Shown: positions 1 through 64,000 of the stretch, one piece after another
How positions within the stretch are numbered: the first letter of the stretch is position 1
Layout: every line of letters begins with the position of its first letter
Origin: a virus
Taxonomy: Duplodnaviria > Heunggongvirae > Uroviricota > Caudoviricetes
DNA length: 64,000 nt
Direction: 5' to 3' (one strand)
Virus record (IMG/VR): IMGVR_UViG_2531839402_000001
The notes under the pieces: model-generated
The model's input: the letters and a program-made list of their open reading frames with translations, nothing else
Told to the model about the DNA's origin: nothing
Database searches by the model: none
Position numbers and translations under genes: made by a program

Positions 1-350
1 GCATTAATTTGAAGGGAGCAGAACACATGAGCCAAGAACGAATTTCTGCGAAATTTTTTTCGTGCACCGCGGAGGTGAAAGGTCATAAATGGTACGCCAG
101 CACCGACTTTACCTAGCTTTTTTTAAGTTCAGCAGCAAAACCTGCCTTGCAGGTTTCCTGCGTCGGGATAATCGATACTGAACCTTGTGCATACCGTTCT
201 CATCAGTTAAATTAAAGATTCCACACTCTTTACCGATATCACCTTGGTTCTTGCTTGTGATGCGTTCAGTGTTCAGCGCTGTTTGCTGTAGCCCTCCAGA
301 CTGATTACAGACTGCCTCTTAAAAGCCAATCCTTACTCTAAAGGGAACTT

Positions 351-1292
351 ATGAGATTAAAATACTCAGCACTCTTACTCGCCGTTGCCATTACAGGCTG
401 TGATAACAAAAAAGACGTGATCGGTTGTTCCTCTGAAATGACCCAGTCAGCTCTCATGGATTTAATAAAAAAATCTGCTTATGAAGATCTCTCTGAACAG
501 GTCGACAAATACCCTGACGTCACTAATCAGACCAAACGAAGCGCTTTGGACAAGATTAAACTGACCATCTCTGAAATCTCCACAACTTCAAGTGACACGG
601 GCAGCACAATGAAAACTTGTGAAGGGACCGTGACGATGACCCTACCTGCGAACGAGTACGCACAGCTTTCTGATGCTTACAGAAAGAACTTTAACCGTAA
701 TCTCGACAAGCAAATGGAAAGCCTGTCTTTGGATAACAACGCAAACGCCTTTTCAAAACGCATCTCCTACACCGCACAGGCAACCGACGATCAGAAAAAC
801 GTTTTTGTGAAAGCTACTTCTAACAACCCAATATCAGTGGGTGCCGCTGCACTGACATCGCTTTCCATCATCAACCCGATCGTTGAGCAGCAAAAAATCC
901 AGCAGGCTAAGGATGCCCAGCGAAGTCAAATTGAAGCGGAACAACAAGCACAACTCAGGGCGCAGCAACAGGATAAATATGAGGCGGAGCAGCAGGTTCA
1001 GCAAACCATTCAACAACAATCCTACCAGCAGCCTCAGCAACAAAAAGCTGACAACCTTGATCAGTCCCGAATGGCTTTTGCGAATGCTGACTCTGATTTG
1101 AATACCGCTTGGAGCACATTAACACCAGAGAAGAAAAAAGAGTTGCTGCCTTCTCAGCGCCAGTGGATCAAAACTAAGGACGCTATGTGCGGCAAAGTTT
1201 CAATGCAGGGAACAGATGCTGAAGTCAAGAAAATGGTCGACTGCCAGACGCAAATGACCCTTTCAAGGACCGCGTTCTTCAGAAATCAATAG
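351..1292 (+). CDS. Lipoprotein with Q-rich coiled coil and C-terminal DUF1311/LprI-like domain
   Basis: Signal peptide plus lipobox (LLLAVAITGC); Gln-rich repeat region; C-terminal WIKTKDAMCG...CQTQMT pattern typical of the LprI/DUF1311 lysozyme-inhibitor-like fold. Confidence 0.55.
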   Translation: MRLKYSALLLAVAITGCDNKKDVIGCSSEMTQSALMDLIKKSAYEDLSEQVDKYPDVTNQTKRSALDKIKLTISEISTTSSDTGSTMKTCEGTVTMTLPANEYAQLSDAYRKNFNRNLDKQMESLSLDNNANAFSKRISYTAQATDDQKNVFVKATSNNPISVGAAALTSLSIINPIVEQQKIQQAKDAQRSQIEAEQQAQLRAQQQDKYEAEQQVQQTIQQQSYQQPQQQKADNLDQSRMAFANADSDLNTAWSTLTPEKKKELLPSQRQWIKTKDAMCGKVSMQGTDAEVKKMVDCQTQMTLSRTAFFRNQ

Positions 1293-1790
1293 CGGAAACT
1301 CCCTTCAATCTGGTGGCCAAGGCTAAGCTGGCGCCAGCGTAATGCGGGATAATTTCAGCCGTTGTTCCATGATGCCCCACGCCGGATATTTTACTCGCGG
1401 TTAGAACGGGATTTTGGGACGTAAATATTTCATTAAAGGCGATGACCATCATAGTCATCGACTACATGAATTTTCTGTTAAAGATATGCAAGTATTAAGA
1501 CATCTTACTTTCCGTGATTACCAATGATGTTAATCGTTGCAGGCACTCAAAACCGTCCACATGAGTCTTGCCCAACCAATAGCCGCCACCATACTCTCTC
1601 TCGCTGGAAAAAGACGCACTGGCCAGGTTTGAAATGTTTAAGTGTCTCGCCTCTGTAGACGATCTGATAACTGGTGTCTTTTCCGCCCATTTTATCATCC
1701 CAAAATACTGTATATTTAAACAGTTACTCTTTGATGAAATGCAGTCAAGTTTGACAGCGGGGATAATAACTTGTTGGTGAAAACAAATTA

Positions 1791-1815
1791 TTTAAGGCTA
1801 TATCAATAGCCTTAA
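1791..1815 (-). terminator. Inverted repeat (aaggctat/atagcctt) downstream of the minus-strand gene 1841..2569
   Basis: Perfect 8-bp inverted repeat with 6-nt loop immediately 3' of the minus-strand ORF. Confidence 0.3.
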
Positions 1816-1840
1816 ATTGGTGAAACCAGTTACGACCTCA

Positions 1841-2569
1841 TCATGATTCGGTGGCGTGTGGGTTTTGCCGCTGCAGTGTCTTGACCTGTTCTTCAAGCTC
1901 ACGCACATACTCAACGAGAGATCCGCCTGGCGGTATTTGGCACTCTTCCATGAGTTGATAGTAAACGTCGGCTGCCGCGCGAATGTTTGAGCCTTTGGTT
2001 AACTGATCACTGAGCAGTTCGTCACGCTCTTTCATAAGCCGCACGCATTCTCCATTGCGTTGGTCGACTACAGCCTCAAGCTCTGCGATGCGCTCGCCTG
2101 GCGTTTTGCCATCCTTACGTTGAGTCGTAACCGTGAAACATCCAAGTTCAGGAACGTCGTAGTTCAATTCCAGATAGTTTTTTGCACCGTGTCGAACAAA
2201 TTCGCCGGCGAACATGGTGGCGAACATGGCAGAGGCCAGCTCTCCGTTAAACAACGACTCCAGATCTACAGGAGTGCCAGCAGCAAGAGCGGCGCGCGCA
2301 GCCTCTATGACATGCATAAACTCATCATAATGTCTGGCGCGCTTCTCCAGCTCTGCCCACTGCTGACTGTTTCGACGCACCAGGTACTCAATAAAAATCA
2401 GCGCTGATTCGTCGGCGTCGCCTTCAAATGAGACCTTACCCTTATCGACAATAATCGTGCCCACAGCGGTTGGGTTGTTGCCCTGAAGGCAAAATCTGAA
2501 AGGAGTCCCCGTGTTCATCGGTGATACAGCCTGTATATCCATAGAAGTGGCTTTATTCCTGCTTTCCAT
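1841..2569 (-). CDS. Hypothetical phage protein
   Basis: 242-aa ORF, RBS GAGGGAAA upstream, preceded by a copy of the conserved 20-bp palindrome. Confidence 0.5.
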   Translation of the reverse strand: MESRNKATSMDIQAVSPMNTGTPFRFCLQGNNPTAVGTIIVDKGKVSFEGDADESALIFIEYLVRRNSQQWAELEKRARHYDEFMHVIEAARAALAAGTPVDLESLFNGELASAMFATMFAGEFVRHGAKNYLELNYDVPELGCFTVTTQRKDGKTPGERIAELEAVVDQRNGECVRLMKERDELLSDQLTKGSNIRAAADVYYQLMEECQIPPGGSLVEYVRELEEQVKTLQRQNPHATES

Positions 2570-2630
2570 GTGTTTTTCCCTCTAAGTATCGCGTCATTAT
2601 TCTTACATAAAATAAGTATGTGGTTACCTA

Positions 2631-4314
2631 TTATTTTATGCGTTTGAAGACATACACACTGACAGTTATCCCCGTGTCATCAAACTCGCCTGTGAACGAC
2701 TTACCTTTGGCGTAGACGAAATTCTCCAGCATCATCCAGTTCAGGGTTGGTGAGTCCCCCGGCAAAACAGCAACAAGGCGCCCGCCGACTTTAAGATGCT
2801 CCAGCGCGGCCAGCGTATGCTCTCTGTGACGGCCAAGAGAGTAGGGCGGGTTCATGACGATTTTGTCGAACTGATAGCCTGCGTTGTCCTCAGACCACTT
2901 CATGAAGTCACAGCAGACCGTATTTGTGTACCCCTTGCCAAGCAGGATATCAGCGAAGAGAGGTGCGACTTCTATGCAGGTAACGTCTTCCGGATTGGCG
3001 TCGATGCAGGCCAACAGATCTCCGCGCCCGGCTTCAGGCTCCAGCAGCTTCTCACCTGGCTTCAGCTCGATGGCTCTGGCAACGTACTCCGCTATCAAAC
3101 GTGGGGTAGGGTAGAACTGGTGTGATTTTGTATCCGGTATTAAGCCGGTGGCCACAATCGTATTGAGCGTATGGCCGATCTCATACGGGAACTGCCAGTG
3201 CTTTTTCTCCTGCACGCCGCCAATGAAGTTCAGTGTGCGCTCAAGCTCTTCCACCTGTGACTTCTGTAGGTTGGAATCAGAGAAGTACCAGACGCCTTTG
3301 TCTTTGCTGAATCGCCCGTCGCGCAGCGCGGTACGAACCGGCTCGGAGATCGTCTTCTGGATTAACCCGAACTCTTTTGGTGCCCGTATTTTGGGTGCAG
3401 TACGGCATGGCGCCGGGATTGCTGCAGGCATACTGTAAGCCAGCACCTCATTCAGCTTCCAGGCCACGTCAGGATGTATTTCAAAGTGAACGTTGCCGTT
3501 CTTGAACATCTTCACGCGCATCAGGTTTCCGTCGACATTCATCCAGTCACCGGTCTGGCAGTCGTTTGCCCGGTACGCAGCTGATAGCATCTCAGTTGTG
3601 CGGTTGATGGTGATGAACTCTTTGTGTGCGAAGAAATGAAGCATGACGCGCAGGTCGTCGATGTAGTCCTCTTTCCGGTAGTTCACGCTGACGCTGTCCC
3701 GCCAGAACTCGGAAATGCAGTTGGCGATGATCAGACGCTCGCTAAAGCCGTTCGTCTTATTGGTCTTGTGGGCAGGACTCAGCGCTTTAAACAAGCCATA
3801 CACGCGCTCAGAGAGATATTTGTGCCTGTCATTCAGCAGATTGAGCATCGTTGGGATGACCGTTTCTGCTTTGAACTCCGGCACACCAACGAACTCCTTC
3901 ACCTTCATCTGGTAGCCGGTTCTGTCTGTTTTGATGGTCTCCTGCTTGCCCTCGATGAACTGCTCACGCCACTCGTCGCGGCGGGAAGCTGGCATGATCA
4001 GCAGAACGTTTGTCATATCCGTGACCTTCTTCCAGTACTCGGCCCAGATATTCTGTTTCACCCATTCCAGGTCGACTTTGTCCAGCCAGGCTCTGTTAAA
4101 GCGTGTGCGCTCGTCATCCGGCCGGTGGTTGAGTCGCAGCAGGCGGTTAATCATGTTGTGGCGTTCGTCGCCATAAACGAAGTCGTGAACCTGATGCATG
4201 AATGCGATCTCTTTCTCGCACTCGGCCACAATTTCGTGGATGACGTTCATTTCCTGCCGGTAGTCGATATCAGTGTTTGGGGTGATAGCGTCAATGATGG
4301 AAAGGGCTGTATTC
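2631..4314 (-). CDS. Orphan N6-adenine DNA methyltransferase with ~380-aa N-terminal extension
   Basis: C-terminal domain has the Rossmann SAM motif (LEPEAGRGDL) and the catalytic MNPPYS motif. The ORF track starts at a TTG (4334); the ATG at 4314 with GGTG RBS is more likely. The N-terminal 380 aa show no recognisable motif. Confidence 0.7.
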
Positions 4315-4705
4315 ATGATCACACCATTAAACAAATTGTTTTCTTATTGGTGTTATTTTCCCAAAGTTGAAAAGGCGTAAAAGCAGTATTCACAGGGGTT
4401 GTAGAGACGCTTAGAGACGCTAAATTGATAGTGTTCAAAGTTAATTGGTAATTCAATAAATTAAGAACGTAACCACCTTAAAATCTAAGGCTACAACCGC
4501 TGTCATTCATGCTTATTTTTTTCCTGAAGAACGCTCAGCTCCTAGATTAAGAAGTCATATTCTTGTGTAACCCGTTAAAAATGATACATTAATCTCCCCC
4601 CTCTTCGGGAAAACGGAAGAAGTTTGATGAGGATGGCATCAGGCAAATGGAACTCAAGTCTACAAAGGCCATTGCCCCCTCCTTTTAACGCTAAAAGGGT
4701 AATAC

Positions 4706-6775
4706 ATGAAAGGTAACGTTCTAGGGGATATCAGAGCAGAACACGATGCCAAAATGCTTGAAGCCTCATTCTGGCAAACAACTGATTATAAAGCTCTTTT
4801 AGAGTCGTATGATCGATGCATAGTTGTAGGTCGCAGAGGCACTGGCAAAAGTGCATTAGTGCATATGCTGTCAAAACATTGGCACGCAAAACCTAAAACG
4901 CATGTGATGACCATTAGCCCTATTGAAGAACAAATTATTGGTCTAAGAGATGTTGTCTCACTTTTCGGTGAAAATTATTTGCATATTAAAGCCGGAAGCA
5001 AACTAGCTTGGCGCTATGCGATTTATATGGAATTACTTTCCGAAATAGCAAGCCACTATAAGATGAAAAATGATCTAGACTATAAAAGTGTAGAGAAACA
5101 CTTATTATCTTGGGGAGCTAAAAGACAAAACATAAGTGGTAAAATAAGGAAAAAATTAATATCTATCCTTGATACTGGAAAAGATGTTAAACCGGCTACA
5201 AGAATATCAGATTTATCAGATAATTTTGAATTAGATTTACTAGAAGAGGTTTTATTCGAAGCTATTTCAAAATCAAACCATCAATTCGTTATTTTTGCTG
5301 ACAGGCTAGATGAAGGATACACTCCAGATGATTTAGGGGTTGCTATCGTTGACGGTTTCATTCAGTCTGTTATTGATATAAAACAAAATTTGCAAGAAAA
5401 AGTTATCGCATTTGCTTTCGTTAGAGACAATATCCATAGAGCCATATCTAAAATGGACCCTGATTTTACCAGAAACATTGAAGGACAGGTATTAAGATTA
5501 CATTGGGACGAATACAATCTCTTCAATTTGGTTTGTAACAGAATGAGAGTTGCATTTAACTCAACCATAGAAAATAACACGCGAGTTTGGAATGCGTACA
5601 CCGCTAATGAATTACAGTCAAATACGGGTTTTAAAGAAGCACTTAAGCTTACATTATATAGACCGAGAGATATCTTGGTATTATTAAATGATGCTTTCCT
5701 GAGGGCCGCAACTCACGATCGCACAAAAATAATAATTGATGACATAAAAGCCACTGCAAACACAATATCTCAAAACAGGCTTAACGACTTACTAAAAGAA
5801 TATGAAAATGTATTCCCTGCACTAGATATATTTACATCGCTTTTTGGCAATAAAAGACCAGATTTTACCATCGCGGAAGCCTCTGAAATAATAAGCCAAG
5901 CATTTGATATAAAAGAAGTTAATGACAAAATGAAATTACAGGACATCCTTTTGTTTGAAGGTCCTGTTCAGGTGATCCAACGTTTGTATAGTGTTGGTTT
6001 TTTTGGATTATACAATCAGCAGTCCTCATCATATGTGTTTTGTCATGATGGAAAAGAACCAGAAAAAGAGTTTACACCAGGCTCCAAGCTTCTGCTACAT
6101 CCTTGCTATTGGCTTGCATTAAGTGTACATGAGTCAGACATTACTCCTGAAACAGCTGACGATATCCACGATGAATACGATATCGAAGTTAGCTCCGTAT
6201 CAGAAGAACAACGAAAACAACGGATCGGTGCTCTTCTTCAAGAATTAAATAATATCCCAGAAGGTAAGGAAGGGGCTGTTGATTTTGAAGCATGGGCTTT
6301 GAAAGCTATTAAAATATTGTTTGCGACGAATTTGACCAATATTGAACTCCATTCAAACAAAAATGGTCTACAGCAGCGAGACATTATTGCAACAAACCTT
6401 GCCGACACACCTGTCTGGAAAAGGATATTGACTGATTACCAATCTCGACAAGTTGTATTCGAAATCAAAAACTACAAAACGTTAGGTGCTGATGAATATA
6501 GACAAGTAAATTCATATTTATTTAAAGATTATGGTAGGCTAGCTTTCATTATAAATAGGGATCACTCTGAAAACTTAGAAAAACATAAAGAGCTAATCTG
6601 GGTAAAAGAACTTTATGACAACCATAACAAATTGGTTATAAAGTTGCCTTCAAAATTTCTTGAGCGACATCTTTCTAAAATGCGTAGCCCTCAAAAACAT
6701 GATGAAGTTAACAAACAGCTAAGCAAGTTGCTTGATCTATATATTAGAAGCTATTTAAATAACAAGTGTAAGTAA
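4706..6775 (+). CDS. STAND/ORC-like P-loop ATPase fused to a C-terminal PD-(D/E)xK-like nuclease; candidate single-gene defence protein
   Basis: Walker A VGRRGTGKSAL near the N-terminus; Walker B FVIFADRLDEG. C-terminal ~150 aa contain QRDIIATN...VVFEIKNYK (D...ExK restriction-endonuclease-like core). Visibly AT-rich codon usage unlike the flanking genes; own promoter region and own terminator. Confidence 0.55.
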   Translation: MKGNVLGDIRAEHDAKMLEASFWQTTDYKALLESYDRCIVVGRRGTGKSALVHMLSKHWHAKPKTHVMTISPIEEQIIGLRDVVSLFGENYLHIKAGSKLAWRYAIYMELLSEIASHYKMKNDLDYKSVEKHLLSWGAKRQNISGKIRKKLISILDTGKDVKPATRISDLSDNFELDLLEEVLFEAISKSNHQFVIFADRLDEGYTPDDLGVAIVDGFIQSVIDIKQNLQEKVIAFAFVRDNIHRAISKMDPDFTRNIEGQVLRLHWDEYNLFNLVCNRMRVAFNSTIENNTRVWNAYTANELQSNTGFKEALKLTLYRPRDILVLLNDAFLRAATHDRTKIIIDDIKATANTISQNRLNDLLKEYENVFPALDIFTSLFGNKRPDFTIAEASEIISQAFDIKEVNDKMKLQDILLFEGPVQVIQRLYSVGFFGLYNQQSSSYVFCHDGKEPEKEFTPGSKLLLHPCYWLALSVHESDITPETADDIHDEYDIEVSSVSEEQRKQRIGALLQELNNIPEGKEGAVDFEAWALKAIKILFATNLTNIELHSNKNGLQQRDIIATNLADTPVWKRILTDYQSRQVVFEIKNYKTLGADEYRQVNSYLFKDYGRLAFIINRDHSENLEKHKELIWVKELYDNHNKLVIKLPSKFLERHLSKMRSPQKHDEVNKQLSKLLDLYIRSYLNNKCK

Positions 6776-6781
6776 ATCACA

Positions 6782-6818
6782 ACGCAGGCTATAATATCTT
6801 ATTAGCCTGCGTTTTTAT
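6782..6818 (+). terminator. Rho-independent terminator after the ATPase-nuclease gene
   Basis: acgcaggct...agcctgcgt stem followed by TTTTAT. Confidence 0.55.
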
Positions 6819-6943
6819 CGAAAGTTTTACGAAGATGAAAACTCAATAAAAAACAAATTACAAAGTCCAGCCGTCATAAGTAAAATACAATATTCAATCC
6901 ATATTATTAGGGTATTGAGGAAGCTCCATTTCATGCAATAGCC

Positions 6944-7438
6944 TCAGTCACAGCAGAAGGAAGATCCGGAGTTGCAGGTCGAGCTAGAATCGTGTCCAGC
7001 AGCATCCCATCCAGAGAGACAGGAGGTCGTTCTGGCAGGGGTGTCGTCTGCAAGGTTGTGGTGGAAGTAGTTGTGTCCGGTATCAACAGACTCTGACCGG
7101 CTGGTACGGCTACCGCTGCCAGGGTTGCTAAAATTACTCCGTAGGCCATTGGCTTCAGTCGATTTCGTTGAAAATTTTCCATGAGAACTGTCCTTGTGTG
7201 CTTGGGATTCACGCAACACACGAGAGGCGACGGAATCACGCACCTTCCCCATGCCTACTGTCGCACCCAGATTTGCTATGGCGGTAGCTTGCGCATCAAT
7301 GCGCTTCTCCAGCTCAAACACTCGTTCTTCCAGTTCCGCAAGGCGTGCAGAAACACGACCGCTAAACAGCTCGGCCAGAACCAGGCGAATTGAACGGGGA
7401 CGTTTATTGAAAGAAGTGAAAGGCGTTTGACGTGCCAT
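6944..7438 (-). CDS. Hypothetical protein (N-terminal coiled coil); overlapped out of frame by a signal-peptide ORF (6931..7182)
   Basis: N-terminal 80 aa look protein-like (ARLAELEERVFELEKRIDAQ); the distal half is low-complexity S/T-rich. A second frame encodes MENFQRNRLKPMAYGVILATLAAVAVPAGQ (signal-peptide-like). Which frame is expressed is unresolved. Confidence 0.3.
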   Translation of the reverse strand: MARQTPFTSFNKRPRSIRLVLAELFSGRVSARLAELEERVFELEKRIDAQATAIANLGATVGMGKVRDSVASRVLRESQAHKDSSHGKFSTKSTEANGLRSNFSNPGSGSRTSRSESVDTGHNYFHHNLADDTPARTTSCLSGWDAAGHDSSSTCNSGSSFCCD

Positions 7439-7568
7439 TTGGATTCCATTCAGTGTCAGAAAGAGTGGCGGCTGGCCAAGCCAGCCGCCTTTTAGCGTTC
7501 CATCCTGGAACAGTACCTAACCGGTACTTCGTCATCCTGACGAACGGTAAGATACCTGATTTAAAATG

Positions 7569-7588
7569 ATAGGTAAATACCTACCTAT
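7569..7588. promoter_or_regulatory. Copy of conserved 20-bp palindrome ATAGGTAAATACCTACCTAT
   Basis: Member of a ~19-copy family; seen in sequence. Confidence 0.5.
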
Positions 7589-8189
7589 CATTTTGTGACA
7601 AAAATCCAATGTCACGCTTGTGAGGCATATCAGCTGCGGAGTAGGCGGCGATCTTCGCCAGGCGGTCACACATTTCGTTCTCGCGATGACCGGCATGACC
7701 TTTAACCCACTTCCAGCGGACATTGTGACGGCTGGCGGCCGCATCGAGACGTTTCCAGAGATCGACGTTTTTGACTGGCTTCTTCTCAGACGTGATCCAT
7801 CCGTTACGCTTCCAGCCTTTCATCCAGAGCGTCATGCCGTTTTTAAGATACTGGCTGTCGGAATGCAGGATCACATTGCAGGGGTACTTCAGACGCTCCA
7901 GCGCAATCAGGGCGCCCATCATCTCCATCCGATTGTTGGTCGTGCTGTGGAAACCCTCAGAAAGCTCGCGCTCTTCGCCTCGATACTGGAGAACGATGCC
8001 GTAACCGCCCGGCCCGCCCGGATTTTTGAGGCAAGAGCCATCACTGAATACTTTTACGGTTTTGAGCTGGGGATTGAACTCGACTACGGGGGTTTTGAAG
8101 TTGGTACTGGATTGCTGGTGGGTTTGGTGTCTGGCTTTGGACTTTTGGCGGCAGCCAGTTTGTTGCCGGGCTGGGGTCTTGGTCGTCAT
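7581..8189 (-). CDS. rnhA: Ribonuclease HI
   Basis: RNase H domain motifs ([52 protein letters not shown]). ATG at 8189 with GGAG RBS is chosen over the longer track ORF. Confidence 0.8.
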
Positions 8190-8786
8190 TTTGGCTCCAG
8201 AATCGCGCGCCGCGACGATTTTTTTCCCCTCGCGCGTGTGCGCACGCGTGCGTGTAAATATTAAAAATTTTTTAGAAAAGAAAAACCTACTTCCCAGAAC
8301 AGGTTTTAATAAAACCTGAACTGAACGAACGAAGTGAGTGAAGTTCACCTCGAACGAAGTGAGAGGTTGTCTTTTCAGGTAATACTCTCCCAGGGAGGTG
8401 AGTACAAAATTTCCTCACCAACCTGGTCGTTACATAACCTGAAAAGTTATGACCTAAGTCTACTGCCAGCTTAGGCTTGGGAAGTTATGGATGACAGCAC
8501 CCCAGAACCGAGATCTTCCCACACTTTATGAAGGGGAGTACTGGATTCAACCTCTCGAAACACTCCAGACTCGACAATCATAAAGTGACCCTTCTCTCTG
8601 CTCACTTTGGTTCCCCCTTCCCCAACCCCTAAACGGTGCCGGTTCTACGCTGGTAGTGAGCTTTTTTTAAACCTGACGCCAGTGACGCTATCCCCCACCC
8701 ATCAGGTCGAGCTGCCGGAATCAATCCGGAAAGCGGGTAGATTTTATCACTGGCGATCTGCGTTTTAAATGGTAAGTACTTACCAA

Positions 8787-9017
8787 TTATTTCGATTGAT
8801 TATTTTCTCGACCATGAAGCTGGACGTTCAGGGCAAACACCTCATTGATGAGTTCCCCTAACAGCTGCTCCACCAGCTCTTTGTGCTCGCCTGAATGAAG
8901 ACATTTGAGCGACCATTCGTAGAGACTGAAAGCCTTATCGCGATCTTTCATCATGTCGCGCACTTTGGCCAGAAAATCGCTCTCAACGAGCGCTACGACG
9001 TTCGTCGGGTATACCAT
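8787..9017 (-). CDS. Hypothetical small protein
   Basis: 76-aa ORF in operon context. Confidence 0.4.
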   Translation of the reverse strand: MVYPTNVVALVESDFLAKVRDMMKDRDKAFSLYEWSLKCLHSGEHKELVEQLLGELINEVFALNVQLHGRENNQSK

Positions 9018-9219
9018 GATAGTTTTCCTTACTGTGGTTCATAAAATCGATTCTAGAGCGTCTGGAGAGGGACTCCAGTGGGTTCTGGAGGTGTAAAACG
9101 GTCTGGGAGTTGTTTGGAAATCACGTCTTAAAAAGCCTGCGTCTGTATATATTAATAATTAGTACTTAGTTATTTATATATACGGAAGCAGGTTCTCAAA
9201 CTAACTCCCAGACTGGTGT

Positions 9220-9813
9220 TTACGCTGCCTTTTTACGTGGTCTCTTCTTCCTGACAACATTGGCAGGATCATAACCACCCAGCTTTTTCATCACCGCCAG
9301 CGGTATCTTGCTGATGGTGTGCCCAGCTTCCTGACAGTAGCCACGGAAGATAAGCAACATGCTGCCACCAGGGTTGATGTTCACCTCCACCAGCCCAAGT
9401 TCAACATCCGGCTCAACGAACGCCACGCGGCCGCCAGACAAGATGACGGTTTCGTTGGCGCATTCAGCCGCACGTTCGTACCACTGCGTATCGAGGGATT
9501 GTGGTATCAGCATGACCGTCGTCACTCCACGCGCCTGCTCGCGAATGGCTGCGTCTATCCAGGGGGTGATTTTGGAGTAGGGCGGGTTAAGGAACGCCAC
9601 AGTGCCAGGTTCTCCCCAGCTGCACTTGAGCGCATCACGCTCAACACCGATAAAGTTCGGCAGGAGAGCATTATCTTTGTTGCAGGCGACGTCCACATCG
9701 AACTTTACGCCTATGTAACGTTGGATGGCGACAAACAACCACTGCGGTGTGCGCCAAAGGTCGCGAAGAGAGGCATCACGCTCTCGCTTTTTGATTTTTT
9801 CGGCTGCGATCAT
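9220..9813 (-). CDS. Phage Dam-like N6-adenine DNA methyltransferase
   Basis: RTPQWLF...DVACN...NPPYS motif set typical of the phage N6A-MTase family. Confidence 0.7.
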   Translation of the reverse strand: MIAAEKIKKRERDASLRDLWRTPQWLFVAIQRYIGVKFDVDVACNKDNALLPNFIGVERDALKCSWGEPGTVAFLNPPYSKITPWIDAAIREQARGVTTVMLIPQSLDTQWYERAAECANETVILSGGRVAFVEPDVELGLVEVNINPGGSMLLIFRGYCQEAGHTISKIPLAVMKKLGGYDPANVVRKKRPRKKAA

Positions 9814-9825
9814 TACTTTGCTTTG

Positions 9826-9845
9826 ATAGGTAAATACTTACCTAT
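9826..9845. promoter_or_regulatory. Copy of conserved palindrome ATAGGTAAATACTTACCTAT, 12 bp 5' of the Dam-like MTase start
   Basis: Seen in sequence. Confidence 0.5.
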
Positions 9846-9998
9846 TTTTTCATTTAATCCAACGGATAGCAAACAAAGAAGAACGCGCCAGATTCGCAAA
9901 CGGGAAGCTCTCTGGCGCGTTTTATCGATGCTGGGTATGCAACGAGCTTACCCAGCGTCCTAAAGCTCTCAGGGGGCTTTAGATCGGGTAGGGGAACA

Positions 9999-10841
9999 TC
10001 ATCCAATGGAATACTCCGCTATGAATTTTTTGACGATCGGCGACTCTTTATTAAGGGTTAGATTTCCACCTTCCCTGGTGGCGATGCCAGTGGCTGGAAA
10101 CACAGCCATCATCTGGCCAGCCTGAGTCGAAGCCGTGTTGAGCGGGTATGGTTTCTCCGGGTTGCTCATTAGCGACAGTTTAATGCTATTGCTGGTCGCT
10201 GTGTTCGCGTCAAGGATGTGGCGCATTGCGATTACCGTGTAGACGCTGATTTCCGGCCCACCACTAAACCAGTTCAAAAGGTTTAAGATCTTGTCTTTCG
10301 CTTTGACTGGCGCTCCTTCAAATGCGGCAGTAAAGCTCTCACTTTCCAGACCGGCTGTCGCATAGAACGATTCGTCCTTGCCTTCCAGCGTGAAGCGAGG
10401 TTTGGCCGGCGCACGCTCTGATTTTGCCTTCTGGCGTTTTGGCTGCTCTTCTTCAGGTTTAGGCTCTGACTCCACTGAAGGTAAAGGAGTTGGATCTGTA
10501 CCGGTAGTCTCAGTACTTCGAGCGTCAAGTTCAGGCACTGGCTCGTTCACCACCTCCGCAATAAGGTCACGTTCTGGTTCCTCAACCTTCACCGATTCGT
10601 GCTCAATCTCAAGCTCTTCCAGAACGCTACTCAGATCGCCGGTAGAGCAGGCATTCATGACCTCATCCGCCACCGCCTCGACTGGTTTTGCGATTGCATC
10701 GTCCAGACCAGAGAGAAGATCGTCGATCTCGTCGACACCGCTCGTTTTCGCAGCGTTCTGAACTGGTTCGTCGAGAGATTGCAGCATTGCTGTCAGTTCA
10801 TCCAGGTCATCGTTTTTAACAGTGTTGGTAACTGCGCTCAT
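9999..10841 (-). CDS. Hypothetical acidic protein
   Basis: 280-aa ORF, acidic/Pro-rich middle, no recognisable motif. Confidence 0.45.
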   Translation of the reverse strand: MSAVTNTVKNDDLDELTAMLQSLDEPVQNAAKTSGVDEIDDLLSGLDDAIAKPVEAVADEVMNACSTGDLSSVLEELEIEHESVKVEEPERDLIAEVVNEPVPELDARSTETTGTDPTPLPSVESEPKPEEEQPKRQKAKSERAPAKPRFTLEGKDESFYATAGLESESFTAAFEGAPVKAKDKILNLLNWFSGGPEISVYTVIAMRHILDANTATSNSIKLSLMSNPEKPYPLNTASTQAGQMMAVFPATGIATREGGNLTLNKESPIVKKFIAEYSIG

Positions 10842-11042
10842 TTTTAACTCCTTATGTTTTCGTTGGTGCGTTTCCGCGTTTGTGTTGAGCGTATTCTGGC
10901 AAAACCTATCAGGTAGAAAACGAATAAATTCAGGTAATTACAATAAATTACCTCACGCTTTTGAAGATTTTTTTTCATCCAAACCTCATATGATTTCCAA
11001 ATGTAAAATCAGCCGCTATGATGAGAGGATTCTGCTAAAGGA

Positions 11043-12158
11043 GTGATTAATGTGAACATTGATGTAAATGCCATTTTGAACGATGCAGTAAAAGATATGC
11101 CCATAGCTAACATCATCGTGATAGGAAAGACTGGTGTAGGAAAAAGTTCTCTCATTAATAGTGTATTTCGTGGAGACTTTGCGAGAACTGGGGTAGGCCG
11201 CCCTGTAACAGAAAATATAAAAGTAATTAAGAAAGAAGGCGTCCCATTACAAATCATTGATACTCAGGGACTGGAAGTCGCGGATTACGATAAAACCAGA
11301 TTAAACATTGAAAATTACATAAACGAACATAACAATAGTGAAGAATCAGAGAATTACGTCCATCTCGCTTGGCTATGTATTAATGACACCGGTCAACGTT
11401 ATGAAAAAGCTGAACTAAACATAGCCAAGTTTTTGATAAGTAAAGGAATACCGGTTATAGTAGTACTAACAAAAACAAACAGCTTCAAAAACAATGAATT
11501 TGCGAAAGAAGTTGAGATTGCATTTAAAAACTATAGCCATGCAGTCTGTCTGACTCGTGCGATTGAAGAAACGATTTATGATGAAGATGAACCAGATGAA
11601 ATCATAGGAAAAAGAAAGGTTAGAGGCATAGATGATTTAATCCAAACATCGTATGAGGTTATTCCAGAAGCACAAAAAAAGGCATTTTCCAATGCTCTTT
11701 CAATTAAGAACAAAAAAGCATTGGATATAAAAAAAGAGCAAGCTAGTAAAGAGGTTATTGCCGCAACAGTCCTCGCAGGTGCGGCCGCAGCAACCCCAGT
11801 TCCATTTTCAGATGCATTTACCTTAGTGCCAATTCAAGTCACAATGATTGCAAAAATCAGTTATACCTTTGGAATGGATGTATCTAAAGCGGCATTAACA
11901 ACAATGGTAACGTCTTTAATAGGTGCTGGTGGTGCAGTTTTTTTAGGACGAACAATTGTCACAGGGCTATTAAAGATGATACCTGGTGTAGGAAGCCTCG
12001 TTGGAGGGGCGATTTCTGCAACAACGGCAAGTGCAATCACAAAAGTCCTGGGTGATACATACGTTCTGGTTCTGTACAAGCTCGCAACAGAGTCTAAAAC
12101 CGGAGAAATTGATTTTGAAATGGCAGCCAAGTTACTGAAGGCAAAAGTTTCATTTTAA
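11043..12158 (+). CDS. Ras-like (MMR_HSR1-type) GTPase with C-terminal DUF697-like glycine/alanine-rich membrane-associated domain
   Basis: G1 GKTGVGKSS, G3 DTQGL, G4 LTKTN. C-terminal 130 aa are hydrophobic and Gly/Ala-rich (AGAAAATPVPF...IGAGGAVFLGRTIV...GVGSLVGGAISA). AT-rich, and the only plus-strand gene in a minus-strand module. Confidence 0.6.
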   Translation: MINVNIDVNAILNDAVKDMPIANIIVIGKTGVGKSSLINSVFRGDFARTGVGRPVTENIKVIKKEGVPLQIIDTQGLEVADYDKTRLNIENYINEHNNSEESENYVHLAWLCINDTGQRYEKAELNIAKFLISKGIPVIVVLTKTNSFKNNEFAKEVEIAFKNYSHAVCLTRAIEETIYDEDEPDEIIGKRKVRGIDDLIQTSYEVIPEAQKKAFSNALSIKNKKALDIKKEQASKEVIAATVLAGAAAATPVPFSDAFTLVPIQVTMIAKISYTFGMDVSKAALTTMVTSLIGAGGAVFLGRTIVTGLLKMIPGVGSLVGGAISATTASAITKVLGDTYVLVLYKLATESKTGEIDFEMAAKLLKAKVSF

Positions 12159-12162
12159 AAAG

Positions 12163-12190
12163 TTAAGCGGTGCAATTTATTGCACCGCTT
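12163..12190. terminator. Bidirectional rho-independent terminator
   Basis: aagcggtgcaatttattgcaccgctt perfect hairpin flanked by A/T runs, between convergent genes. Confidence 0.55.
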
Positions 12191-12196
12191 ATTAAA

Positions 12197-12739
12197 TTAA
12201 AAATCGAAAAAACCATATTTTTCCCGAGCTTTGAAAAAACATTGCATCATCAGCTCAGTATCGTAGAGGGCACTGTGGGCCTTCTCACGGTCGTAAGTGA
12301 AGCCAAGTGAGAACGCCAGCTCTTCTAGGCGTGGACGCTTCCCATCTTCGGTAGCCCACAGCCCATCTAGCATAGTGTCAACCAGAGGGATATCCGGCAA
12401 TTTCACCCCATAGCTGCCGAACTCGTGGCGAATGAACGGAAGGTCAAAAGCCTCTCCGTTATGGGCAACTAACGCGCTACATGCACCCATATATGCAGCA
12501 ATCTTGCCTGCGTGGTCAGCCAGTAGCGGTTCCGTCGCCAGATCTTCCAGTGAAATGCCATGCACCGCCTGCGCCTTCGGATCGATACTGCGACGCGGGT
12601 TGAAGCGCATCTCAAGGCTGTCGATGTGCTTCTGGGTTTCCAGTTCATAACGGGTTATCGCGATTTCGATAATTTTGTGGCCGGATGTGAAGTCCAGCCC
12701 TGTGGACTCAATATCGACGCCACCGACAATCGTGGTCAT
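12197..12739 (-). CDS. DnaQ-like 3'-5' exonuclease (DEDDh)
   Basis: Exo I VDIESTGLD, Exo II HNGEAFDLPF, Exo III HSALYDTE. Confidence 0.75.
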   Translation of the reverse strand: MTTIVGGVDIESTGLDFTSGHKIIEIAITRYELETQKHIDSLEMRFNPRRSIDPKAQAVHGISLEDLATEPLLADHAGKIAAYMGACSALVAHNGEAFDLPFIRHEFGSYGVKLPDIPLVDTMLDGLWATEDGKRPRLEELAFSLGFTYDREKAHSALYDTELMMQCFFKAREKYGFFDF

Positions 12740-12748
12740 TGGTACTCC

Positions 12749-13168
12749 TTACAGCTTCTTCGCGCCTTTCAGCAGTGCGCCACGCACAAACTGAGCAGCC
12801 TTTTTCAGTGCGTCCTCGCCACTTTCGCAGACGACCGGCTCGCGCCATTCGCCCGTTGATGTGTTGAGGATCTGGATTTGGTTGGTCTCCAGGCAGACGG
12901 ACACGTACAAAACCGTACCGCCTGAGAGTTTGAGGTGCATAGGAAACAGAGGGCGCTTGGTGCCGCCATTGAACTGCGACATCGCCACATTGATGGCTTC
13001 GCCAACCTCTTCCCCAACAAGCCCTTGAACGGACTCAAACACTGCGCGGATAGCCAGACGTGCTTCACGTTCACTCATCAAAGAGCGGGATTGTTCGTCA
13101 GCAATGCGGATCAGTGCTTCAATCGCTTTACGATCTAATTCATCCGAGAGGGGAAGTTCATCTATCAT
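12749..13168 (-). CDS. Hypothetical protein
   Basis: 139-aa ORF in operon. Confidence 0.4.
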   Translation of the reverse strand: MIDELPLSDELDRKAIEALIRIADEQSRSLMSEREARLAIRAVFESVQGLVGEEVGEAINVAMSQFNGGTKRPLFPMHLKLSGGTVLYVSVCLETNQIQILNTSTGEWREPVVCESGEDALKKAAQFVRGALLKGAKKL

Positions 13169-13231
13169 TCTGTTTTTCCTCGATTCATTTCGCGTGTCTT
13201 ATTGTCACACTGCCCAACAGGGGAGCAATAT

Positions 13232-13876
13232 TCAGTGGAAGGTCACTCGTCCTGTTATACGGCGCTCGATGTTTTCAGCGGCTCTGTCCAGCACTCGCAA
13301 TACCGATCTGGCTCGCGCTTCAACCGTGCGGCACTTTTCAGAGATAACGAACACCTGCAGATCGCCGGTTTGGGGAAGCGTGTTGATTTTCGTCAGCTCA
13401 CCGCACATAAGTGCATCGATGCGAGCAACATAGAGACGGTCAAGCGATCCTCGCTGGGGACGCGCGAGATCTTTGCTGGAAAGCTCAACGCCCGGGCGAA
13501 GTCCCGCTATAGCATTGAAGTTGGAAATGGCCGCTTTGTGGCAAAACTGCTCAATGTCGAGAGCCAGCTCGATGCAGCGGTCTTCGTTGGTCTGGCCGAC
13601 CAGGTCAAGCGTATAAGCCATGACATCGGCTGGCGTGCGGTCGATGACAAAACCTTCAACGCCGCGGGTGATCATCTCGATGTGTCTGGCAATCTCCATC
13701 TGAACCTGAAGACGTTCGTAAAGAGGCAAACGCTCGCCAACCTTCACCCCCAGACTGCTCATCAGCTTGCCAACACCGGCATCCACATACGGAATGCCAT
13801 AATGCGCATCGATGTATTTTGCCAGGGTTGTTTTTCCACTGCCCTGTGCGCCAGTGATTCCAATCCGGTAATCCAT
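13232..13876 (-). CDS. P-loop nucleotide kinase (dNMP-kinase-like)
   Basis: Walker A GITGAQGSGKTTLAKYI at the N-terminus; size and context (next to folA/thyA) fit a phage dNMP kinase. Confidence 0.5.
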   Translation of the reverse strand: MDYRIGITGAQGSGKTTLAKYIDAHYGIPYVDAGVGKLMSSLGVKVGERLPLYERLQVQMEIARHIEMITRGVEGFVIDRTPADVMAYTLDLVGQTNEDRCIELALDIEQFCHKAAISNFNAIAGLRPGVELSSKDLARPQRGSLDRLYVARIDALMCGELTKINTLPQTGDLQVFVISEKCRTVEARARSVLRVLDRAAENIERRITGRVTFH

Positions 13877-14352
13877 TACGACCTTCTGTATACGATCTGC
13901 AAAAAGCCAGGCTCATCCTCATTTGCACGTTGGGTATAAGCAGTTTCGACTGGTACGAACCCTAAAGAACGCATCATTGGCGCCGGGAAGAACGCATCCG
14001 CGCCCGGCACATCCACGCCAATATGCGACAGCCAGATCTCTTCTACGTGTGGCATAAAGAGCGAGTAAATCTGCCCGCCACCAATCACCCATACCGGATC
14101 TGGCAGTCTCAAAACGTCATCGATGCCAGCGGGGTAGAACCCATTGGGGATATACCCACGAGAGCGCGTCAAAACGAGGTTATGGCGCTCTGGCAGCGGG
14201 CGCTTGAGACTTTCCATCGTCTTGCGTCCCATCACGACAGTGGCGTTTTTGGTGAGTTGTTTGAACAGTTTCAGATCGGTCGGGCAACGCCAGGGAAGTT
14301 CGTTGCCAATGCCGATTTCATAGTTGCGGCCGACAGCTGCAATCATCTTCAT
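13876..14352 (-). CDS. folA: Dihydrofolate reductase
   Basis: MIAAVGRNYEIGIGNELPW...VMGRKTMESL...WVIGGGQIY, classical DHFR motifs. Confidence 0.8.
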   Translation of the reverse strand: MKMIAAVGRNYEIGIGNELPWRCPTDLKLFKQLTKNATVVMGRKTMESLKRPLPERHNLVLTRSRGYIPNGFYPAGIDDVLRLPDPVWVIGGGQIYSLFMPHVEEIWLSHIGVDVPGADAFFPAPMMRSLGFVPVETAYTQRANEDEPGFLQIVYRRS

Positions 14353-14762
14353 TGGCTTACCTCATAGATGGTTGGTCGCTGGTGAGAATCTGCCAGCGCA
14401 GAACGCAGACGCGGATCATGAACCAGTGCGGCGATAAGTAAGTCGCCTTTGTGCTCTGCCAGCGTGCGCTTGATATGGGTTTCAAAACTGACACCGCGCG
14501 GAACCAGGTGGAGCCAGTCATAATCAATGCCGAAGTCCTTCAGCCAGCGTTTGGTTGGGCCTTCGAGCGCTTCCGGACGACTACTGATAAGCACCACTTC
14601 AGCACCGGAGCGAGCAAAACCACGCAACATGCGGCTGGTGGGAAAGATGAGTTCATCACCGGCAATGAGAGCGCCTGCATCCGCATCAGACACTGCTTTG
14701 CGATTGCTGGCTCTCGCCAGCACACCTTCAATTTCACACAACACATACATCCCTCTGGCCAT
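14349..14762 (-). CDS. HAD-fold-like putative nucleotidase
   Basis: Weak HAD-like pattern (YVLCEIEGVL; VVLISSRPE; DYDWLHL). The first Asp of motif I is replaced, so function is uncertain. Confidence 0.3.
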   Translation of the reverse strand: MARGMYVLCEIEGVLARASNRKAVSDADAGALIAGDELIFPTSRMLRGFARSGAEVVLISSRPEALEGPTKRWLKDFGIDYDWLHLVPRGVSFETHIKRTLAEHKGDLLIAALVHDPRLRSALADSHQRPTIYEVSQ

Positions 14763-14763
14763 A

Positions 14764-15879
14764 TCACACCGCCACTGGAACCTTGATCCACGGAAGAGGG
14801 CTGTAGCCGCACACCTGCACACCTTCCCATTTGAAGTCGTCCAGTTCGACCCATTCATGCGGAAAAATGACAACCGGGTCGGACTCTTTGGGCGGCTCGC
14901 GCTTCATCAGCTCCTCAACGCCTTCCATGTGGTTGTCGTAGAGATGAACGTCAAAGCCAAAATGCACGAATGCGCCAGCCATATGGCCGGTGATCTTCGC
15001 GAGGAAGTGGGTGAGAATGCCGTAACCGGCGATGTTGAACGGCATACCAACAAAGGTATCGACGCTGCGTTGAACCAGGCATGAGTTCAGAATGCGTTTC
15101 GGGATGCCCAGCTCGTCCAGCATGTTCTCAGTAATGCCACCATCTCTTTCCAGAAGACACAGCATCTGGGTGTAAATGGACTCGTGGCCGTGGCGGTTGT
15201 GCTGGATGCCAATGTCGGTGGCCATAGTCAGTCGGGTCTCAAAGTCCAGCTCGCGACTCCACAGTGAAAACACGAAATGGCATGGCGGCAGCTTCATATC
15301 TTCCAGTTCGCCAACATTCCAGGCATTCAGCAGGATGCGACGATCTGTCGGGTTGGTGCGAAGCGTGTGAACGATACGCTGTAGCTGGTCGATTTCACGG
15401 GACAACACAACGCGATCTTCACTTACGCCCAGATACCCCTCGACCTTGTACCCGCGCTCACGGAACGTGTCGATTTTGCTCAAATACTCGCTATGGCTCA
15501 CGATGCGGGTATCTTCCCACCGACGCCATTGTTTGCCATAGACCGGGCCTAAATCGCCATTTTCATCAGCCCAGGCATCCCAGATTTTGACGCCATTGTC
15601 TTTCAGGAACTGGATGTTGCCCGTTCCTTTGAGATACCACTCCAGCTCAATCAGTAACGACTTCAGGTTGACGGCTTTTCCGGAGATAAGTGGAACAGAG
15701 CCGCCCGTCAGCATGTAGTAGGAAGGGACATATGAAACGCTTTTTGTGCCGGTTCCGGTGCGATCACCCGCGTGAACGCCAGTGTTGAGCACCGTTTCAA
15801 CCACTTTGGCATACGAACCACTGGCAAACTGACCGTTCGTAAAGTCTCGATTCAGTAGGGTAGACAAAATCAACCTCAC
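14764..15879 (-). CDS. thyA: Thymidylate synthase (ThyA) with two insertions
   Basis: DRTGTGT, WADENGDLGPVYGKQWR, NAWNVGEL, LPPCH, PFNIA and HLY signatures. 371 aa versus ~264 for E. coli ThyA. Confidence 0.85.
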   Translation of the reverse strand: MRLILSTLLNRDFTNGQFASGSYAKVVETVLNTGVHAGDRTGTGTKSVSYVPSYYMLTGGSVPLISGKAVNLKSLLIELEWYLKGTGNIQFLKDNGVKIWDAWADENGDLGPVYGKQWRRWEDTRIVSHSEYLSKIDTFRERGYKVEGYLGVSEDRVVLSREIDQLQRIVHTLRTNPTDRRILLNAWNVGELEDMKLPPCHFVFSLWSRELDFETRLTMATDIGIQHNRHGHESIYTQMLCLLERDGGITENMLDELGIPKRILNSCLVQRSVDTFVGMPFNIAGYGILTHFLAKITGHMAGAFVHFGFDVHLYDNHMEGVEELMKREPPKESDPVVIFPHEWVELDDFKWEGVQVCGYSPLPWIKVPVAV

Positions 15880-16056
15880 ACAAGATAAGTAAGTACATAC
15901 ATATTATTTTATACAAGTTTATCTGTCAGAAGTGTGTAAGGCTAGGAGGGGAGTAAAAAAAATGGTGGCTCTTAGGCCACCATTGCAATGAGCAATTAAG
16001 AACTTGGACAATAAAACACGCCCAGGCAATATATAATGATAAGTAGATACTTACAA

Positions 16057-16926
16057 TTATTTTTTTACCATCTCGTAAAGAGATGAGGCTTTCGCCTTCT
16101 CAACAAAGCGAGTCAGATCCACATCGCTGTAGGTTGGGGATTTGAGGATCTTGCCATCAGAAACTCTGAAGCCAATCATCATGTCAGTCCCTTCAGCGTG
16201 GCGGAAGCCCAGATCTTCCTTGTCGTATTTGCAATTCTCTACCGCCACACGACGCTCTTCGGCGTCAGCCGGCCACAGCTTGGTCATGTTGGAACGATGG
16301 ATTTCTGCCACCAGCTCAACAATATCGATACCGAGAAAATCAGCCAGGCGGTAGGTCATCATGCAGGCAACGTAGATTTTATTCATCACGCGGCGCAGCT
16401 CCTGCACCAATTCGGAATCGCTAATCGGCTTCGCTTCGAGTTTGTCAGCCAGCGCATTCAGCATTAATGCAGCTTCTTTTGCTTCTTCAAACGGGATGGC
16501 CATGTCGTCAAAGACCGTGTTGCCTGGAACCATGATGGTGTGGATGAAGCGATCAACACTCTGCTCTTGGGTGTAGTAGCTCATACCTGTAGAGATACCG
16601 CCTTTGATGGCCACCATTGTGCCGACGCCCACGTAAAGGAAGTCAGCCATCGCGTCCAGCAGTGCCGTGATATCCCCATTTTTGGCTGCCGGGATGCCCT
16701 CGGTAACTGCTTCTTCGTGGATCAGCTTGGCACGCAGACGCAGTAATGCCGGATCTGGAATGGCACGGCGTGGGTGCTGAAACAGTGTGTGGAACTGGTC
16801 AACCATCAAGTAGATGCTTTCCGTTGCCTTGCCAAAACCAGGATTCAACTCGTAAGGCTCAGGCTTAAATCCCACGAGTTTGTCTGCGGCAAGTTTCAGA
16901 TGATCGGTCAGTTTCGTAAATTTCAT
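16057..16926 (-). CDS. MazG/HisE-like all-alpha NTP pyrophosphohydrolase (putative)
   Basis: EExxE...D helix pattern (LIHEEAVTEG...DAMADFLYV); a copy of the conserved palindrome abuts the 3' end. Confidence 0.4.
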   Translation of the reverse strand: MKFTKLTDHLKLAADKLVGFKPEPYELNPGFGKATESIYLMVDQFHTLFQHPRRAIPDPALLRLRAKLIHEEAVTEGIPAAKNGDITALLDAMADFLYVGVGTMVAIKGGISTGMSYYTQEQSVDRFIHTIMVPGNTVFDDMAIPFEEAKEAALMLNALADKLEAKPISDSELVQELRRVMNKIYVACMMTYRLADFLGIDIVELVAEIHRSNMTKLWPADAEERRVAVENCKYDKEDLGFRHAEGTDMMIGFRVSDGKILKSPTYSDVDLTRFVEKAKASSLYEMVKK

Positions 16927-17008
16927 GTCTTCTTTCTTTCCTTTGGACTTCATTTGATGCGTCAATTGTGACCCAGCAGCGCCAGGCCACAAAGTGGTTA
17001 AACTCGGC

Positions 17009-18151
17009 TTAAAGGTCTGCGAACTGGCTCAGTCCGGAGCGATCGACAGCGGAATCAATCTGGCCGACGAGGTAGTTGCTTTGTTCAGCTTCCTGCGGAG
17101 CTATCTGCAGGGTGTCTGACAGCAGCCATTTGTTCATCCATACCAGTGGATCGTCTTTAATTTCCGGGAACAGCGGTCGCAGCCCCAGACGACGCATTGC
17201 CAGGTTGGTGCGGTATTTCACATAGCTTTTGAGGATGTCGGCATTCAAGCCAATCATTGAGCCGTCTTTAAACAGATAGTCAGCCCAGCGCATTTCCTGT
17301 CCGGCCACGTCCATCATGGTCTGATAGATGAAGCTCTCTTCTTCTGCGGCAATCATCTTCCACATCAGACCTTCACGACCGGTACGCATAAAGCGGATCA
17401 TGCGTTCAGTACCTTCGCAATGCAGAGCCTCGTCGCGCGCGATAAAGCGCATGATCTTCGTGTTGCCCTCCAGCAGCTTCCGCTCACCAAAGGCGAACGT
17501 ACACGCAAAGCTCACGTAGAAGCGAATCGCCTCCAGTGCATTCACCGACACCAGTGTTCGGAACAGCTGGCGCTGGAGAGGGTAGGGCTTGCCATCAAAC
17601 TCGCTGACATACAGCCGTTCAAATTCGTCTTCGCCAAGATGCTGGCGAGCGCAGGTCATTTCGTACAGTCTGTCATATTCGCTTGAGATGCTTACAGCCC
17701 GGCTGATGATCTCTTCGTCCGTGACGATGCCGTCGAAAACGATGCTCGGGTCATCCACCATACCGCGGATAATGTGCGTATAGCTGCGGCTGTGAATCGT
17801 CTCGGAGAACGACCAGGTCTCGACCCATGTCTCCAGCTCAGGAATGGAGATCAGCGGCAGCAGTGTTGCGTTAGGACTGCGACCCTGAACGGAATCCAAC
17901 AGCGTCTGGTAACGCAGGTTGCTCAGGAAAATATGGCGCTCGTGCTCTTGCAGCTTGGTATTGAAGTCGATGCGGTCAGTGGTAATGTCGACTTCTTCAG
18001 GGCGCCAGAAGAACGAAAGTTGTTTCTCAATCAGCTTTTCGAAGTCACGGTACTTTTGCTGATCGTAGCGTGCTACGTTGACAGATTGGCCGAGGAACAT
18101 AGGTTCCTTCGTTGCGTCGTTAGCGCCCAAACGGAAAGTAGAATAAGTCAT
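17009..18151 (-). CDS. nrdB: Ribonucleotide reductase class Ia beta subunit
   Basis: Full-length similarity to E. coli NrdB as remembered (FFWRPEEVD, iron-ligand E/H helices, C-terminal tail). Confidence 0.9.
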
Positions 18152-18258
18152 GTGTTTCCCTCTGAATGTTATCGAGTTGCTTTAAACAAATTGTTATCTT
18201 ATTGGTTTAAACAAGGTGCTCAACTCAAGGAAAAGGTGGGGATTTCTCCCCACGCTCA

Positions 18259-20574
18259 TCAGATTTTGCACGCGCCATCGCACTCATCTTCTGGCTCAAC
18301 AACCTCCGCAACTGAAGGTTCGGACACCTGATCGTCGTCGTCACGCTTACCAGCGCCATCACGCGTGTTGTGGTAATAAAGCGTCTTCACACCTTGCTGA
18401 TACGCAAACAGCAGATCTTCCAGCAGCTTCATCATTGGAACCTTGTCGCCAGGGAAGCGAGTCGGGTCGTAGTTGGTGTTCGCAGAGATGGCCTGATCGA
18501 AGAACTTCTGAATGATGGCCACCTTAGTCAGATAGCCGCGGTTATCCGGCATATCCCACAGGTACTCGTACTGGTCTTTCAGTTGCGCGAAGTCCGGAAC
18601 GACCATCTTCACGATGCCGTCTTTGGAAGACTTCACGGACACCGGGCCGCGGGGCGGCTCAATACCATTGGTGGAGTTGGTGATCTGGCTGGACGTCTCA
18701 CACGGCATTTGAGCGGTCAGAGTGGAGTTACGCAGACCATGCTCACGGATACGGCCACGCAGCTCTTCCCACGGCATTTTCAGCTCGAAAGAGGTCTCCG
18801 GGTTGGTATCCAGTGTTTTGCGATAGTGGTCGACTGGCAGCTGGCTCTGTGCGTATTTGGTGTGGGAGAACCAGTCACATGCACCCTTCGCTTCGGCCAG
18901 TCGGCAGCTCGCATCGAGCAAGTAGTACTGAATGGCTTCGAAGGTCTCATGCACCAGCTGGTTGCCTGCAGCGTCAGAGTAGTTAAAACCATTCTTCGCC
19001 AGATAGTAGGCAAAGTTTGTCACGCCAATACCCAGACTACGACGAGCTTTAGCCGGGATTTCTGCAGCAGCCATCGGGTAGTCCTGATAGTCGAGCAGAG
19101 AGTCCAGTGCCGCCACAGCGTAAAACGCCACGTCTTTCAGTGAGTCCAGCGTGCGGATCGCGCCCAGGTTGAACGCAGACAGAGTGCAAAGCGCGATTTC
19201 CCCGTTCGGATCGTCAGTGAACGCCAGTGGCTTGGTCGGTAGCGTGATCTCCATACAGAGATTGGACTGGTGTACCGGTGCAATTTCCGGAACGAATGCG
19301 CCGTGATCGTTCATGTGGTCGACGTTGGCAATGTAAACGCGACCAGTAGAGGCACGCTCCTGCATCAGCGTAGAGAACAGGTCGACGGCCGGGATAGATT
19401 TCTTCCGAATGCTCTCGTCGGCTTCGTACTTCAGGTACAGCTCTTCGAACTTGTCCTGATCAACAAAGAACGCGTCGTACAGGCCCGGCACATCGTGTGG
19501 GCTGAACAGCGTAATATTTTCGTTGCGCACCAGGCGGCGATACATCAGACGGTTAATCATCACGCCATAGTCGAGATGACGAACGCGGTTCTCTTCAATG
19601 CCACGGTTGTTTTTCAGTACCAGCAGACTTTCAACTTCCAAGTGCCAGATCGGATAGAACGCTGTAGCAGCGCCGCCGCGAACACCGCCCTGAGAGCAGG
19701 ATTTCACAGCTGTCTGGAAGTGTTTCAGGAATGGAATAACGCCAGTGTGGGTGGCCTCGCCATTGCGGATCTCACTTCCCAGCGCACGCAGACGCCCAAA
19801 GCCAATACCAATGCCCGCGCGACGTGACACGTAGTCAATGATTGCGGAAGACGCAGCGCTAATCCCTTTCAGACTATCAGCTGCTTCAATCAGCACGCAG
19901 CTGGAGAACTGGCGAGTAGGGGTGCGCACGCCGGCCATAATTGGCGTTGGCAGAGACAGCTTGAATGTACTGGTCACATCGTAGAAGCCTTTGACCATCT
20001 CCAGACGCGTCTTACCGGCGCAGCCATCTTCCCAATTCTGGAACAGGCACATGCCGACCAGCATGTAGAGTTGCTGTGGCCCTTCGTAGATAGCGCCAGT
20101 TACTCGGTTTTGAACGAGATACTTGCTCGCCAGCTGCACGGTGGCGGCATAGCCGAAGTATTCGTCGCGCTTAGGCTTGATGTACACGCCCAGCTCGGCA
20201 ATTTCTTCCTGAGAGTAGTACTTGAGAAGGTCTTCATCGTAAACGCCACGACTGACGTTGCTGACGATGTGATTGTAGAAATTCGGGTAGTCATACTGGC
20301 CGAAGGCGTCCTTGCGGATCTTGAACAGGCTCAGTCGCGCGGCAACCTGCGAGTAGTTCGGGGTTTCCGGAGAGATCAGATCGGCAGCGGACTTTACCAG
20401 CGCCTCATGCAGCTGGCAGGTGGTCATTCCGTCGAAAATGCTGGCAGCAGCGCCCATAGCGACAGCAGACGCGCTAACGTTGCGAATGTTTTCGACTCCC
20501 CACATCACAACGCGGTTGTATTTTTCCTCTGACAACGGCTCAGTGGAACCGTTACGTTTTACGATGCTTATCAT
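18259..20574 (-). CDS. nrdA: Ribonucleotide reductase class Ia alpha subunit
   Basis: Near-colinear with E. coli NrdA (ATP-cone, VRTPTRQFSSCVLIE, NLCLEI, C-terminal CxxC tail). Confidence 0.9.
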   Translation of the reverse strand: MISIVKRNGSTEPLSEEKYNRVVMWGVENIRNVSASAVAMGAAASIFDGMTTCQLHEALVKSAADLISPETPNYSQVAARLSLFKIRKDAFGQYDYPNFYNHIVSNVSRGVYDEDLLKYYSQEEIAELGVYIKPKRDEYFGYAATVQLASKYLVQNRVTGAIYEGPQQLYMLVGMCLFQNWEDGCAGKTRLEMVKGFYDVTSTFKLSLPTPIMAGVRTPTRQFSSCVLIEAADSLKGISAASSAIIDYVSRRAGIGIGFGRLRALGSEIRNGEATHTGVIPFLKHFQTAVKSCSQGGVRGGAATAFYPIWHLEVESLLVLKNNRGIEENRVRHLDYGVMINRLMYRRLVRNENITLFSPHDVPGLYDAFFVDQDKFEELYLKYEADESIRKKSIPAVDLFSTLMQERASTGRVYIANVDHMNDHGAFVPEIAPVHQSNLCMEITLPTKPLAFTDDPNGEIALCTLSAFNLGAIRTLDSLKDVAFYAVAALDSLLDYQDYPMAAAEIPAKARRSLGIGVTNFAYYLAKNGFNYSDAAGNQLVHETFEAIQYYLLDASCRLAEAKGACDWFSHTKYAQSQLPVDHYRKTLDTNPETSFELKMPWEELRGRIREHGLRNSTLTAQMPCETSSQITNSTNGIEPPRGPVSVKSSKDGIVKMVVPDFAQLKDQYEYLWDMPDNRGYLTKVAIIQKFFDQAISANTNYDPTRFPGDKVPMMKLLEDLLFAYQQGVKTLYYHNTRDGAGKRDDDDQVSEPSVAEVVEPEDECDGACKI

Positions 20575-20620
20575 GTATCACCCAATAAAAAAGGCCACTA
20601 AATATAGTGACCTCATGTTA

Positions 20621-20640
20621 ATAGATAAGTACTTACCTAT
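20621..20640. promoter_or_regulatory. Copy of conserved palindrome ATAGATAAGTACTTACCTAT, ~45 bp 5' of nrdA
   Basis: Seen in sequence. Confidence 0.5.
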
Positions 20641-20651
20641 CAATTACCGAC

Positions 20652-21221
20652 TTATAAAATTCCTGCAAGAACATCGCGAACCTGACGGAATTGATCTGTT
20701 TGCATACCGGTGTAAATCGACGCGACAGCGTCCGCAAGGTGCTCGTTTTTATTCACCAGCACTTCCTTACCAGATTGCTTACGGCGCAACCACGGGGCGT
20801 TTGGCTGCTTCTGCGTAGCCCACTGAATGATCTCTTCCTTCGACGTGGTCAGCTTATTCCCGACATAGTGCTTAATCTCGTTTGGCGTGACCTGTATCAG
20901 TGGCTTATCCACGCACGCCAGTACGCCAATACAGATGCCGTATGAGGTCTGAGAGCGACTCGATTGGCTACCAACCGGCAATTCGCAAAACACCATATGA
21001 GCCTGCTCGATTATGGGCTTGGCGGTACGCCAGATTTCATTAGCGCGGCGCAGATCGTCGCTGTTTACGCGAACAGTCTTCTTGTTGCCGCCAGCTTTGG
21101 TTTCCACCAATGTCAGGCCATGAATGTCCAGCTTATCCGTTTCCAGATCCAGCGTGCCAATCGCCAGGCCAAAGTTGCTCATTGAAGGGTCGACGCCGAC
21201 CACACGAATGGTTTTACTCAT
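20652..21221 (-). CDS. RuvC-like Holliday junction resolvase
   Basis: VGVDPSMSNFGLAIG N-terminal motif and RNase H-like fold pattern. Confidence 0.6.
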   Translation of the reverse strand: MSKTIRVVGVDPSMSNFGLAIGTLDLETDKLDIHGLTLVETKAGGNKKTVRVNSDDLRRANEIWRTAKPIIEQAHMVFCELPVGSQSSRSQTSYGICIGVLACVDKPLIQVTPNEIKHYVGNKLTTSKEEIIQWATQKQPNAPWLRRKQSGKEVLVNKNEHLADAVASIYTGMQTDQFRQVRDVLAGIL

Positions 21222-21232
21222 TTTTGGTCTCC

Positions 21233-21979
21233 TTACCACGTAGCCCAGGTTGGGCATTCCATTAGTTTCTGTTCAAGTGTCTTTTCCGGCTCGCGAGTTG
21301 GCGGCTTCGGAATGTCGCTAACAACGTGAATGCTATCGTTGGTTAGAACGCCTGCAGCAATGTCTGCATCGATCATGCTCTGGCCGATGAAATGCCGCAT
21401 GATGTCGATCAGATGGCGTGCAGCCGTTTCATTCGCGCTGAATACATGGGGGAGAAGTACTTCAATAATCGCTACTTCACATCCCTCCTCGTAAAAGCAG
21501 AGTTTCGCCCGCTTTGAAATTGGCGCGTGTCGGTCATAGTCAACAGAGAAGCTGGCGAAAGCAGCACCCGGCATTGCAACGTGATCCGCGCGTGCGTTAG
21601 CGTGTCGAATCAGATTAGTGAATGCGGTGCTGATGTGCGTCTCCATCGCATTGAAGAGCGCATTTTCTTGGATGTTCAGCGTTCCGGTTTCAGGAATCAC
21701 AACGAACCCCGGCCCAGAATGTGGGAGATATCCACCTTCCGTAAATGGATTAATAAGGATCGGCGCAGTGCTTCCTGACGGCAGCATAGACAAACTCGGC
21801 ATCAACGGAGTCGATGACAACAGACTGGTTAATACCGAGAACTGGTCGTCATTGATGTTTTCGTTTTTCCACAAAAGTGCAGGCGCAGCTGCTTTTGCCG
21901 TATGGTGGTTTATCAGCTTTATAGACTGCATCACGGCAAACATCTGCAAAAACTGCGTTCGGCTCAAGTTAAACGACAT
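21233..21979 (-). CDS. Hypothetical phage protein
   Basis: 248-aa ORF, no motif. Confidence 0.4.
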   Translation of the reverse strand: MSFNLSRTQFLQMFAVMQSIKLINHHTAKAAAPALLWKNENINDDQFSVLTSLLSSTPLMPSLSMLPSGSTAPILINPFTEGGYLPHSGPGFVVIPETGTLNIQENALFNAMETHISTAFTNLIRHANARADHVAMPGAAFASFSVDYDRHAPISKRAKLCFYEEGCEVAIIEVLLPHVFSANETAARHLIDIMRHFIGQSMIDADIAAGVLTNDSIHVVSDIPKPPTREPEKTLEQKLMECPTWATW

Positions 21980-23885
21980 AGCTGCGACCCTCTTTGACTT
22001 CGACTGTGATGGTTTCCCGGAACCACGATTTCATCTCTTTGTGGGAAATGATCATCACTGTGCCGCGTTCACGCGCTTTGGCTTCCAGAATCCCCATGAG
22101 ACGCTCCAGACCGGCAGTGTCGAGCGCGTCGTCAATTTCATCCCCGATAAACAGCTCGATATTCTTACTGGCGCGACTGGCAACCAGATCCTGCAAAGCA
22201 AGAGAGCACGCAATGCGTACCTTACGCTTCTCGCCACCAGACAACGTCTGGAAGGATTTGCTGGAGCCTGTTTTGGTTACGCTGATATTGAATTTGTCGC
22301 GATACTCGCCTTTCTTCGTTGTCTCCATTGTCGACCATTCGGCAACGATGTTGCCGTCCGACAGCGTGTTGAGATACTCCGCAGTTCTGATGTTCAGGAA
22401 AGGCGTAACAGAGGTCAGGATGTGTGAACGCACACCAGCTGGGGAGTAAACCTGGCGAGCTTTCTCCAGCAACAGAGCCTGCTCCTGAATACTCTTTAAC
22501 TCATTTTTAAGTACTGAATGATTAGATTTATTGGCAGCAAGGTTGTCTTCATGACGTTTAATAACGGCCAGAAATGGGTTTACCTCTGCCATAATGCGAT
22601 TCATGTCGGTACGTGCCCGCGCCACCATCGCTTCGACGGCCACAACTTCACGTTCTCGATGACGCAGCGCACTTAGCTCATTGGTCAGGCGTTCGATTCT
22701 GGCGATGATTTCTGATACGTCGGGTGTGGCTGCGACCAGTGCAGACTCGATGTCGAGCGCTTTCTCAAGACGAGCTTTGTGTTGAGCCACTGCCGCTGCT
22801 GATGCCTGCGCCTGGCCGATCTCATTACGCGCTTGTTCAATGAAACTCTCCTTTACGGTGGACAAATCTTCTTCGCAGTAGGGCTTTCCGCACGTAACAC
22901 AAGGTGCTCCGACCTTTGTGCCAACCTCTTCTGCTTTGGTTTTAAACGAGCGAGCACGGTTCATCGACTCGTTCTGTGCTGCTTCTGAAGTGCGGATGCT
23001 TGAGCGGATCTCCGTAATCGCACCGCGCACCTTCAGCAGTTTGGCGTCATGCTCTTCTTTGGAGGCCAGCTTGCTGCGTTCGCCAGCAATCGCGTTTTCC
23101 GTATCCCGGATCTGTTCCGGCAGCGAGCGAATTTCCATCACGACTTCGGACAGCGTTACCTCCGCGCCAGCCAAATCGACGCGGGCCTTGTCCAGACGTT
23201 CGCCGCGATCGCGCTCCCAACTATCAGAGGACGCTTTGGCCGCCTCAATCTCTGACTGCGCGGTCTCGATAAGCGTGAGACAGGCGTCCATTTTGGATTT
23301 GGTAACATCCATGCGTGCGGCAGCTGCATTAGCACGCTCGCGAGCAATGGCATAGGCTCGTGTTAACCGGTCGACGCCAGCGGCTTCTTCAACGATGGTT
23401 TTGAGGTTCTTGTCGGACATACCCGGCAGATCAGGCATTGCTTCCTGACTGGCGTAGATGGACGCCATGAACACCTCTTTCGATGCACCAATCAGGCGTT
23501 CAACGAACTCCTGCGTCAGTGTGTCTTTGCCTTTGGTCATATCACCGTCTTCGCCACGGACGATCAGCCGGTTCTTGAACTCTTTGTGTTTGCGGTGGCG
23601 AATGATGGCGTAACGCTTTCCTTCATCCTCAACAGTCACCATCACACGACAGTTTTTCTCGTGACCTGTAGACAGCACGTCGTCACCTTTGACGCCATGC
23701 GCAGTTTCGCCATACAGACACCACATCAGGCTGTTCATCAAAGTCGATTTGCCCGCACCATTGCTGGCAGCAGAAGAGTCGCCACTGTTAACACCCTGAA
23801 TGAGCACCAGACCGCGTTGGTCTAACTCAACTTCGGCGCTGGCTAACGCCATGAAGTTCTCAACCTGGAGCTTTAGAAATTTCAT
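21969..23885 (-). CDS. SbcC/Rad50-like recombination ATPase
   Basis: N-terminal Walker A NGAGKSTLMNSL, long coiled coil, C-terminal signature/Walker B (LSGGEKRKV...LFIGDEIDDALD). Confidence 0.7.
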   Translation of the reverse strand: MKFLKLQVENFMALASAEVELDQRGLVLIQGVNSGDSSAASNGAGKSTLMNSLMWCLYGETAHGVKGDDVLSTGHEKNCRVMVTVEDEGKRYAIIRHRKHKEFKNRLIVRGEDGDMTKGKDTLTQEFVERLIGASKEVFMASIYASQEAMPDLPGMSDKNLKTIVEEAAGVDRLTRAYAIARERANAAAARMDVTKSKMDACLTLIETAQSEIEAAKASSDSWERDRGERLDKARVDLAGAEVTLSEVVMEIRSLPEQIRDTENAIAGERSKLASKEEHDAKLLKVRGAITEIRSSIRTSEAAQNESMNRARSFKTKAEEVGTKVGAPCVTCGKPYCEEDLSTVKESFIEQARNEIGQAQASAAAVAQHKARLEKALDIESALVAATPDVSEIIARIERLTNELSALRHREREVVAVEAMVARARTDMNRIMAEVNPFLAVIKRHEDNLAANKSNHSVLKNELKSIQEQALLLEKARQVYSPAGVRSHILTSVTPFLNIRTAEYLNTLSDGNIVAEWSTMETTKKGEYRDKFNISVTKTGSSKSFQTLSGGEKRKVRIACSLALQDLVASRASKNIELFIGDEIDDALDTAGLERLMGILEAKARERGTVMIISHKEMKSWFRETITVEVKEGRSYVV

Positions 23886-24114
23886 ACAATGCCTCTAACT
23901 TTTTGATTCAAATGCTGGCCTTTTCGCAGTTGAAACTCTGTGTGGGCCGGGAAAGATCTCCGTTTCAGTACGCCTTGTTTGCTCAGTCTTCCCAGATAAA
24001 ACGCCACAGGGTTTCCGTTGGGTGGGTAGGGCTTGTGGAACATCACCGTCTGGCCTCGTTCAAGTCTTTTCATCGTGGAGATGAAGTCCCGAAAGCTCCC
24101 AGAATGGCTCGTAC

Positions 24115-25200
24115 TCACATTGCCTCCGCACTCTCCGCTTCGGTCAGGATCTCCTGACACAGCATGTCCAGCTTGCTCAGGTCGAAGCCGCCGTCAGTGT
24201 CGTGAACGATCTTGCAGTACGCCGCGACGGACTCGCCCAGGCTGTCTATTTTGCTGGTCTCCGCAGTACTGGCAGTGCCTTCCATCATCGATGCCTTGCG
24301 GATGAAGTTGCAGACGACACCCTTCGCGCCCATTGTTTTCAGGACGTTCTGGATTTTGATGCCCTCTTCATCGCTCTCCACAACGGCACGGAAGCGCACG
24401 TAGTTACCACGAATTTGGTCGTCTTCCACATCGTCCTCAAGGTTGACGAACTTGGGTGCGGAGGTTTCGTGGTGGGTGAATGTGCCGTCAGGGTTGACGA
24501 TCATGAAGCCAGCCAGCGAGCCAACATCGCCCCAATTCTGGTGCGTCAGCGCCCCGATGCTAACCACTCCAGGCAGCACTTCTTTGTGGTTGTGGTAGTG
24601 TCCGGACAGCAACAAACGGAAGCCGATATCTTTCAGTTCCTGTGCGTCGATGCCGACATCAGGCATGGTGGGGATCGCTTTGTTGATTGAGGTATGCACA
24701 ACGACATCGTGGTTGTCGCCATCCAGCCCGGAACGCAGTGTTTTGAGGTCGCTGATAAGCTCTGCGTGGTTATTGCGCCAGCTAATCAGATGGACGGTAA
24801 CGTCGCCCACTTTGATGGAGTGAGGACGTTTGCCGCAGACGATTTCCACACCGATTGAGCGCAGAGAGGCCGCTGCATTGGCGCTGTATACGGAATCGTT
24901 GGTTTCGAGGTCGTGGTTGCCGGCCAGCATAACCACTTCGAGGCCCAACTCTTTGATGATCCACTCGTAAGTTTCAGTCACGAAATGCAGGACGGAAGGT
25001 GATATAGCACCACGAACATGGAAAGTATCACCAGCCACCAGCATGTACTTACAGCCCGCAGCTTTCATGGCTTTGGCTGCTTCTTTCGTGGCGTCCAGTT
25101 GGATCTCCAGTCGAGAGTTCAGCCCGTCAGCGTTTGTTGTCGCAAAAGCATCCCAACGATGATAATGGGGATCTGATATCACCCCGTATGGCAATGTCAT
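24115..25200 (-). CDS. SbcD/Mre11-like nuclease
   Basis: Calcineurin-like phosphoesterase motifs (DPHYH, GDTFH, GNHD, GHYH). Confidence 0.75.
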   Translation of the reverse strand: MTLPYGVISDPHYHRWDAFATTNADGLNSRLEIQLDATKEAAKAMKAAGCKYMLVAGDTFHVRGAISPSVLHFVTETYEWIIKELGLEVVMLAGNHDLETNDSVYSANAAASLRSIGVEIVCGKRPHSIKVGDVTVHLISWRNNHAELISDLKTLRSGLDGDNHDVVVHTSINKAIPTMPDVGIDAQELKDIGFRLLLSGHYHNHKEVLPGVVSIGALTHQNWGDVGSLAGFMIVNPDGTFTHHETSAPKFVNLEDDVEDDQIRGNYVRFRAVVESDEEGIKIQNVLKTMGAKGVVCNFIRKASMMEGTASTAETSKIDSLGESVAAYCKIVHDTDGGFDLSKLDMLCQEILTEAESAEAM

Positions 25201-25428
25201 GTGTCTTTTCCTTTGTGGTTATTTTGATACAGATGTTAAGCGTGTTTGAGAGGCGAGCAACCCAGACAACACGGCACAGAAGAAAATCTACAGGCACACG
25301 ATTATGACAAAATATATAAGTAAGTGAATACCTATTTTATGAAGCGGCATAGATTTCTAAATGTTACAAGCCACTCTATAATCGCAGTCACTCATTGATG
25401 ACAACTAAACGAAAAAGGAGAACGGACG

Positions 25429-25932
25429 GTGAAACGCGTAATTATAGGGACGATGGCCATTGCTCTGATCGGATGCGTGCCAAAGCCGCCTCAAGATGAA
25501 AAGTCAGCTGGCGGGTACGTTGATATTTATTCCACTTCAAGCGTAGCTATTGCCCAAGACAGAGCCGACAAATTGTGTGGAAGCCATGCCTATTATGTCT
25601 CCAACGACAATGATTTAACCAAAGTCATGGGTAAATACGCGCCTTCATTCCCAAAAATCCGTTTCAACTGTGATCTTGAAATGGCCGCTTATCTCGGTAG
25701 CAAAGAGGCAAAGGAGATCAAGATGAAGCGCATAGAGGAAGCCTACAAGGAGATGTACAAGGCCCAATATGAGCTGAAAGAAGTGCGCCGTAAGAACGCT
25801 GATCCGAAGAAGCTGGAGTCCTACACAGAACGCGATCCTGACGGCACTATTCGCAGCTACAGCTTCTTGAACGGCAAGTCGTGCGAATCCATCGTATACC
25901 CAGACGGCACTGGCAAAACAACTTGCGATTAA
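25429..25932 (+). CDS. Lipoprotein
   Basis: Signal peptide with lipobox LIGC. Confidence 0.55.
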   Translation: MKRVIIGTMAIALIGCVPKPPQDEKSAGGYVDIYSTSSVAIAQDRADKLCGSHAYYVSNDNDLTKVMGKYAPSFPKIRFNCDLEMAAYLGSKEAKEIKMKRIEEAYKEMYKAQYELKEVRRKNADPKKLESYTERDPDGTIRSYSFLNGKSCESIVYPDGTGKTTCD

Positions 25933-25935
25933 TTC

Positions 25936-25963
25936 TTCAGAAGCACCTCATATGGGGTGCTTT
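25936..25963. terminator. Rho-independent terminator between convergent genes
   Basis: aagcacctcatatggggtgctt hairpin followed by TTTT. Confidence 0.5.
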
Positions 25964-26458
25964 TTACTTTGGATCGCGAAACAGCATCTGCGTGCCTTTG
26001 GGTGACGTGTCGAAAAGGTGAAAACCTCTGCGTTTTAGCATGTCGGCCATTTGCGAGGATTTGACGTAGCACTTCGCCATCATCGGCTGGCTCGGGTTTG
26101 AATCGATCATGTCGGACACCAGCATTGACCCATAGCCTTTCCCGCGCAGCTCTTTGACGATACTGACGGCACGGAGTTCAAGTCGTGGCGCACCGGTTGG
26201 ATCGAGTGCGGCACAGAACCAGATTAGCCCTGCTTTTTTGTCATCAGAACGGCGCAGCAGGATGTAGATATAATGCCCGGAGTATTGGCCCTGCTCGTTC
26301 GTCTGGATGGCCAGCCTGGTCTGCTTCTCAAAGGTTTTACCACCCTTTGATGTGAGGATCTCTTCGTAGAAGTGACCCTTGCGTGCGCCGTCTTCGAACT
26401 CACCCATGATAAATGGCATGTCTGCCACAGTTGCTGCCCTTGAATAAAATTCACTCAT
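25964..26458 (-). CDS. GNAT family N-acetyltransferase
   Basis: Acetyl-CoA motif A (LRGKGYGSMLV). Confidence 0.6.
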   Translation of the reverse strand: MSEFYSRAATVADMPFIMGEFEDGARKGHFYEEILTSKGGKTFEKQTRLAIQTNEQGQYSGHYIYILLRRSDDKKAGLIWFCAALDPTGAPRLELRAVSIVKELRGKGYGSMLVSDMIDSNPSQPMMAKCYVKSSQMADMLKRRGFHLFDTSPKGTQMLFRDPK

Positions 26459-26533
26459 GTATTAATCCCTAAAGCTCTCAGTGTCTTTCTAAGACACCAT
26501 ATTTTATGCCCCGGTAAAACCATGAGTTTACGT

Positions 26534-27178
26534 TTAAAACGTCTCAGAGGGCTTCTGACGCGCTACGCTGATGTCGATTACCCCAGCTTTTGGGCGAGGG
26601 TCGACAAGATTCAACTCTTCAGCACTGTGATACTCCGTATCGAACTCCCGATCGACATGGCGAATGTAGATGGCCGTAAGAAGGCTGTCGTCGTTCAGGA
26701 AGTGTCCGTAGGATTTGCGGATCACTTCGCCAACCTTCTCGATCTTCTCTCCACCCATGCAGAGATGGTTAAACCGGCTGTGTTTCCGCAGCATCTCATC
26801 CACCGGGCCGGAGTAGACCTTATCGACTCTCCCGAACCGGATGATATTTCCAGTATCAGCCTCAACCAGACAAACGAGCTTGCCAGGTTCGACCCGGTCT
26901 CGCCATGTTACACCAGAGCGGAGTGTGTTGAAGTAGGGTGCGTCTAATCCGATGATCGGTTTACGAAATGCCAGCAGTGGCACGTAACGTATGCAGCTGT
27001 TCAGGTGGAAGTGCGCCCCGGCGTCGTGGAGTTTGAGCCGGGTTTCGTTAATCGGGCACTTCGACGCAATGCCGCACAGGTCGCAGAGCAACTTCTGTTT
27101 GTTCAGGCTAGTGTTCGATTCAATGGTGTAGGAGCCATCTTCAAGACGGCGAACCCAGCGCGTGCGTTTGAGATCCAT
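26534..27178 (-). CDS. Hypothetical protein
   Basis: 214-aa ORF immediately left of the origin region. Confidence 0.4.
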   Translation of the reverse strand: MDLKRTRWVRRLEDGSYTIESNTSLNKQKLLCDLCGIASKCPINETRLKLHDAGAHFHLNSCIRYVPLLAFRKPIIGLDAPYFNTLRSGVTWRDRVEPGKLVCLVEADTGNIIRFGRVDKVYSGPVDEMLRKHSRFNHLCMGGEKIEKVGEVIRKSYGHFLNDDSLLTAIYIRHVDREFDTEYHSAEELNLVDPRPKAGVIDISVARQKPSETF

Positions 27179-27264
27179 AATTCTTATTCAAATAGTTTTG
27201 TCCGGGGCAACGATAACTGACAAGGCGCACCGATGTTTGCAAATGCCTGTTTTACTTATACCCA

Positions 27265-27900
27265 TTATTCACAGGACCGATCCAATAATTAGATCCCCAG
27301 AGAGATCCTACAGAAGATCAAAAGAGATCCCCGATCGTCTCCAGCCGTTGCGGTTACTGGCCTGAGAGGGGTTTACTATCCACTATGGGGAGGAAAGTAA
27401 CCTCTGTAGAGAGCATAATAACCGCTATGAAGAGCAAAACAACCTCTCTGGAGAGTGGTCGGTATCCACTGTAGTGAGTAGGATACATTGTCTTAACTGG
27501 ATAACTCAGTGCCTGTTTTTCTACGTCAGGTGGCTGATATTCATAGAGATGTTGGAAGTTTTGCGTTCAGGCGTGTTTGTTTCGACCACACATTATCCCC
27601 AGAAGGGGAGTGATGGCTGGTTTTGCAATTACCTGATTTTTATACACAGGCCCGATCCAGTAATTCAGATCCCAAAGAGAACCAAAGAGACCCACAAAGA
27701 CCCAAAAAGATCCCCGCACCCCGCAAACCGTTGTGCCACATGGCCTTAGAGGTGATCGATATCCACTATAGAGAGAAGATCAGCCACTATGAAGAGCAAG
27801 CCAACCACTGTAGAGAGTAGAAAAACCACTATAGGCGGTAGGATAACCGCTGTGATGAGTGCTACTATCCACTGTAATCAGCAAAGGCCACCAAAGCGGT
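27265..27900. promoter_or_regulatory. Plasmid origin region: two DnaA-box/GATC-cluster modules, each followed by a block of ~21-22 bp iterons
   Basis: DnaA-box-like TTATTCACA (27265) and TTATACACA (27643). GATC-rich heptamer runs (agatccc / gatcc, six GATC in 27290..27340). Iterons with core CCACTGTAGAGAGTAG at 27374..27485 and 27753..27890. Confidence 0.65.
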
Positions 27901-27922
27901 CGAATAAAAAGAGACACTTGGA

Positions 27923-28978
27923 ATGAGCGAAAACGGCAATAAAAACATAGCGATCGTTGAAGCATTCTCAGAAACAGACAAAAAGACCGGTGAAGTTGTT
28001 ACGTTAGTTCCTAACACCAACAACACAGTTCAGCCTGTTGCTCTGATGCGTCTTGGTCTCTTCGTTCCGACGCTGAAATCGACCGCCAGGGGCAGAAAGG
28101 GGCAAATGGTCTCTATGGACGCCTCTGCTGAACTCAAACAGCTGTCTCTGGCCAAAGCCGAAGGGTACGAGGACATAAGGATCTCCGGCGTTCGTCTGGA
28201 TATGGATAACGACTTCAAAACGTGGGTAGGCATCATCCACGCGTTCGCCAAGCACAAGGTTGTTGGCGACACCGTCACGTTACCGTTCGTCGAGTTCGTC
28301 AGGCTCTGTGGCATACCAACGGCCAGATCGTCCGCGAAGTTACGCAAGCGCCTGGACAGTTCTCTAACTCGTATTGCCACAAACACTATCTCATTCCGCA
28401 GTAAAGGCTCTGATGAGTATTACGTGACGCACCTTGTGCAGACAGCAAAGTACAGCACAAAGAACGACACGGTCTCGCTGCAGGCTGATCCTAAGATTTT
28501 CGAACTCTACCAGTTCGACAAAAAGGTTCTTCTGCAACTCCGGGCAATTAACGAACTCTCCAGAAAAGAATCCGCGCAGGCGCTCTACACCTTCATCGAA
28601 AGTTTGCCACCTGACCCGGCACCAATCTCGCTGGCTCGCTTACGCGCCAGACTTAACTTAACCAGCCGCACCATTACCCAGAACGCGACAGTCAGGAAGG
28701 CGATGGAGCAGCTGCGTGAGATCGGCTATCTCGATTACACCGAAGTGAAGCGCGGCAGCTCGGTCTACTTCATCATCCACTATAGGCGGCCGAAATTACG
28801 CCCAGCACTGCCACCAACTAAAGCTGCGCCTGAAGAACCAGAAGACATCTTGCCTGGTGATGATCAGGAGGACATTATCGATGTTGTTCCTGAAGAAAAA
28901 GAGGGTGAGATGGTCATGTTGAGCAAGGAAGAACTGGCGATTCTCGAAGAGCTACGCAAGGCAAAAGCTCGCAAATAA
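27923..28978 (+). CDS. repA: RepFIB-type replication initiator RepA
   Basis: Strong similarity to IncFIB RepA as remembered ([27 protein letters not shown]; [15 protein letters not shown]; [20 protein letters not shown]; [14 protein letters not shown]; [14 protein letters not shown]; [14 protein letters not shown]). Confidence 0.85.
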
Positions 28979-28979
28979 C

Positions 28980-29535
28980 CCAACCACTGTAGAGAGTAGA
29001 AAGGCTCACTATCCACTGTAGTGAGCCTTTTGTTTATCTGAAATCCGCTATCCACTGTAGTGAGTAACAACAACCGAAGAGTAACCACTGTAGGCAGTAG
29101 CGCTCAAATAACGAAATAAATGTTAGTGGTTACAAACCTAGATGAAACAAGGGCTGCGAGGTTAGTGGTCACTGGGTATCTTGTTAAATCCTCTCTATAG
29201 TGGTTATCGTTGTTCCCGTCGTTATTGGCTATCCACTGTGGAGAGCAGAATCGGTTGGCCGGATTTACTAACCACTGTAGTGAGTAGATATCCGCTGAAA
29301 ACAGTGAAGGTTTACTCTCTATAGTGGATACCCGCTGGAGAGCGCATTCCATCACTCTCTATAGTGGTTGTTTGCTGCGAATGAACGCCTGTTTACTCCC
29401 TACAGTGGATAGCGACGTCGATAATCTCCACTTTACTCACTACAGTGGATACCGGATGTCACGGCAGGCGTTTTACTCACTACAGTGGTTATGGGCCGGA
29501 TACGCACGCGGTGAGCTGGCTACTCACCGCAGTGG
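28980..29535. repeat. Downstream iteron field (incA-like copy-control repeats)
   Basis: At least 12 copies of the CCACTGTAGTGAGTA-type iteron in both orientations with irregular spacing. Confidence 0.65.
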
Positions 29536-29544
29536 TTAGTGTTA

Positions 29545-29760
29545 TCAGTGGATTTTCTTCAGCAGACCCCAGAGTGTCCCGGCCTTCGTCGTGAGCTTAC
29601 CTGTTTCCGGATCGTACATGCGCCATTCGCGACGCTGGTGGACAATGACACCGTCCTCACGTTCCAGACGCTCCAGCACGCCGGTCTGCTTAAACCCTTT
29701 GGCACGCCAGTAGCCACTTGTTTTTTCGATTTCCAGACCTGCCAGTGTAACCGCCATCAA
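29545..29760 (-). CDS. Hypothetical small protein
   Basis: 71-aa ORF. Confidence 0.3.
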   Translation of the reverse strand: MMAVTLAGLEIEKTSGYWRAKGFKQTGVLERLEREDGVIVHQRREWRMYDPETGKLTTKAGTLWGLLKKIH

Positions 29761-30092
29761 CCAACCTCCTTGCAGTCATCGAAAAGGTAGCTGGCGTTCT
29801 TCGCGTGAACGCCGTAGACATCACCTGATTTGTTGTAAACGAACTTATCTTCACCCACGCCAGACAGTTTGCCGTTACGTTTGGTGAGATAGGGGGAAGA
29901 CAGGACGCGATCATCGCGAACAACATAAAACTGTTCGCCGCTGTCCACAACCATCGCGCCGTAGCTGGCTTTGACGACATTGCGGATCACGTCGTTTTTC
30001 ACTTCGGCCACTGACATCTCACACTCATAGACGTGCGTGTCCGCGTAGACAGGGAGGGAGAGCAGCGCCAGAGCCAGGGCTAGTTTCTTCAT
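29757..30092 (-). CDS. Secreted hypothetical protein
   Basis: N-terminal signal peptide MKKLALALALLSLPVYA. Confidence 0.45.
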   Translation of the reverse strand: MKKLALALALLSLPVYADTHVYECEMSVAEVKNDVIRNVVKASYGAMVVDSGEQFYVVRDDRVLSSPYLTKRNGKLSGVGEDKFVYNKSGDVYGVHAKNASYLFDDCKEVG

Positions 30093-30268
30093 GCCACGAC
30101 TCCTTTGATAACGCCGAATGCTGAGTCGAATACCAGCACTACGGCCAGCGCATTAACCATCGCGCCATTAACAGGCGCCAGCGCTTTACGGATTGCTCCG
30201 GTGAAGATGCAATCGAGCACAAAAGCTATCGAGACAATAAGTAATAAAGTGTCTAATACAGTTTTCAT
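30089..30268 (-). CDS. Small membrane protein (59 aa, below ORF-track cutoff)
   Basis: MKTVLDTLLLIVSIAFVLDCIFTG...; stop overlaps the ATG of the downstream gene (ATGA). A palindrome copy abuts the start codon. Confidence 0.3.
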   Translation of the reverse strand: MKTVLDTLLLIVSIAFVLDCIFTGAIRKALAPVNGAMVNALAVVLVFDSAFGVIKGVVA

Positions 30269-30310
30269 GATAGGTAGATACTAACTTATATATTTTTTTT
30301 GCTGTAAATA

Positions 30311-30586
30311 TCACTCAAAAGTGCTGATGCCTAAGATACGCTCAAGATGAGCCGCGTCTTCATCGCTTACCGGCATCGTGTCGTCGACGTACCAGCAACT
30401 ACCGTTGTGCCAACAAACACCGTCATCGTCGACATACACAGAATCTGCATCCATGCCAGTGTACTCAACGAGATTGCGCTCAATTGCCGCTTGAATTTCT
30501 TCATCGTTCAGCCCATCGCACTTGACCATGAATAGCGGGTAAACGTCATAGTCGGTGCTGGCTGAAATTCGAACCAAAATCTTCAT
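30311..30586 (-). CDS. Hypothetical protein
   Basis: Start MKILVRI chosen for its AAGGAG RBS. Confidence 0.4.
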   Translation of the reverse strand: MKILVRISASTDYDVYPLFMVKCDGLNDEEIQAAIERNLVEYTGMDADSVYVDDDGVCWHNGSCWYVDDTMPVSDEDAAHLERILGISTFE

Positions 30587-30654
30587 GTGTCTTCTCCTTG
30601 TTGGTAAGTACTTATTTATATTAATGTGCGCCATGCGGCGCACAATCATTGTGT

Positions 30655-31065
30655 TCAGGCTGGTGGAAAGAACTTCTCCAGGGTGCGGTCGACAGCTTTA
30701 TCGATGTGCATCAGATGCCAGACGACCATATCTTTACTTCCCATACCGCGGGTGTAGATCACGTCGAACTTACGCCAGGCGGCGTGAAACCAGTGCGGTG
30801 TATCATCAACCGGCAGATTCTCTCCAGCCTCCTTGAAGTACTTGAGCAGCATGGCCTGTTCAGCGGTGGGCGTCGGGCCAATCTCTTCCGCGTACATTCT
30901 GATGAAACGCTGCCAGTCGGCTTCATCTTCTGAAGGTTCCGGTGCGTTCATCTCTGCAATCGCCTCACGCAGCTGCGTCGCCCATTCTGGCTCCGGGAAG
31001 CCCTGGGCAATTTCGGTATCCACTACATCCAGCGCAGCGTTGGCCGCGTCATACAGTTTCTTCAC
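30655..31065 (-). CDS. Hypothetical protein
   Basis: 136-aa ORF. Confidence 0.4.
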   Translation of the reverse strand: MKKLYDAANAALDVVDTEIAQGFPEPEWATQLREAIAEMNAPEPSEDEADWQRFIRMYAEEIGPTPTAEQAMLLKYFKEAGENLPVDDTPHWFHAAWRKFDVIYTRGMGSKDMVVWHLMHIDKAVDRTLEKFFPPA

Positions 31066-31420
31066 GCTTTTTCTCCTGCATTAAAAGGAACACGGTCATT
31101 GCCGCTCTGAAAGGGTTAGGGTTCTGGATCAGATGTTGTGGCGTTGAGCTATCCACCTTTCTGTGGGCCGCTCTCCACTCGCCAGGCTGTCTGGCGGGGA
31201 TTACGCCGATTCTGTGTCGATAAATAATGTCCCACGCATCTTCCGGATCGTTACACCAGTCGAAGGTTCCGGCTCCGTTCGGGCCGATGGCGACCACTGC
31301 TGTGTAATCGCCTTCCTGTGAGCCTTTCCAGCCATATTGTGAGATAAGCGGTCGATGGCCGGTGGCTTCCGCGACCAGGCAGTTAATCTCAAAGTCCGTC
31401 ATCTCGCTGTAATTTTTCAT
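31049..31420 (-). CDS. Hypothetical phage protein
   Basis: ORF starting MKNYSEMTDFEIN. Confidence 0.4.
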   Translation of the reverse strand: MKNYSEMTDFEINCLVAEATGHRPLISQYGWKGSQEGDYTAVVAIGPNGAGTFDWCNDPEDAWDIIYRHRIGVIPARQPGEWRAAHRKVDSSTPQHLIQNPNPFRAAMTVFLLMQEKKREETV

Positions 31421-31582
31421 TCCCGATCTCCTTCTCATCCGTTGCCGAACAACTATGTGGCGTTGTCACTTTGTACTTCTACGGATGCTAATTCCGTATT
31501 AGTAACCAATTTGTTTTCTTGTTGGTGATAATACGGAAATAAAAAAGGCGTCCAAGTGGACGCCGTATCTTTGAAAAGGCTG

Positions 31583-32413
31583 TTACTTCAACGCGATAAA
31601 CGGAGTATTAGCCCCTTCAGTCATGTACTGAGGCAACTGGCCATTCCATTTGTTGATGGCTTCCAACTCCATGACGTTCGGGTTCTGACGTAATGCTTCA
31701 CCGCGCAACTTGATGGCATCAGCTTCTGCTTGAGCACGCTTGCGGATAGCGTCGGCTTCACCTTCGGCTTGTTCACGCAGCATGTTCGCTTCTGCCTTGC
31801 GCTGCTCAACTTCCTGCTGGCGCTGGAGCGTTTTCTGGTTCGCGGTCACTTTGGCATTGATAGATTCGATGACAGTGTCCGGGTAGTCTGGTTTGCCCAC
31901 CCATGACAGGCTAATAACCTCAATACCTACCGGTGACATTTCTGCCTGAATGTCTTTCAGCGCATTGTCGAGCAGAGACGCCTTGCCACCGTCGATGAAC
32001 GTGTCGGTAGTCATGCGGCTGGCCAGACGGTTCAGTGAGTCCGCAATCTTCTGGCGCAGATCAGTGTCGGTAATGTCATCAACACCTTTGCGATAGGTCT
32101 GGAATACGGTAGTTACTTTGTCGCGATTAACCAGATATGCCACACCAATTTTGTGGCCGATGGCTGTACCGTCGCTCATCTGGAATGTGAACGGCTCATC
32201 GTAGGTTTTCATCTGTTTGAAAGTGGGGAAGGTGTACAGCTCGGTATTCAGACCAGTCCACTGACGGCCAACGCCGACAACTTCACCGATACCTTTGTCT
32301 TCACCCAATTTGTTTACCTTAATGCCAACGTATCCCGGTTCCACGCGATCGCAGCCGGTCAGACCCATTGTGCAAATAGCAGCCAAAGCCACCGCCAGTA
32401 AACCTTTCTTCAT
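31583..32413 (-). CDS. SPFH/band-7 (prohibitin/HflC-like) lipoprotein
   Basis: Lipobox LTGC; SPFH core followed by charged coiled coil (QRQQEVEQRKAEANMLREQAEGEADAIRKRAQAEADAI). Confidence 0.7.
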   Translation of the reverse strand: MKKGLLAVALAAICTMGLTGCDRVEPGYVGIKVNKLGEDKGIGEVVGVGRQWTGLNTELYTFPTFKQMKTYDEPFTFQMSDGTAIGHKIGVAYLVNRDKVTTVFQTYRKGVDDITDTDLRQKIADSLNRLASRMTTDTFIDGGKASLLDNALKDIQAEMSPVGIEVISLSWVGKPDYPDTVIESINAKVTANQKTLQRQQEVEQRKAEANMLREQAEGEADAIRKRAQAEADAIKLRGEALRQNPNVMELEAINKWNGQLPQYMTEGANTPFIALK

Positions 32414-32416
32414 TAC

Positions 32417-32617
32417 TTACTTCTCCTTAGTTTTGTTGAGTGAGTTGATATACCTGCGGCCAGCTTTTAACAAGGCAACCGGGAAGACTACAGCGATGGC
32501 AAGTCCGATAAATAAGGCCAGATCGCTTTTAGCTGAGATAAGCGATGGAACCAGTAAACCGTAGATAAAGCAGACTGATATCACCGCTGAAACAGCCATG
32601 AGATAACCCTTGATCAT
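32417..32617 (-). CDS. Small two-TM membrane protein upstream of the SPFH gene
   Basis: 66 aa, two hydrophobic helices, AAGGAAA RBS. Confidence 0.45.
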   Translation of the reverse strand: MIKGYLMAVSAVISVCFIYGLLVPSLISAKSDLALFIGLAIAVVFPVALLKAGRRYINSLNKTKEK

Positions 32618-32707
32618 GTGTTTCCTTTTGTCGTTTTGGTGTAGAAATGATAAGTAAGTGCTTATATATTTTCAAGTATAAAAAGGCGTCCAACGGACGC
32701 CTTGTGA

Positions 32708-33784
32708 TTACGCTTCTTCTGTCTCTGCTGGGGACGACTCTTTCGCTCGCCGTTCGTCTATCGCCTGGAGTGCTGCGATGATTTCCGGGAGTGGCTTCTC
32801 GCGGTACATCTCGACGATCTGCGATTTGGTGTATTTCTTATCGCCAATTTCCACACGCCCGCTGGCGTTCTTGGGCAGGTATCCTTCCTCCAGCATGTAC
32901 TCAACCAGCGATTCGATGACGTCCAGCCCGCGAGTCGGGTCGAAGTAGAATTTCCATGAGCATTTGCCAAACGGAGGCGCGACTTTGTTTTTAATGCACT
33001 CGGCGCCAACGTCCTGTCCGATCTTCTCTTTGCCATCCTTCATAACGGATGCGCCCAGACGGATGCGCACCGACGCGTAGAACTTCGGAGAGTCGCCACC
33101 TGGAGACGTCGTCGGATCGCCAAACATCACGCCAATTTTGGTACGCACCTGGTTCAAGAAGATGATGCACGCGTTGTACTTACGCGCCCAAAGCGCCAGA
33201 GTAGGGAAGTTCGCACTCGTCGCGCGCGCCAGCGCCGTGTTGTCGTTCATGTTCAGCTGATCTTTGTCCTTCGCAGTGCCTTCTGCCATCTTGTCGAACT
33301 TCTCAGCCTTCGAGTTCGGAACCATCGACGCCAGAGAGTCGGCAACGATGCAGATAGGGGCTGTTTCCGGGATAAGCTCTTCGTCGCGCACCAGCTTGAG
33401 GATTGTGCCGATCAGCTCGACGGAGTCTTCGAAGGTATCCGGCTGTTTGTAGACCCACTGACCGTCGTCTTCGTCGGCGTTCAGTCCGTTCGCTACCGCC
33501 AGACCAACGTCGAAACTGTTTTCGTGGTCAAGGAATACGGCCAGACCATCCTGTTTCTGTGCTGACACCATTGCAGCCGTCGCCAAAAAGGTTTTACCGG
33601 CGCTTGGTGGCCCGAAGACTTCAACGATACGCCCACACGGAAAACCACCGTCGTAACGTCCGGAAATGGCTTTGTTCAGTGGAGGGAAACCGGAGTCAAT
33701 CCAGTGGGAGACCTTCTGGATCTCGTCATTGCTGCCGATTTTCTTTTTCAGCGCCAGTGCCAGTGCGGATTTGCCTTTTGCCAT
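32708..33784 (-). CDS. RecA/UvsX-like recombinase
   Basis: Walker A GPPSAGKTFLA in RecA-fold context; Walker B hhhhD (ICIVADS). Confidence 0.7.
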   Translation of the reverse strand: MAKGKSALALALKKKIGSNDEIQKVSHWIDSGFPPLNKAISGRYDGGFPCGRIVEVFGPPSAGKTFLATAAMVSAQKQDGLAVFLDHENSFDVGLAVANGLNADEDDGQWVYKQPDTFEDSVELIGTILKLVRDEELIPETAPICIVADSLASMVPNSKAEKFDKMAEGTAKDKDQLNMNDNTALARATSANFPTLALWARKYNACIIFLNQVRTKIGVMFGDPTTSPGGDSPKFYASVRIRLGASVMKDGKEKIGQDVGAECIKNKVAPPFGKCSWKFYFDPTRGLDVIESLVEYMLEEGYLPKNASGRVEIGDKKYTKSQIVEMYREKPLPEIIAALQAIDERRAKESSPAETEEA

Positions 33785-33786
33785 GA

Positions 33787-34053
33787 TTAGGCTCCTTTTG
33801 ATTCGTTGATTCGCTTCGAAGCAGCGGCTTCGTCAAACTTGATTGCGTCGTGGTTCAGGTGTTTGGCGACGCGAGCGATGATCTTCACGACCTGCTCGCT
33901 GACCAGCGCGAACTCACGCTCAGTAGCAGAAATGCCAGCAGCGCCCAGAATGTTCGGCAGCGCCACCACAGCGTGCTCGCCGTGGCAGAAGACAATCTCT
34001 TTAGCCAGCATGGTTGGCGTAGTTGCCCCGCCATTAATGATGGATTTCAGCAT
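33787..34053 (-). CDS. Hypothetical protein
   Basis: 88-aa ORF. Confidence 0.35.
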   Translation of the reverse strand: MLKSIINGGATTPTMLAKEIVFCHGEHAVVALPNILGAAGISATEREFALVSEQVVKIIARVAKHLNHDAIKFDEAAASKRINESKGA

Positions 34054-34997
34054 CAGCAGTACCTCTCAAATGGCAGAACAAACACTTCCAGATCTTCCAG
34101 AAACGACCGGAAATTCAGCTCGTAACACATCTGTTCGAAGGCATTCATGTCGCGTGCGCCTTTAATCGACTCGATTTCGCTGGGTGGGAATTTTGTGTCG
34201 ATAAGGTTCATCAGCATCATGTTGCGCTTAAAGGCTTCGAGCATCCGGCAGTCCGTCTTCTCGTTGAAGGCGTTCTTTGCCAGCTTGTTGAATGCCGTCT
34301 TATAGCGACCTTTGTTGATGACAATGGAGCCGTCGTTAATGCCGCGTACCATTGCGGCCACGCTTCCCCATTCATGAAGCAGCTCTTTCGCGCCACCATC
34401 ACCAATGCCGCCGACGCCTTTGATGTTGTCCGAGTTATCGCCCTGCAACGCTTTCGCTTCCAGAAACGCGCGTGGTGTTGGCAGACCTGTCAGCTCTGCG
34501 AACTGTTCGAAGTTCACCTGCTTGTGCTTGGCATCTTCACGCAGGCTTACCCAGCTCACATTCTCGCGAACCAGCTGGAGCCAGTCGCCATCGCCAGTCA
34601 GCAGGTAGATGTGATCGACGGTCGGCTGCGGAGCCAGGCGAGAGACCAGCATTCCAGCCAGGTCGTCCGCTTCTGCGTCCTTTGCAATGAGTTGGTTAAC
34701 GCCCAGCGCGGTCATCATTTTCAAGATGTACGGCTTCTGGATGGCAAAGCCTTCTTTCATCTTCTTCATATCCGGGTCGTCATCGCGATTCGCTTTGTAC
34801 TCCGGGTAGAAGTCGCGACGTTTGTCGCTGAATCCATCCCACAAGATCATTGGGCGGGCATGGAGAATTGAGGCGTAACGACGAACGTTCTTCACGAAGC
34901 CAAAAGCCGCCTGAACTTCCATCTCGCCGTTGTGTAATTTGTCGGATTGCTGGTGGTAATAGCCCAGGCTGTTACCGTCCACAAAGAGATAATTCAC
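34053..34997 (-). CDS. 5'-3' exonuclease / flap endonuclease (Pol I N-terminal-like, T5 D15-like)
   Basis: LFVDGNSLGYY, acidic-cluster motifs (AEADDLAG, LLTGDGDWLQL), H3TH region. GTG start with GGAAGGAG RBS at 34997 preferred over the longer track ORF. Confidence 0.75.
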   Translation of the reverse strand: MNYLFVDGNSLGYYHQQSDKLHNGEMEVQAAFGFVKNVRRYASILHARPMILWDGFSDKRRDFYPEYKANRDDDPDMKKMKEGFAIQKPYILKMMTALGVNQLIAKDAEADDLAGMLVSRLAPQPTVDHIYLLTGDGDWLQLVRENVSWVSLREDAKHKQVNFEQFAELTGLPTPRAFLEAKALQGDNSDNIKGVGGIGDGGAKELLHEWGSVAAMVRGINDGSIVINKGRYKTAFNKLAKNAFNEKTDCRMLEAFKRNMMLMNLIDTKFPPSEIESIKGARDMNAFEQMCYELNFRSFLEDLEVFVLPFERYC

Positions 34998-35057
34998 CGG
35001 TACACTCCTTCCAAAAAGTAAGGCGTCCGTAGACGCCTTACTGGTCACGTTATGGGA

Positions 35058-36086
35058 TTACAGAGCGTCCAGTTCAGCCAGCAGGTCGTCGAGACCTTCG
35101 TCAGCTGGTGCAGATGCAGCGGCAGCAGATGCTGAAGCACTTGCAGCTGCGGCGGCTTCCGGAGCTTTAACTTCTTCCGGTTTAGTTTCCGGCTTGAACT
35201 CAGCTTCAGCGGCACGCAGGATCTCTTCATCAACCAGGCTGGTGGACTCTGGAGCCGGAGTGTGTGCTGTAGCGACAGCAGCTGCACCTTCCGTATGACC
35301 AGTGATAGAGCCAAAGCCTGGCAGTTCAGCAGCAGCTGATTTTGCAGCGGAAGAAATGGCCGGAGAGGACATTGTTGCTGCCGGAGCCGCGATACCAATC
35401 AGACGACCCATAGTGCGAGCCGTAGACAGCAGACGGGTTTCGTCAGCCTGGTTCGCGTATGCGATCAGATCGTGTTGGGTAGTCCAGAGCTTCTCAGGAA
35501 TGTCGCCTTTGTAGACTTTACGTTTCGGGGATACGTCGTACTTGGTGTCACGACCGGAACCGGTACGCTTAATCAGGAACGCATAGCCTTCTTCTTTGCT
35601 CAGTGGGTTGCCGATATCATCCGCAATATCTTCGGACATCACTTTGCAGATATCGTCGAAGACCGTAGACGGCAGCTCAATCAGCTGGCATTTCTCTGCG
35701 TCCGCAAAGTCTTCACGCGCAGACAGAACACCGTTGACCAGATAACGCGGTGTAGCACGCATACTGTTAATGCGCTCTTCCATCGCTTTGTTGCCCTTAA
35801 AGCGAGCACGACCTTCCATAACCATCTCACACAGCTGGCAAGCGTGGCCGTGGGTGTGCTGTTCGCAGATGTAGGCGGTGGTTACATCTTTGCCTTCCTC
35901 ATTCTGATGCTTAACGTAGTGCATACCGAAAGTCTGGAAGAACACGCCATTCGGGTCGTCCTTGTTCGGAAAAATGCGCAGATAGTTATTGCCGTCTTTC
36001 AGACGGGTCAAATCAACGTTATTGCCACGTTTAGAAGCAATATCGCCACGGGTCTTGTTAAGCAGATCAAGTAATGACTTAGACAT
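35058..36086 (-). CDS. Putative gp32-like single-stranded DNA-binding protein
   Basis: Zn-binding-like cluster (CEQHTHGHACQLC), Ala/Pro-rich linker and acidic C-terminal tail (DEGLDDLLAELDAL) typical of SSB partner-binding tails. Confidence 0.45.
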   Translation of the reverse strand: MSKSLLDLLNKTRGDIASKRGNNVDLTRLKDGNNYLRIFPNKDDPNGVFFQTFGMHYVKHQNEEGKDVTTAYICEQHTHGHACQLCEMVMEGRARFKGNKAMEERINSMRATPRYLVNGVLSAREDFADAEKCQLIELPSTVFDDICKVMSEDIADDIGNPLSKEEGYAFLIKRTGSGRDTKYDVSPKRKVYKGDIPEKLWTTQHDLIAYANQADETRLLSTARTMGRLIGIAAPAATMSSPAISSAAKSAAAELPGFGSITGHTEGAAAVATAHTPAPESTSLVDEEILRAAEAEFKPETKPEEVKAPEAAAAASASASAAAASAPADEGLDDLLAELDAL

Positions 36087-36205
36087 GTATTTCTCCTTGT
36101 TGTGATTGTGGCCATTGGCGCTATGCGCGTTGGGCGTTCGTTTATTCGTGGCTCTTTCGAGCGAGAAGAATGATAGATCAGTACTTACTTACGATCTAGC
36201 ATAAA

Positions 36206-36637
36206 TTAACGGGGAGAGTGGAAACGTTCGGCGCCCAAACGTTCAATCTCCACGATAGCCATTTTGGACGCCTGGACAATCATGTCGCGGCGGTGAGAGA
36301 AGGCGGCTACAGCGTGCTTGTACAGATCTGCAATGTGCCGGGCATCGTCGAGTTTCTGGCGCTTTGCGAGGTATTGCGGGTTGGTTCTTACCTTCGCCTC
36401 CAGCACGGATTCATTGAACTTAATACCGTTCATACTCAGGTTCTTACGCTCATTGTCGTAGATTTTCGCCTCAATCGCATCGAGGGAGAGTTTTGCATCT
36501 GCGACTTCGCGTTCTGCCCGCGCCAGCTTAGAGCCGTACTCCATTAACAGGCGCGGTTGCTGACGCCAGACTTCCTCAAGATTGTCGCGGTCGAACTCCA
36601 GATCGGACATGATTTTTTCGTAGATATCTGCACTCAT
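36206..36637 (-). CDS. Hypothetical protein
   Basis: ORF from MSADIYEK. Confidence 0.4.
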   Translation of the reverse strand: MSADIYEKIMSDLEFDRDNLEEVWRQQPRLLMEYGSKLARAEREVADAKLSLDAIEAKIYDNERKNLSMNGIKFNESVLEAKVRTNPQYLAKRQKLDDARHIADLYKHAVAAFSHRRDMIVQASKMAIVEIERLGAERFHSPR

Positions 36638-36857
36638 TTTGATAGGTTCCAGCTTATTTCTATATATAAATTTTATCATGAAAGAAATGAAGGATGGAGC
36701 TTATAGAAGGAAGAAGTTAGGGGGTAGGGTAGGTAAGTTGATGAAAACAGGGAGTGTTCTGATAATCTATAGCCGTTTTCTGCGGCCGTAGACGTCAGAA
36801 AATAGACAGTGTTGACACGCGCTCACACTATACCTATCATAATGACATCGGAGGAAA

Positions 36858-37109
36858 ATGAAATCACATCCGAATAAGCATATTCAAGAGGCCATTGAAT
36901 ACGCGTTGAGTAAAGGCTGGGTTTGGGTTCCAGCAGGTAAGTCAGCACATTGCTTCTGCAAGCTGCGCTGCGGCGATAAATCAGGTGAACATACAAGTCA
37001 CCACAGAAGTGTATGGTCGACTCCAGATGTACCGGAGCACCATGCCACGCAAATCAGGCAAGCGGTCGACCAGTGTGGCCGTATCAAAAGCCAGATGAGC
37101 AAAAAATAG
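36858..37109 (+). CDS. HicA-like small protein (putative toxin)
   Basis: Pattern KGWVWVPAGKSAHCFCKLR...SVWSTPDVPEHHATQIRQAV resembles the HicA G-W...G-S-H...KL...SV-xP-H...IR motif order. Weak. Confidence 0.35.
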   Translation: MKSHPNKHIQEAIEYALSKGWVWVPAGKSAHCFCKLRCGDKSGEHTSHHRSVWSTPDVPEHHATQIRQAVDQCGRIKSQMSKK

Positions 37110-37181
37110 TAGTTAGTGGCGGTTTTGGCCGCCATTTGTCCCAAAGGTACATTAATACTTCACTTTAGATAAAGAGGTTTT

Positions 37182-37745
37182 ATGGCGCTTTATAACTTCA
37201 CTCTGACTCTCTCAGGCGTAACCTATGAGACCGAAGGATTGGAAGATGCGCTGTACGAAAGCGGCTGTGGCGATGCGATTGTTTGCGCATATGGAAACTC
37301 CGTCTATGTTGAGTTCGACCGCGAAGCCGAATCGCTGGATGCAGCCATTGCATCAGCGGTCGACAATATCGAATCTGCCGGTATCGGCGCGATTGTAGAA
37401 TCAGTCGACTCGGCCTTAGTTGGCCTGAGCGATGTAGCTGAAATGACGGGCATGTCCCGACAAGCAATTACCATGCTTAAAGATGGGCTTCGTGGTGGTG
37501 GCGACTTCCCTTGCCCTATCCAGAGAATCCAGGGACAGTCCCCGCTGTGGGATTGGGCTGATGTGGCTAACTGGCTTGAAGCCAATGGACGCCTTAAAGA
37601 AAACGCAGAGCTGGCACACAATGCTCGCGTATTAAGTAAGTGGAATTTGGCCCTTCGCAATAGCGTCTCAAAAGACTTTGTTGAGATTGAACATATCGCT
37701 TCTTCACTTATCGCACGTCGACGTCATCACGCCGAATGCGCATGA
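37182..37745 (+). CDS. Putative antitoxin/regulator: N-terminal HicB-like domain plus C-terminal AlpA/MerR-type HTH
   Basis: C-terminal LSDVAEMTGMSRQAITML...WDWADVANWLEANG is a typical AlpA/excisionase-type HTH. N-terminal ~100 aa are small and acidic. Confidence 0.4.
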   Translation: MALYNFTLTLSGVTYETEGLEDALYESGCGDAIVCAYGNSVYVEFDREAESLDAAIASAVDNIESAGIGAIVESVDSALVGLSDVAEMTGMSRQAITMLKDGLRGGGDFPCPIQRIQGQSPLWDWADVANWLEANGRLKENAELAHNARVLSKWNLALRNSVSKDFVEIEHIASSLIARRRHHAECA

Positions 37746-37772
37746 AAAAACCCGCCAATCGGCGGGTTTTTG
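37745..37772. terminator. Bidirectional rho-independent terminator
   Basis: aaaaaacccgccaatcggcgggttttt: GC stem flanked by A6 and T5. Confidence 0.65.
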
Positions 37773-37774
37773 CT

Positions 37775-38218
37775 TTATGCGACTTTCTTACCAAAAATGT
37801 TGGATAACGTGACTCTGGTCTGGCGTTTCAGCCTGTACTGTCTCACATCACCAATCTTGTTCACTTCCATAAACTCTTTGGCCACCTTCAGCACCAGCCG
37901 ATTGCGGAACACTTTGAACGCCTCCAGCTGTTCCGCTGGGTTATCCGATTCGTAAATCTCCAGCAGATACTGGCACGCCTTCGGATCTTGCGTTTTAAGC
38001 GCCAGCGCTCTGGCACATTTACGCAGACGACTGACTTTATCGGCGCCATCCAGCCCGGCGAACGCCAGCGCCAGATCTAACGTGACCGGGCAGTCGATGA
38101 TTTCCCAGAACTGCGACCGCATGGTGGCCGCAACTGCTTTATCCTGAAAATCCGCTGGGATAGCCGCCAGCGCTTGTGCAATCTTCTGTGCCTCGTTCAT
38201 GGTGTTCTCTTTATTCAT
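37775..38218 (-). CDS. Hypothetical protein
   Basis: 147-aa ORF overlapping the dnaE stop by 4 nt. Confidence 0.45.
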   Translation of the reverse strand: MNKENTMNEAQKIAQALAAIPADFQDKAVAATMRSQFWEIIDCPVTLDLALAFAGLDGADKVSRLRKCARALALKTQDPKACQYLLEIYESDNPAEQLEAFKVFRNRLVLKVAKEFMEVNKIGDVRQYRLKRQTRVTLSNIFGKKVA

Positions 38219-41200
38219 TTGCTAATAGTCTCCGCTACCTCTGCCAGAATTGCTTCCAGCTTTTCGCCTTCTTCTGGGCGAAAGTACAAAATGTTCGGGT
38301 TAAATCCGTAGAAAACGGTCACATCCAGCTCCGGCAGATACTCTTTGCGTCCAACCAGGTCGGATGGTTTGCTCTTGTTGTTGAAGAGTGACGTCGCCCG
38401 GCTGCCACACGTCAACACATAGGTCGGACGCACCAGATTGATCTCTTCACGCATAAAGTCGGTGAACTGACCGATCTCGTCTTTGGTGTAGTCCTTCTCT
38501 TTGTCCTTCACCTTTTTGCACACGCCGGTGACGTAGAGATCGCCCATGCGCAAATCGCCTGCAGTAAGCAACTTCGCCTTGAAGTCGTCGTAGCCATTCT
38601 CCATGAAGTAGCCGGTACGCCCATCATTGCCGTTCGCGTTGTCCAGAATGACCATGATTTTCGGCTTAATGCCAATGCTTGGGCGGATCAGGTCGTCTCC
38701 CAGACCCATTTCAGCCGCCATGCGAGTCATCAGTACATTCACTTCAGCAGAGCGCTTAGGGTTCATCTCGAACGGTCGAGAGGCTTTTACAGCGTCGATC
38801 ACCAGATTGCCCATCAACTCTGCCTGGTCGCGCAGTCGTTCCGGATCTGTCGCTGGCAGACTGCCAGGCTCAATCGATGCGAACGCACCTACTTTTTGCA
38901 GTGACTCGCGTACTCGGCTGTTACACGCACGCTTCTCGACCGCTTCCTCAAATTGCTCAAGTGACTCGAATTTGCCGCCAACTTTCTCACGCGCTCTCAT
39001 GATGGCCTGGCAACCATTCTCAGAGCAGCCTTTCACAGCAGAGAAGGGCGCATACAGAACCTGGCTGCCGTCTTCCAGCGTGCGGATCTCAATTCGGTTA
39101 GATGACACGTTAACGTCTGGTGGCAATACGCGAATGCCATAGGTCAGCGCATCCTTAACCAGCCCCTGGTGCTTATCCTCGCCCAGAATGGTGAGCGCAG
39201 CAGCGAAGAACTCAGCAGGGTAATGTGTCTTTAACCACATAGACTGATAGCTGATCAGCGAGTAGGCAACGGAGTGTGATTTGTTGAACTGATACGCACC
39301 GTTCTTCTCGAAGGCATCCCAGATCTCCTTAGCTTTCGTCTCAGACAAGCCCGGTTGTGACCCTGTAACGCGTACAGCAGCCATAGGCAATTTCACACCT
39401 GCCTCCAGCGCTTCTTCGACCGTCCGCAGTGCGCCGTCCTCACATTTGAAGTGTTCCGCGCGGTGAATACGCTGCGTTGTGCCGTCTTCCATCTCAACGT
39501 CGATCCAACCCGCTTGAGCCTGAACGACGAACTTCTCGCCCATGCTCTTCATCTTTTCCATATCCTTTTTACCGATCGCTTTACGCACACCATCTGCTTC
39601 GGCCATCGTGAAGCCGGCCAGCAATCGTGTCGCGTTCATCGTCTGTTCCTGATACAGAATCACGCCGTTGGTTTCCGCGGTAAGTTCGTCCAGTACCGGG
39701 TGCAGCGACTGTGGAGCCATGAAGCCTTTGGCCACCGAGACATAGTCGTCCAACATGCCGGATTGAATCGGGCCAGGTCGGAAGAGTGCGGTTGTGGCGA
39801 CAACGGTTTTGAAGCTCATTGGCTCAATGCCACCGCCCAGATCTTTAAGCAGCTTGCGCATGGGGCCGGACTCCAGCTGGAATACGCCCTGCGTGTACCC
39901 TGCAGCGAACCCATCCAGAACCTTGCGATCGTCCAGTGGGATAGCATCGAGATTGATGTCTTCCCCGGTACTCTCTTTGATGTAGCGTTTCGCGCTATCC
40001 AGCAGATCGAGCGTTGCCAGACCGAGAACGTCCAGCTTAATCAACCCCATTGCCTCGCAGTAATGTTTATCGAATGCAATACAGCGAGCATTGCCACGCA
40101 GCTCGACGGGCGTGCGCTCTACCAGTGGAACGCCAGCGACGATCATCCCCGCTGCGTGACGGCCAAAACCACGCATCAGGCTTTGCAGCTTACACGCCGC
40201 TTTGAACGCTTCCGGGTTTTTCGTGGCGTATTTGTCCAGGCTGGCCAGTTGCTCGCGCAGCTCTTCCAGCGACAGGCTATCGTCCTCCAGATTCTTGAAC
40301 TCTTTGGATACCGCCATATCCGCAGCGTCGACACCGTAAATACGCGCAGTGTCACGCAGCGCCGAAGCAGCGCCCAGATAGGTGAAGTTCGGAATACCGG
40401 CAACGTAATCTTCGCCATAGCGTTCATTCAGATACTCGATCACCTCATGACGACGTGCCTGGCTGAAGTCCAGATCCGCATCCGGCAAGTCGAGACGTTC
40501 AGGGTTAATGAAACGCTCAAACAGAAGACCGTGACGGATAGGATCAACGTTGGTTATGCCTATGCACCACGCCACCAGAGACCCGGCAGAGGAACCACGA
40601 CCTGGCCCGACAGGAATGCCAGTTTCACGACTGTGATTCATCAGGTCGCGCACCATTAGGAAGTAGCCACAGAAGCCCAGGCGGGTCAGAGTGTCCATTT
40701 CGTACTTCAGGCGATCAACATACACACGGTGCTCAGAAGCCGGTGGTGTGTAGCCAAACTCTTTGGTAGTAAGACGCTTGCGCAGCCCCGCGACAGCCAG
40801 CTTCATCAGCGTTGCAGGCTCGTCGTCTGCCATCTTAGGCAGTGCTGGTGGCAATTCATGCCAGCGCCATGTGCAGGCTTCAATAATGGTGTCCTGCGTT
40901 GTTGAGGCCATTGCAGCTGTTACCGGCACATCCATTCGAACGGAGAAGGCTTTCAGCGCTTCAAGGAGATGGCGGCGACCATTAACGGCGTTATCTCGCT
41001 GGTGGGGAATACGCAGACGATGCGGCTGGTCGATTTTGATGTTGTTCGTAACCATGTGCGCAATGTCTTTAATGTCAGCGTCGTCGACCGCTTCGTAATA
41101 AGCGGGATAGAACGCCACTGGCTCTATTTTCAGTGCGCTCGCCACTTTCATCGCCCGGACGTTAATCTGGTCGTAGAATGGGGTAGGGTGCGGATAAACC

Positions 41201-41733
41201 ACGCTGTAGAAGTTATCGCGTCCTCCAGCTGTCACCAGCGTCCCGATAATCTTTGCGAAGTCCCGGCGCTGGAATACACTGCCAATGTCAGACGTCAGCA
41301 GGATGATGTTGCCTTTGGCATATGCGGCCGCCAGCTGGTCAAGCGCCAGACGCGGGACAAAGTAGAATTGCTCGCGCTTGTTGGCTAAGGTCATCAGTTC
41401 GCACACGTCGCGATAACCTTGCTCGTTCTTTATCAGTGCCGTGAAGCAGTAGCTGCGATCACGTACCAATGATTCCATACATCTCCCTGACTCTTTCGCC
41501 AGGCGAGCGCGGTGCTCGTATGTCGGATCGTCGACAACATTCAGCTTAACACCACAAATAACCGCCATGTCGTCGCCAGCGGCACGCTGCAGGGGGATCA
41601 CACTGGCAATGTTCATGCTGTCAGCGGAAATGACAGCGGTGTAGCCAGCGTCTTTCGCGATTTTCACCGCGTTTTCTGCTTTAAGAGCCGACTCTCCCAG
41701 GGAGAAGTCAGTTCTGACCATCAGAGCCTTCAT
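38215..41733 (-). CDS. dnaE: DNA polymerase III alpha subunit
   Basis: N-terminal PHP domain, polymerase core motif GIPVGPGRGSSAGSLVAWCIGITNVDPI...LLFERFINPER, 1172 aa. Confidence 0.9.
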   Translation of the reverse strand: MKALMVRTDFSLGESALKAENAVKIAKDAGYTAVISADSMNIASVIPLQRAAGDDMAVICGVKLNVVDDPTYEHRARLAKESGRCMESLVRDRSYCFTALIKNEQGYRDVCELMTLANKREQFYFVPRLALDQLAAAYAKGNIILLTSDIGSVFQRRDFAKIIGTLVTAGGRDNFYSVVYPHPTPFYDQINVRAMKVASALKIEPVAFYPAYYEAVDDADIKDIAHMVTNNIKIDQPHRLRIPHQRDNAVNGRRHLLEALKAFSVRMDVPVTAAMASTTQDTIIEACTWRWHELPPALPKMADDEPATLMKLAVAGLRKRLTTKEFGYTPPASEHRVYVDRLKYEMDTLTRLGFCGYFLMVRDLMNHSRETGIPVGPGRGSSAGSLVAWCIGITNVDPIRHGLLFERFINPERLDLPDADLDFSQARRHEVIEYLNERYGEDYVAGIPNFTYLGAASALRDTARIYGVDAADMAVSKEFKNLEDDSLSLEELREQLASLDKYATKNPEAFKAACKLQSLMRGFGRHAAGMIVAGVPLVERTPVELRGNARCIAFDKHYCEAMGLIKLDVLGLATLDLLDSAKRYIKESTGEDINLDAIPLDDRKVLDGFAAGYTQGVFQLESGPMRKLLKDLGGGIEPMSFKTVVATTALFRPGPIQSGMLDDYVSVAKGFMAPQSLHPVLDELTAETNGVILYQEQTMNATRLLAGFTMAEADGVRKAIGKKDMEKMKSMGEKFVVQAQAGWIDVEMEDGTTQRIHRAEHFKCEDGALRTVEEALEAGVKLPMAAVRVTGSQPGLSETKAKEIWDAFEKNGAYQFNKSHSVAYSLISYQSMWLKTHYPAEFFAAALTILGEDKHQGLVKDALTYGIRVLPPDVNVSSNRIEIRTLEDGSQVLYAPFSAVKGCSENGCQAIMRAREKVGGKFESLEQFEEAVEKRACNSRVRESLQKVGAFASIEPGSLPATDPERLRDQAELMGNLVIDAVKASRPFEMNPKRSAEVNVLMTRMAAEMGLGDDLIRPSIGIKPKIMVILDNANGNDGRTGYFMENGYDDFKAKLLTAGDLRMGDLYVTGVCKKVKDKEKDYTKDEIGQFTDFMREEINLVRPTYVLTCGSRATSLFNNKSKPSDLVGRKEYLPELDVTVFYGFNPNILYFRPEEGEKLEAILAEVAETISK

Positions 41734-41911
41734 GTGTTTTTACCTTTCTGGTTTTCTTGATTTTGTCATTGGGGAAGCCAACGAACTTCCCATACATCGA
41801 AATCGCAACCTCTTTGGCTGACTGGTGGCACTCGGGCCTATCCGGACACGCCAGACAAGCCCGGCCAGTTTCAGACGCTGCGATAAGAGAGCCGAAACAT
41901 CCTTTACGCAC
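41708..41911 (-). CDS. Small Cys-rich hypothetical protein
   Basis: 67 aa with CxxC...CxxxxC spacing. Confidence 0.3.
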   Translation of the reverse strand: MRKGCFGSLIAASETGRACLACPDRPECHQSAKEVAISMYGKFVGFPNDKIKKTRKVKTHEGSDGQN

Positions 41912-41913
41912 GA

Positions 41914-43149
41914 TTAACCGAAGATCTTCTGAACCACTTCACGCGCTGCCTGTGCAGACGTGGATGGAAGTTTATTGATAAACGACTTTTCGATGCCGGC
42001 AGAGAAATCACCGCGCATCATTCCGATTTTTGCGGACAGCAGCAGCTCGCGAGGGCCGATTGGCTGGCTGATCAGATGCTGTTCATAACCTTCACGGACA
42101 AGGTTCGCGAATTTCACCATCTTCTCGGCGTATTCGCGGATAACACCAGCCTCAGCCAGCATGTTGACTTCAGCCTTAGTGCTCATGTACTTCACGTTCG
42201 AAACAATGCCGAAGCGCGAGAAGTTCGCCGCGTTCTGGATGTTCGTACCTTGATAGAGACCCGTTTCGTCGCCAGAGCCGTTAGTGTTGCCAGTGCCAAT
42301 GAAGGCAAAGCGTTTATGCGGAGTGATACGGCGCCAGTCCGGAGTTGCCTCTTTGATGATCAGCGGCTCTCCTTCAAGAACTGGCTGGTACACACCCAGA
42401 ATCTGCGGGAACGCGAAGTCATATTCATCAGCGAGGTACACCCAGCCATTTTTCATCGCCAGCGCCAGCAAACCAGGCTCGAAGTAGGTGGAACCATCGC
42501 GAGCGAGGATCTGGCCTGTAACGTGTGCCTCTTCCATAGACGCCGTATGCTGTGCGCGGATCAGTGGTCGATTCAGCAGGGCGCATAGCTGCGTAGGAAG
42601 AGAAGATTTACCGGTTCCTGCATGGCCCCAGAGATAGCCTGGGATTCCGATTTCCAGCATCATGAAGATGTCTTTAATCAGGTCGAAGTCGCCATACACA
42701 TAGTTCTTCTTCGCTTCCGGTACGAACTCCGGATATGGCGTGTTGACGTTGACTGTCACCTGTAGTGGTTTTCCGCGTGGCGTTCCCAGCTCTTTGATCG
42801 TTACGCCAAGCAGCTCGTGCGCGGCCACCAGTTCGGTCTTGTATTCGACCGTTCCTGCGTAGCCCGGATGTGCGCTAATGTCCGCCACTTTTCCTTCACC
42901 TGAATGCTTTTCGGCACGCTTCTCATTGAGTTTGGCCAGTGCCGTGCGAGAGATCGTTGGTTCATCCGGAAACGCAGTGGTGTACATTTTCACCACCTCG
43001 TCCACGTCCAGACCTTTCGCGGACTCAGGAATGTTCTCGCAGCGGCCCATAGAGATATGGGATTTCAGGTAATGAAAGGATTTGCCACACCACTTGCAGA
43101 CGATGGCTTCCGGCAAATGTTCTTCTTGCTGTAGTGCAGTAGCGGTCAT
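41914..43149 (-). CDS. CobS-like (MoxR-class) AAA+ ATPase
   Basis: Walker A GHAGTGKSSL, Walker B YLADEYD, N-terminal Zn-ribbon-like CKWCGKSFH; paired with the downstream vWA protein. Confidence 0.65.
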   Translation of the reverse strand: MTATALQQEEHLPEAIVCKWCGKSFHYLKSHISMGRCENIPESAKGLDVDEVVKMYTTAFPDEPTISRTALAKLNEKRAEKHSGEGKVADISAHPGYAGTVEYKTELVAAHELLGVTIKELGTPRGKPLQVTVNVNTPYPEFVPEAKKNYVYGDFDLIKDIFMMLEIGIPGYLWGHAGTGKSSLPTQLCALLNRPLIRAQHTASMEEAHVTGQILARDGSTYFEPGLLALAMKNGWVYLADEYDFAFPQILGVYQPVLEGEPLIIKEATPDWRRITPHKRFAFIGTGNTNGSGDETGLYQGTNIQNAANFSRFGIVSNVKYMSTKAEVNMLAEAGVIREYAEKMVKFANLVREGYEQHLISQPIGPRELLLSAKIGMMRGDFSAGIEKSFINKLPSTSAQAAREVVQKIFG

Positions 43150-43245
43150 GTGTTTTTCCTTACTGTTTGTCGTTCGTGGGGTATATCTTATATAAATATA
43201 TTAGACTGTATAGTAAGTGATTACTTATTTTTACGGGTAAATCCA

Positions 43246-45618
43246 TTACCCAAGAATGATACGAGATAGTTCTGTGACGACTGACGGCCCTAACTCTTCT
43301 ACGCTGTTTACCAGTGCGTAATTTTTGTAGTAACGCCGTGGTGCGTCGGTCAGAACGCCGATAGCCATCAAATCGATGTCACTCAACGTCTCAATTTCTT
43401 TGATGACGGTTCGCAAATGCTGATGGAACCCGTCGCCTGCAGCACATGGCGCCCCGTCGCTCATAACCAGCATGATCTTCTTGTCCTCCATTCGCCCTGC
43501 AAACAGAGTCGCCAGCTGCGCGACGCTCTCACCATCGACGTTATTGAGCAGGGGGAATGTCTCACACACGCAGCCCATGCGGGCGCGGATCTCTGGAGAG
43601 TTGGCTTTCTCATTCCAGTTTTTGATAATGGGCAGCATTAGCGCCTCGAAACGAGTAAACCCGCGCTTCGACATGGTTTCATAATCTGGGCTACCAAACG
43701 TGGTAAAGCCGGTGATGATGTTAGGCACATTGATACGATCCAGAGCATCCGCAATGGTGTAGGCGCTTGCGATTGCCAGCTGAATCTTCCTGCCGCCCAT
43801 TGAGCCGGACAAGTCGATCACCTGCTGGACGCACGCGTTCACCGCTCTGTGGTCTTCTTTCTTGCGGAATACGCGGTCGTCGTTCATTGCCAGACGATAC
43901 AGGTTCGCGCCATGTATCCGCCCACGTCTCTGGCCTGGGATAAACTGAACTCGGTTGCGGCTGGCGATAGCTCGCTCCAGGTCTTTGGCCAGAGTCGAAG
44001 AAACGCCTGCTGACAGATGTTTTTCGATTTTCAGTTCAAAGAGCTTTCTGCCTTCCGGAACCATGCGGTAGCGATCGACCGGTGAGTGCATCGGGATTGC
44101 GCCGAACGTCTTTCTGGTGCGCTTTACATGCTCTTCAGCCTCATCAATCAACCCGATAAAGTCGTATGAACGATCGTATGGGCGATACTCAGAAAGTGAG
44201 GTGCTCATAAGCTCTTTGCTGATGGTGGCCGACAGTGCGTCTTCGGTCATTTCGCCTGTTCCGTCTTCCATCTCGTCGAGCGCCTTGAGTGCGTCCTCCA
44301 GAGTCATTTCATCCGGAGCAGGAACAAAGCCTGACTCACTGTCTTCAGGCGCTTCCGCAGCATCCTCATTTTCTTTACCTTCGCCGTCTGTTTGATCGGC
44401 GGCATCATCTTCCTCTTCGCCTTCTCCTTCCGACTCCCCGTGACCGGCATCGGAGTCTTCGCCGTCATCACTATCACTATCCCCATCGCCAGCGGCGCCA
44501 GAGCCATAACCATCGGAGTCATCGGCGTCTTCGCGAATGCCATCACCAGGCGTTGGAGAGCCAGTGTCATCACTACCACCTTCGTCATCAGAATCACCTG
44601 ATTCCATGCCGGCATCATCGGATTCTGAGGTGTCTCCTGATTCCTCTTCGCCTGCTTCTGTATATTTACTTTCTGTATCACTAATTTCTTTATCTTCTGT
44701 AGGTAAGTTCTTATCTACTGATTCAGGCAAATCAGAATCCCCAGACTCTTCCTCTTCTGAGGCATCATCTTCTTGCTCTTCCTTGTCGTCGTCTTCGCCT
44801 TTGGTACGCTTTGGTGCTGATTCACTATGAGTCGGTTCGTCACCGGCTTCTGGGGTTTCCTCTGACTCATCCTCACTCTTCGACGGCTTCCTAGCAGACG
44901 ATTTAAGCTCTGGTAATTTGCCCTCTGGCTTGTCTTTCATATCCTGCATGATTTGGGCGATAGCAGCTGCTACCTTCACGCAGTCTTCTGTGTTCGACAT
45001 ATTGCGAACGGCCACGTCGATACCATGCTCTTTGAGCAAGGCCACAGGCTTCTCGATGAGGTGCCAGTGTTCTTCCATAAAGTCGATGAAAGGGCTTTGG
45101 CCATCCCAGGCGCGAACGACCGGGCAAAGGAAGAATTTCAGGAACAATTCACGCTGGTTGCCGTGGCAGATTGAAACCGCCTCTGAAACTTTGCCCTTGA
45201 AGTATTTGTCGATCACCACGTTCTGTGTGGCCAGCAAATTGCGACGAGTTCCGTTGAATACCTGTCCCATTCTGCGTTCAATAAAAACGTCTTCCAGCGC
45301 GTTCCAAAGCCCGGTAGACGGAGCCTTTCCTTTCTCGCGCATCTTCATTGCGACTTTCGGATCAGTAAAGAGGATATGGGCTACCTCATGGTCGAGAAAA
45401 CCACGTACTGCGTTCATGAGGGTTGGTGACGCGTCGTCCGGTATAGATGGGATGTTTACCAGCACTGGTTCGCCGCGCCGGTTGTAGCGGACATATGCTT
45501 CATTACCTCGCTCTGCAACAGGTATCTGTTTGCCTGATAGCATCGCTACAACTCGTTTTACGCAGTCGCGAAAGTCCTGTACCTCTTTCAGCACAGATCT
45601 GGTCATGGCTTTGGACAT
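43246..45618 (-). CDS. CobT-like vWA-domain protein with long acidic low-complexity insert
   Basis: C-terminal vWA/MIDAS motif (VIDLSGSMGG); D/E/S-rich central region. ATG at 45618 with AAGGAAA RBS preferred. Confidence 0.6.
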   Translation of the reverse strand: MSKAMTRSVLKEVQDFRDCVKRVVAMLSGKQIPVAERGNEAYVRYNRRGEPVLVNIPSIPDDASPTLMNAVRGFLDHEVAHILFTDPKVAMKMREKGKAPSTGLWNALEDVFIERRMGQVFNGTRRNLLATQNVVIDKYFKGKVSEAVSICHGNQRELFLKFFLCPVVRAWDGQSPFIDFMEEHWHLIEKPVALLKEHGIDVAVRNMSNTEDCVKVAAAIAQIMQDMKDKPEGKLPELKSSARKPSKSEDESEETPEAGDEPTHSESAPKRTKGEDDDKEEQEDDASEEEESGDSDLPESVDKNLPTEDKEISDTESKYTEAGEEESGDTSESDDAGMESGDSDDEGGSDDTGSPTPGDGIREDADDSDGYGSGAAGDGDSDSDDGEDSDAGHGESEGEGEEEDDAADQTDGEGKENEDAAEAPEDSESGFVPAPDEMTLEDALKALDEMEDGTGEMTEDALSATISKELMSTSLSEYRPYDRSYDFIGLIDEAEEHVKRTRKTFGAIPMHSPVDRYRMVPEGRKLFELKIEKHLSAGVSSTLAKDLERAIASRNRVQFIPGQRRGRIHGANLYRLAMNDDRVFRKKEDHRAVNACVQQVIDLSGSMGGRKIQLAIASAYTIADALDRINVPNIITGFTTFGSPDYETMSKRGFTRFEALMLPIIKNWNEKANSPEIRARMGCVCETFPLLNNVDGESVAQLATLFAGRMEDKKIMLVMSDGAPCAAGDGFHQHLRTVIKEIETLSDIDLMAIGVLTDAPRRYYKNYALVNSVEELGPSVVTELSRIILG

Positions 45619-45748
45619 GAGAATTTCCTTGTTATTAAAACAATTTGTTTTCTGATGTGCGTAATTTATCACTGTACGAACAGGCAACTAAGCTGTTCGT
45701 ACAGGCATCTAAGCTGTTCGTACAGGCATCTATAGGCAGGAATGTATT

Positions 45749-45961
45749 TTAAATGGTTCTCACGGCAAGGGAGCCGCAACCGGTATTGATGAGAGTGAAA
45801 TGTTTATTTTTTAGCTCAAAAGTGAAAACCGTCGTATCAACCATCTCCACGGGAAGCTCTTCAGATTCTAGTTCTGTCAGGATCGTCGCGACGCCATCCA
45901 GTCCAATCGCATATGCGTGTCCAACCTCAAGGGCGGTCAATTTAGAAGTTATATTTTTCAT
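45749..45961 (-). CDS. Hypothetical small protein
   Basis: 70-aa ORF. Confidence 0.3.
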   Translation of the reverse strand: MKNITSKLTALEVGHAYAIGLDGVATILTELESEELPVEMVDTTVFTFELKNKHFTLINTGCGSLAVRTI

Positions 45962-46224
45962 TTCATATCATCCAACTGAACACATTTGAAAGTTCGGCAA
46001 TACTACTACCTATTGTATCAATATGGAATGCACCTATATCAGATACGTCTTACTTTTTTCTGTAAGCGAATGGTGACAAATTGCTTAAAAACCATAGTAT
46101 AATGGCGGTACACCGGGGTTTTGTGCCTATCGAAATTAAATAGATAAGTCTTTACAACCCTGGCCTTTGCTGTAATATCAGTAAGCACTTACCAGAGATA
46201 AACAAAACACGCAAGGTTCACTAC

Positions 46225-46611
46225 ATGGCTACCAACGAAACAGAGATCAAACAAGGTCGCTACGCAGCTTACATTGACTCGTTAATCACAATCTCGCCTA
46301 AAAGTCAGGCTACCATTGCCAAAGAGGTTGGGTACAAGAACGCCAACAACCTCTCCCTCATCAAAAGCGGCAAAATCCCACTTCCAGTCGATAAGGTTCG
46401 AGCTTTAGCCGAAGCACTGGAGGCAGATCCGGTTCGACTGATGCTGATGGTTCTGGAAGAACGTCATCCTGAGCTGCTTGAGTTTTTTCGCGAAGAGGGC
46501 ACTGCACCTCTCTCCGCTGATGAAAAACTCGTTCTAGAAGCGTTCCGTAACCGTTTTGACGGTCAACAGGGTGCGTCAGAAAAGGTGGTAGAAGCCATCA
46601 AGTCACTGTGA
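46225..46611 (+). CDS. XRE-type HTH DNA-binding protein (putative repressor/regulator)
   Basis: HTH QATIAKEVGYKNANNLSLIKSGK. Divergent from the minus-strand module across an AT-rich promoter region. Confidence 0.5.
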   Translation: MATNETEIKQGRYAAYIDSLITISPKSQATIAKEVGYKNANNLSLIKSGKIPLPVDKVRALAEALEADPVRLMLMVLEERHPELLEFFREEGTAPLSADEKLVLEAFRNRFDGQQGASEKVVEAIKSL

Positions 46612-47709
46612 GAAATTTACACGAATAAGCTCCGTGGCTAGACGATCTCCCTTGAATTTGTGGTCTATCTCGTCTAAGTCTGTTTGATTAACGATAGATG
46701 CGATGTACGTTGAGAAGTTATTCAAGGCGTCTCGCATCTCATCCATATAATCGTGGCGATCATAGACGCGATCTATCCCTTCAAGACTGTGGTTCATAAT
46801 CTTACGGGCCACCTCCTGATTAATCCCCAGAGCAGGGAAATAACTACGCGCTGTACGTCTCAGATCGCGTGGGGTGAATGACTCAACCTCCATCAACTCA
46901 GGTCGTTCCAGTATCCTTCTCAGTGCCTGGGCAATGGCCACCTTAGACATTGGCGTATCCACGCCCTTCTTCTTATTCGAAGGAACGAGCCACTGGCTGC
47001 CTTTCCCGTACTCAAACAACTCTTCTACGCATTGGCGCATCAATGGGCTTAACGGCAGCGCGTGCTGTCTGGCCGATTTGTTTCGCGTACCTTGATTCCA
47101 TACATCACGTTGAAGGTTGAACTCATCCTTTCTGGCCCGGAGCACTTCATCGGGTCGTCTGGCGGCGACAAGACAGAGCCTGGCCGCCCACTTTGTGCCT
47201 TCGCACACATTGAAGTAATCCCAGACGTTCCAGAATACCCAGACCTCGGCGTCGGTCAGCTTACGTTCTCGCGGTACTGGCTTCGCGCCACCGGCAACTT
47301 TATTGAGCGACATATCATTCAACGGCGATGTATTAATCAGCCCCTGAAAAGCGCACCAGCTCAGGAACTGTTTCATTAGGGAGAATACGCGTCTGCCCTG
47401 GACGATCTTACCTTCCAGTATCAGTGGGTTCACCAGTTGGTTGACCAAGACCCTACTTATATCACTTACCTTTACTTCAGAGATATGCGGCATTACATGT
47501 ATCAAAACACAATGAACGGCTATTTCAGGTCGACGTCTCGTTATCAGTAAAGATAAGCGAGTGAATAACATGAAGGCGGAAGAAAACGACATGTCTCCGT
47601 CGAAATTGGCGGTCGACACTGCCGACAAACCGGAAGCGCGTTCGAGGTACTCGATGGCTTCCCGAGAGGTGTTTTCTGCTGCGCGTGCTTTATCAAAGGT
47701 GTTTTTCAT
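46603..47709 (-). CDS. Tyrosine recombinase / integrase
   Basis: C-terminal catalytic region with R...HxxR...Y (PRDLRRTARSY...HSLEGIDRVYDRHDY). Confidence 0.75.
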   Translation of the reverse strand: MKNTFDKARAAENTSREAIEYLERASGLSAVSTANFDGDMSFSSAFMLFTRLSLLITRRRPEIAVHCVLIHVMPHISEVKVSDISRVLVNQLVNPLILEGKIVQGRRVFSLMKQFLSWCAFQGLINTSPLNDMSLNKVAGGAKPVPRERKLTDAEVWVFWNVWDYFNVCEGTKWAARLCLVAARRPDEVLRARKDEFNLQRDVWNQGTRNKSARQHALPLSPLMRQCVEELFEYGKGSQWLVPSNKKKGVDTPMSKVAIAQALRRILERPELMEVESFTPRDLRRTARSYFPALGINQEVARKIMNHSLEGIDRVYDRHDYMDEMRDALNNFSTYIASIVNQTDLDEIDHKFKGDRLATELIRVNFSQ

Positions 47710-47881
47710 CGTCCACTCACTGAGTGAAACCTTTTACTGTATGTATGAACAGTATATTAGGCTTAAGTTTTTGTATGATCAACCATAAAATAGCCTGTTT
47801 TGTACAATGATTCCATACTTAATAGGTATGGAATCATTTAAGGCTGGAAATTTAAATTCTGAGATTTTATTAGCGTGATTG

Positions 47882-48292
47882 TCACGGATTAGTGAGAGCT
47901 TGAAATGCGGCGGCGTATGCAGCGATATCGGCCATGATTTTTGGATCTTTCGCATACTGATGTGCATTGCCCGGGAAGATTGCTAATAGACTATACACAT
48001 CTTGGAAATGTGCATGTTGACTGTAAACGAGTGCGCGGTCGCTTGTGCAATTGAATCTGTTGCGGCTGCTGGTTCGTTCTTGCTTCGTGAACAAGAGATG
48101 AACGTGATAAACGCGGGAGGACACGATAGCACCCGGAGCCGTATACGGGCCATCTTTGCCTAATACGGCTGGGCACATGCCTTGTTTAAGCGACGTGAAA
48201 TCGTCGAGTAACGTGATCTTTAAGTCAGGCTTTATATCGAAGGTCGGCTGTAAAAATTGGGCGTAACTATCACTGTTCCATGTGACCTTCAT
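47882..48292 (-). CDS. YafO-family toxin-like protein
   Basis: VYHVHLL and ALVYSQHAHFQDVYSLLAIFPGNAH align in order with E. coli YafO VAHIHL / AHLVYCQGAFDEQAWLLIAILKPEPH as remembered. Confidence 0.5.
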   Translation of the reverse strand: MKVTWNSDSYAQFLQPTFDIKPDLKITLLDDFTSLKQGMCPAVLGKDGPYTAPGAIVSSRVYHVHLLFTKQERTSSRNRFNCTSDRALVYSQHAHFQDVYSLLAIFPGNAHQYAKDPKIMADIAAYAAAFQALTNP

Positions 48293-48301
48293 CGTTCAAC
48301 C

Positions 48302-48910
48302 TCAATGGAATGAGAAGTTGGCGAAGACGTCCTCATCAATGAGGCCTGTCTGCGATTCGATGACGTCTACGTCGTTAAAACACTGATTTAAAATCAATAG
48401 CAGATCAGAGATAGCCAAACGATACTCAGTTACAGAATCGCTCAGGCGCTTCAAGTATGGATGAGGTTGCTCAGAGTCACGAATCAACTTGTTAACGAAT
48501 CCCTCCAAACCACGAATGGTCAGGTCAACGTTCTTCAGTTCTTCGTAACGGCTTTCACCGAAGCTGCTGCGAATCTTTTCCGCTTTCCATCCAGAGATGG
48601 CATTAGCCAGGCGAACGTGTTTCGCTGTCAATTCTGCGAGTTTGCTTTCGATCTCTGCCAGCTGTGCCGCATCGCTGTTCTCTTGAACAGGGATACCTGC
48701 GGTTCTCACATAGGCTTGTTCTTTGAATCCAGCAAATTTCGCAGAGTGCTTCACCGTGCCACGGAAGCGTCGATAGCCAAGCGGCTCAATAAAGGCACGC
48801 CCAGATTTAGCTTTAGGCTTTGTAGTTGAAAAGCGCGAGGCGTTAGAGGTCACAGTAGCAAGGGCATTGCTAATGACACTCATATCTTCCAGGCAATTTT
48901 CTAAACGCAT
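48302..48910 (-). CDS. Hypothetical protein upstream of yafO-like (candidate antitoxin of non-canonical size)
   Basis: 202-aa ORF, 9-bp gap to the yafO-like gene, not Phd/YefM/YafN-like. Confidence 0.4.
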   Translation of the reverse strand: MRLENCLEDMSVISNALATVTSNASRFSTTKPKAKSGRAFIEPLGYRRFRGTVKHSAKFAGFKEQAYVRTAGIPVQENSDAAQLAEIESKLAELTAKHVRLANAISGWKAEKIRSSFGESRYEELKNVDLTIRGLEGFVNKLIRDSEQPHPYLKRLSDSVTEYRLAISDLLLILNQCFNDVDVIESQTGLIDEDVFANFSFH

Positions 48911-49005
48911 AAAACCTCTTAACTACTCAATGGCTCGTAACTAAGTGTACGCTGTGTTGATGAAAGCGACAAATAATAAACGGCCCCAAAAGGAGCCGTA
49001 TTGTA

Positions 49006-49254
49006 TTACAGAGTGCTCGCAAAAGCAGCAAATTCTGTATAGCCGCCGATAGGTTCACCATTAACGAACACCTGCGGTATGGTTTCCACCGGTTTGCCAA
49101 CCAGGTCGCTCAACTTCTCTTTGTCGATGCCGGCAGACACAATATCGATGTATTCGTAATCGCCAAAGCCGTGGCCGTACAGCTGCTTCGCCAGCTCGAC
49201 CGCACGTTTGCAGTATGAGCAATTATCGCGTCCGTAGATAACGACCTTCATCAC
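49006..49254 (-). CDS. Glutaredoxin (NrdH/Grx-like)
   Basis: VVIYGRDNCSYCKRA CxxC active site; 82 aa. Confidence 0.75.
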   Translation of the reverse strand: MMKVVIYGRDNCSYCKRAVELAKQLYGHGFGDYEYIDIVSAGIDKEKLSDLVGKPVETIPQVFVNGEPIGGYTEFAAFASTL

Positions 49255-49616
49255 TTCACCCCGTGCAGCTGCTGCTTGAGAAGATAGCCTTCCAGGGGCC
49301 AGATTTTGGCAATTGCGTTCTGGCGTGCAATTTTACGCCCGATCTCCGGATCAAAGTTCTCCGGGCTGGCGCACGCAGACTCGCCGGTTACGGTGTAGCC
49401 GTTCTCCAGCACAAGAACGCAGAAGGTCAGCAGTTCGAGTGATTGCGGGGCCGGTTCAGGCTCTTCCTGCTTCAGCCACAACGGTGAGCTGCGATATCCG
49501 TCCGCGCCGGTAAAGTAAAACTCGCCTGAGATAACAGCTTCAATGCGTTCCGGGGTAACACGCGCGGCCGTTTTGCCTTTGGCCACAATCTCGTTTTCGA
49601 TATCCATATCGGTCAT
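49251..49616 (-). CDS. Hypothetical protein
   Basis: 121-aa ORF overlapping the glutaredoxin start by 4 nt. Confidence 0.4.
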   Translation of the reverse strand: MTDMDIENEIVAKGKTAARVTPERIEAVISGEFYFTGADGYRSSPLWLKQEEPEPAPQSLELLTFCVLVLENGYTVTGESACASPENFDPEIGRKIARQNAIAKIWPLEGYLLKQQLHGVK

Positions 49617-49631
49617 TTTGGTTTCCTTACA

Positions 49632-49835
49632 TTAAAAACGAGCGATCCGGGCACGAAGAATTATGTCATACGCCTTCATCGTGTCCAGCTGCTTAATGAG
49701 GATGATGCGGTCGACATACAGCAGGCGAGCAAACTCGTCGCCGGTAATGTACGCCTCCAGTTCTTGTATGCGGCCACACAGTTCTTCGTGTTCATCCATA
49801 ACACGTTTCTGGTGTGGCAGGTACTCTTTGGTCAT
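49632..49835 (-). CDS. Hypothetical small protein
   Basis: Start MTKEYLPHQ chosen to avoid the long overlap with phoH. Confidence 0.3.
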   Translation of the reverse strand: MTKEYLPHQKRVMDEHEELCGRIQELEAYITGDEFARLLYVDRIILIKQLDTMKAYDIILRARIARF

Positions 49836-49845
49836 TGGCTTTCCC

Positions 49846-50619
49846 TTACTGATAGGCTTCCAGAGCGACTTTGCATAGCTCAGAACGCACGCAGTCTTCG
49901 GCCGCAAACTCAATAAGGCCAACATGGGAGGAAGGTTTAAAACGCTCCAGTGCATCTTCCAGACCAGACTTAACATTGCCAGGCAGGTCGCATTGCGTCA
50001 CATCTCCGTTCACAATGACGGTTACGTTCTCGCCCATACGGGTCAGGAACATTTTCATTTGTGACGCTGTAACGTTTTGCGCCTCATCGAGAATGACTAC
50101 AGCGTTCTCGAACGTGCGCCCACGCATGTAAGCAAAGGGGGCAATCTCTACTTTGGCCACCTCTGGCTTTAAGCAATATTCAAGGAACGAGCCACCCAAA
50201 CGCTTCTGTAGCACGTCATAGACGGGCCGGAAGAACGGAGCGAACTTCTCGCTCATGTCGCCCGGAAGGAAACCCAGATCTTCTTCTGCTTGCAATACCG
50301 GACGCGTCACGATGATCTTCCCGACTTCCTTATCCAGCAGACGCTGCGCTGCGACGGCAGCAGCCAGGTAGGTCTTGCCGCAACCGGCTTCACCAGTGGC
50401 GAACGTCAGAGGTTTGGTATCGAGGGAGATAAGATAGTGGGCCTGGGCCTCGTTACGCGCTTCGATGGGAGAGTTGTCGCGTTTAGGTTTTGGTGGCAGA
50501 GTAGGGGCTGCAGCCAGCTCGTCAACGATGATTGTGTCAATTTCGTAGCCGTGGATGCGTGGCTTTGACTTCAGTGCCTGACGAGCTGCGCGACGCGCCT
50601 GTTTACGTTTGTTTCCCAT
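49846..50619 (-). CDS. phoH: PhoH-like ATPase
   Basis: Walker A GEAGCGKTYLAAA and PhoH core (IIVTRPVLQAEEDLGFLPGDMSEK...VVILDEAQN). Confidence 0.75.
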   Translation of the reverse strand: MGNKRKQARRAARQALKSKPRIHGYEIDTIIVDELAAAPTLPPKPKRDNSPIEARNEAQAHYLISLDTKPLTFATGEAGCGKTYLAAAVAAQRLLDKEVGKIIVTRPVLQAEEDLGFLPGDMSEKFAPFFRPVYDVLQKRLGGSFLEYCLKPEVAKVEIAPFAYMRGRTFENAVVILDEAQNVTASQMKMFLTRMGENVTVIVNGDVTQCDLPGNVKSGLEDALERFKPSSHVGLIEFAAEDCVRSELCKVALEAYQ

Positions 50620-50739
50620 ATTGAGTCCTTTCAAGTGAGTCACTGAAAGAACTATACCCGTAAATAATAGGTAAGTCATTACTTATTATTTGTGGTTCTG
50701 GACATCCCCATCTAGGGATGGGAAATCCCATCCAACGGC

Positions 50740-52131
50740 TTATGCTTCATGTTGCTTTTTGAGATCGCTTCTAGCATAGCTCCACTCAATAATGTTGTCG
50801 GGTCGTTGCTGATCGAAAAGGATTCGGGATTCAATACCATTACCTAAAAAGCTGGTATGCCCATCTACGTAAGAAGCTATCCCTTGCGAACCAACATGAA
50901 GAATATTTTCTAATGGTTGTTTTGTTCTCGCCGTATTGCTAAGGAGAAATAAACCTGGGTACGCTTTGTTAGCACGGTGAAAAAAAAGTTCATTGTCAAA
51001 ACACATGACGATGATTATTTGTCCCGACATGAGATCGGAGAGCATTTCAGTTGGCAGATGCAAACTCATAAATGGCCGAGACAAAGGGTCAAAGAATGAA
51101 TCGTTTATATTCACAACAGGGCTTTTTATATCGAGGCCATCCATCCATCCATTGAAGGCAACAAAACCCATTTTAGAATCACGGTACATACCTAAGAACA
51201 AACATTCATCAATAGTATCAATTGCCCAATTTTTTCCTCCGCGAATAATCTCCCACATTTTAACTAAACGGTGGGTATAAAACTCAGATGGATGGTCTAT
51301 CTCATCGATTTTAACTTTAGATTGATGAAGATTGTCAAAGCCCTCGCCAGTATTAATCGCCTCCAGCACATTCATACCACGAACGATTTGCCTTTTTATG
51401 CGATTAAATTGCTTAACATCATTTTCAGGCATATTGCTAATGAAGTTTTCTTCAAAGTTCGGACACTCTGAGATAACAGAAAATTCGGCAGCTTCATAAA
51501 GCTCATTATTCTTTTTGCCTGTTTTAACTTCCACGAGTTGAAAGCCATCCAGTGGATTAAAGGTGACTAAATCCCCCACATGAACAAATGTACTCATGTC
51601 AGAGACAATCGCTACGGCGTGTTTGTCCTGATTGATAAGATCGGCTGCGACCATAGAATCAATTATGTTATCTTCTGATAGATTGTCGTTGCCTGTATTA
51701 ATAGGTAAACGCCGCAAACTCGAGTGATCTTCATCAAGTATGCTCCAAATTAGTGAGTCAATACAACGGCGAAGAATAAGAATTTCAAATTTTTTTAAAT
51801 TTATTTCATCAATACACTTTTCTTTCTTTTCTTTATCCTTGTTTCGATGATGCTCTTTTTTTTCAACTTCCAATTTTTTTATATCTCGCAACCGAAAAAT
51901 AATCTCAAAAGATATAAGTTTCTGTGCGTCTTTCCAATTTTTGAGACAGATTTCATACTCTTCAAGAAAAATTTCATCATTGGAAGGTTGTTCTTGAATT
52001 GGGTCTTCACCCCTTATCATTTTGGCAAGTGAATGCAGTTGAAATACAAAGTGAGGTGATAAAATTGTCCAAAATTTTCTAAACGGTTTGTATTTTTCAA
52101 TAAAAGTTGATTCGTCAGTATAATTTATCAT
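50740..52131 (-). CDS. Hypothetical 463-aa protein; possible PD-(D/E)xK-like core; partner of the AbiH-like gene
   Basis: AT-rich codon usage. Central VHVGDLVTF...FQLVEVKTGK resembles a D...ExK nuclease core (weak). Lys/Glu-rich helical N-terminal region. Confidence 0.45.
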   Translation of the reverse strand: MINYTDESTFIEKYKPFRKFWTILSPHFVFQLHSLAKMIRGEDPIQEQPSNDEIFLEEYEICLKNWKDAQKLISFEIIFRLRDIKKLEVEKKEHHRNKDKEKKEKCIDEINLKKFEILILRRCIDSLIWSILDEDHSSLRRLPINTGNDNLSEDNIIDSMVAADLINQDKHAVAIVSDMSTFVHVGDLVTFNPLDGFQLVEVKTGKKNNELYEAAEFSVISECPNFEENFISNMPENDVKQFNRIKRQIVRGMNVLEAINTGEGFDNLHQSKVKIDEIDHPSEFYTHRLVKMWEIIRGGKNWAIDTIDECLFLGMYRDSKMGFVAFNGWMDGLDIKSPVVNINDSFFDPLSRPFMSLHLPTEMLSDLMSGQIIIVMCFDNELFFHRANKAYPGLFLLSNTARTKQPLENILHVGSQGIASYVDGHTSFLGNGIESRILFDQQRPDNIIEWSYARSDLKKQHEA

Positions 52132-52220
52132 AACTAAACTACCTCTTATCTATTTTTCTTAAGGTACAAACTGCCAGCCTTATTTTTTTACACAATTATA
52201 GTTATAATGTGAAGTCTCAT

Positions 52221-53093
52221 TCAGATATCTTCATACTGCACGTAAGAAATATTTGAGTCTCTGACATCATAATCTTCTAAGCTGCCTGACTTTTCCTCAC
52301 CTCTATATAAAGCAACTATCCATCGAGCATTTTCTTGGATGCTTTTATTTATTTCAGCGAAGTATTCACCGTCAACTTCGGCAAGCGAATGGCCTAAAAC
52401 AATGACCTCATCCACATTTTTAAGCGACGAGAAAAAAACGCTCTCTTCTTTAATTATGTTTTCGCTGGGCTTGAATGTATTACCGAAGTATTCGTCTATG
52501 CTGTCGTATGCTTCTGCTATTCTTGTATCTTGATCCGGCCCTATATATGGATTTAGTGACTTTTCAACCCTAAAACTGTGACCTAGTATGAGATCGTCAT
52601 CGTAAATACAATTGCCGTGAATATGCATGATTTGCGCGTCTGGAACGGCATAGATCTGCTGCAAGGTATTGGTATAATTAAATGAAAAATAGAGGCTTTC
52701 TCTTGATATGGGCGGGATGTATTGCTCAGAATTGCAAGCATCGGTTATGTTAATCCCTTTAACCCAATCAGCGAATTGCTCCTTCAAGCGAGCTGACAGC
52801 ATCCGTGTGATTTTATCTACTTCATATTGGTAATCGTGATGATAGGCATCGCTCCAATCATCGGTATTGTACGAAGCCAAAAACATCTCACTGTTTTGAA
52901 GGATAAGCTCATAATCAATTGCGCCTAAAGCACTTTCTAACTCGTTCCATTCGTCTCCAGCAGGCAGGTATTCTTCTATCGCGTCATATAGTTCTTGGTC
53001 ATGTTTTGCTACATACGACTTAAAGTGCTTGTATCCTGTTGGCAAGCCATGTCGAATATCAAATCCGTTTCCTATTATGTAAAGCCTCATCGT
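52221..53093 (-). CDS. AbiH-family abortive-infection-like protein
   Basis: N-terminal MRLYIIGNGFDIRHGLPTGYKHF matches the AbiH signature (LxIIGNGFDxxHGLxTxY). AT-rich. The start is chosen at this motif rather than the longer track ORF. Confidence 0.55.
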   Translation of the reverse strand, partial: TMRLYIIGNGFDIRHGLPTGYKHFKSYVAKHDQELYDAIEEYLPAGDEWNELESALGAIDYELILQNSEMFLASYNTDDWSDAYHHDYQYEVDKITRMLSARLKEQFADWVKGINITDACNSEQYIPPISRESLYFSFNYTNTLQQIYAVPDAQIMHIHGNCIYDDDLILGHSFRVEKSLNPYIGPDQDTRIAEAYDSIDEYFGNTFKPSENIIKEESVFFSSLKNVDEVIVLGHSLAEVDGEYFAEINKSIQENARWIVALYRGEEKSGSLEDYDVRDSNISYVQYEDI

Positions 53094-53385
53094 TTTTCCC
53101 TTAGTCGAATGGTAAAAAGATACTAACCGACTAAAGAAAAACATAAAACCAAAAGTCGCTATCAAATACAACCACGAATTTTCAATCTGACTACCAACCT
53201 CCATAGACGCAAAAAAGGGGCCGAAGCCCCTTTGGAATTTGCGCTAAAAAGTGTTGATACAATGCTAGGAATCAATGGTTAAGAACGTCTGCCGTGTCTA
53301 TCACAGCGCTGAACGGTCTGGCGACATTTGCGGAGTCTTTCCGTTCGGACGGTGGTGGCGAACTCCAAACCGTTCAGCGCTGTGT

Positions 53386-53460
53386 TGGCGATGGTGGGTG
53401 GACTCGAACCACCGACCAGTTGATTAAAAGTCAACCGCTCTACCACTGAGCTACACCATC
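53386..53460 (-). tRNA. tRNA-Lys (anticodon UUU)
   Basis: Cloverleaf folded by hand: acceptor GATGGTG/CACCATC, D-arm GCTC-AGTGGTA-GAGC, anticodon arm GTTGA-CTTTTAA-TCAAC, T-arm GGTGG-TTCGAGT-CCACC, discriminator G, encoded CCA. Confidence 0.8.
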
Positions 53461-53900
53461 ATTATTCGCGGCGGTACTTGTTCATGGACAACCAGGCAAC
53501 CAAGAACTTTCCCGCAACTTGCACTTTACGTTAGTGCCAGACGAGGCTTGTGGCTCGCTCACATAGAGCGAAGATCTGGAATCCTTCTCGGCGGTTGATG
53601 GCCGCCAGACTCTTCGATCTTATTGGATGTATGGAATCATCCATGTTGTGAAACCAGGGGCTACATAGGCAACAATGATTTCACCAGAGGGTTAAAGAAT
53701 CCTGCTTTCACAACGTTGAGGCCACTGAACCGATTTATGTTCGACCCAACATATTGATCAGTCACTACAGCTCTGTGGAATCACCTGTATGATTAAAAGA
53801 AAAACAGTGACCTCAACGTTGTGCGCTGGCTAACCAAGCCAGCCGGGTTACGTCGCCGCTTTTAACCCAAAATAAAACGACATAAGTAATGGAAATGACG

Positions 53901-53975
53901 TAACAGGATGGGCGGTCAGCTGTCTGAAACCGGGATGATGGAATGGAATGAGGAAACCAGCCGCCCATCCTGTTA
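53901..53975. other. 15-bp perfect inverted repeat (taacaggatgggcgg / ccgcccatcctgtta) with 45-nt loop in an ORF-free region
   Basis: Seen directly in sequence; lies within a 1.26-kb stretch without ORFs >60 aa. Confidence 0.4.
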
Positions 53976-54470
53976 CTTCATCGAATAGGGCATGGGTGGT
54001 GCAACATGCCCTATCCTGCGTTCTGCAAGGGGTGAGTTTGGAGATCGGAAATTATTGTACGTTAAGCCTGTTTTTTGAACAGATCGCGCTATCGCAATAG
54101 GGTGTACTCCTGCACTATACGGCATTTAGCCTGTATGTTTGGGTAATGAGAAAACCTAAATGCGACAGCGTGAGCGCAATAACTTAAATGCGATAGTCAG
54201 TGACAATAAATCAATCAGTTACCAATCAGAAACGGTTAAATTATGTTCTTAACGTACAATAATTTCCGTTTCCCAAACCGACCCCTGCAATCACACTCGC
54301 TCAGTGTGTCCCATTTCGGTGACGAGGCTGGAAACTGACCTCGCTGGTGTTTGGCTTCTTAGGCTACTGCCAGGTACGTATCTTCGTTTGCAGTTATATT
54401 TAACGTTCAAACAGTCGCGTCTCAACGAAAACAAATGAATCTTATACATAATAGATAAGTAAGTAAATAC

Positions 54471-54776
54471 TTATTTTTCTGTAACTCGTTCAGTTGCTAT
54501 CTTTTTGATCAAGCTCACCTTCTGTTCTGGCGTTCTCGTGATGATGGCCGTAAAACGCTTCGCTTGAATAGTGATAGTTTCGTTCTCCTTCAGTTCGCCG
54601 TAGTGAGTCTCCAGCAGAGAACCCAGGCGCCACAGACCGTCATCTATGCGTTTATGGCTGGCAAATCTGATCAGCAGTAGCTTTACGATTAACTGACCAA
54701 TGTAAAAGGCATATCCGAAGCCGGCCGCCACAAGGTAGGTTGCCAGCCACCAGTCGAATGAGGTCAAATTGCTCAT
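54471..54776 (-). CDS. Small membrane protein
   Basis: 101 aa with an N-terminal hydrophobic helix pair. Confidence 0.4.
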   Translation of the reverse strand: MSNLTSFDWWLATYLVAAGFGYAFYIGQLIVKLLLIRFASHKRIDDGLWRLGSLLETHYGELKENETITIQAKRFTAIITRTPEQKVSLIKKIATERVTEK

Positions 54777-54924
54777 TTCTGCACTCCCGTCTCGTGAACA
54801 ACCCGATACAGACGCTTACCGATGCGAAGCGTTTTGGTTTTCAGTTCCTGCCTGACCAGATCGCGACAGATACTGAAGCCGAGGGCCACGCCCCCAGCAA
54901 AAGATAATAGGATGTATGGAATCA

Positions 54925-55137
54925 TCAGAACGCCCCCGCCTCAGTCAATTGCTGCAACAGTGAGTGTCCTTTTTCAGTGAGTTGATAGTTCTCCACACAT
55001 CCCTTTGGCGAAACGTTAGCGACAAGATTCATACGTTCCAGTTTGGCGCGGGTCTTTGGCTTCCAGTTGGCATAGAACTCCTTCCACTGGCTGATTTCAC
55101 GCAGAGTTTCTTTCTCCCGTTTACTTAGCATGATCAT
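54925..55137 (-). CDS. Hypothetical small protein
   Basis: 70-aa ORF. Confidence 0.4.
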   Translation of the reverse strand: MIMLSKREKETLREISQWKEFYANWKPKTRAKLERMNLVANVSPKGCVENYQLTEKGHSLLQQLTEAGAF

Positions 55138-55296
55138 CCTTAATATCCTTCAGTGTGTACGTGATATCTACAATGCGGTAAATGCGGCCACGTCTCTGCA
55201 TGACACCGGCTTTTACGTAATCGTTGATGCAGCTGGACGTAACCAGACTGCCGATAACAATGCCGACGACCAAAAATACAATCATCCAGCCGAGCA

Positions 55297-56619
55297 TCAG
55301 TCTTTATCTCCAATACGGTCTTCGGTATCTCGCAGACATTTCGGCCACTTCAGACGTGGGTGGCGTAAGCTACCGTCTGGCGTTTTCTCATGGCAGTGAA
55401 CCTCAACGATGCGTCCACGATACTTCTCCTGATTGTTCCAGATCTCATCCAGGTACTTATGCTTGATACCGCTGGCACGAACGATGACGCCGTTCTCCAG
55501 ACGAATCACTATCTTACCCAGCGTATGCGCAAAGCCAGAGTCCGGGTCGCCTGGCTCGAAGTCGATGATTTCACCGTCTTCGGAATCCTCGTCTTTCAGC
55601 TTCCACCAGCTGCGGGTGCGTTTGAACTCGTAAACAGAATCCGGATCTTTGCCCATCTCCCCCTCTTCGTTCTCGTCCAGGCGCTTCATGAAGCGTTCGA
55701 TAAAGTCTTCATGGCTATGGATGATGTAGAACGGATGCAGGTGGACATCTTGCGCGTAATCTTCCCCGCAAGTGTTGCGGAACAACGCCACCAGCATAGC
55801 CAGGCGCTCTTTCAGCTTCATGCCGGTCTTCAGGTACTCTTTGCTTTTTGCCTGAGCACGCCACTCCGGTAAGAAGAAATCGAAGATGTGGTAAACGGCA
55901 CCAATGGCTTTCACGTTCTTCTTGCGAAGTGCCGACACGGACTGGTTGAACGTACCTGCAGTACCCTCACCATCGAAAAAGATATGCTTGAAACCGGAGA
56001 GTCTGCCTCGCTCAAGCATGGCTGGTTTAAGGTGATCGAGTGACGTAATCGGATTGCCGGTACGCGTCAGGAAGTTCACCTCTTCCTCGTCAACGATGAC
56101 TTCGCAGATAACCCGGAGACCATCGAGTTTGAGGCTGCCGATCATTGGCCACTTGGCCTTTGGATTTGGTTTAAATGGGTATTTGTCGCCTTTCTCCTTG
56201 TACGGAGACGCCAGCTGTACCTCAAACTTCGGAATTGGGTTTTCGAACACCTTGTTGCACAGGCTGATACCGACGCCGGCTTTCGGATCTTTCAGCAGGA
56301 AGCGACGAAACACGTCCTGCCCGTCAGCGCACATTGAGGCAACGAGTGATTCGACAGCAGTAATGGCCGCGTTCCCGGTCAGTTCGCGCGCCGCCAGCTT
56401 CTCCAGCAGCTCGACTACCTTCTGGTCGCTGGGTACGGAAGTATCGAGTGGCTCGGCCACTTTGTACTTCTTCACACCGAATCGAATGAATGGGTTGAGC
56501 ATTAGCGAGACCATGCTCTGCTCAAATTCATCAAGGTTGGCCAGTGCCTCTTTCTTGGCGTTGGTTCCCATCGTTTTTATGGCATCCAGCTTGTGCTTTA
56601 GGGCGATCAGTTTTTCCAT
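55297..56619 (-). CDS. ATP-dependent DNA ligase
   Basis: Adenylation motif I (SLKLDGLRVI), motif IV-like (IFFDGEG), motif V-like WWKLK. Confidence 0.8.
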   Translation of the reverse strand: MEKLIALKHKLDAIKTMGTNAKKEALANLDEFEQSMVSLMLNPFIRFGVKKYKVAEPLDTSVPSDQKVVELLEKLAARELTGNAAITAVESLVASMCADGQDVFRRFLLKDPKAGVGISLCNKVFENPIPKFEVQLASPYKEKGDKYPFKPNPKAKWPMIGSLKLDGLRVICEVIVDEEEVNFLTRTGNPITSLDHLKPAMLERGRLSGFKHIFFDGEGTAGTFNQSVSALRKKNVKAIGAVYHIFDFFLPEWRAQAKSKEYLKTGMKLKERLAMLVALFRNTCGEDYAQDVHLHPFYIIHSHEDFIERFMKRLDENEEGEMGKDPDSVYEFKRTRSWWKLKDEDSEDGEIIDFEPGDPDSGFAHTLGKIVIRLENGVIVRASGIKHKYLDEIWNNQEKYRGRIVEVHCHEKTPDGSLRHPRLKWPKCLRDTEDRIGDKD

Positions 56620-56625
56620 TAGTGT

Positions 56626-57141
56626 TTAACCTCCATCGGTCGCTCGGGAGTTTTCATGTGTTTTTTTGGTTGCTTCTTCAATGAGTGCCGCGTACACGTC
56701 AGTGACGGGCGCCAGTGAATCGGTGGACGTGGTTTCGGGTTTGGCTGATTCTGTTTTCTTCGTGCGTTTAACCAGACTGTTAATCGTCATGGTGTTGCGC
56801 TTCCGGGTAAGCGTTCTGGCGTGGTCGTTTTGCTCTTCCACTTCTTTGATAAGCGCAGCCATATCGATGAAGTAGAGTTGTTCGCCTTTGCGGATCTCTT
56901 CGACCATCATCTTCAGCGCCTGGCATTTTCCAGCAGCAATGGCCGCAGCGCAGGACTGGAACGATGTAGCCGGGAGACGCTTCTCTTTGTAGGCGAGGAT
57001 GGTGTGCTGGCAGACTGTATAGCTGCAATGGGCCTCATGGCCGTTGATCTTCACTTCCGGGCAGCGCAGCGAATAACCGTTGTTTCCGGAGATAGACGGG
57101 ATTTTCGACAAATCTGTTCTTGTGGACATGCTTCTAACCAT
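56626..57141 (-). CDS. Hypothetical protein (Cys/His-rich N-terminus)
   Basis: 171-aa ORF; a palindrome copy abuts its start codon. Confidence 0.4.
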   Translation of the reverse strand: MVRSMSTRTDLSKIPSISGNNGYSLRCPEVKINGHEAHCSYTVCQHTILAYKEKRLPATSFQSCAAAIAAGKCQALKMMVEEIRKGEQLYFIDMAALIKEVEEQNDHARTLTRKRNTMTINSLVKRTKKTESAKPETTSTDSLAPVTDVYAALIEEATKKTHENSRATDGG

Positions 57142-57209
57142 AGTCGTGTACTTACTTATTGAGCGCAGTTTAAAAAAGCCCCACCAGGGGCTAAATGGTT
57201 TATCGAGGC

Positions 57210-58004
57210 TTACCAGGTCGCCCAGCCAGTCATTTTGTCCTGAGCGGCTTCGAACCGGTATGGCTCCAATAAATCGTTGGCATGGTGGACGGCGTAGGAT
57301 TTTGCCTCCTGTTTAATCATCGGCAGCTCGTTGGCCAGGCGTGCCACCTGCCCTGCAAAACTGGCGAGTACACCGTCACATGCTTGACCCGCGTCGACAA
57401 TGATGCGCACCAGGTCTAAGTCGCTGCGGCACATATCGCAGATGATGCCGTATTCCACCTCACGAATGCGCTCAACGGCTTTTTTGGTATCACCACTGAC
57501 CACCAACTCCAGCAAACCAGGTGGTGTTGTCAGATCTGTAACGCGTTCGGTAACTTCAGGCAGTTCGACAATGCTCAGGAACGCCGCGATGGACGGGTCA
57601 TCATCTACACTGGCTCTGCCTTTGATCGCGCGAAGAGTCGCGTCGACAATATCCTCAAACCGTTCACCTTCATCGCACACCGCCTGATTGGTGTAGACAA
57701 CGCGGCCGTCGTACCATGCACCGGCGCGTACTTCTATCGTTGCATCTTTCATCTCGCGAGTGAACGTGACGAGTGCCGCGCGTTTCTGCTTAACACCAGG
57801 CAGCTCCGGGGACTCTCCAAAACGAACCCAGACCTGCATGTACTTCGAGCCTTCCGCAAGAGGTGCGGTACTCACAGACGTGGCGATGTGTTCCAGCGCA
57901 GTTTGGATCGCCTCATCGATAATGTTCTGGCGCTCTCCTGTATCAATTTCTACGCTTGATTTGTCGATAATTTCGGTAACGGACTTCTGAATATCTGCTT
58001 TCAT
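57210..58004 (-). CDS. Hypothetical protein
   Basis: 264-aa ORF. Confidence 0.45.
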   Translation of the reverse strand: MKADIQKSVTEIIDKSSVEIDTGERQNIIDEAIQTALEHIATSVSTAPLAEGSKYMQVWVRFGESPELPGVKQKRAALVTFTREMKDATIEVRAGAWYDGRVVYTNQAVCDEGERFEDIVDATLRAIKGRASVDDDPSIAAFLSIVELPEVTERVTDLTTPPGLLELVVSGDTKKAVERIREVEYGIICDMCRSDLDLVRIIVDAGQACDGVLASFAGQVARLANELPMIKQEAKSYAVHHANDLLEPYRFEAAQDKMTGWATW

Positions 58005-58084
58005 AAAGGTTCCTCAATTCCTTCTTCGCGCATATTCTTACAGAAAAATAAGTATGTATCTACTTATCATTAGCGGCGTGCAAT

Positions 58085-59206
58085 TTATACAAGAGCTTTA
58101 ATGCCGAGTACCTTGCTTTGTAGCTCCAACTGTCTGGAGTACGGCTTGGCACGATAATAGGCTTTGAGGATCTGCTCTGGCGTCGCGTCGCCAGGGTCGA
58201 GACCTTCCTCGCCCAGACAGGCCACTTTGACATTTAGTCCGATGCTGGTGAGACGTTTGGCCGCCGACATGGTGTTGCGAATTGCTTGTTTCTCGCTATC
58301 CCACATCATGATGACGTTGCGTAATCCACGCGCCTTGAGCGTCAGGAACGCGCCCAACTGATCTTCAGCGTCCTCATTCATATTTCCGGACAAGTGCATC
58401 CCGAACGTGCCAATTGGCTCCACGTAATCACGCAGCGTCTCTTCGTCGAAGATGGCTCGCTTCACGCCCATTACGTCAAATGCCCCTTCACACACAACGA
58501 CCGTTTGCTTTCCGACTGCGTTGTGGCCGTTGTAGAGAAACTTGCCCGACGCCGGCAACTGCATTGGGAAGAGATATCGGCGTTCTGCTGCGCCGGTGAC
58601 GTCACGCCCCTGGAATGTCTTCATCACCCCATTCAGATCGTAAATCGGTATCAGGATGCGCATATCGAATGCCTGCCCTTTAACCTGATCGGTATATGGG
58701 TCGACATAAGCATGTTTTCCCTCGACGCAGTAACGCAGGTCAAAGTATTTGGCCAGTTCCGGGCTAATGTTCCGCTCAACAAGATAGTCCGGCAGCCGAC
58801 CGTCAATTGGTAGTTCATAATGCCGCGGTAAAGCCACCGGGCCTTCAAGTTCCACAGCACTGGCCAGCACAACCTCTTCTTTTTTTGGCGCCCAACCTTG
58901 AGACAGGAGTGCGTTATGTACGTATTCCTCGAAGGCACGACGAGACTTACCGCTGTAGTGTTTGAGGAAAACCAGCTTATTAAATTGAATTTCTTCTGGG
59001 TGATCACCGGCGAAGCATTTCCCGACGTTGTTGGTCAGGTTGAAATAGACCTTCCAGTTAGTGCTTCCACATACCGGACATTCTTTGATATTCACTTCGC
59101 GGCCGCGGGCGCTTACACCGCCGCGACGATAGATGATGCCTTCCATATCCAGCCATTGTTCGAAATCCAGCTCGGACAGTAACTCTTTGAGGTCACTCAT
59201 TGTCAT
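58085..59206 (-). CDS. DnaG-like DNA primase (zinc ribbon plus Toprim)
   Basis: CPVCGSTNWKVYF...GKCFAGDHP zinc ribbon; Toprim-like VVVCEGAFDVMG; DxD (MWDSE). Confidence 0.7.
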   Translation of the reverse strand: MTMSDLKELLSELDFEQWLDMEGIIYRRGGVSARGREVNIKECPVCGSTNWKVYFNLTNNVGKCFAGDHPEEIQFNKLVFLKHYSGKSRRAFEEYVHNALLSQGWAPKKEEVVLASAVELEGPVALPRHYELPIDGRLPDYLVERNISPELAKYFDLRYCVEGKHAYVDPYTDQVKGQAFDMRILIPIYDLNGVMKTFQGRDVTGAAERRYLFPMQLPASGKFLYNGHNAVGKQTVVVCEGAFDVMGVKRAIFDEETLRDYVEPIGTFGMHLSGNMNEDAEDQLGAFLTLKARGLRNVIMMWDSEKQAIRNTMSAAKRLTSIGLNVKVACLGEEGLDPGDATPEQILKAYYRAKPYSRQLELQSKVLGIKALV

Positions 59207-59352
59207 TTACCGCAGTTTTTAAAAGGCAATATCTTGATAAGCCTCGTTTTTTGAATACCATAAAGGCTCATGTGTTTTTCCTTTTGTGATTAAACAAAAG
59301 GTAATTTTTAAGGGCGTGGGGCTGTTATCCGTCTTTGCCCCACGCCTATTTT

Positions 59353-60693
59353 TTAAAGAACTTCCATGATCCGCTCGATGAAGCGCATCTGTTCGAGGTT
59401 CTGCTTAACGCGAATACTCACCCCGCCCTTCTGGTTACGAGAACCAGCAAAATAGAGACGTGCTTCGCCTTTGGCTTCTTCCTCCTCAGTCTTGTTGATA
59501 GTGATGACTAAGTCGGCGATACGGACTTTTTCGATATTGTCCGCGGCGTGCATCATGGTGGCCACTTCGGATGAGCCACCTTCACGATTGGTCTGGGATG
59601 CCGTGATTCCTGCAACGTTGTGCTTATCGTAGAGAGCACGCAGATCGGTGTAGATAGAACGGATGTTCGCCCGGTCGTCACGGAGGTCGTAACTGGCACG
59701 CATCAAATCCGCATAGTCGACCACCACCATATCCGGGATCATGCCATTCGCTTTCATGCTATTGAGCATACGATCCAAATCTGCAGGCGACATGCTTCCT
59801 GACGGGCGCTCAACCACCCAGAGATTCCCCACCCCTTTCGTCGCGCCAAGCTCCGCGAGTTTCCGGTGAACGTCGTCACGCTGCTCTACCAGCTTTGACA
59901 TCTCCGTTTCAGACAGCCGCGCATCGAAGCGATCGGAGAGAATCGAGGTATGCACTTCGAGAGAAAGATACAAAACGTTGTAGCCGGCCAGCGTTGCGTT
60001 AATGGAGAACTCCCCCATCGCTGTCGATTTACCTGATTTCGCAAACCCCATGAAGAGCACCATCTCACGTTTCGCCCAACCTTTTTGATAGAGCATACGA
60101 TCCAGCAGCGGAAGACCGGTGGTGATGCTGTTCGGTACGTAATCATCAGAGGCTTCATATTCACGGGCCTTGTAACGTTCCGCTGCAGAGGCGTAATAGT
60201 CATAAATGCCCGTCGCTTCGTTAGAACCGATCTGCTGCACTTTGGCCATGATGGCCATCGCTCCCTGGAAGTCACCCTTCTCCTTCATCTCGGCCGCTTT
60301 AATCAACGCATCGTCGAACGCTACACTTTTAGCGAACGTCGCGACCTGGTCGACCATGTAAGCCGTATCAGAGAGTTTTTCCGAGAGCACCCGCTTAAAC
60401 GCCGCCACAACGTCCGGGAACATCTCTTCTCTGATCGTCTTATCGCGTTTAGCACGCTTCAACATATCGAGGATGGCCGCCGATGAAGGCGCGCTCTTAT
60501 ACATTCTGAAATAGCCCGATACCATGTTCACCAGTATGGCGTTCGCCGCATTGGAGAATTGGTTGGGGGCAACCAGATCGCCGGCACGAGTCAGAAACTC
60601 ATGATCGCGGCAAAAATACGCCGCCAGACGATTCTGGAAGTCGTCGTCGAACTCTTCAGACAACCCTCGTCCCGTGTGGCAAAGTTCGGTCAT
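59353..60693 (-). CDS. DnaB-like replicative DNA helicase
   Basis: RecA-fold Walker A FMGFAKSGKST, Walker B VVVDYADLM, N-terminal helical domain; sits beside the primase. Confidence 0.7.
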   Translation of the reverse strand: MTELCHTGRGLSEEFDDDFQNRLAAYFCRDHEFLTRAGDLVAPNQFSNAANAILVNMVSGYFRMYKSAPSSAAILDMLKRAKRDKTIREEMFPDVVAAFKRVLSEKLSDTAYMVDQVATFAKSVAFDDALIKAAEMKEKGDFQGAMAIMAKVQQIGSNEATGIYDYYASAAERYKAREYEASDDYVPNSITTGLPLLDRMLYQKGWAKREMVLFMGFAKSGKSTAMGEFSINATLAGYNVLYLSLEVHTSILSDRFDARLSETEMSKLVEQRDDVHRKLAELGATKGVGNLWVVERPSGSMSPADLDRMLNSMKANGMIPDMVVVDYADLMRASYDLRDDRANIRSIYTDLRALYDKHNVAGITASQTNREGGSSEVATMMHAADNIEKVRIADLVITINKTEEEEAKGEARLYFAGSRNQKGGVSIRVKQNLEQMRFIERIMEVL

Positions 60694-60757
60694 GTGTTTG
60701 TTATCCTTTGATGCTTAAACAAGTTGTTTTCTAATCGTAAAAATATGGAGCAGGCAA

Positions 60758-61483
60758 TCAACACAGTCGCCGTGCTTCTTCCAGTTCTTCCGGGTAATGG
60801 GCATAGATAACGCGCTCGGGCACCAGCTCCATCAACCAGACAGCAGAGAAGATGGTGCGGATACGCTTATCACGGGTGATGTGCTTCAAACGCTCCAGAA
60901 CCCATTCAAAGTAACGTTCCTGAATTGGGTCATGCTGCATGTCTCCTAAGTGCTTAAAACTCACTACAGAGTCATCCAGACGCGTTCCCGCACGATTGGC
61001 GAGTTTGCTTTCGAAGATCTCAATCAGTTCTGGCTGCCAGAGATGCTGAGGGCGAGGTAATTTGTCCCAGAGCCGGCGCGCAGCTGCAGAGAGAACAGTT
61101 GATATAAAATAGTCATAAGAGCAGCAATATCTATCTGCAAACTGGCGAGCTTTCCAAAGGGATGTTTTGTTCACCGCCGATAGCTCTTGGTAAGGCAAGC
61201 GTTTCAGGCCAGTACTAAATGGCGCCGTCTCGAAATGCTCGCGGCCATGAGACAGCATGATCTGTGAGTATGCACGCTTATAGGCTTCCGTGAACAGGCA
61301 GGTTGCCATCAGCGGGTGCATGTCGCGATAGTCAAACCACTTCGTATCAAAGAGCTCAGCCTCCCCCTGGCATCGTGAAAGACCGATGTTTTCCGCAACC
61401 CACTTGTCCATGGCCGCTGTGTCCCACTCCATCATGAAGTCGTACTGGCCGTTGTTTATGGTGTCAAAAAAGATCTGGCTCAT
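60758..61483 (-). CDS. Hypothetical protein
   Basis: 241-aa ORF. Confidence 0.45.
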   Translation of the reverse strand: MSQIFFDTINNGQYDFMMEWDTAAMDKWVAENIGLSRCQGEAELFDTKWFDYRDMHPLMATCLFTEAYKRAYSQIMLSHGREHFETAPFSTGLKRLPYQELSAVNKTSLWKARQFADRYCCSYDYFISTVLSAAARRLWDKLPRPQHLWQPELIEIFESKLANRAGTRLDDSVVSFKHLGDMQHDPIQERYFEWVLERLKHITRDKRIRTIFSAVWLMELVPERVIYAHYPEELEEARRLC

Positions 61484-61655
61484 GCTCTCACCGATAGGTA
61501 ACTACTTACTTATTGCTTGGTAGATCATAGCGACTGGGAAGCAGTTTGGAAAGAGGAATCAGAAGGGTGTGTACTGGAGTGTTCTTGTATCAAAGACCTG
61601 CTTCTGTATATTATTATACTTCCAGTATTAAAATTACTACAGAAGCAGGCAAATA

Positions 61656-63374
61656 TTAATCAATATCTATCTTTAACAATCTTTCAACTCTTATTTTATT
61701 CAATTGCGAAGTTCTTGCCACTCTTTTAATTGCAGCTATTGCTTTATCAGTTATTTGAGTCTGGCCAGGTATAGGATCAACGTGGTCGTCAAATTTAAGA
61801 AGGCCATGCCTAATCTTATCCAAAACATCTTCGTTACAGGTAACAATCCAGTTGTAATAATCATCTTCACTGTATGCATTTAAAGCATCAATATGTAATG
61901 AAGAGTAATTATTACTGCTCGATAACCGGCCAAGCAACTCATCTAAATCATATTCGGCCTTTCTTATTTGATTTAATTTATTATTAATCAATTCATATAA
62001 GCCTTTATGCTCAATGGTGCTGTTTATCAATAAATTATATTCTTTATTAAGTGAACCTCTACTAATAAGATCATCAACATATTGAGTAATATAACTATCG
62101 CAGTTAACGCCTAACTCCTCTAGAATAATAAAAATCGAGGAAACCTTGCTAAGAGGTATTCTCGACCTATACTCCTCTATTGCTCCTTTCAATGCATCAA
62201 CAAAATCATCTTGGTTTGTATTGAAAGAATCTCTAAAAACACTCCATATTTCATCTAACTTTCTATTTATCGCTATATCTTCATAATCTTTATTTTTAGC
62301 CTTCACCGCACTTTCAAAACTGAAGTTGGAAGGCAAATATCCATGCTTAAAGTAATAATCAATCCCGTAATCAAATAAATTATCAGAATTTGTAAATGAC
62401 ATATCTAACTGCTCTATGAATTTTTCAGTGGCTGACATTTCGTCATCATTAGTATGATAACTATCAGCCATTGCTCTGGGTTGTATTTTTTTGAAAAATT
62501 CATCATAGGGCAACTCATCAGCCCCTGAGTAAAATACATATGCAAAAAGAACAACTCTGAAAGTAAAATCTTTCCGCACTTCCCTGCACGCTGTTGTGAA
62601 TTCAGACTCATATGCGTAAAGAGTCTTTTTTATTTTATTCAATATTCTAATATTTTTTAAATTTAAAGCATCTGCCGCACTTTTTATAAATTCAAAATTC
62701 GGATCGTTATGTGGAAATATTTTTCTGACATTATCAATGACGTCAGGTTTATACATAATGTCACGATCGACAATTTTTTCTCGATATTCTATAAATTGTC
62801 TTTCTTCATCATTCTTAGTTAAGTTATTTTCATTGTAAATCAATATTATCTTACATGCTTTTGATCTTGCAAGGTCATCAACTAACCCCATGAAGTCTTT
62901 TATCTCTAAAGAGCTACCTTTTCTCTCAAGATCGTCAAAACAAATTAAATATTTACTTACATAATTATAACCATCAAAAATTGTAAATTCGGAGGATTTA
63001 AGGCCAAACCCGCTTATCCCTATGCTAAAGTTATTAAAGATCTTTTTACTTACTTTGTTATACCTTACGCACTTATATACTCCCGAGAAAAACCTCTCCA
63101 TCATTTGTTGTTTTTTCTCTAGTAAATCCTCTCTATAAAGTTTTTGATTAAGCGGTATAGTGGAAGGGAATAGTTTTTTCTTAATTTCTTCAATAGAATT
63201 AAGACCAAATAGAGAAACATATGAATATGCAATCTGATCAATTTCTCTTTTATTTCTTTTACCTTCGTAGTAACGGTTCCAAAAATGTGTTTTCCCTACT
63301 CCCCATTCACCTTTAATTACTGCAACCCTGTCATCAGAAGCCAAAAATTCATCTAAAATTTTTGTTATGGACAT
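61656..63374 (-). CDS. KAP-family P-loop NTPase
   Basis: KAP-type Walker A KGEWGVGKTHFW; Walker B FDDLERKG region. AT-rich. ATG at 63374 with AGGAG RBS chosen. Confidence 0.55.
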   Translation of the reverse strand: MSITKILDEFLASDDRVAVIKGEWGVGKTHFWNRYYEGKRNKREIDQIAYSYVSLFGLNSIEEIKKKLFPSTIPLNQKLYREDLLEKKQQMMERFFSGVYKCVRYNKVSKKIFNNFSIGISGFGLKSSEFTIFDGYNYVSKYLICFDDLERKGSSLEIKDFMGLVDDLARSKACKIILIYNENNLTKNDEERQFIEYREKIVDRDIMYKPDVIDNVRKIFPHNDPNFEFIKSAADALNLKNIRILNKIKKTLYAYESEFTTACREVRKDFTFRVVLFAYVFYSGADELPYDEFFKKIQPRAMADSYHTNDDEMSATEKFIEQLDMSFTNSDNLFDYGIDYYFKHGYLPSNFSFESAVKAKNKDYEDIAINRKLDEIWSVFRDSFNTNQDDFVDALKGAIEEYRSRIPLSKVSSIFIILEELGVNCDSYITQYVDDLISRGSLNKEYNLLINSTIEHKGLYELINNKLNQIRKAEYDLDELLGRLSSSNNYSSLHIDALNAYSEDDYYNWIVTCNEDVLDKIRHGLLKFDDHVDPIPGQTQITDKAIAAIKRVARTSQLNKIRVERLLKIDID

Positions 63375-63415
63375 AATTAATGCTCCTAAGAAAAAGGCGC
63401 CTAACGCGCCTTCAA

Positions 63416-63778
63416 TCAACTCTTTTTCATCAGCTCACGCTTTATTTCGTCAGTACGCATCGTCACATCAGCAGCGGTGATCGCCTCGTTCATCTTTACG
63501 ATGTCCTCAATTTCCTGCGGGGACTTCTCTGCCAGATGGAAAATGGCTGCTCGTATCACATCAGAACGGGTGAACTTCTCGAAGCGAGGGATGAACTTCA
63601 TCATCTCCAGTAATTCGAAATACTCGTCTTCAAGCGACATCGTGCGGCTTTTGATTTTCTCTTTACCACGTGTTGGACGGCCTTGTGGACGGACAGGCTG
63701 GCGCATCGGTGTGCTGCTTTTAGGCGCAGCAGCTTCCGCAGCCGGACGTTTTGCCAGATCACCCATTTTCATGGACAT
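63416..63778 (-). CDS. Small partition/centromere-binding protein (ParG/RHH-like)
   Basis: Immediately downstream of parA; basic disordered N-terminus plus short helical C-terminus, as in type Ib partition RHH adaptors. Confidence 0.45.
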   Translation of the reverse strand: MSMKMGDLAKRPAAEAAAPKSSTPMRQPVRPQGRPTRGKEKIKSRTMSLEDEYFELLEMMKFIPRFEKFTRSDVIRAAIFHLAEKSPQEIEDIVKMNEAITAADVTMRTDEIKRELMKKS

Positions 63779-63780
63779 TA

Positions 63781-64000
63781 TTCACCCTCCAAGGTCATTA
63801 CGTATTCTACTAATGCTTCAATCTCGGCCTCAGCCTTTTTGTCGCGTTCGGCTCCGGTCATCTCAAAGATTGAACGGCCCGCCTCTTCGGCATCGTCATA
63901 GACGTTGCGGTTGTAAAGGTTCACCGGTGCCGCCTCGATACCGAAGGTTTCGACAATTTCTTTTGCAGCGATAATGCGCGCCGCCTGTGAAGGCAGAGAC
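63781..64000 (-). CDS. parA: ParA/SopA-family partition ATPase (3' part only; continues beyond window)
   Basis: C-terminal translation ...NLYNRNVYDDAEEAGRSIFEMTGAERDKKAEAEIEALVEYV typical of the ParA C-terminal helix. Confidence 0.6.

What the first reader, a model, noticed from the sequence alone, without database searches (positions are those of the whole stretch)
2610..61515. About 19 copies of a conserved 20-bp perfect palindrome (ATAGGTAAGTACTTACCTAT) placed 0-60 bp 5' of start codons of minus-strand genes
Copies (some degenerate) lie at ~2610, 7569, 8771, 9826, 15884, 16038, 20621, 25314, 30269, 30601, 32649, 36173, 43210, 46178, 50666, 54451, 57137, 58046 and 61493. The consensus is a perfect palindrome centred on GTAC. 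Nearly all copies are intergenic and usually followed by a T-run on the plus strand. Several directly abut a start codon with no Shine-Dalgarno between (30269, 57137, 15884, 9826); others sit ~45 bp upstream. Such density and positional regularity suggest a phage-specific promoter/operator recognised by a phage-encoded factor (for example the XRE HTH at 46225), or a hairpin acting as processing/terminator-antiterminator signal. It does not match T4 or P1 promoter consensus I know.
Basis: seen in the sequence. Interest (0 to 1): 0.6.

Follow-up and report, generated by a model that had tools for sequence, protein, structure and literature searches.

The report
Repressor binding sites gating phage-plasmid genes
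A 20-base mirror-symmetric DNA word sits in front of some 20 gene blocks of this SSU5-type phage-plasmid, and it is most likely the docking site of the element's own small repressor, which keeps the virus silent while it lives as a plasmid.

Summary
The window has no exact ATAGGTAAGTACTTACCTAT. It has 7 copies with at most 3 mismatches (0 expected) and about 20 in-register copies with at most 6.

The window is an SSU5/pHCM2-family phage-plasmid, 99.9% identical to a K. oxytoca plasmid. The whole 112-kb element holds 25 strong copies, 23 of them intergenic (p=1e-16). They precede main-strand lytic genes, early and late alike.

The two half-sites (ATA[A/G]GTAAGT) decay independently: 228 complementary pairs against 226±6 expected. 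Four of 12 copies cannot form an RNA hairpin. It is therefore a double-stranded DNA site for a dimer, not a hairpin.

The best candidate reader is the XRE protein at 46225-46611, which has a 434-Cro-like fold:
- It is as widespread in the family as the capsid gene.
- Its Cyrano orthologue is reported as expressed in lysogens.
- Its own canonical promoter is overlapped by a degenerate copy.
- Its recognition helix changes where the half-site changes (Cronobacter, an E. coli variant, Acinetobacter, Aeromonas) and stays the same where the half-site does.

Most likely this is a P1-C1-like set of dispersed operators on lytic promoters that lack a -35 element. Binding, repression and transcription starts are untested. 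It is a new member of a known kind, of moderate interest.

The parts
2612..2631 (.). Dyad motif copy. It overlaps the stop codon of the DUF4942 gene and lies 42 nt upstream of the 242-aa gene 1841-2569(-).
   Evidence: plasmid site 38500, PWM 34.3
7569..7588 (.). Dyad motif copy (2 mismatches). It overlaps the rnhA stop codon. An intrinsic terminator follows at 7489-7467(-), then gene 6944-7438(-).
8768..8787 (.). Dyad motif copy (3 mismatches). A stretch of about 580 nt without an annotated gene follows before rnhA.
9826..9845 (.). Dyad motif copy (1 mismatch), 12 nt upstream of the adenine methyltransferase gene 9220-9813(-).
15885..15904 (.). Dyad motif copy, 17 nt upstream of the thymidylate synthase gene.
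16039..16058 (.). Dyad motif copy overlapping the stop codon of the pyrophosphohydrolase gene. The terminator 15984-15961(-) follows.
20621..20640 (.). Dyad motif copy (1 mismatch), 46 nt upstream of nrdA, with a terminator-like hairpin 20614-20591(-) in between.
   Evidence: The same arrangement occurs in Cronobacter.
25316..25335 (.). Dyad motif copy, 115 nt upstream of the SbcD-like gene. Its upstream flank forms TTTAGA-16-TAAAAT.
30270..30289 (.). Dyad motif copy, 1 nt upstream of the ATG of a 59-aa gene.
30600..30619 (.). Dyad motif copy, 13 nt upstream of a 91-aa gene. The Shine-Dalgarno sequence AAGGAG lies in the gap.
32650..32669 (.). Dyad motif copy, 13 nt after the terminator 32703-32683(-) and 32 nt before a 66-aa gene.
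36173..36192 (.). Dyad motif copy, 86 nt upstream of the gp32-like SSB gene.
43209..43228 (.). Degenerate dyad motif copy between the CobT-like and CobS/MoxR-like genes.
   Evidence: PWM 21.4
44699..44718 (.). Weak motif-like copy inside the CobT-like coding sequence.
   Evidence: PWM 16
46177..46196 (.). Degenerate copy ATCAGTAAGCACTTACCAGA lying on the -10/start region of the XRE gene's promoter. Putative autoregulatory operator.
46151..46178 (+). Sigma-70-type promoter TTTACA-16-TAATAT of the XRE gene, conserved in five lineages.
46225..46611 (+). XRE/434-Cro-fold HTH protein (128 aa). Proposed reader of the motif and lysogeny repressor. Orthologue of Cyrano CYRAN_45.
50667..50686 (.). Dyad motif copy (3 mismatches), 47 nt upstream of phoH.
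54455..54474 (.). Dyad motif copy overlapping a stop codon. tRNA-Lys (53386-53460, -) lies about 1 kb downstream.
57140..57159 (.). Degenerate dyad copy, 17 nt after the terminator 57192-57177(-) and 10 nt before a 167-aa gene.
58048..58067 (.). Dyad motif copy, 17 nt after the primase gene and 43 nt before the 264-aa gene.
61494..61513 (.). Dyad motif copy (2 mismatches), 10 nt upstream of the 241-aa gene 60758-61483(-).

Best explanation
The motif is a 20-bp dyad-symmetric operator in double-stranded DNA, with half-site ATA[A/G]GTAAGT and half-site centres about one helical turn apart.

A dimer of the element's own XRE-family (434-Cro-fold) regulator, encoded at 46225-46611, most likely binds it. 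In the plasmid-prophage state this protein is made from its own sigma-70 promoter, which carries a weaker copy of the site (autoregulation). It occupies about 25 high-affinity copies spread over the whole 112-kb phage-plasmid.

Each copy lies at the head of a main-strand (lytic) transcription unit. These units cover replication, recombination, nucleotide metabolism, head, tail and lysis genes. The A/T-rich upstream flank of each copy supplies a -10-like hexamer (nAnnAT at -4..+2). The dyad would then lie over the transcription start, and bound repressor would block RNA polymerase. Loss of the repressor would open all units at once. The family is inducible by mitomycin C and ciprofloxacin.

**Shown:** the enrichment, the placement, the symmetry, the lack of hairpin selection, conservation of the motif across the SSU5 supergroup, and covariation with the XRE helix.

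**Inferred:** binding by XRE, repression, and promoter activity with the proposed start position.
For: **1. Enrichment.** 7 copies with at most 3 mismatches against 0 expected. In the whole plasmid, 25 copies score 20 or more against a top score of 19.5 in 20 shuffles.

**2. Placement.** 23 of 25 strong copies are intergenic (p=1e-16). They precede main-strand genes in both the early and late regions. The same pattern is seen in SSU5 (26 copies) and Cyrano (24 copies).

**3. A protein site, not a hairpin.**
- Information content is mirror-symmetric.
- Deviations in the two halves are independent: 228 Watson-Crick pairs observed against 226±5.8 on shuffling halves, p=0.39.
- RNA folds range from 0 to -13.7 kcal/mol, and 4 of 12 are no better than shuffles.

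**4. The XRE protein as reader.**
- It is a core family gene, found in 1004 plasmids against 955 with the capsid gene, with the same host taxa.
- Its model (pLDDT 82) superposes on 434 Cro (rmsd 1.9 Å over 63 columns) and on C.AhdI.
- Its promoter TTTACA-16-TAATAT is overlapped by a conserved degenerate copy.

**5. Covariation of helix and half-site.**

| Lineage | XRE recognition helix | Half-site |
|---|---|---|
| Window, E. coli L132, K. pneumoniae FF979, L144, Photorhabdus (XRE down to 44-52% identity) | NANNLSLIKSGK, NANNISLIKSGR, NPNILSLIKKGR, KANNLSMIKSGK | ATA[AG]GTAAGT type |
| Cronobacter JZ38 | NANNLSNIKTGR | ATAGGTAGnT (position 8 G in 33/40 vs 3/48, p=6e-14) |
| E. coli contig L142 (XRE 80% identical overall) | YQNQVSFIKSGK | [GA]TA[TA]GTA (position 4 T p=0.001; position 1 G p=5e-4) |
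| Acinetobacter pAF-673 | NQNMVSFIVRGK | ATTAGTAAGC |
| Aeromonas pKAM329_1 | QTSMLSMIKKGT | nTCAGTAArY |

A rival candidate, the 88-aa winged-helix protein, has an identical recognition helix in the standard and Cronobacter lineages.

**6. Expression.** The orthologue CYRAN_45 is listed among the genes expressed in the LF82 lysogen (10× local background) and is labelled a putative repressor (PMC9928086).

**7. Directionality.** The upstream flank is more conserved than its mirror: A at -3 in 50/61 copies against 33/62, p=0.001; Acinetobacter alone 24/28 against 13/28. A11 is invariant in 17/17 copies.
Against: - No binding, repression or transcription-start data exist for any family member.
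- The covariation rests on about three or four lineage events and is confounded by phylogeny, because every protein diverges in those lineages.
- In L142 the copy on the XRE promoter keeps the standard sequence rather than the new GTATGTA type.
- L144 has a helix change (N to I) without a visible motif change, though only 4 sites were available.
- Phage SSU5 has no XRE gene yet keeps all 26 copies. The sites may therefore have a function of their own, for example as promoters, or the loss may be recent.
- No -35 element is enriched at the sites: 2.78 against 2.44 matches. Promoter activity is thus unproven.
- The -10 register is ambiguous. In Acinetobacter the XRE-promoter copy sits in the spacer, with TATAAT on the other flank.
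- Three copies are followed directly by terminators.
- The Cyrano lysogen data do not discriminate. One of 22 first-downstream genes is expressed, against about 2.5 expected by chance.
Confidence: 0.55

Rival explanations
1. The motif is part of an activator-dependent promoter, like P1 late promoters (a -10 hexamer plus an inverted repeat in place of a -35). A phage-encoded dimeric activator, not necessarily XRE, would bind the dyad centred near -20 and recruit host RNA polymerase to a -10 formed by the downstream flank (TATCAT at motif positions 18-23).
For: - No -35 element is found at the sites.
- A -10-like hexamer follows the dyad: TATCAT in about 10 of 17 window copies, TTGAAA-17-TATCAT at 32650, and TATAAT after the dyad in about 10 of 28 Acinetobacter copies and several Aeromonas copies.
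- P1, a phage-plasmid of similar size, has 11 late promoters with a conserved 9-bp inverted repeat bound by Lpa (PMC10695390).
- SSU5 keeps the sites without XRE.
- A conserved 88-aa winged-helix protein is encoded just before the late genes.
Against: - Several start codons and Shine-Dalgarno sequences lie 1-17 nt after the dyad. A start about 7 nt beyond a -10 at positions 18-23 would exclude them from the transcript.
- The upstream flank, not the downstream one, is the better conserved.
- The helix of the 88-aa winged-helix protein does not change where the motif changes.
- No Lpa-like family was detected among the proteins scanned.
- The same motif on early and late genes gives no temporal logic for a late activator.
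Confidence: 0.2
2. The dyad is the site of another conserved DNA-binding protein of the element. Candidates are the two ParB-N-domain proteins, which would act as a KorB-like global regulator, or a nucleoid, partition or packaging factor. The XRE covariation would then be a by-product of shared phylogeny.
For: - Two ParB-N proteins are conserved in all four clades compared (36-42% identity).
- A motif copy always lies directly upstream of them, at plasmid 52163, Acinetobacter 39946, Aeromonas 90379 and Cyrano 105107.
- From general knowledge, KorB of RK2 binds 12 dispersed palindromic operators.
Against: - Pfam sees only the ParB_N domain in these proteins, and no HTH was recognised.
- The copies track gene starts on one strand throughout the genome, not a centromere-like cluster.
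- The helix-specific replacement in L142 (XRE 80% identical overall, 5 of 7 helix residues changed) coincides with a motif shift. Drift alone does not easily explain this.
Confidence: 0.12
3. The motif acts as an RNA or single-strand hairpin: an intrinsic terminator, an antiterminator target, an RNase processing site or a 5' stabiliser in polycistronic transcripts.
For: - The consensus is a perfect palindrome, and some copies fold well (-13.7 kcal/mol at 7569).
- 14 of 25 copies lie within 17 nt of, or overlap, the preceding stop codon.
- A T-run follows on the plus strand at about half the copies.
Against: - There is no excess of complementary pairs over independent half-sites (228 against 226±5.8).
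- 4 of 12 copies have no hairpin better than shuffles.
- The stems are A/T-rich, and the T-run is on the strand opposite to the genes.
- Separate, strong G+C-rich terminators already exist beside several copies.
- Sequence, not structure, is what is conserved, and it changes in step across all copies of a lineage.
Confidence: 0.05

Closest known systems
Bacteriophage P1 C1 repressor and its dispersed operators
   Same: Both are phage-plasmids of about 100 kb. In both, one repressor is proposed to hold many scattered lytic transcription units silent through about 20 copies of one operator placed at promoters. In both, the repressor gene has its own operator.
   Different: - P1 operators are asymmetric 17-mers and C1 is not an XRE protein (from general knowledge). 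Here the site is a 20-bp dyad and the candidate has a 434-Cro fold.
- In P1 the late genes are controlled indirectly through Lpa. Here the same site also precedes the portal, scaffold, tail and holin genes.
434/lambda-type Cro and CI repressors, and restriction-modification controller (C) proteins such as C.AhdI and C.Esp1396I
   Same: They bind as dimers to dyad operators that overlap core promoters, and they autoregulate.
   Different: Those proteins act at one or two loci with 3-6 operators. Here about 25 operators are spread over 112 kb. The half-site is 10 bp, and the protein has an extra helical tail of about 60 residues and no peptidase domain.
P1 late promoters (Lpa box)
   Same: Both have many promoters without a -35 element that carry a conserved inverted repeat next to a -10-like hexamer in a phage-plasmid (PMC10695390).
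   Different: Here the repeat is 20 bp rather than 9 bp. It occurs on early genes as well, no Lpa relative was seen, and the better-conserved flank places the dyad over the start site rather than at -22.
KorB/OB global regulon of plasmid RK2
   Same: A palindromic operator is repeated about a dozen times across a replicon and coordinates many operons (from general knowledge).
   Different: KorB is a ParB-family protein that can act at a distance. Here the sites are promoter-proximal and the covarying protein is an XRE HTH.

Membership tests
Dispersed-operator master-repressor regulon (P1 C1 type) | Many copies of one operator scattered over the genome at the heads of lytic transcription units | tested here: met
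   25 strong copies, 23 of them intergenic, before main-strand genes. The same holds in SSU5 and Cyrano.
Dispersed-operator master-repressor regulon (P1 C1 type) | The cognate repressor is encoded by the element and expressed in the lysogen | tested here: inconclusive
   The XRE gene is core to the family. Its orthologue CYRAN_45 is listed as expressed in a lysogen and called a putative repressor (PMC9928086). Repressor activity was never tested.
Dispersed-operator master-repressor regulon (P1 C1 type) | The operator overlaps the core promoter (-10 or start site) | tested here: inconclusive
   This is clear only for the XRE promoter. At lytic sites there is a -10-like flank but no -35. No transcription-start data exist.
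Dispersed-operator master-repressor regulon (P1 C1 type) | The repressor is homologous to P1 C1 | tested here: not met
   The candidate is an XRE/434-Cro-fold protein. It therefore works like the P1 system but is not a member by descent.
XRE/434-Cro-type HTH dimer with a dyad operator | Five-helix lambda-repressor-like DNA-binding domain | tested here: met
   AlphaFold model with pLDDT 82. 434 Cro superposes at rmsd 1.9 Å over 63 columns (TM 0.78) and C.AhdI at 1.6-1.7 Å. phrog_8 E=2e-11. Pfam HTH_31 scores only E=0.003, below its cut-off.
XRE/434-Cro-type HTH dimer with a dyad operator | Dyad-symmetric site whose halves are each selected toward a consensus | tested here: met
   Symmetric information profile. 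Half-sites degenerate independently.
XRE/434-Cro-type HTH dimer with a dyad operator | Recognition helix and operator change together | tested here: met
   Nine lineages were compared: three or four changes and five conserved cases. The test is not corrected for phylogeny.
XRE/434-Cro-type HTH dimer with a dyad operator | Direct binding of the protein to the site | not testable with these tools
   Needs EMSA, footprinting or ChIP.
Intrinsic terminator or RNA hairpin element | A stable stem kept by compensatory changes, with a U-run 3' on the transcribed strand | tested here: not met
   No covariation. 4 of 12 copies do not fold. The T-run is on the opposite strand.
P1 late promoter (Lpa-dependent) | A -10 hexamer plus an inverted repeat centred near -22, with no -35 | tested here: inconclusive
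   There is no -35. TATCAT at positions 18-23 occurs in about 10 of 17 copies, but the upstream flank is the better conserved.
P1 late promoter (Lpa-dependent) | An Lpa-family activator is encoded | not tested
   No Lpa-like hit appeared among the roughly 30 proteins scanned. No dedicated search was made.
Phage RNA-polymerase promoter (T7 or N4 type) | The element encodes its own RNA polymerase | tested here: not met
   No RNA polymerase appears in the annotation of the complete plasmid, SSU5 or Cyrano. A sigma-like gene exists only in the Acinetobacter clade.

The most novel reading that the evidence does not exclude
One 128-residue XRE repressor directly gates essentially every lytic transcription unit, early and late, of a 110-kb phage-plasmid. 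It does so through about 25 operators centred on transcription starts. Lineages of the family have repeatedly recoded the whole operator set together with one or a few residues of the recognition helix: Leu to Asn with A·T to G·C at half-site position 8 in Cronobacter, and a swapped helix with GTATGTA half-sites in an E. coli variant. This would be immunity-type switching in a dispersed regulon, not at a single switch region.
Probability: 0.4. Interest if true: 0.6.

Novelty: new member of a known kind. Interest (0 to 1): 0.5.

Why it matters
SSU5/pHCM2/pMT1-type phage-plasmids occur in about a thousand sequenced plasmids of Klebsiella, E. coli, Enterobacter, Salmonella Typhi, Yersinia pestis and Acinetobacter. 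Some carry resistance genes (PMC9600943). Their lysis-lysogeny control is essentially uncharacterised.

If the reading is right, it would:
- name the repressor and give its complete operator map;
- supply a predicted promoter set;
- offer a simple sequence read-out of immunity type (half-site variant plus helix variant);
- make induction, superinfection immunity and copy-number control directly testable.

The regulon-wide co-change of operator and helix is also a clean natural case for studying how a dispersed regulatory code evolves.

Tried and rejected
- **Sigma-70 promoter with a fixed -35.** The information profile upstream of -6 is flat. The best -35 match is no better than background.
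- **Hairpin or terminator.** Rejected on covariation and folding.
- **Phage sigma factor as reader.** The Acinetobacter relative encodes a sigma-70-like protein next to dnaE (Pfam Sigma70_r2 E=0.003). It has no counterpart in this plasmid, in SSU5 or in the Aeromonas relative.
- **88-aa winged-helix protein** (plasmid 55337-55603; LexA_DNA_bind E=8e-4). Its helix is unchanged where the motif changes.
- **187-aa excisionase/MerR-like DNA-binding protein** (37182-37745). It is only 66% identical between this plasmid and SSU5, which share the motif, and it is absent from the distant clades.
- **FljA-like RNA-binding protein** (Pfam Flag1_repress). It is absent from the Acinetobacter and Aeromonas relatives, and the RNA-level reading is disfavoured.
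- **Literature.** No paper holds GTAAGTACTTAC. Searches on SSU5/pHCM2 plus promoter, palindrome or repeat gave nothing on the motif. The D6/SSU5-supercluster paper and the P1 genome paper were not held.
- **Scan of viral contigs with the 14-mer core**. It gave mostly chance hits and was not used.
- **Scan of genome contigs with the XRE alignment**. It returned only 5 loci, because the search pattern was the helix itself.
- **P0084** turned out to be a chromosomal island, not this family.
- **Cyrano lysogen expression**. Consistent with repression, but not discriminating.


Full report
**What the window is.** Megablast places it in the SSU5/pHCM2 family of phage-plasmids. It is 96.6% identical to phage SSU5 over 74% of a 20-kb probe. 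It is 99.9% identical to a 111,771-bp K. oxytoca plasmid, NZ_CP064109.1. The window is the reverse complement of that plasmid. Its minus strand is the main strand, carrying replication, recombination and nucleotide-metabolism genes.

**Checking the observation.** The exact 20-mer does not occur in the window.
- 7 copies have at most 3 mismatches, against 0.00 in 100 shuffles.
- About 20 in-register copies have at most 6 mismatches, including all 19 listed positions.
- One unlisted copy lies inside the CobT-like gene (44699).
- The copy at 46177 precedes the plus-strand XRE gene.

Aligned in gene orientation, the conserved block runs from -5 to +24. Its information content is nearly mirror-symmetric and nothing is conserved further upstream. 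A matrix scan of the complete plasmid finds 25 copies scoring 20 or more. The best of 20 shuffles scored 19.5. Of these, 23 are intergenic although 84% of the plasmid is annotated as coding (p=1e-16).

The copies also occur in the late region. They lie at the terminase/portal junction, before the scaffold gene, 8 nt after the major capsid gene (a perfect 24-bp palindrome), before the tail genes and before the holin gene. Gaps to the next start codon run from 1 to 171 nt, with two much longer cases. Fourteen of 25 copies touch or nearly touch the preceding stop codon.

**DNA site or RNA hairpin?** If hairpin formation were selected, deviations from consensus in the two arms should compensate. 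They do not. There are 228 complementary pairs in 25 copies, against 226±5.8 when right halves are dealt out at random (p=0.39). Folding energies of 12 copies range from 0 to -13.7 kcal/mol, and 4 fold no better than shuffles. Separate G+C-rich terminators stand beside several copies. The motif therefore behaves as a double-stranded site for a symmetric dimer.

**Depth of conservation.** SSU5 has 26 copies and Cyrano has 24. Relatives whose capsid protein is only 54-59% identical carry the same kind of element at equivalent places:
- Acinetobacter pAF-673: ATTAGTAAGCGCTTACTAAT, about 28 copies.
- Aeromonas pKAM329_1: (GA)TCAGTAArynyTTACTGA, about 20 copies.
- Cronobacter JZ38: every copy reads ATAGGTAGyTArCTACCTAT.

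The core GTA is invariant and the other positions change lineage by lineage, symmetrically and in all copies together.

**Who reads it.** Conserved non-enzymatic proteins were listed by tblastn across four clades.

The XRE gene at 46225-46611 stands out for several reasons.
- It occurs in 1004 plasmids with the same host spectrum as the 955 that hold the capsid gene.
- It always sits beside the integrase, and faces away from the first early operon (a small gene, then CobT-like, MoxR/CobS-like and dnaE).
- It matches phrog_8 "transcriptional regulator".
- Its model (pLDDT 82) has a 434-Cro/C-protein fold plus a helical tail.
- Its promoter TTTACA-16-TAATAT (46151-46178) is conserved in five lineages. 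The degenerate copy 46177-46196 begins inside its -10 hexamer.

The recognition helix tracks the half-site.
- Five lineages keep both the helix NANN(L/I)S(L/M)IK and the half-site ATA[AG]GTAAGT, although the proteins are down to 44-52% identical overall.
- Cronobacter has L to N and S to T in the helix. Half-site position 8 turns from A (36/48) to G (33/40; p=6e-14).
- An E. coli contig (L142) has an XRE that is 80% identical overall but carries the helix YQNQVSF. It shows GTATGTA-type half-sites (position 4 T p=0.001; position 1 G p=5e-4).
- Acinetobacter and Aeromonas have further helices and further outer-position changes.

The 88-aa winged-helix protein has the same helix in the standard and Cronobacter lineages. 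The sigma-like gene is confined to the Acinetobacter clade. The 187-aa DNA-binding protein is variable and not universal.

In E. coli LF82 the orthologue CYRAN_45 is listed among the few Cyrano genes expressed in the lysogen and is called a putative repressor. Cyrano is induced by ciprofloxacin (PMC9928086). SSU5-like elements are induced by mitomycin C (PMC9600943).

**How it probably works.** A repressor made in the lysogen, with sites in front of the silent lytic units, points to repression.

The flanks carry a directional signal. The upstream A at -3 is kept in 50 of 61 copies, against 33 of 62 for its mirror position (p=0.001). In Acinetobacter alone the figures are 24/28 against 13/28. 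This gives a hexamer nAnnAT at -4..+2, in the same register as the -10 of the XRE promoter. A start would then fall near the dyad centre, where A11 is invariant. Such a start also keeps the Shine-Dalgarno sequences and start codons that lie 1-17 nt after the dyad inside the transcript.

These points remain inferences, and there are reasons for caution.
- No -35 is enriched.
- A second -10-like hexamer on the downstream flank is common: TATCAT at positions 18-23 in the window, and TATAAT in Acinetobacter and Aeromonas.
- The Acinetobacter XRE promoter appears to use that other register.
- Three copies are followed at once by terminators (7569, 16039, 20621).

**Weak points.**
- There are no binding or start-site data.
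- The covariation rests on few events and is not corrected for phylogeny.
- The L142 autoregulatory copy is still of the standard type.
- SSU5 lacks XRE but keeps the sites.
- The Cyrano lysogen expression list is compatible with repression but not discriminating: 1 of 22 first-downstream genes is expressed, against about 2.5 expected.

**Comparison and novelty.** Functionally this is closest to P1's C1 regulon of dispersed operators. The difference is a dyad site and an XRE-fold protein, so it is not a member of that family by descent. The sites also extend onto late genes, which P1 controls through Lpa (PMC10695390). No paper in the library contains the motif. I rate it a new member of a known kind, of moderate interest. 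The regulon-wide recoding of operator and helix is the most interesting aspect.

Noticed in passing
window 1781, 4329, 18184, 31504, 45638, 60717 (13-mers, + strand coordinates): A second conserved intergenic element. It is the palindrome AAACAANTTGTTT, preceded by aCCAAcaAGA and by a -10-like hexamer 8-10 nt further up. It lies 12-42 nt before the start codons of nrdB, the DUF4942 gene, the CobT-like gene, dnaB and others. The window has 6 copies with at most 1 mismatch, against 0.29 expected. The full plasmid also has copies before the TerS-like and ParA-like genes, and SSU5 has 11. It may mark a second promoter/operator class with a conserved leader.
   Followed up: partly
window 45672-45734: Three tandem 21-bp repeats, each holding the 12-bp palindrome CTGTWCGWACAG. 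They lie between the small 70-aa gene (45749-45961, -) and the CobT-like gene.
   Followed up: no
window 47735-47754 and 1706-1725: Two LexA-box-like sequences, against 0 expected.
- TACTGTATGTATGAACAGTA lies 26 nt upstream of the integrase gene. That gene converges on and overlaps the 3' end of the XRE gene, so SOS-driven antisense transcription into the repressor gene is conceivable.
- TACTGTATATTTAAACAGTT lies just upstream of a 67-aa ORF.
   Followed up: no
window 7489-7467, 15984-15961, 20614-20591 (minus strand): Strong intrinsic-terminator-like hairpins lie directly downstream of the motif copies 7569, 16039 and 20621. The last sits only 12 nt before the nrdA start codon, and this arrangement is conserved in Cronobacter. 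The first two would give RNAs of about 90-110 nt if the copies are promoters.
   Followed up: no
window 36812-36840 (+), genes 36858-37109 and 37182-37745 (+): A near-consensus sigma-70 promoter, TTGACA-17-TATCAT (11 of 12 matches), precedes a plus-strand pair: an 83-aa protein and a 187-aa excisionase/MerR-like DNA-binding protein (phrog_2620). These two proteins are only 47% and 66% identical to their SSU5 counterparts, while the neighbouring genes are 98-99% identical. That is the pattern expected of an exchangeable regulatory module.
   Followed up: partly
plasmid NZ_CP064109.1 49106-49636 (-), outside the window (L002): A FljA-like protein (Pfam Flag1_repress, E=1e-86; weak Hfq match) is encoded on the strand opposite to the lytic genes. 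It is conserved in SSU5, Cyrano and Cronobacter.
   Followed up: no
L127 43891-44556 (-), Acinetobacter pAF-673: A sigma-70-family gene as annotated by NCBI (Pfam Sigma70_r2 E=0.003) lies between the MoxR-like gene and dnaE in the first early operon. It has no counterpart in the Enterobacterales or Aeromonas relatives.
   Followed up: partly
window 45712-~50000 compared with SSU5: Phage SSU5 lacks the whole XRE-integrase-YafO-PhoH block of this element. It has a tRNA and other genes there instead. This fits SSU5 being a repressor-less variant.
   Followed up: partly
window 53386-53460 (-): tRNA-Lys (anticodon UUU) lies in an otherwise gene-poor stretch of about 1.3 kb downstream of motif copy 54455.
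   Followed up: no
window 8190-8767; Cyrano 78477-78791: The motif copy at 8768 is followed by about 580 nt with no annotated gene. In Cyrano the equivalent stretch holds the 44-aa CYRAN_81. It is the only gene directly downstream of a motif copy that is listed as expressed in the lysogen.
   Followed up: no

What the first reader, a model, noticed from the sequence alone, without database searches (positions are those of the whole stretch)
50680..53204. AbiH-like gene plus 463-aa partner in an AT-rich cassette beside the phage tRNA-Lys
The 52221..53093 product starts with LYIIGNGFDIRHGLPTGYKHF, the hallmark of the lactococcal AbiH abortive-infection family. It is followed after 89 bp, co-directionally, by a 463-aa protein of no recognisable family. 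That protein has a possible D...E-V-K nuclease-like core. Both genes are markedly AT-rich versus the phoH/nrd backbone, and the pair is wedged between phoH and a tRNA-Lys plus a 1.2-kb ORF-free region, a classic insertion hotspot. AbiH mechanism is unknown, and a conserved two-gene arrangement would be new.
Basis: partly seen in the sequence, partly recalled or inferred. Interest (0 to 1): 0.8.

Follow-up and report, generated by a model that had tools for sequence, protein, structure and literature searches.

The report
AbiH plus DS-37 defence gene pair
Two neighbouring anti-phage genes, AbiH and the recently validated nuclease-like DS-37, sit as a 2.4-kb AT-rich cassette in a variable spot of an SSU5-like phage-plasmid; both genes and their pairing are already published, so only whether they cooperate is open.

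Summary
On the minus strand, AbiH lies at 52221-53093 (290 aa; Pfam PF14253, E=1.5e-69). After an 89-bp gap comes a 463-aa gene at 50740-52131. Both sit in a 2.5-kb block of 37.7% GC (window 49.1%) between phoH and tRNA-Lys of an SSU5-like phage-plasmid.

The "partner of no recognisable family" is DS-37. It is 90.9% identical to E. coli WP_000982358.1. DeWeirdt et al. (Science 2026) cloned that protein as a single gene and found it defensive (Bas69 4.3 log, SECphi27 1.9 log). They classed it as PD-(D/E)XK.

The pairing is published too: 71% of 341 DS-37 instances colocalise with AbiH (Microlife 2026).

My own data show that the pairing is lineage-specific.
- 26 of 27 loci with DS-37 at 81% identity or more have AbiH upstream.
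- 0 of 63 loci at 62% or less do. There DS-37 relatives stand alone or follow PD-T4-5/Abi_2, PDC-S19, AbiK and others.
- A 94%-identical AbiH occurs without DS-37, with the breakpoint 7 bp after its stop codon.

D178, D187, E201, K203, G205, R244 and Q248 are invariant across 124 distant relatives. Fold searches did not confirm a nuclease fold.

Verdict: two stacked single-gene defences in a cargo hotspot. This is already known and of low novelty. Cooperation between the two is untested.

The parts
52221..53093 (-). abiH: 290-aa AbiH-family (SIR2-like) single-gene abortive-infection protein. The longest ORF runs on to 53204 (327 aa), but that extension lies outside the conserved cassette.
   Evidence: Pfam PF14253 E=1.5e-69. 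PADLOC AbiH 1e-28. phrog_19951 E=1e-178. RefSeq annotates the 290-aa form as WP_004110166. Cassette homology ends at 53126-53128.
52132..52220 (-). 89-bp intergenic spacer between abiH and the DS-37 gene. It has no terminator-like hairpin, and an AAGAGG-like ribosome-binding site lies about 12 nt before the ATG. The recombination breakpoint that separates the AbiH module from the DS-37 module lies at its 5' edge (52214).
   Evidence: Sequence read. Terminator and promoter scan. Providencia plasmids share 52214..53126 at 94% identity and nothing downstream.
50740..52131 (-). DS-37 homologue, 463 aa. The model shows an N-terminal helical hairpin (about residues 52-131), then a PD-(D/E)xK-like core carrying D178, D187, E201-V-K203, G205, N208, R244 and Q248, then a C-terminal alpha/beta domain of unknown role.
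   Evidence: 421 of 463 residues (90.9%) are identical to WP_000982358.1, which is DS-37/'SC24'. AF2 model pLDDT 85.4, pTM 0.85. Invariant residues. The family has 701 representatives at 50% clustering.
50695..53208 (.). Variable cargo block of the phage-plasmid backbone, 2514 bp at 37.7% GC. The portable AbiH+DS-37 cassette shared with E. coli lambdoid prophages is 50708..53128.
   Evidence: Homology to cassette-less relatives ends at 50694 and resumes at 53209-53211. E. coli H240 and prophage contigs match 50708/50718..53127/53128 at 92-93%. GC values.
49846..50679 (-). phoH, the backbone gene that forms the left border of the hotspot.
   Evidence: ORF. Annotated as phoH in all related plasmids.
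53386..53460 (-). tRNA-Lys (anticodon UUU), a backbone feature at the right border of the hotspot.
   Evidence: ARAGORN. Rfam RF00005, 76.7 bits.

Best explanation
The locus holds two independently functional single-gene anti-phage modules. They are stacked head-to-tail and travel together as a 2.4-kb cassette. That cassette landed in the phoH/tRNA-Lys accessory-gene hotspot of an SSU5-like phage-plasmid.

Module 1, AbiH. This is a SIR2-like protein. It most likely aborts infection by degrading NAD+ once it is triggered. That step is inferred from the fold class reported in the literature and was not shown here.

Module 2, DS-37. This is a 463-aa protein whose invariant D-x8-D-x13-E-x-K core most likely forms a PD-(D/E)xK metal-dependent nuclease site that cuts nucleic acid during infection. 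The motif is shown here; the activity is inferred. The helical hairpin and the C-terminal domain presumably provide oligomerisation and sensing or auto-inhibition (inferred).

The phage-plasmid gains by protecting its host, and so itself, from competing phages. Carrying two mechanistically different effectors widens the range of phages blocked and makes escape harder. Any cooperation beyond this additive effect is unproven.
For: Shown here:
- AbiH membership.
- DS-37 identity of 90.9%.
- The site is a hotspot: 4 of 945 related plasmids carry the cassette, and others carry an HNH-like gene set or a solo 49%-identical AbiH at the same place.
- The cassette is mobile. The same 2.4 kb sits at 92-93% identity in Qin/Rac-like lambdoid prophages of 65 of 5426 complete E. 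coli genomes, and next to a dGTPase defence gene on metagenomic prophage contigs.
- The two genes are separable. A 94%-identical AbiH occurs on about 20 Providencia plasmids without DS-37, with the breakpoint 7 bp past the AbiH stop. It is followed either by an unrelated 484-aa protein (hhalign probability 0.15%) or by nothing co-directional.
- DS-37 relatives occur alone. Examples are a P2 prophage tail hotspot, an Aeromonas island beside a Gabija-like pair, a small Mob plasmid, and sites beside integrases.
- DS-37 relatives also follow other single-gene defences: PD-T4-5/Abi_2, PDC-S19/DUF3644, AbiK, PDC-S31, Mrr_cat/PDC-S02, PDC-S54 and PDC-S18.
- 26 of 27 loci with DS-37 at 81% identity or more have AbiH upstream, against 0 of 63 loci at 62% or less.

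From papers:
- DS-37 cloned alone protects E. coli MG1655 (PMC13092281 Tables S6 and S7).
- AbiH alone protects Lactococcus, S. thermophilus and Vibrio, and is SIR2-like.
Against: - This particular AbiH allele has never been tested alone.
- The two genes share one strand with an 89-bp gap and no terminator, so they may be co-transcribed.
- The cassette has been inherited intact across three kinds of mobile element, with equal divergence of both genes (90.3% and 90.9%). That fits a selected unit.
- The published 71% colocalisation of DS-37 with AbiH is higher than ordinary defence-island neighbourhood usually gives.
Confidence: 0.7

Rival explanations
1. AbiH and DS-37 form a functionally coupled pair, either synergistic or with DS-37 as an accessory or back-up. 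For example, DS-37 might fire when AbiH is triggered (NAD+ loss or ADP-ribose), or when a phage inhibitor neutralises AbiH. The cassette would then be selected as a unit even though each gene keeps some activity alone.
For: - 240 of 341 DS-37 instances colocalise with AbiH, and the authors propose synergy or an accessory role (PMC13639185).
- The order, 88-89-bp spacing and orientation are the same in every copy.
- There is no terminator between the genes.
- Both genes have diverged equally.
- Distant DS-37 relatives very often sit directly 3' of another single-gene abortive-infection gene with gaps of 16-18 bp. These are PD-T4-5/Abi_2 in two clades 45-55% identical to the window protein, and PDC-S19.
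- Phage inhibitors of AbiH exist (Tlaloc and Enki), so a back-up layer would be useful.
Against: - All AbiH-linked copies belong to one shallow lineage, so the 71% may count one ancestral event many times.
- A 94%-identical AbiH lives without DS-37.
- DS-37 defends on its own.
- Many DS-37 relatives are solitary.
- The upstream neighbours are unrelated effectors (SIR2, HEPN-like, reverse transcriptase, Mrr) with no shared signal that DS-37 could read.
Confidence: 0.22
2. The two form an obligate two-component system. One protein would be the sensor and the other the effector, and neither would work alone in its native context.
For: Tight co-directional arrangement and co-inheritance. This AbiH is only 290 aa, little more than the SIR2-like domain, with no obvious sensor domain.
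Against: - DS-37 alone is defensive.
- AbiH is a one-gene system in three genera.
- Solo AbiH occupies the very same hotspot in about 55 Klebsiella phage-plasmids.
- Near-identical AbiH occurs without DS-37.
- None of 63 distant DS-37 loci has an AbiH.
Confidence: 0.04
3. The cassette serves the phage-plasmid itself rather than host defence. It would act as an addiction or stabilisation module, or as an exclusion module against other plasmids and phage-plasmids.
For: - It sits in a plasmid-maintenance neighbourhood, with a YafO toxin and an integrase just upstream.
- An SSU5-like Klebsiella plasmid lowers both phage plating and plasmid uptake (PMC8969562).
Against: - Neither gene resembles a toxin-antitoxin pair.
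- Only 4 of 945 related plasmids carry the cassette, so it is dispensable for maintenance.
- The same cassette lives in chromosomal prophages.
- DS-37 was validated against lytic phages.
Confidence: 0.04

Closest known systems
DS-37 (DefensePredictor system 'SC24', WP_000982358.1; DeWeirdt et al., Science 2026, PMC13092281)
   Same: Same length (463 aa) and 90.9% identity over the full length. It has the same upstream AbiH neighbour in E. coli prophages. It carries the same D187/E201-x-K203 motif and is classed by the authors as PD-(D/E)XK.
   Different: The window copy sits on an SSU5-like phage-plasmid rather than in a chromosomal lambdoid prophage, and differs at 42 residues. It has not been tested itself. 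The mechanism of DS-37 is unknown in either copy.
AbiH (Lactococcus lactis abiH, Pfam PF14253; SIR2-like 'SIRim' proteins)
   Same: Full-length match to the family profile, including the N-terminal IIGNGFD glycine-rich loop. It is a single-domain protein carried on mobile elements.
   Different: It is enterobacterial and shorter than the lactococcal prototype. No assay exists for this allele. NADase activity is inferred from the fold class only.
AbiH/DS-37 'synton' (PMC13639185, Microlife 2026)
   Same: Same two genes in the same adjacency.
   Different: That study used DefenseFinder's DS-37 model and counted 341 instances. The exhaustive profile search here finds 701 family representatives at 50% clustering, and outside one shallow lineage none of the loci sampled from the wider family has an AbiH neighbour.
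Shedu (SduA, DUF4263) and NERD-type PD-(D/E)xK defence nucleases
   Same: A single protein with a PD-(D/E)xK-type motif plus extra N-terminal and C-terminal regions, found in defence islands and prophage hotspots. There are weak sub-threshold hits: SduA_C in 2 of 100 relatives at E=0.013, and NERD at HHpred probability 0.47 in the paper.
   Different: There is no significant sequence or fold match. The long helical hairpin and the roughly 200-aa C-terminal domain have no counterpart that I could detect.
Defence hotspots of temperate elements (for example the P2 and P4 hotspots)
   Same: A fixed backbone site with interchangeable, AT-rich defence cargo. DS-37 relatives also occupy a P2-like tail-gene hotspot.
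   Different: Here the site lies between phoH and tRNA-Lys of an SSU5-group phage-plasmid. I found no paper that names this particular site.

Membership tests
AbiH (PF14253) | Full-length match to the family profile above the curated threshold | tested here: met
   235.5 bits against a cutoff of 30.9, covering profile positions 1-258 of 260. PADLOC AbiH 1e-28.
AbiH (PF14253) | Acts as a one-gene anti-phage system | not testable with these tools
   Shown for other alleles in the literature. Solo occurrence of 94% and 49% homologues supports it indirectly.
SIR2-like (SIRim) NADases | Rossmann-type SIR2 fold with catalytic Asn and His, and NAD+ hydrolysis | not tested
   Taken from PMC13064643 and bioRxiv 10.1101/2024.09.18.613514. 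A sequence search of the PDB found nothing.
DS-37 | Full-length homology to the validated protein WP_000982358.1 | tested here: met
   421 of 463 residues identical with no indels. The accession was matched in Tables S6 and S8 of PMC13092281.
DS-37 | Confers phage resistance as a single gene | not testable with these tools
   Published for the 91%-identical E. coli protein (Bas69 4.3 log, SECphi27 1.9 log). Not shown for this copy.
PD-(D/E)xK nuclease superfamily | D ... (D/E)-x-K motif on a beta-hairpin after a helix and a first strand, conserved across the family | tested here: met
   D187, E201 and K203 are invariant in 124 sequences. In the model the order is helix 153-167, strand 173-176, strand 188-192, strand 196-200, helix 206-221.
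PD-(D/E)xK nuclease superfamily | Significant sequence-profile or fold similarity to a known member | tested here: inconclusive
Obligate two-gene defence system (AbiH + partner) | The two genes co-occur across the diversity of both families | tested here: not met
   0 of 63 loci with DS-37 relatives at 62% identity or less have AbiH. Only 12% of AbiH instances have DS-37. A 94%-identical AbiH occurs without DS-37.

The most novel reading that the evidence does not exclude
DS-37-family nucleases may be a generic second-layer module that is repeatedly recruited directly downstream of unrelated single-gene abortive-infection effectors. These include AbiH/SIR2, PD-T4-5/Abi_2, PDC-S19/DUF3644, AbiK and Mrr-type nucleases. 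The module would fire when the upstream effector is activated or is neutralised by a phage inhibitor. On this reading the AbiH+DS-37 cassette is a layered, inhibitor-proof unit rather than two chance neighbours.
Probability: 0.15. Interest if true: 0.7.

Novelty: already known. Interest (0 to 1): 0.25.

Why it matters
The locus is a clean natural example of phage-plasmids carrying exchangeable anti-phage cargo at a fixed backbone site. It is also an example of a ready-made two-gene defence cassette moving between prophages and phage-plasmids of clinical Enterobacteriaceae.

The one scientifically open point is whether AbiH and DS-37 cooperate. Neither protein has a demonstrated biochemical mechanism. 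The pair is small (2.4 kb) and easily cloned. The seven invariant DS-37 residues identified here give direct mutagenesis targets.

If the two genes only stack, the locus is ordinary.

Tried and rejected
1. Pfam, PADLOC v2, NCBIfam and PHROGs gave nothing for the partner. The same was true for 100 distant relatives scanned one by one.
2. PDB sequence-profile searches with 24-sequence and 124-sequence profiles gave nothing meaningful.
4. I tested whether the 484-aa protein after AbiH on Providencia plasmids is a diverged DS-37. It is not (hhalign probability 0.15%).
5. tblastn of both proteins against 50,697 GenBank phage records found no match.
6. I looked for flanking direct or inverted repeats that would mark an insertion mechanism for the cassette and found none convincing.
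7. N-terminally extended family members (669-680 aa) had no Pfam domain that could hint at function.
8. I did not rely on the 'ExK / D' position columns of Table S8 in PMC13092281. They appear out of register with their rows.
Full report
**What is in the sequence**

Both genes lie on the minus strand. The ORF at 52221..53204 (327 aa) contains the AbiH domain from its 38th codon. The 290-aa product that starts at 53093 (MRLYIIGNGFD...) matches Pfam PF14253 over 258 of 260 profile positions (E=1.5e-69, 235 bits against a cutoff of 30.9). It also matches PADLOC AbiH (1e-28).

The shorter start is the likely true one, for two reasons. RefSeq annotates 290 aa in the 99.8%-identical Klebsiella oxytoca plasmid. 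Homology to all other copies of the cassette ends at 53126-53128.

Eighty-nine bases downstream (52132-52220) begins a 463-aa ORF at 50740..52131. The gap holds no terminator-like hairpin and has a ribosome-binding site. This protein has no hit at E<=1 in Pfam, PADLOC v2.0, NCBIfam or PHROGs.

tRNA-Lys(UUU) is at 53386-53460. GC is 0.377 over 50695-53208, against 0.526 for phoH and 0.491 for the window.

**Context**

The window is an SSU5/pHCM2-type phage-plasmid. 945 plasmids in PLSDB share the flanks, but only four carry this cassette.

Backbone homology to cassette-less relatives stops at 50694, 15 bp beyond the phoH start codon. It resumes at 53209-53211. The relatives carry other cargo at that site:
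- Enterobacter and Salmonella plasmids have a 262-aa protein with an HNH-endonuclease-like N-terminus (PADLOC PDC-M68A 1e-22), plus one or two unknown genes.
- About 55 Klebsiella phage-plasmids have a solitary AbiH only 49% identical to this one.

The site is therefore a genuine cargo hotspot.

**The cassette is portable**

Window 50708-53128 recurs at 92-93% identity in Qin/Rac-like lambdoid prophages. There it lies between the replication genes and hokD. 65 of 5426 complete E. coli genomes carry it, and roughly 50 more carry IS-truncated remnants. It also occurs on metagenomic prophage contigs beside a dGTPase defence gene.

**Identity of the partner**

The E. coli copy is WP_000982358.1. 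That accession is system 'SC24' = DS-37 in the DefensePredictor study (PMC13092281).
- Table S6 lists it as a single CDS (1392 bp) cloned under pBAD in MG1655 and scored defensive.
- Table S7 gives 4.3 log protection against Bas69 and 1.9 log against SECphi27.
- Table S8 labels it PDDEXK on the basis of an HHpred match to NERD (residues 154-204, probability 0.47).
- The text counts it among 14 PD-(D/E)XK proteins whose models overlay the EcoRI catalytic region.

The window protein is 421/463 (90.9%) identical to it, without indels.

A 2026 paper on conserved gene neighbourhoods reports that 240 of 341 DS-37 instances (71%) colocalise with AbiH. Only 12% of 1885 AbiH instances have DS-37. The authors suggest synergy or an accessory role (PMC13639185). 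A 2025 preprint lists AbiH and DS-37 among the defence systems of SSU5-group phage-plasmids. Both genes, and their pairing, are therefore already in the literature.

**What I could add: the DS-37 family**

A word-indexed search found only 44 clusters, all in Enterobacterales and Aeromonas. An exhaustive profile search found 701 representatives at 50% clustering (199 at E<=1e-30). Most are 440-490 aa, and none has a Pfam domain.

Across 124 of them (mean column identity 21%), seven residues are invariant: D178, D187, E201, K203, G205, R244 and Q248. N208, G186 and P444 are nearly invariant.

The AF2 model (pLDDT 85.4, pTM 0.85) has three parts. A long helical hairpin spans about residues 52-131. 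It is followed by helix 153-167, strand 173-176, strands 188-192 and 196-200, and helix 206-221. A C-terminal alpha/beta domain completes the protein. D187 opens the second strand and E201-x-K203 closes the third, which is the classical PD-(D/E)xK layout.

I could not confirm the fold independently, however.
- PDB profile searches were empty.
- The only recurrent sub-threshold Pfam hit was the Shedu nuclease domain, in 2 of 100 relatives at E=0.013.

The nuclease assignment thus rests on a very strong motif and on the published overlay. It does not rest on a significant match obtained here.

**What I could add: the pairing**

I collected 107 loci that encode DS-37 relatives, from genomes, plasmids, viral contigs and metagenomes. 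The set is not de-replicated.
- Of 27 loci with a relative at 81% identity or more and enough upstream DNA, 26 have AbiH immediately upstream, with the same 88-89-bp spacing.
- Of 63 loci with a relative at 62% identity or less and enough upstream DNA, none has an AbiH.

In those 63 loci the gene is found in three kinds of setting:
- Solitary. Examples are a P2-like prophage tail hotspot, an Aeromonas island beside a Gabija-like pair, and a small Mob plasmid.
- Next to an integrase or P2 gpD.
- Directly after another defence gene. These are PD-T4-5/Abi_2 (16-bp gap, in two clades 55% and 45-46% identical to the window protein), PDC-S19/DUF3644 (17-bp gap), AbiK, PDC-S31/DUF2971, Mrr_cat/PDC-S02, PDC-S54, PDC-S18 and a TIR-like protein.

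Conversely, a 94%-identical AbiH sits on about 20 Providencia plasmids without DS-37. The shared DNA is 52214-53126, so the break falls 7 bp after the AbiH stop codon. Downstream there is either an unrelated 484-aa protein (hhalign probability 0.15%) or a convergent gene.

The two genes are therefore separable modules. Their linkage traces to one shallow lineage.

**Mechanism**

AbiH is treated in recent literature as a one-gene, SIR2-like (SIRim) system. It is active in Lactococcus, S. thermophilus and Vibrio (5.7 log in Vibrio), and the proposed mechanism is NAD+ depletion. I did not test the SIR2 fold here. DS-37 is active alone.

The best-supported reading (about 0.7) is two independent single-gene abortive or degradative defences, stacked in a hotspot and mobilised together. 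One depletes NAD+ and the other cuts nucleic acid.

Functional coupling, as synergy or back-up, stays possible (about 0.2). Points in its favour:
- The spacing is fixed and there is no terminator between the genes.
- Both genes have diverged equally (90.3% and 90.9%).
- The published colocalisation figure is 71%.
- DS-37 relatives tend to sit directly 3' of other single-gene Abi effectors.

An obligate sensor-effector pair is essentially excluded by the single-gene assays and by the solo occurrences.

**Verdict**

The feature is real and correctly spotted, but it is not new. AbiH is a known family. The '463-aa orphan' is DS-37. The AbiH-DS-37 neighbourhood and its presence in SSU5-group phage-plasmids are published.

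The remaining value is modest. The locus adds a defined hotspot (phoH/tRNA-Lys), precise cassette and module boundaries, a much larger DS-37 family with seven invariant residues, and evidence that the AbiH linkage is lineage-specific. I score interest at 0.25 and novelty as 'already known'.

Noticed in passing
window 54028-54286: A 259-bp element bounded by 39-nt inverted repeats (87% complementary). It coincides exactly with a stretch missing from related phage-plasmids, where homology breaks at 54028 and 54285. It looks like a MITE-like insertion in the roughly 1-kb non-coding region beyond the tRNA.
   Followed up: partly
window 53302-53384 and 53640-53981: There are several strong hairpins in the non-coding stretch. 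One, with 20-nt arms 95% complementary, lies directly 3' of tRNA-Lys on the minus strand. Others are at 53709/53805 and 53895/53961. No Rfam family matched.
   Followed up: partly
L003 2433-3816 and L004 2433-4623 (same hotspot in Enterobacter and Salmonella Typhi phage-plasmids): The alternative cargo at the phoH/tRNA site is a 262-aa protein with an HNH-endonuclease-like N-terminus (PADLOC PDC-M68A 1e-22; also CBASS HNH effector models), plus 184-aa and 242-aa unknowns. This may be another uncharacterised defence set.
   Followed up: partly
L027 5004-5876 (Klebsiella pneumoniae p2_020143 and about 55 similar plasmids): A solitary AbiH only 49% identical to the window's occupies the same phoH-adjacent site in Klebsiella SSU5-like phage-plasmids. 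The hotspot has therefore acquired AbiH-family genes at least twice.
   Followed up: yes
L013 4920-8049; L079-L084; L086 and L088 2872-3942: DS-37 relatives in Pantoea/Erwinia and in a second clade (45-46% identity) are preceded, 16 bp upstream, by an Abi_2/PD-T4-5 gene. In Pantoea a conserved 184-aa unknown gene follows. This pairing spans more divergence than the AbiH one.
   Followed up: partly
L038 and L039 (E. coli FMU073332, ECONIH4) and about 50 other E. coli chromosomes: Remnants of the cassette survive in Qin-like prophages. AbiH is cut down to its first 76-200 codons by IS3 insertion and DS-37 is deleted, yet the remnant is still annotated as 'AbiH family protein'.
   Followed up: yes
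window 46603-48910: The backbone just upstream of the hotspot carries a tyrosine integrase (46603-47709), a YafO-family toxin (47882-48292) and a 202-aa gene that overlaps its promoter side (48302-48910). This could be a toxin-antitoxin or maintenance module.
   Followed up: no
PMC13092281, Table S8 (domains sheet): The last two columns (apparent ExK and D positions) seem out of register with their rows. A 332-aa protein is given 412-414, and the pair 201-203/187, which fits DS-37 exactly, is printed on another system's row.
   Followed up: no
L036 5001-7037 (P0153-P0155): A subgroup of DS-37 relatives carries a roughly 245-aa N-terminal extension with no Pfam match. The gene overlaps an upstream SRAP (abasic-site sensor) gene by 4 bp and lies next to imuB/dnaE2-type mutagenesis genes. 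This is a non-defence-looking context.
   Followed up: no

What the first reader, a model, noticed from the sequence alone, without database searches (positions are those of the whole stretch)
53205..54470. 1.26-kb ORF-free structured region carrying tRNA-Lys(UUU) and a 15-bp perfect inverted repeat
No ORF over 60 aa on either strand despite normal GC content. It contains a well-formed tRNA-Lys (53386..53460, minus), a 15-bp perfect inverted repeat with a 45-nt loop (53901..53975) and a second hairpin gctggctaaccaagccagc (~53829..53847). It ends in a palindrome-family copy at 54451. This is a candidate for a long structured ncRNA, a lytic origin or packaging site, or the attachment/insertion hotspot that received the AbiH cassette.
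Basis: seen in the sequence. Interest (0 to 1): 0.55.

Follow-up and report, generated by a model that had tools for sequence, protein, structure and literature searches.

The report
Phage-plasmid tmRNA-like RNA plus tRNA operon
The "empty" 1.3 kb is a conserved non-coding RNA operon of SSU5- and P1-type phage-plasmids: a large folded RNA carrying an SsrA/tmRNA-style tag template, then a tRNA and a terminator, here split by a miniature transposon and carrying a tRNA with a mutated anticodon.

Summary
In detail: there is no conserved ORF, and the tRNA, the 15-bp inverted repeat and the hairpins are real. The region is a minus-strand non-coding operon found in hundreds of SSU5-like phage-plasmids. 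It consists of a ~650-nt structured RNA, tRNA(s), a conserved 20-bp trailer hairpin and an intrinsic terminator. Helices covary, and G·U pairs occur almost only on the minus strand. The near-invariant 5' block holds a tmRNA-type tag template with no start codon: GCA AAC GAA GAU ACG UAC CUG GCA GUA GCC UAA = ANEDTYLAVA*. Within-lineage variation in it is mostly synonymous. A diverged homologue (ANDDLMMVAA*) lies unannotated in the phage P1 ban-operon leader, upstream of trnA. No tRNA-like domain was found, so it is not a canonical tmRNA, and how the tag would be used is unknown. Three features are specific to this window. A 257-bp MITESen1-family TIME (5-bp duplication TGCAA) splits the RNA. 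The "tRNA-Lys(UUU)" is the family's tRNA-Asn(GUU) with one anticodon change, and its nearest relative has GUG. The AbiH cassette sits directly after the operon's terminator, at a slot that holds different cargo in relatives, including the caf1 operon in Y. pestis pMT1. Origin, packaging-site and attachment-site readings found no support.

The parts
54455..54474 (.). Copy of the genome-wide palindrome family ATAAGTA-N6-TACTTAT. It overlaps the stop codon of the upstream gene (54471..54776, minus strand).
   Evidence: 13 matches in the window against 0.13 expected.
54412..54432 (-). Conserved 5' motif GUUUUCGUUGAGACGCGACUG (GUUUUCG ... GCGACU), invariant in SSU5-like elements and shared with phage P1. 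It is the probable start region of the RNA. In P1 it lies directly after an intrinsic terminator.
54359..54391 (-). tmRNA-type tag template: resume codon GCA, 10 codons (ANEDTYLAVA), stop UAA. No start codon or Shine-Dalgarno sequence. The upstream context is AUAACU.
   Evidence: one hit in 64 kb against 0.003 expected. (Rfam tmRNA_permuted alignment of the P1 homologue). (ARAGORN resume consensus).
54322..54344 (-). Post-tag hairpin GCGAGG-UCAGUUUCCAG-CCUCGU. It is invariant in SSU5-like elements. The P1 homologue CGGGG...CCCCG keeps the stem through a compensatory change.
   Evidence: helix 4, 100% paired.
54292..54308 (-). Hairpin CACACU-GAGCG-AGUGUG.
   Evidence: helix 6.
54029..54285 (+). 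257-bp MITESen1-family TIME (Tn3-derived miniature element) with 38/39-nt terminal inverted repeats GGGG...ACGTTAAG. The 5-bp target duplication TGCAA is at 54024..54028 and 54286..54290. It is inserted into the invariant hairpin UGC-AGAAC-GCA of the RNA.
53985..54014 (-). Hairpin AUAGGGCAUG...CAUGCCCUAU, the most strongly covarying helix (5 pairs changed on both sides).
   Evidence: helix 8.
53895..53981 (-). Long stem (24 pairs, 99.3% paired, many G-C<->G·U exchanges). A homologous stem exists in P1.
   Evidence: (helix 9).
53848..53885 (-). Helix UUAUGUCGUU / GGCGACGUAA.
   Evidence: helices 10-11.
53825..53843 (-).
   Evidence: helix 12.
53709..53823 (-). 19-bp stem enclosing 77 nt, with compensatory G-C<->A-U changes and U·G<->C-G exchanges.
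   Evidence: helix 13.
53640..53719 (-). Stem UGUGAAAGCAGG / CCUGGUUUCACA; 6 pairs changed on both sides.
   Evidence: helix 17.
53461..53639 (-). 3' third of the structured RNA (helices 20-25, several of them covarying), running up to the tRNA 5' end.
53386..53460 (-). tRNA with anticodon UUU. The body is identical to SSU5 tRNA-Asn(GUU) except G34->U. Discriminator G73; CCA is encoded.
53302..53384 (-). Conserved 20-bp trailer hairpin directly 3' of the tRNA. It occurs in more than 100 loci with two compensatory pairs, and its U·G wobble is a standard pair only on the minus strand.
53210..53235 (-). Intrinsic terminator AAAGGGGC-UUCG-GCCCCUUU followed by a U tract. This is the end of the conserved backbone.
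   Evidence: The consensus scan missed it.
50693..53209 (-). Cargo cassette (463-aa ORF of unknown function plus AbiH). It replaces 164 bp of cassette-less relatives and abuts the terminator on one side and a palindrome-family copy (50662..50691) on the other.

Best explanation
Window 54432..53210 (minus strand) is one non-coding transcription unit. It is shared by SSU5-like phage-plasmids and, in diverged and shorter form, by P1-like phages.

The unit encodes four elements in order:
1. A large structured RNA, about 650 nt without the MITE.
2. One or more tRNAs: ancestrally Asn-GUU, in relatives also Thr-UGU, Tyr-GUA and Ser-UGA.
3. A conserved 20-bp trailer hairpin.
4. An intrinsic terminator.

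Shown: conservation, covarying strand-specific helices, absence of any conserved ORF, and synteny.

Inferred: RNase P cleavage at the tRNA 5' end releases the upstream RNA as a stable molecule.

The 5' domain of that RNA is a tmRNA-type coding module: a single-stranded UA-rich resume context, a GCA resume codon, 10 codons ending in ...YLAVA, and UAA. The peptide is conserved in a way that indicates translation.

My working model, which is inference, is that the operon is a lytic-phase "translation-support" module. It would supply replacement tRNAs for tRNAs attacked by anticodon-arm nucleases, together with a phage-specified template for tagging or rescue of stalled ribosomes. How the template is delivered to the ribosome is unresolved, because no tRNA-like domain is present.

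In this particular element a MITESen1-like TIME has transposed into the RNA 68 nt downstream of the tag's stop codon. The tRNA anticodon has changed from GUU to UUU. A 2.5-kb AbiH cassette occupies the variable cargo slot just past the terminator.

The confidence given (0.7) is for the anatomy: a conserved ncRNA-tRNA operon with a tmRNA-type template, the TIME insertion, the anticodon change and the cargo slot. The functional model (tagging or ribosome rescue, counter-defence) I rate at about 0.3-0.4.
For: Family and synteny:
- The region is 98.6% identical to phage SSU5 and occurs in 803 PLSDB plasmids.
- The order ligase - small ORFs - RNA - tRNA(s) - variable cargo - phoH holds in L001-L013.

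RNA structure:
- Alignment A1 has 44 sequences non-redundant at 98%.
- 94.7% of pair cells are standard pairs, against 31-50% when partners are slid.
- 39 pairs changed on both sides, reached by 0 of 500 shuffles.
- G·U versus A·C counts are 598:61 in the RNA, the same ratio as in the tRNA control (132:17).
- MFE z = -7.5.
- No ORF is conserved, and 1-2-nt indels occur in the conserved block.

Tag template:
- All 21 nucleotide variants found in the 189 loci fetched are in frame.
- Within-lineage changes are mostly synonymous third positions: TAT/TAC, GCC/GCT/GCA, CTG/CTA, GCA/GCT, ACG/ACA.
- A generic SsrA-tag pattern occurs once in six frames of the 64-kb window, exactly here, against 0.003 expected.
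- The P1 homologue (ANDDLMMVAA*) matches Rfam tmRNA_permuted at 24.1 bits, E = 0.005-0.01, aligned over UAAAUGCAAACGAU...GUAGCnGCCUAA.
- ARAGORN recognises a resume consensus there.

Independent unit: in P1 an intrinsic terminator immediately precedes the conserved 5' motif.

Trailer hairpin and terminator.

TIME.

Anticodon.

Against: - No tRNA-like domain was found. ARAGORN at default thresholds finds no tmRNA. The only T-arm + acceptor + NCC in the 64-kb window is the tRNA itself.
- Rfam tmRNA matches are below gathering score, and for SSU5 they are insignificant (11.8-11.9 bits).
- Overall similarity to E. coli ssrA is not significant (z = 1.8 and 0.95).
- No sigma-70 consensus promoter was found. 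The best candidate, TTGAGA-N17-TAAATA, is weak.
- No transcript data were available.
- The third-position bias rests on about 12 substitutions (p ~0.02 by my own count).
- The 5' 160 nt are nearly invariant within the SSU5-like group, so their fold is supported only by comparison with P1.
- The window's tRNA carries the UAAUC|A sequence that AriB cleaves best (one search compared). Nuclease resistance is therefore not evident from the sequence.
Confidence: 0.7

Rival explanations
1. The structured RNA is only a long processed leader of the tRNA operon. It would act as a folding or processing scaffold, or hold protective hairpins against RNases, and have no function of its own. The tag-like frame would be a relic of a captured tmRNA fragment.
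For: The RNA is always immediately upstream of tRNA-Asn, at a roughly constant distance. No tRNA-like domain was found. A MITE insertion is tolerated in two genomes.
Against: The 5' block is at least as conserved as the tRNA itself and more conserved than the rest of the RNA. The tag frame is kept in two families that share little other sequence, with mostly synonymous variation. Y. pestis pMT1 keeps the first 512 nt at 96% identity, tag included, although it has lost the tRNA.
Confidence: 0.2
2. The region is a lytic replication origin: a transcript that primes DNA synthesis in the manner of ColE1 RNA II or a T4 R-loop origin. It lies inside the replication-gene module.
For: It lies between ligase/primase/helicase and DNA polymerase genes. 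In P1 the homologue lies in the ban (helicase) operon leader. A structured RNA with a conserved 5' end would fit a primer.
Against: There is no GC-skew inflection, no iterons or AT-rich unwinding element, and no Rfam match to replication RNAs. A MITE splits it without loss of the plasmid. The peptide-level conservation of a 10-codon frame is unexplained by a primer.
Confidence: 0.05
3. The region is an attachment or recombination site (attP-like) next to a tRNA, or a packaging (pac) site. The inverted repeats would be protein-binding DNA sites.
For: Cargo differs next to the tRNA in different plasmids: AbiH, caf1, integrase plus YafO toxin-antitoxin, IS elements. Tn3-type elements are reported "near tRNA loci" of SSU5 phage-plasmids.
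Against: The cassette boundary lies beyond the terminator, not in the repeats. There are no flanking direct repeats or tRNA-fragment duplications. The stems tolerate G·U only on one strand, which DNA-binding palindromes would not show. The stems also covary instead of keeping a fixed recognition sequence.
Confidence: 0.04
4. The region encodes short conserved proteins that were missed by a 60-aa cut-off.
For: Some records annotate small hypothetical ORFs here: Salmonella Anatum plasmid pSAN1-1735 (L004) and phage SJ46.
Against: No ORF of 30 aa or more is positionally conserved in more than 13 of 35 lineages. Frame-breaking indels occur throughout.
Confidence: 0.02

Closest known systems
tmRNA (SsrA), especially two-piece/permuted forms (Rfam RF04321, RF01850)
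   Same: A start-codon-less 10-codon template begins GCA AAC GA(N), with a UA-rich resume context, Tyr at the sixth template codon as in E. coli ANDENYALAA, an Ala/Val/Leu C-terminus and UAA. It is followed by hairpins and is embedded in a large folded RNA. There is a sub-threshold Rfam match.
   Different: There is no tRNA-like domain: no acceptor stem with G3·U70, no T-arm and no CCA apart from a separate complete tRNA. The RNA is longer (~650 nt). The tag ends AVA rather than LAA in the SSU5-like group. Scores are below the Rfam gathering threshold, and ARAGORN is negative at default settings.
Phage P1/P7 ban-operon leader (Pban/Op72, "dicF-like region", trnA, trnT)
   Same: It is the homologous locus. 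It shares the 5' motif, the tag template, the post-tag hairpin, the long AACAGG...CCUGUU stem and the same tRNA-Asn. This places the unit under C1-repressor control in P1.
   Different: The P1 RNA is shorter (~420 nt) and carries a different tag (ANDDLMMVAA). It is preceded by the dicF-like segment and a terminator. The stretch between the dicF-like region and trnA carries no annotation in NC_005856.
[quoted passage not shown]
   Same: It is 257 bp against 256 bp for the reference and 77.6% identical over the full length. It has 38-bp GGGG...ACGTTAAG-type inverted repeats, a 5-bp target duplication and no transposase (PMC13367494).
   Different: It is a diverged subtype. It is a solitary copy, not a TIME-COMP, and carries no resistance gene. 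Its target is a conserved ncRNA gene.
Phage tRNA sets that counter anticodon-arm nucleases (T5 tRNA-Lys/Thr/Asn against PARIS AriB)
   Same: The module carries tRNA-Asn(GUU) and, in relatives, tRNA-Thr(UGU), the same species AriB targets. The window's variant reads Lys (UUU), the prime AriB target.
   Different: Nothing has been tested for these tRNAs. The window's tRNA keeps the UAAUC|A cleavage-site sequence, so resistance cannot be read from the sequence.
GOLLD and ROOL large structured RNAs (my own knowledge: often found next to tRNAs in phages and prophages)
   Same: It is a large, ornate, covarying RNA adjacent to phage tRNAs, with unknown function.
   Different: There is no Rfam match at E<=10. 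The host range differs (Enterobacteriaceae phage-plasmids). It contains a tag template.

Membership tests
tRNA (RF00005) | Cloverleaf scoring above the Rfam gathering threshold and detected by ARAGORN | tested here: met
   76.7 bits against a threshold of 29; ARAGORN.
tRNA-Lys isoacceptor | Anticodon UUU | tested here: met
   Anticodon ttt at position 33-35 of the ARAGORN call.
tRNA-Lys isoacceptor | A tRNA-Lys body and discriminator (A73 in E. coli, from my own knowledge) rather than another family's scaffold | tested here: not met
   The body is identical to SSU5 tRNA-Asn(GUU) at 74 of 75 positions, with G73. The other 156 copies of this tRNA examined have GTT and one has GTG. Which amino acid it accepts cannot be tested here.
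tmRNA (SsrA) | mRNA-like domain: resume codon without a start codon, short tag ORF with a hydrophobic Ala-rich end, in-frame stop | tested here: met
   GCA...GCC UAA = ANEDTYLAVA*. Conserved in frame in the SSU5-like and P1-like families.
tmRNA (SsrA) | tRNA-like domain: acceptor stem with G3·U70, T-arm, 3' CCA, in standard or permuted order | tested here: not met
   ARAGORN default is negative. Relaxed calls give inconsistent domains and many false positives. A pattern scan of the window finds only the tRNA.
tmRNA (SsrA) | Rfam covariance-model score at or above the gathering threshold | tested here: not met
   P1 homologue 24.1 bits against 47. SSU5 homologue 11.8-11.9 bits.
tmRNA (SsrA) | Pseudoknots flanking the tag, and a 5'-3' closing helix (P2) | tested here: inconclusive
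   The P1-like consensus fold pairs the 5' motif with a region ~115 nt upstream of trnA (18 bp, with only one-sided G·U/G-C changes). In SSU5-like elements only short long-range helices appear. Pseudoknots were not modelled.
tmRNA (SsrA) | Alanylation, SmpB binding and trans-translation activity | not testable with these tools
   These need biochemistry or genetics.
TIME / MITESen1 | Tn3-family ~38-bp terminal inverted repeats beginning GGGG | tested here: met
   Arms 54028..54066 and 54248..54286, 87% complementary. They align with the MITESen1 inverted repeats.
TIME / MITESen1 | 5-bp target-site duplication and a matching empty site in relatives | tested here: met
   TGCAA lies on both sides. 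SSU5 has a single TGCAA and no element.
TIME / MITESen1 | Non-autonomous element with no transposase, and full-length similarity to the reference | tested here: met
   257 bp, and 77.6% identity to the 256-bp MITESen1 reference. Related copies occur in 3,726 plasmid records.
Intrinsic terminator | GC-rich hairpin followed by a U tract on the transcribed strand | tested here: met
   AAAGGGGC-UUCG-GCCCCUUU followed by UUUGCG in the MFE and centroid folds. The simple scan missed it.
GOLLD / ROOL / other Rfam large RNAs | Match to the family covariance model | tested here: not met
   Apart from the tRNA and the weak tmRNA matches, only chance-level weak matches to unrelated families appear, at E<=1 in the window and E<=10 in intact SSU5.
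tRNA-linked integration site (attP/attB) | Direct repeats, or a duplicated tRNA 3' fragment, flanking the inserted cassette | tested here: not met
   No such repeats occur around 50693 and 53209. The junctions fall at a palindrome-family copy and at the terminator.

The most novel reading that the evidence does not exclude
P1-like and SSU5-like phage-plasmids encode a previously unrecognised, non-canonical relative of tmRNA. It would be a large structured RNA, co-transcribed with replacement tRNAs and under lytic control (C1-controlled in P1). Its template would be translated to append a phage-specified tag (...YLAVA or ...MMVAA) to nascent chains on stalled ribosomes. It would use either an unrecognised acceptor module or the host's trans-translation machinery. 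The operon as a whole would be a counter-measure to tRNA-cleaving defences. The anticodon switches seen here (GUU->UUU, and GUU->GUG in the sister plasmid) would be adaptive retargeting of the replacement tRNA.
Probability: 0.3. Interest if true: 0.9.

Novelty: new variant of a known kind. Interest (0 to 1): 0.72.

Why it matters
SSU5-like and P1-like phage-plasmids are among the commonest extrachromosomal elements of clinical Enterobacteriaceae. The two forms of this RNA matched 803 and 1,022 PLSDB records, the second count including records that match only the tRNA, and P1 is a textbook phage. A conserved RNA of 420-650 nt that carries an SsrA-type tag template but no tRNA-like domain is absent from Rfam 15 and unannotated in the P1 reference genome.

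If it is functional, it would be a new way for a virus to engage ribosome rescue or protein tagging. It would also link phage tRNA sets to trans-translation in the arms race with tRNA-cleaving defences.

Several smaller points follow as well:
- Spurious "hypothetical protein" calls over this region can be corrected.
- The tRNA here should be annotated with care, because it has an Asn scaffold and a Lys anticodon.
- The cargo slot that holds AbiH here also holds the caf1 (F1 capsule) operon in Y. pestis pMT1.
- A MITESen1-type TIME can land in a phage-plasmid ncRNA gene.

Tried and rejected
- Rfam at gathering and E-value thresholds on the window, SSU5, P1 and nine relatives gave only tRNAs and sub-threshold tmRNA matches. 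There was no DicF match to P1's "dicF-like region" at E<=5.
- The promoter and terminator consensus scan found no credible sigma-70 promoter upstream of the RNA. Its only hit lies inside the MITE, and it missed the real terminator.
- The GC-skew profile shows no origin-like inflection.
- Search for a tRNA-like domain failed: ARAGORN at 100, 90, 80 and 70% thresholds, acceptor-strand regexes, and a T-arm + acceptor + NCC scan of the whole window.
- Global alignment of the P1 and SSU5 5' domains to E. coli ssrA against shuffles was not significant. The resemblance I first saw between GGUUAGCGAC and the tmRNA GGAUUCGAC motif is therefore dropped.
- Duplex search for a conserved partner of the 5' motif gave different partners in different lineages.
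- A conserved small-ORF test was negative.
- Direct repeats around the AbiH cassette: none.
- Wider searches found only SSU5-like and P1-like elements of Enterobacteriaceae, plus one probably mis-binned MAG contig. These were a tag-pattern scan of GTDB species genomes (5 loci), a scan for the tRNA scaffold with free anticodon in metagenomes (52 loci), and scans of IMG/VR.
- Literature searches for P1 or phage-plasmid tmRNA-like RNAs, for sRNAs near caf1R, and for the tag peptides themselves returned nothing relevant. The P1 genome paper could not be read.
Full report
**What the window is.** The region is 98.6% identical to Salmonella phage SSU5 and 99.8% identical to a Klebsiella oxytoca IncFIB plasmid, NZ_CP064109. 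The window is therefore an SSU5-like phage-plasmid. In SSU5 and 12 other fetched relatives the local gene order is the same: DNA ligase, three or four small ORFs, a ~0.75-1.5-kb stretch without genes that contains tRNA(s), variable cargo, then phoH. All flanking genes and the tRNA are on the window's minus strand.

**Check of the observation.**
One position needs correcting: the short hairpin lies at 53825..53843.
- No ORF reaches 60 aa.
- No ORF of 30 aa or more keeps its position in more than 13 of 35 non-redundant relatives.
- Indels of 1-2 nt occur even in the most conserved block.
- The sequence is far more foldable than shuffles, with z = -7.5 for the RNA and z = -6.5 for the trailer.

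**A miniature transposon.** BLAST against SSU5 leaves window 54029..54284 unmatched, and the flanks overlap by about 5 bp.
- The inserted element is 54029..54285 (257 bp), with 38/39-nt terminal inverted repeats of Tn3 type (GGGG...ACGTTAAG).
- It is flanked by the duplication TGCAA, which is single in SSU5.
- It aligns end to end with the ISfinder MITESen1 sequence printed in Table S2 of PMC13367494, at 77.6% identity. Identity to IS101, IMU and TIME244 is 50-54%.
- Related copies occur in 3,726 plasmid records.
- Among 189 related loci only the K. oxytoca plasmid shares this insertion. It is therefore recent.

**A conserved, strand-specific structured RNA.** The stretch between the tRNA and the upstream gene is conserved in 803 PLSDB plasmids of Klebsiella, Escherichia, Enterobacter, Yersinia, Salmonella, Citrobacter and Cronobacter. 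It is also found in about 90 IMG/VR contigs. I reduced the loci then in hand to 44 sequences at 98% identity, removed the MITE from the window's copy, and aligned them in the RNA sense.
- On an RNAalifold consensus, 94.7% of pair cells are standard pairs, against 31-50% when the 3' partners are slid by 1-3 columns.
- 39 pairs changed on both sides, a value that 0 of 500 column shuffles reach.
- G·U pairs outnumber A·C 598:61, the same ratio as in the tRNA that serves as an internal control (132:17). On the plus strand those G·U pairs would be mismatches, so what is selected is a minus-strand single-stranded fold.
- Directly 3' of the tRNA lies a 20-bp hairpin (53384..53302). It is conserved in more than 100 loci with two compensatory pairs.
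- After that hairpin comes an intrinsic terminator at 53235..53210.
- Homology with cassette-less plasmids resumes exactly at 53209-53212. The terminator therefore closes the conserved unit.

**The tmRNA-like tag template.** The first ~160 nt of the RNA are almost invariant. Weak Rfam matches to two tmRNA families fell on this block in SSU5.

A search with a tRNA-scaffold pattern then turned up a second lineage with the same tRNA-Asn but a different, shorter upstream RNA. That lineage is phage P1/P7 and its relatives.
- In P1 the unit lies in the C1-controlled ban-operon leader. The order is Pban/Op72, a "dicF-like region" ending in an intrinsic terminator, about 420 unannotated nt, then trnA(Asn) and trnT.
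- P1 and SSU5-like elements share four things: a 5' motif (GUUUUCG...GCGACU), the sequence UAAA..AU-GCAAACGA...GCCUAAGAAGCCA, a following hairpin whose stem differs by a compensatory change, and a long AACAGG...CCUGUU stem.
- Rfam aligns the P1 segment to the mRNA-like end of the tmRNA_permuted model at 24.1 bits, E = 0.005-0.01. This is below the gathering score of 47.

Read from GCA, the window encodes ANEDTYLAVA followed by a stop at 54391..54359. Other lineages encode ANDNQYLAVA, ANEEVYLAVA, ANEDAYLAVA and, in P1, ANDDLMMVAA. For comparison, ARAGORN reads ANDENYALAA from E. coli ssrA.
- There is no start codon or ribosome-binding site, and the frame upstream is not conserved.
- All 21 nucleotide variants of the frame are in frame.
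- Within lineages the changes are mostly synonymous third positions. By my count 8 of 12 fall there, binomial p ~0.02.
- A generic SsrA-tag pattern occurs once in all six frames of the 64-kb window, at this spot, against 0.003 expected from shuffles.

I take the template as real.

**What is missing.** A tmRNA needs a tRNA-like domain, and I could not find one.
- ARAGORN is negative at default thresholds. At 80% thresholds it calls permuted tmRNAs with exactly these tags, but among many false positives and with inconsistent domains.
- Pattern scans find no acceptor/T-arm/CCA other than the tRNA.
- Similarity to E. coli ssrA outside GCAAACGA is not significant.
- The P1-like consensus fold does close the 5' motif onto a segment ~115 nt upstream of trnA. 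That helix has 18 pairs and three one-sided G·U/G-C exchanges. This is reminiscent of tmRNA helix P2, but the SSU5-like group shows only short long-range helices.

The RNA is therefore not a member of the tmRNA family as that family is defined. It carries a tmRNA-type coding module in a different scaffold.

**The tRNA.**
- The window's tRNA differs from SSU5 tRNA-Asn(GUU) only at position 34 (G->U).
- Of the 157 other copies collected from plasmids, IMG/VR and metagenomes, 156 have GTT. The exception is the K. oxytoca sister plasmid, which has GTG.
- The window and that plasmid differ at only 10 positions over 5.8 kb, and two of the ten are anticodon positions 34 and 36. By a binomial estimate that is ~1e-5 if substitutions were neutral.
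- Relatives carry arrays here: Ser-UGA, Thr-UGU, Tyr-GUA and Asn-GUU. P1 carries Asn and Thr.
- tRNA-Lys(UUU), Thr(UGU) and Asn(GUU) are the targets of the PARIS nuclease AriB. Phage T5 versions of these three tRNAs rescue infection, and His(GUG) fragments were also seen (PMC12409363).
- This makes selection by tRNA-targeting defence a reasonable lead. However, the window's tRNA has the UAAUC|A site that AriB prefers, so resistance is not evident from the sequence.

**The cargo slot.**
- Window 50693..53209 holds a 463-aa ORF with no PADLOC match and AbiH (E = 9.9e-29). It replaces 164 bp of the cassette-less Enterobacter plasmid pE5_002.
- At the same place other elements carry AbiH alone, an integrase with a YafO toxin-antitoxin pair, ISKpn34, or unknown genes.
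- In Y. pestis pMT1 the slot holds the caf1 operon. There caf1R has removed the tRNA and the last third of the RNA, while the first 512 nt, tag included, remain at 96% identity.
- No direct repeats flank the cassette. Its left edge is a copy of the palindrome family and its right edge is the terminator. This looks like module exchange at intergenic punctuation rather than site-specific integration.

**Mechanism.**
- Shown: a conserved non-coding unit made of a structured RNA, tRNA(s), a trailer hairpin and a terminator.
- Shown: a translated-looking SsrA-type template at its 5' end.
- Shown: lytic (C1) control of the homologous unit in P1, as annotated.
- Inferred: RNase P releases the upstream RNA.
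- Inferred: the unit supports translation during lytic growth by supplying tRNAs and a tagging or rescue template. This would be useful when host defences cleave tRNAs and ribosomes stall.
- Unknown: how a template without an acceptor domain reaches the ribosome.

The main rival is a merely structural tRNA leader carrying a relic of a tmRNA. The origin, packaging-site and attachment-site readings have no positive evidence.

**Novelty.**
- The TIME and the tRNA are ordinary kinds of element.
- The RNA has no Rfam family.
- It is unannotated in the P1 reference genome.
- Its tag peptides appear in none of the ~8 million papers and preprints searched.
- I could not read the 2004 P1 genome paper, so an earlier passing mention cannot be excluded.

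Noticed in passing
window 53426 and 53428 (anticodon positions 36 and 34 of the tRNA at 53386..53460); L107 (NZ_CP064109): Two nearly identical plasmids (10 differences in 5.8 kb) carry different anticodons on the same tRNA-Asn scaffold: UUU in the window and GUG in K. oxytoca. The 156 other copies examined have GUU. Both variants belong to the only lineage that has the MITE and this AbiH cassette. This looks like selection on the anticodon.
   Followed up: partly
window 2612, 6502, 7569, 9158, 9826, 15885, 25316, 30270, 32650, 50667, 54455, 58048, 61494: The palindrome family ATAAGTA-N6-TACTTAT has 13 copies (up to 2 mismatches) against 0.13 expected. One copy marks the left edge of the AbiH cassette (50662..50691) and another overlaps the stop codon at 54471. 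It may be a phage promoter, operator or terminator motif and a recombination boundary.
   Followed up: partly
window 50740..52131 (minus strand): The 463-aa ORF co-inserted with AbiH has no PADLOC match. It may be an uncharacterised partner of AbiH.
   Followed up: no
window 54051..54079 (minus strand), inside the MITE: The only sigma-70-like promoter match in 53100..54800 (TTCAAA-17-AATAAT) lies inside the TIME and points toward the downstream RNA and tRNA. It could re-drive their transcription after the insertion.
   Followed up: no
L005 (Y. pestis pMT1, NZ_CP045146) 2501..3013: The caf1 (F1 capsule) operon occupies the same cargo slot. caf1R ends inside the RNA, and the tRNA and the last ~220 nt of the RNA are gone. 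The first 512 nt, with the tag ANEDTYLAVA, are kept at 96% identity.
   Followed up: partly
L180 (phage P1 NC_005856) 2442..2543: The annotated "dicF-like region" of P1 gets no Rfam DicF match at E<=5. It ends in a clean intrinsic terminator just before the tmRNA-like unit.
   Followed up: partly
L182 (phage SJ46) 592..909 and 925..1344; L004 2818..2976: Hypothetical-protein CDSs are annotated over the structured RNA in some records. They are not conserved and are probably spurious.
   Followed up: partly
L188 (JAFAFU010000017.1, "Bacillota bacterium" MAG): A 5.9-kb contig of a Bacillota MAG carries the P1-type RNA with the tag ANDDLMMVAA. It is probably a mis-binned Enterobacteriaceae phage-plasmid contig.
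   Followed up: no
window 53221: Apart from the two anticodon changes, this is the only other difference from the sister plasmid within 53100..54600. It lies in the terminator stem: a C-G pair in the window, and a C·A mismatch on the RNA strand in L107.
   Followed up: no
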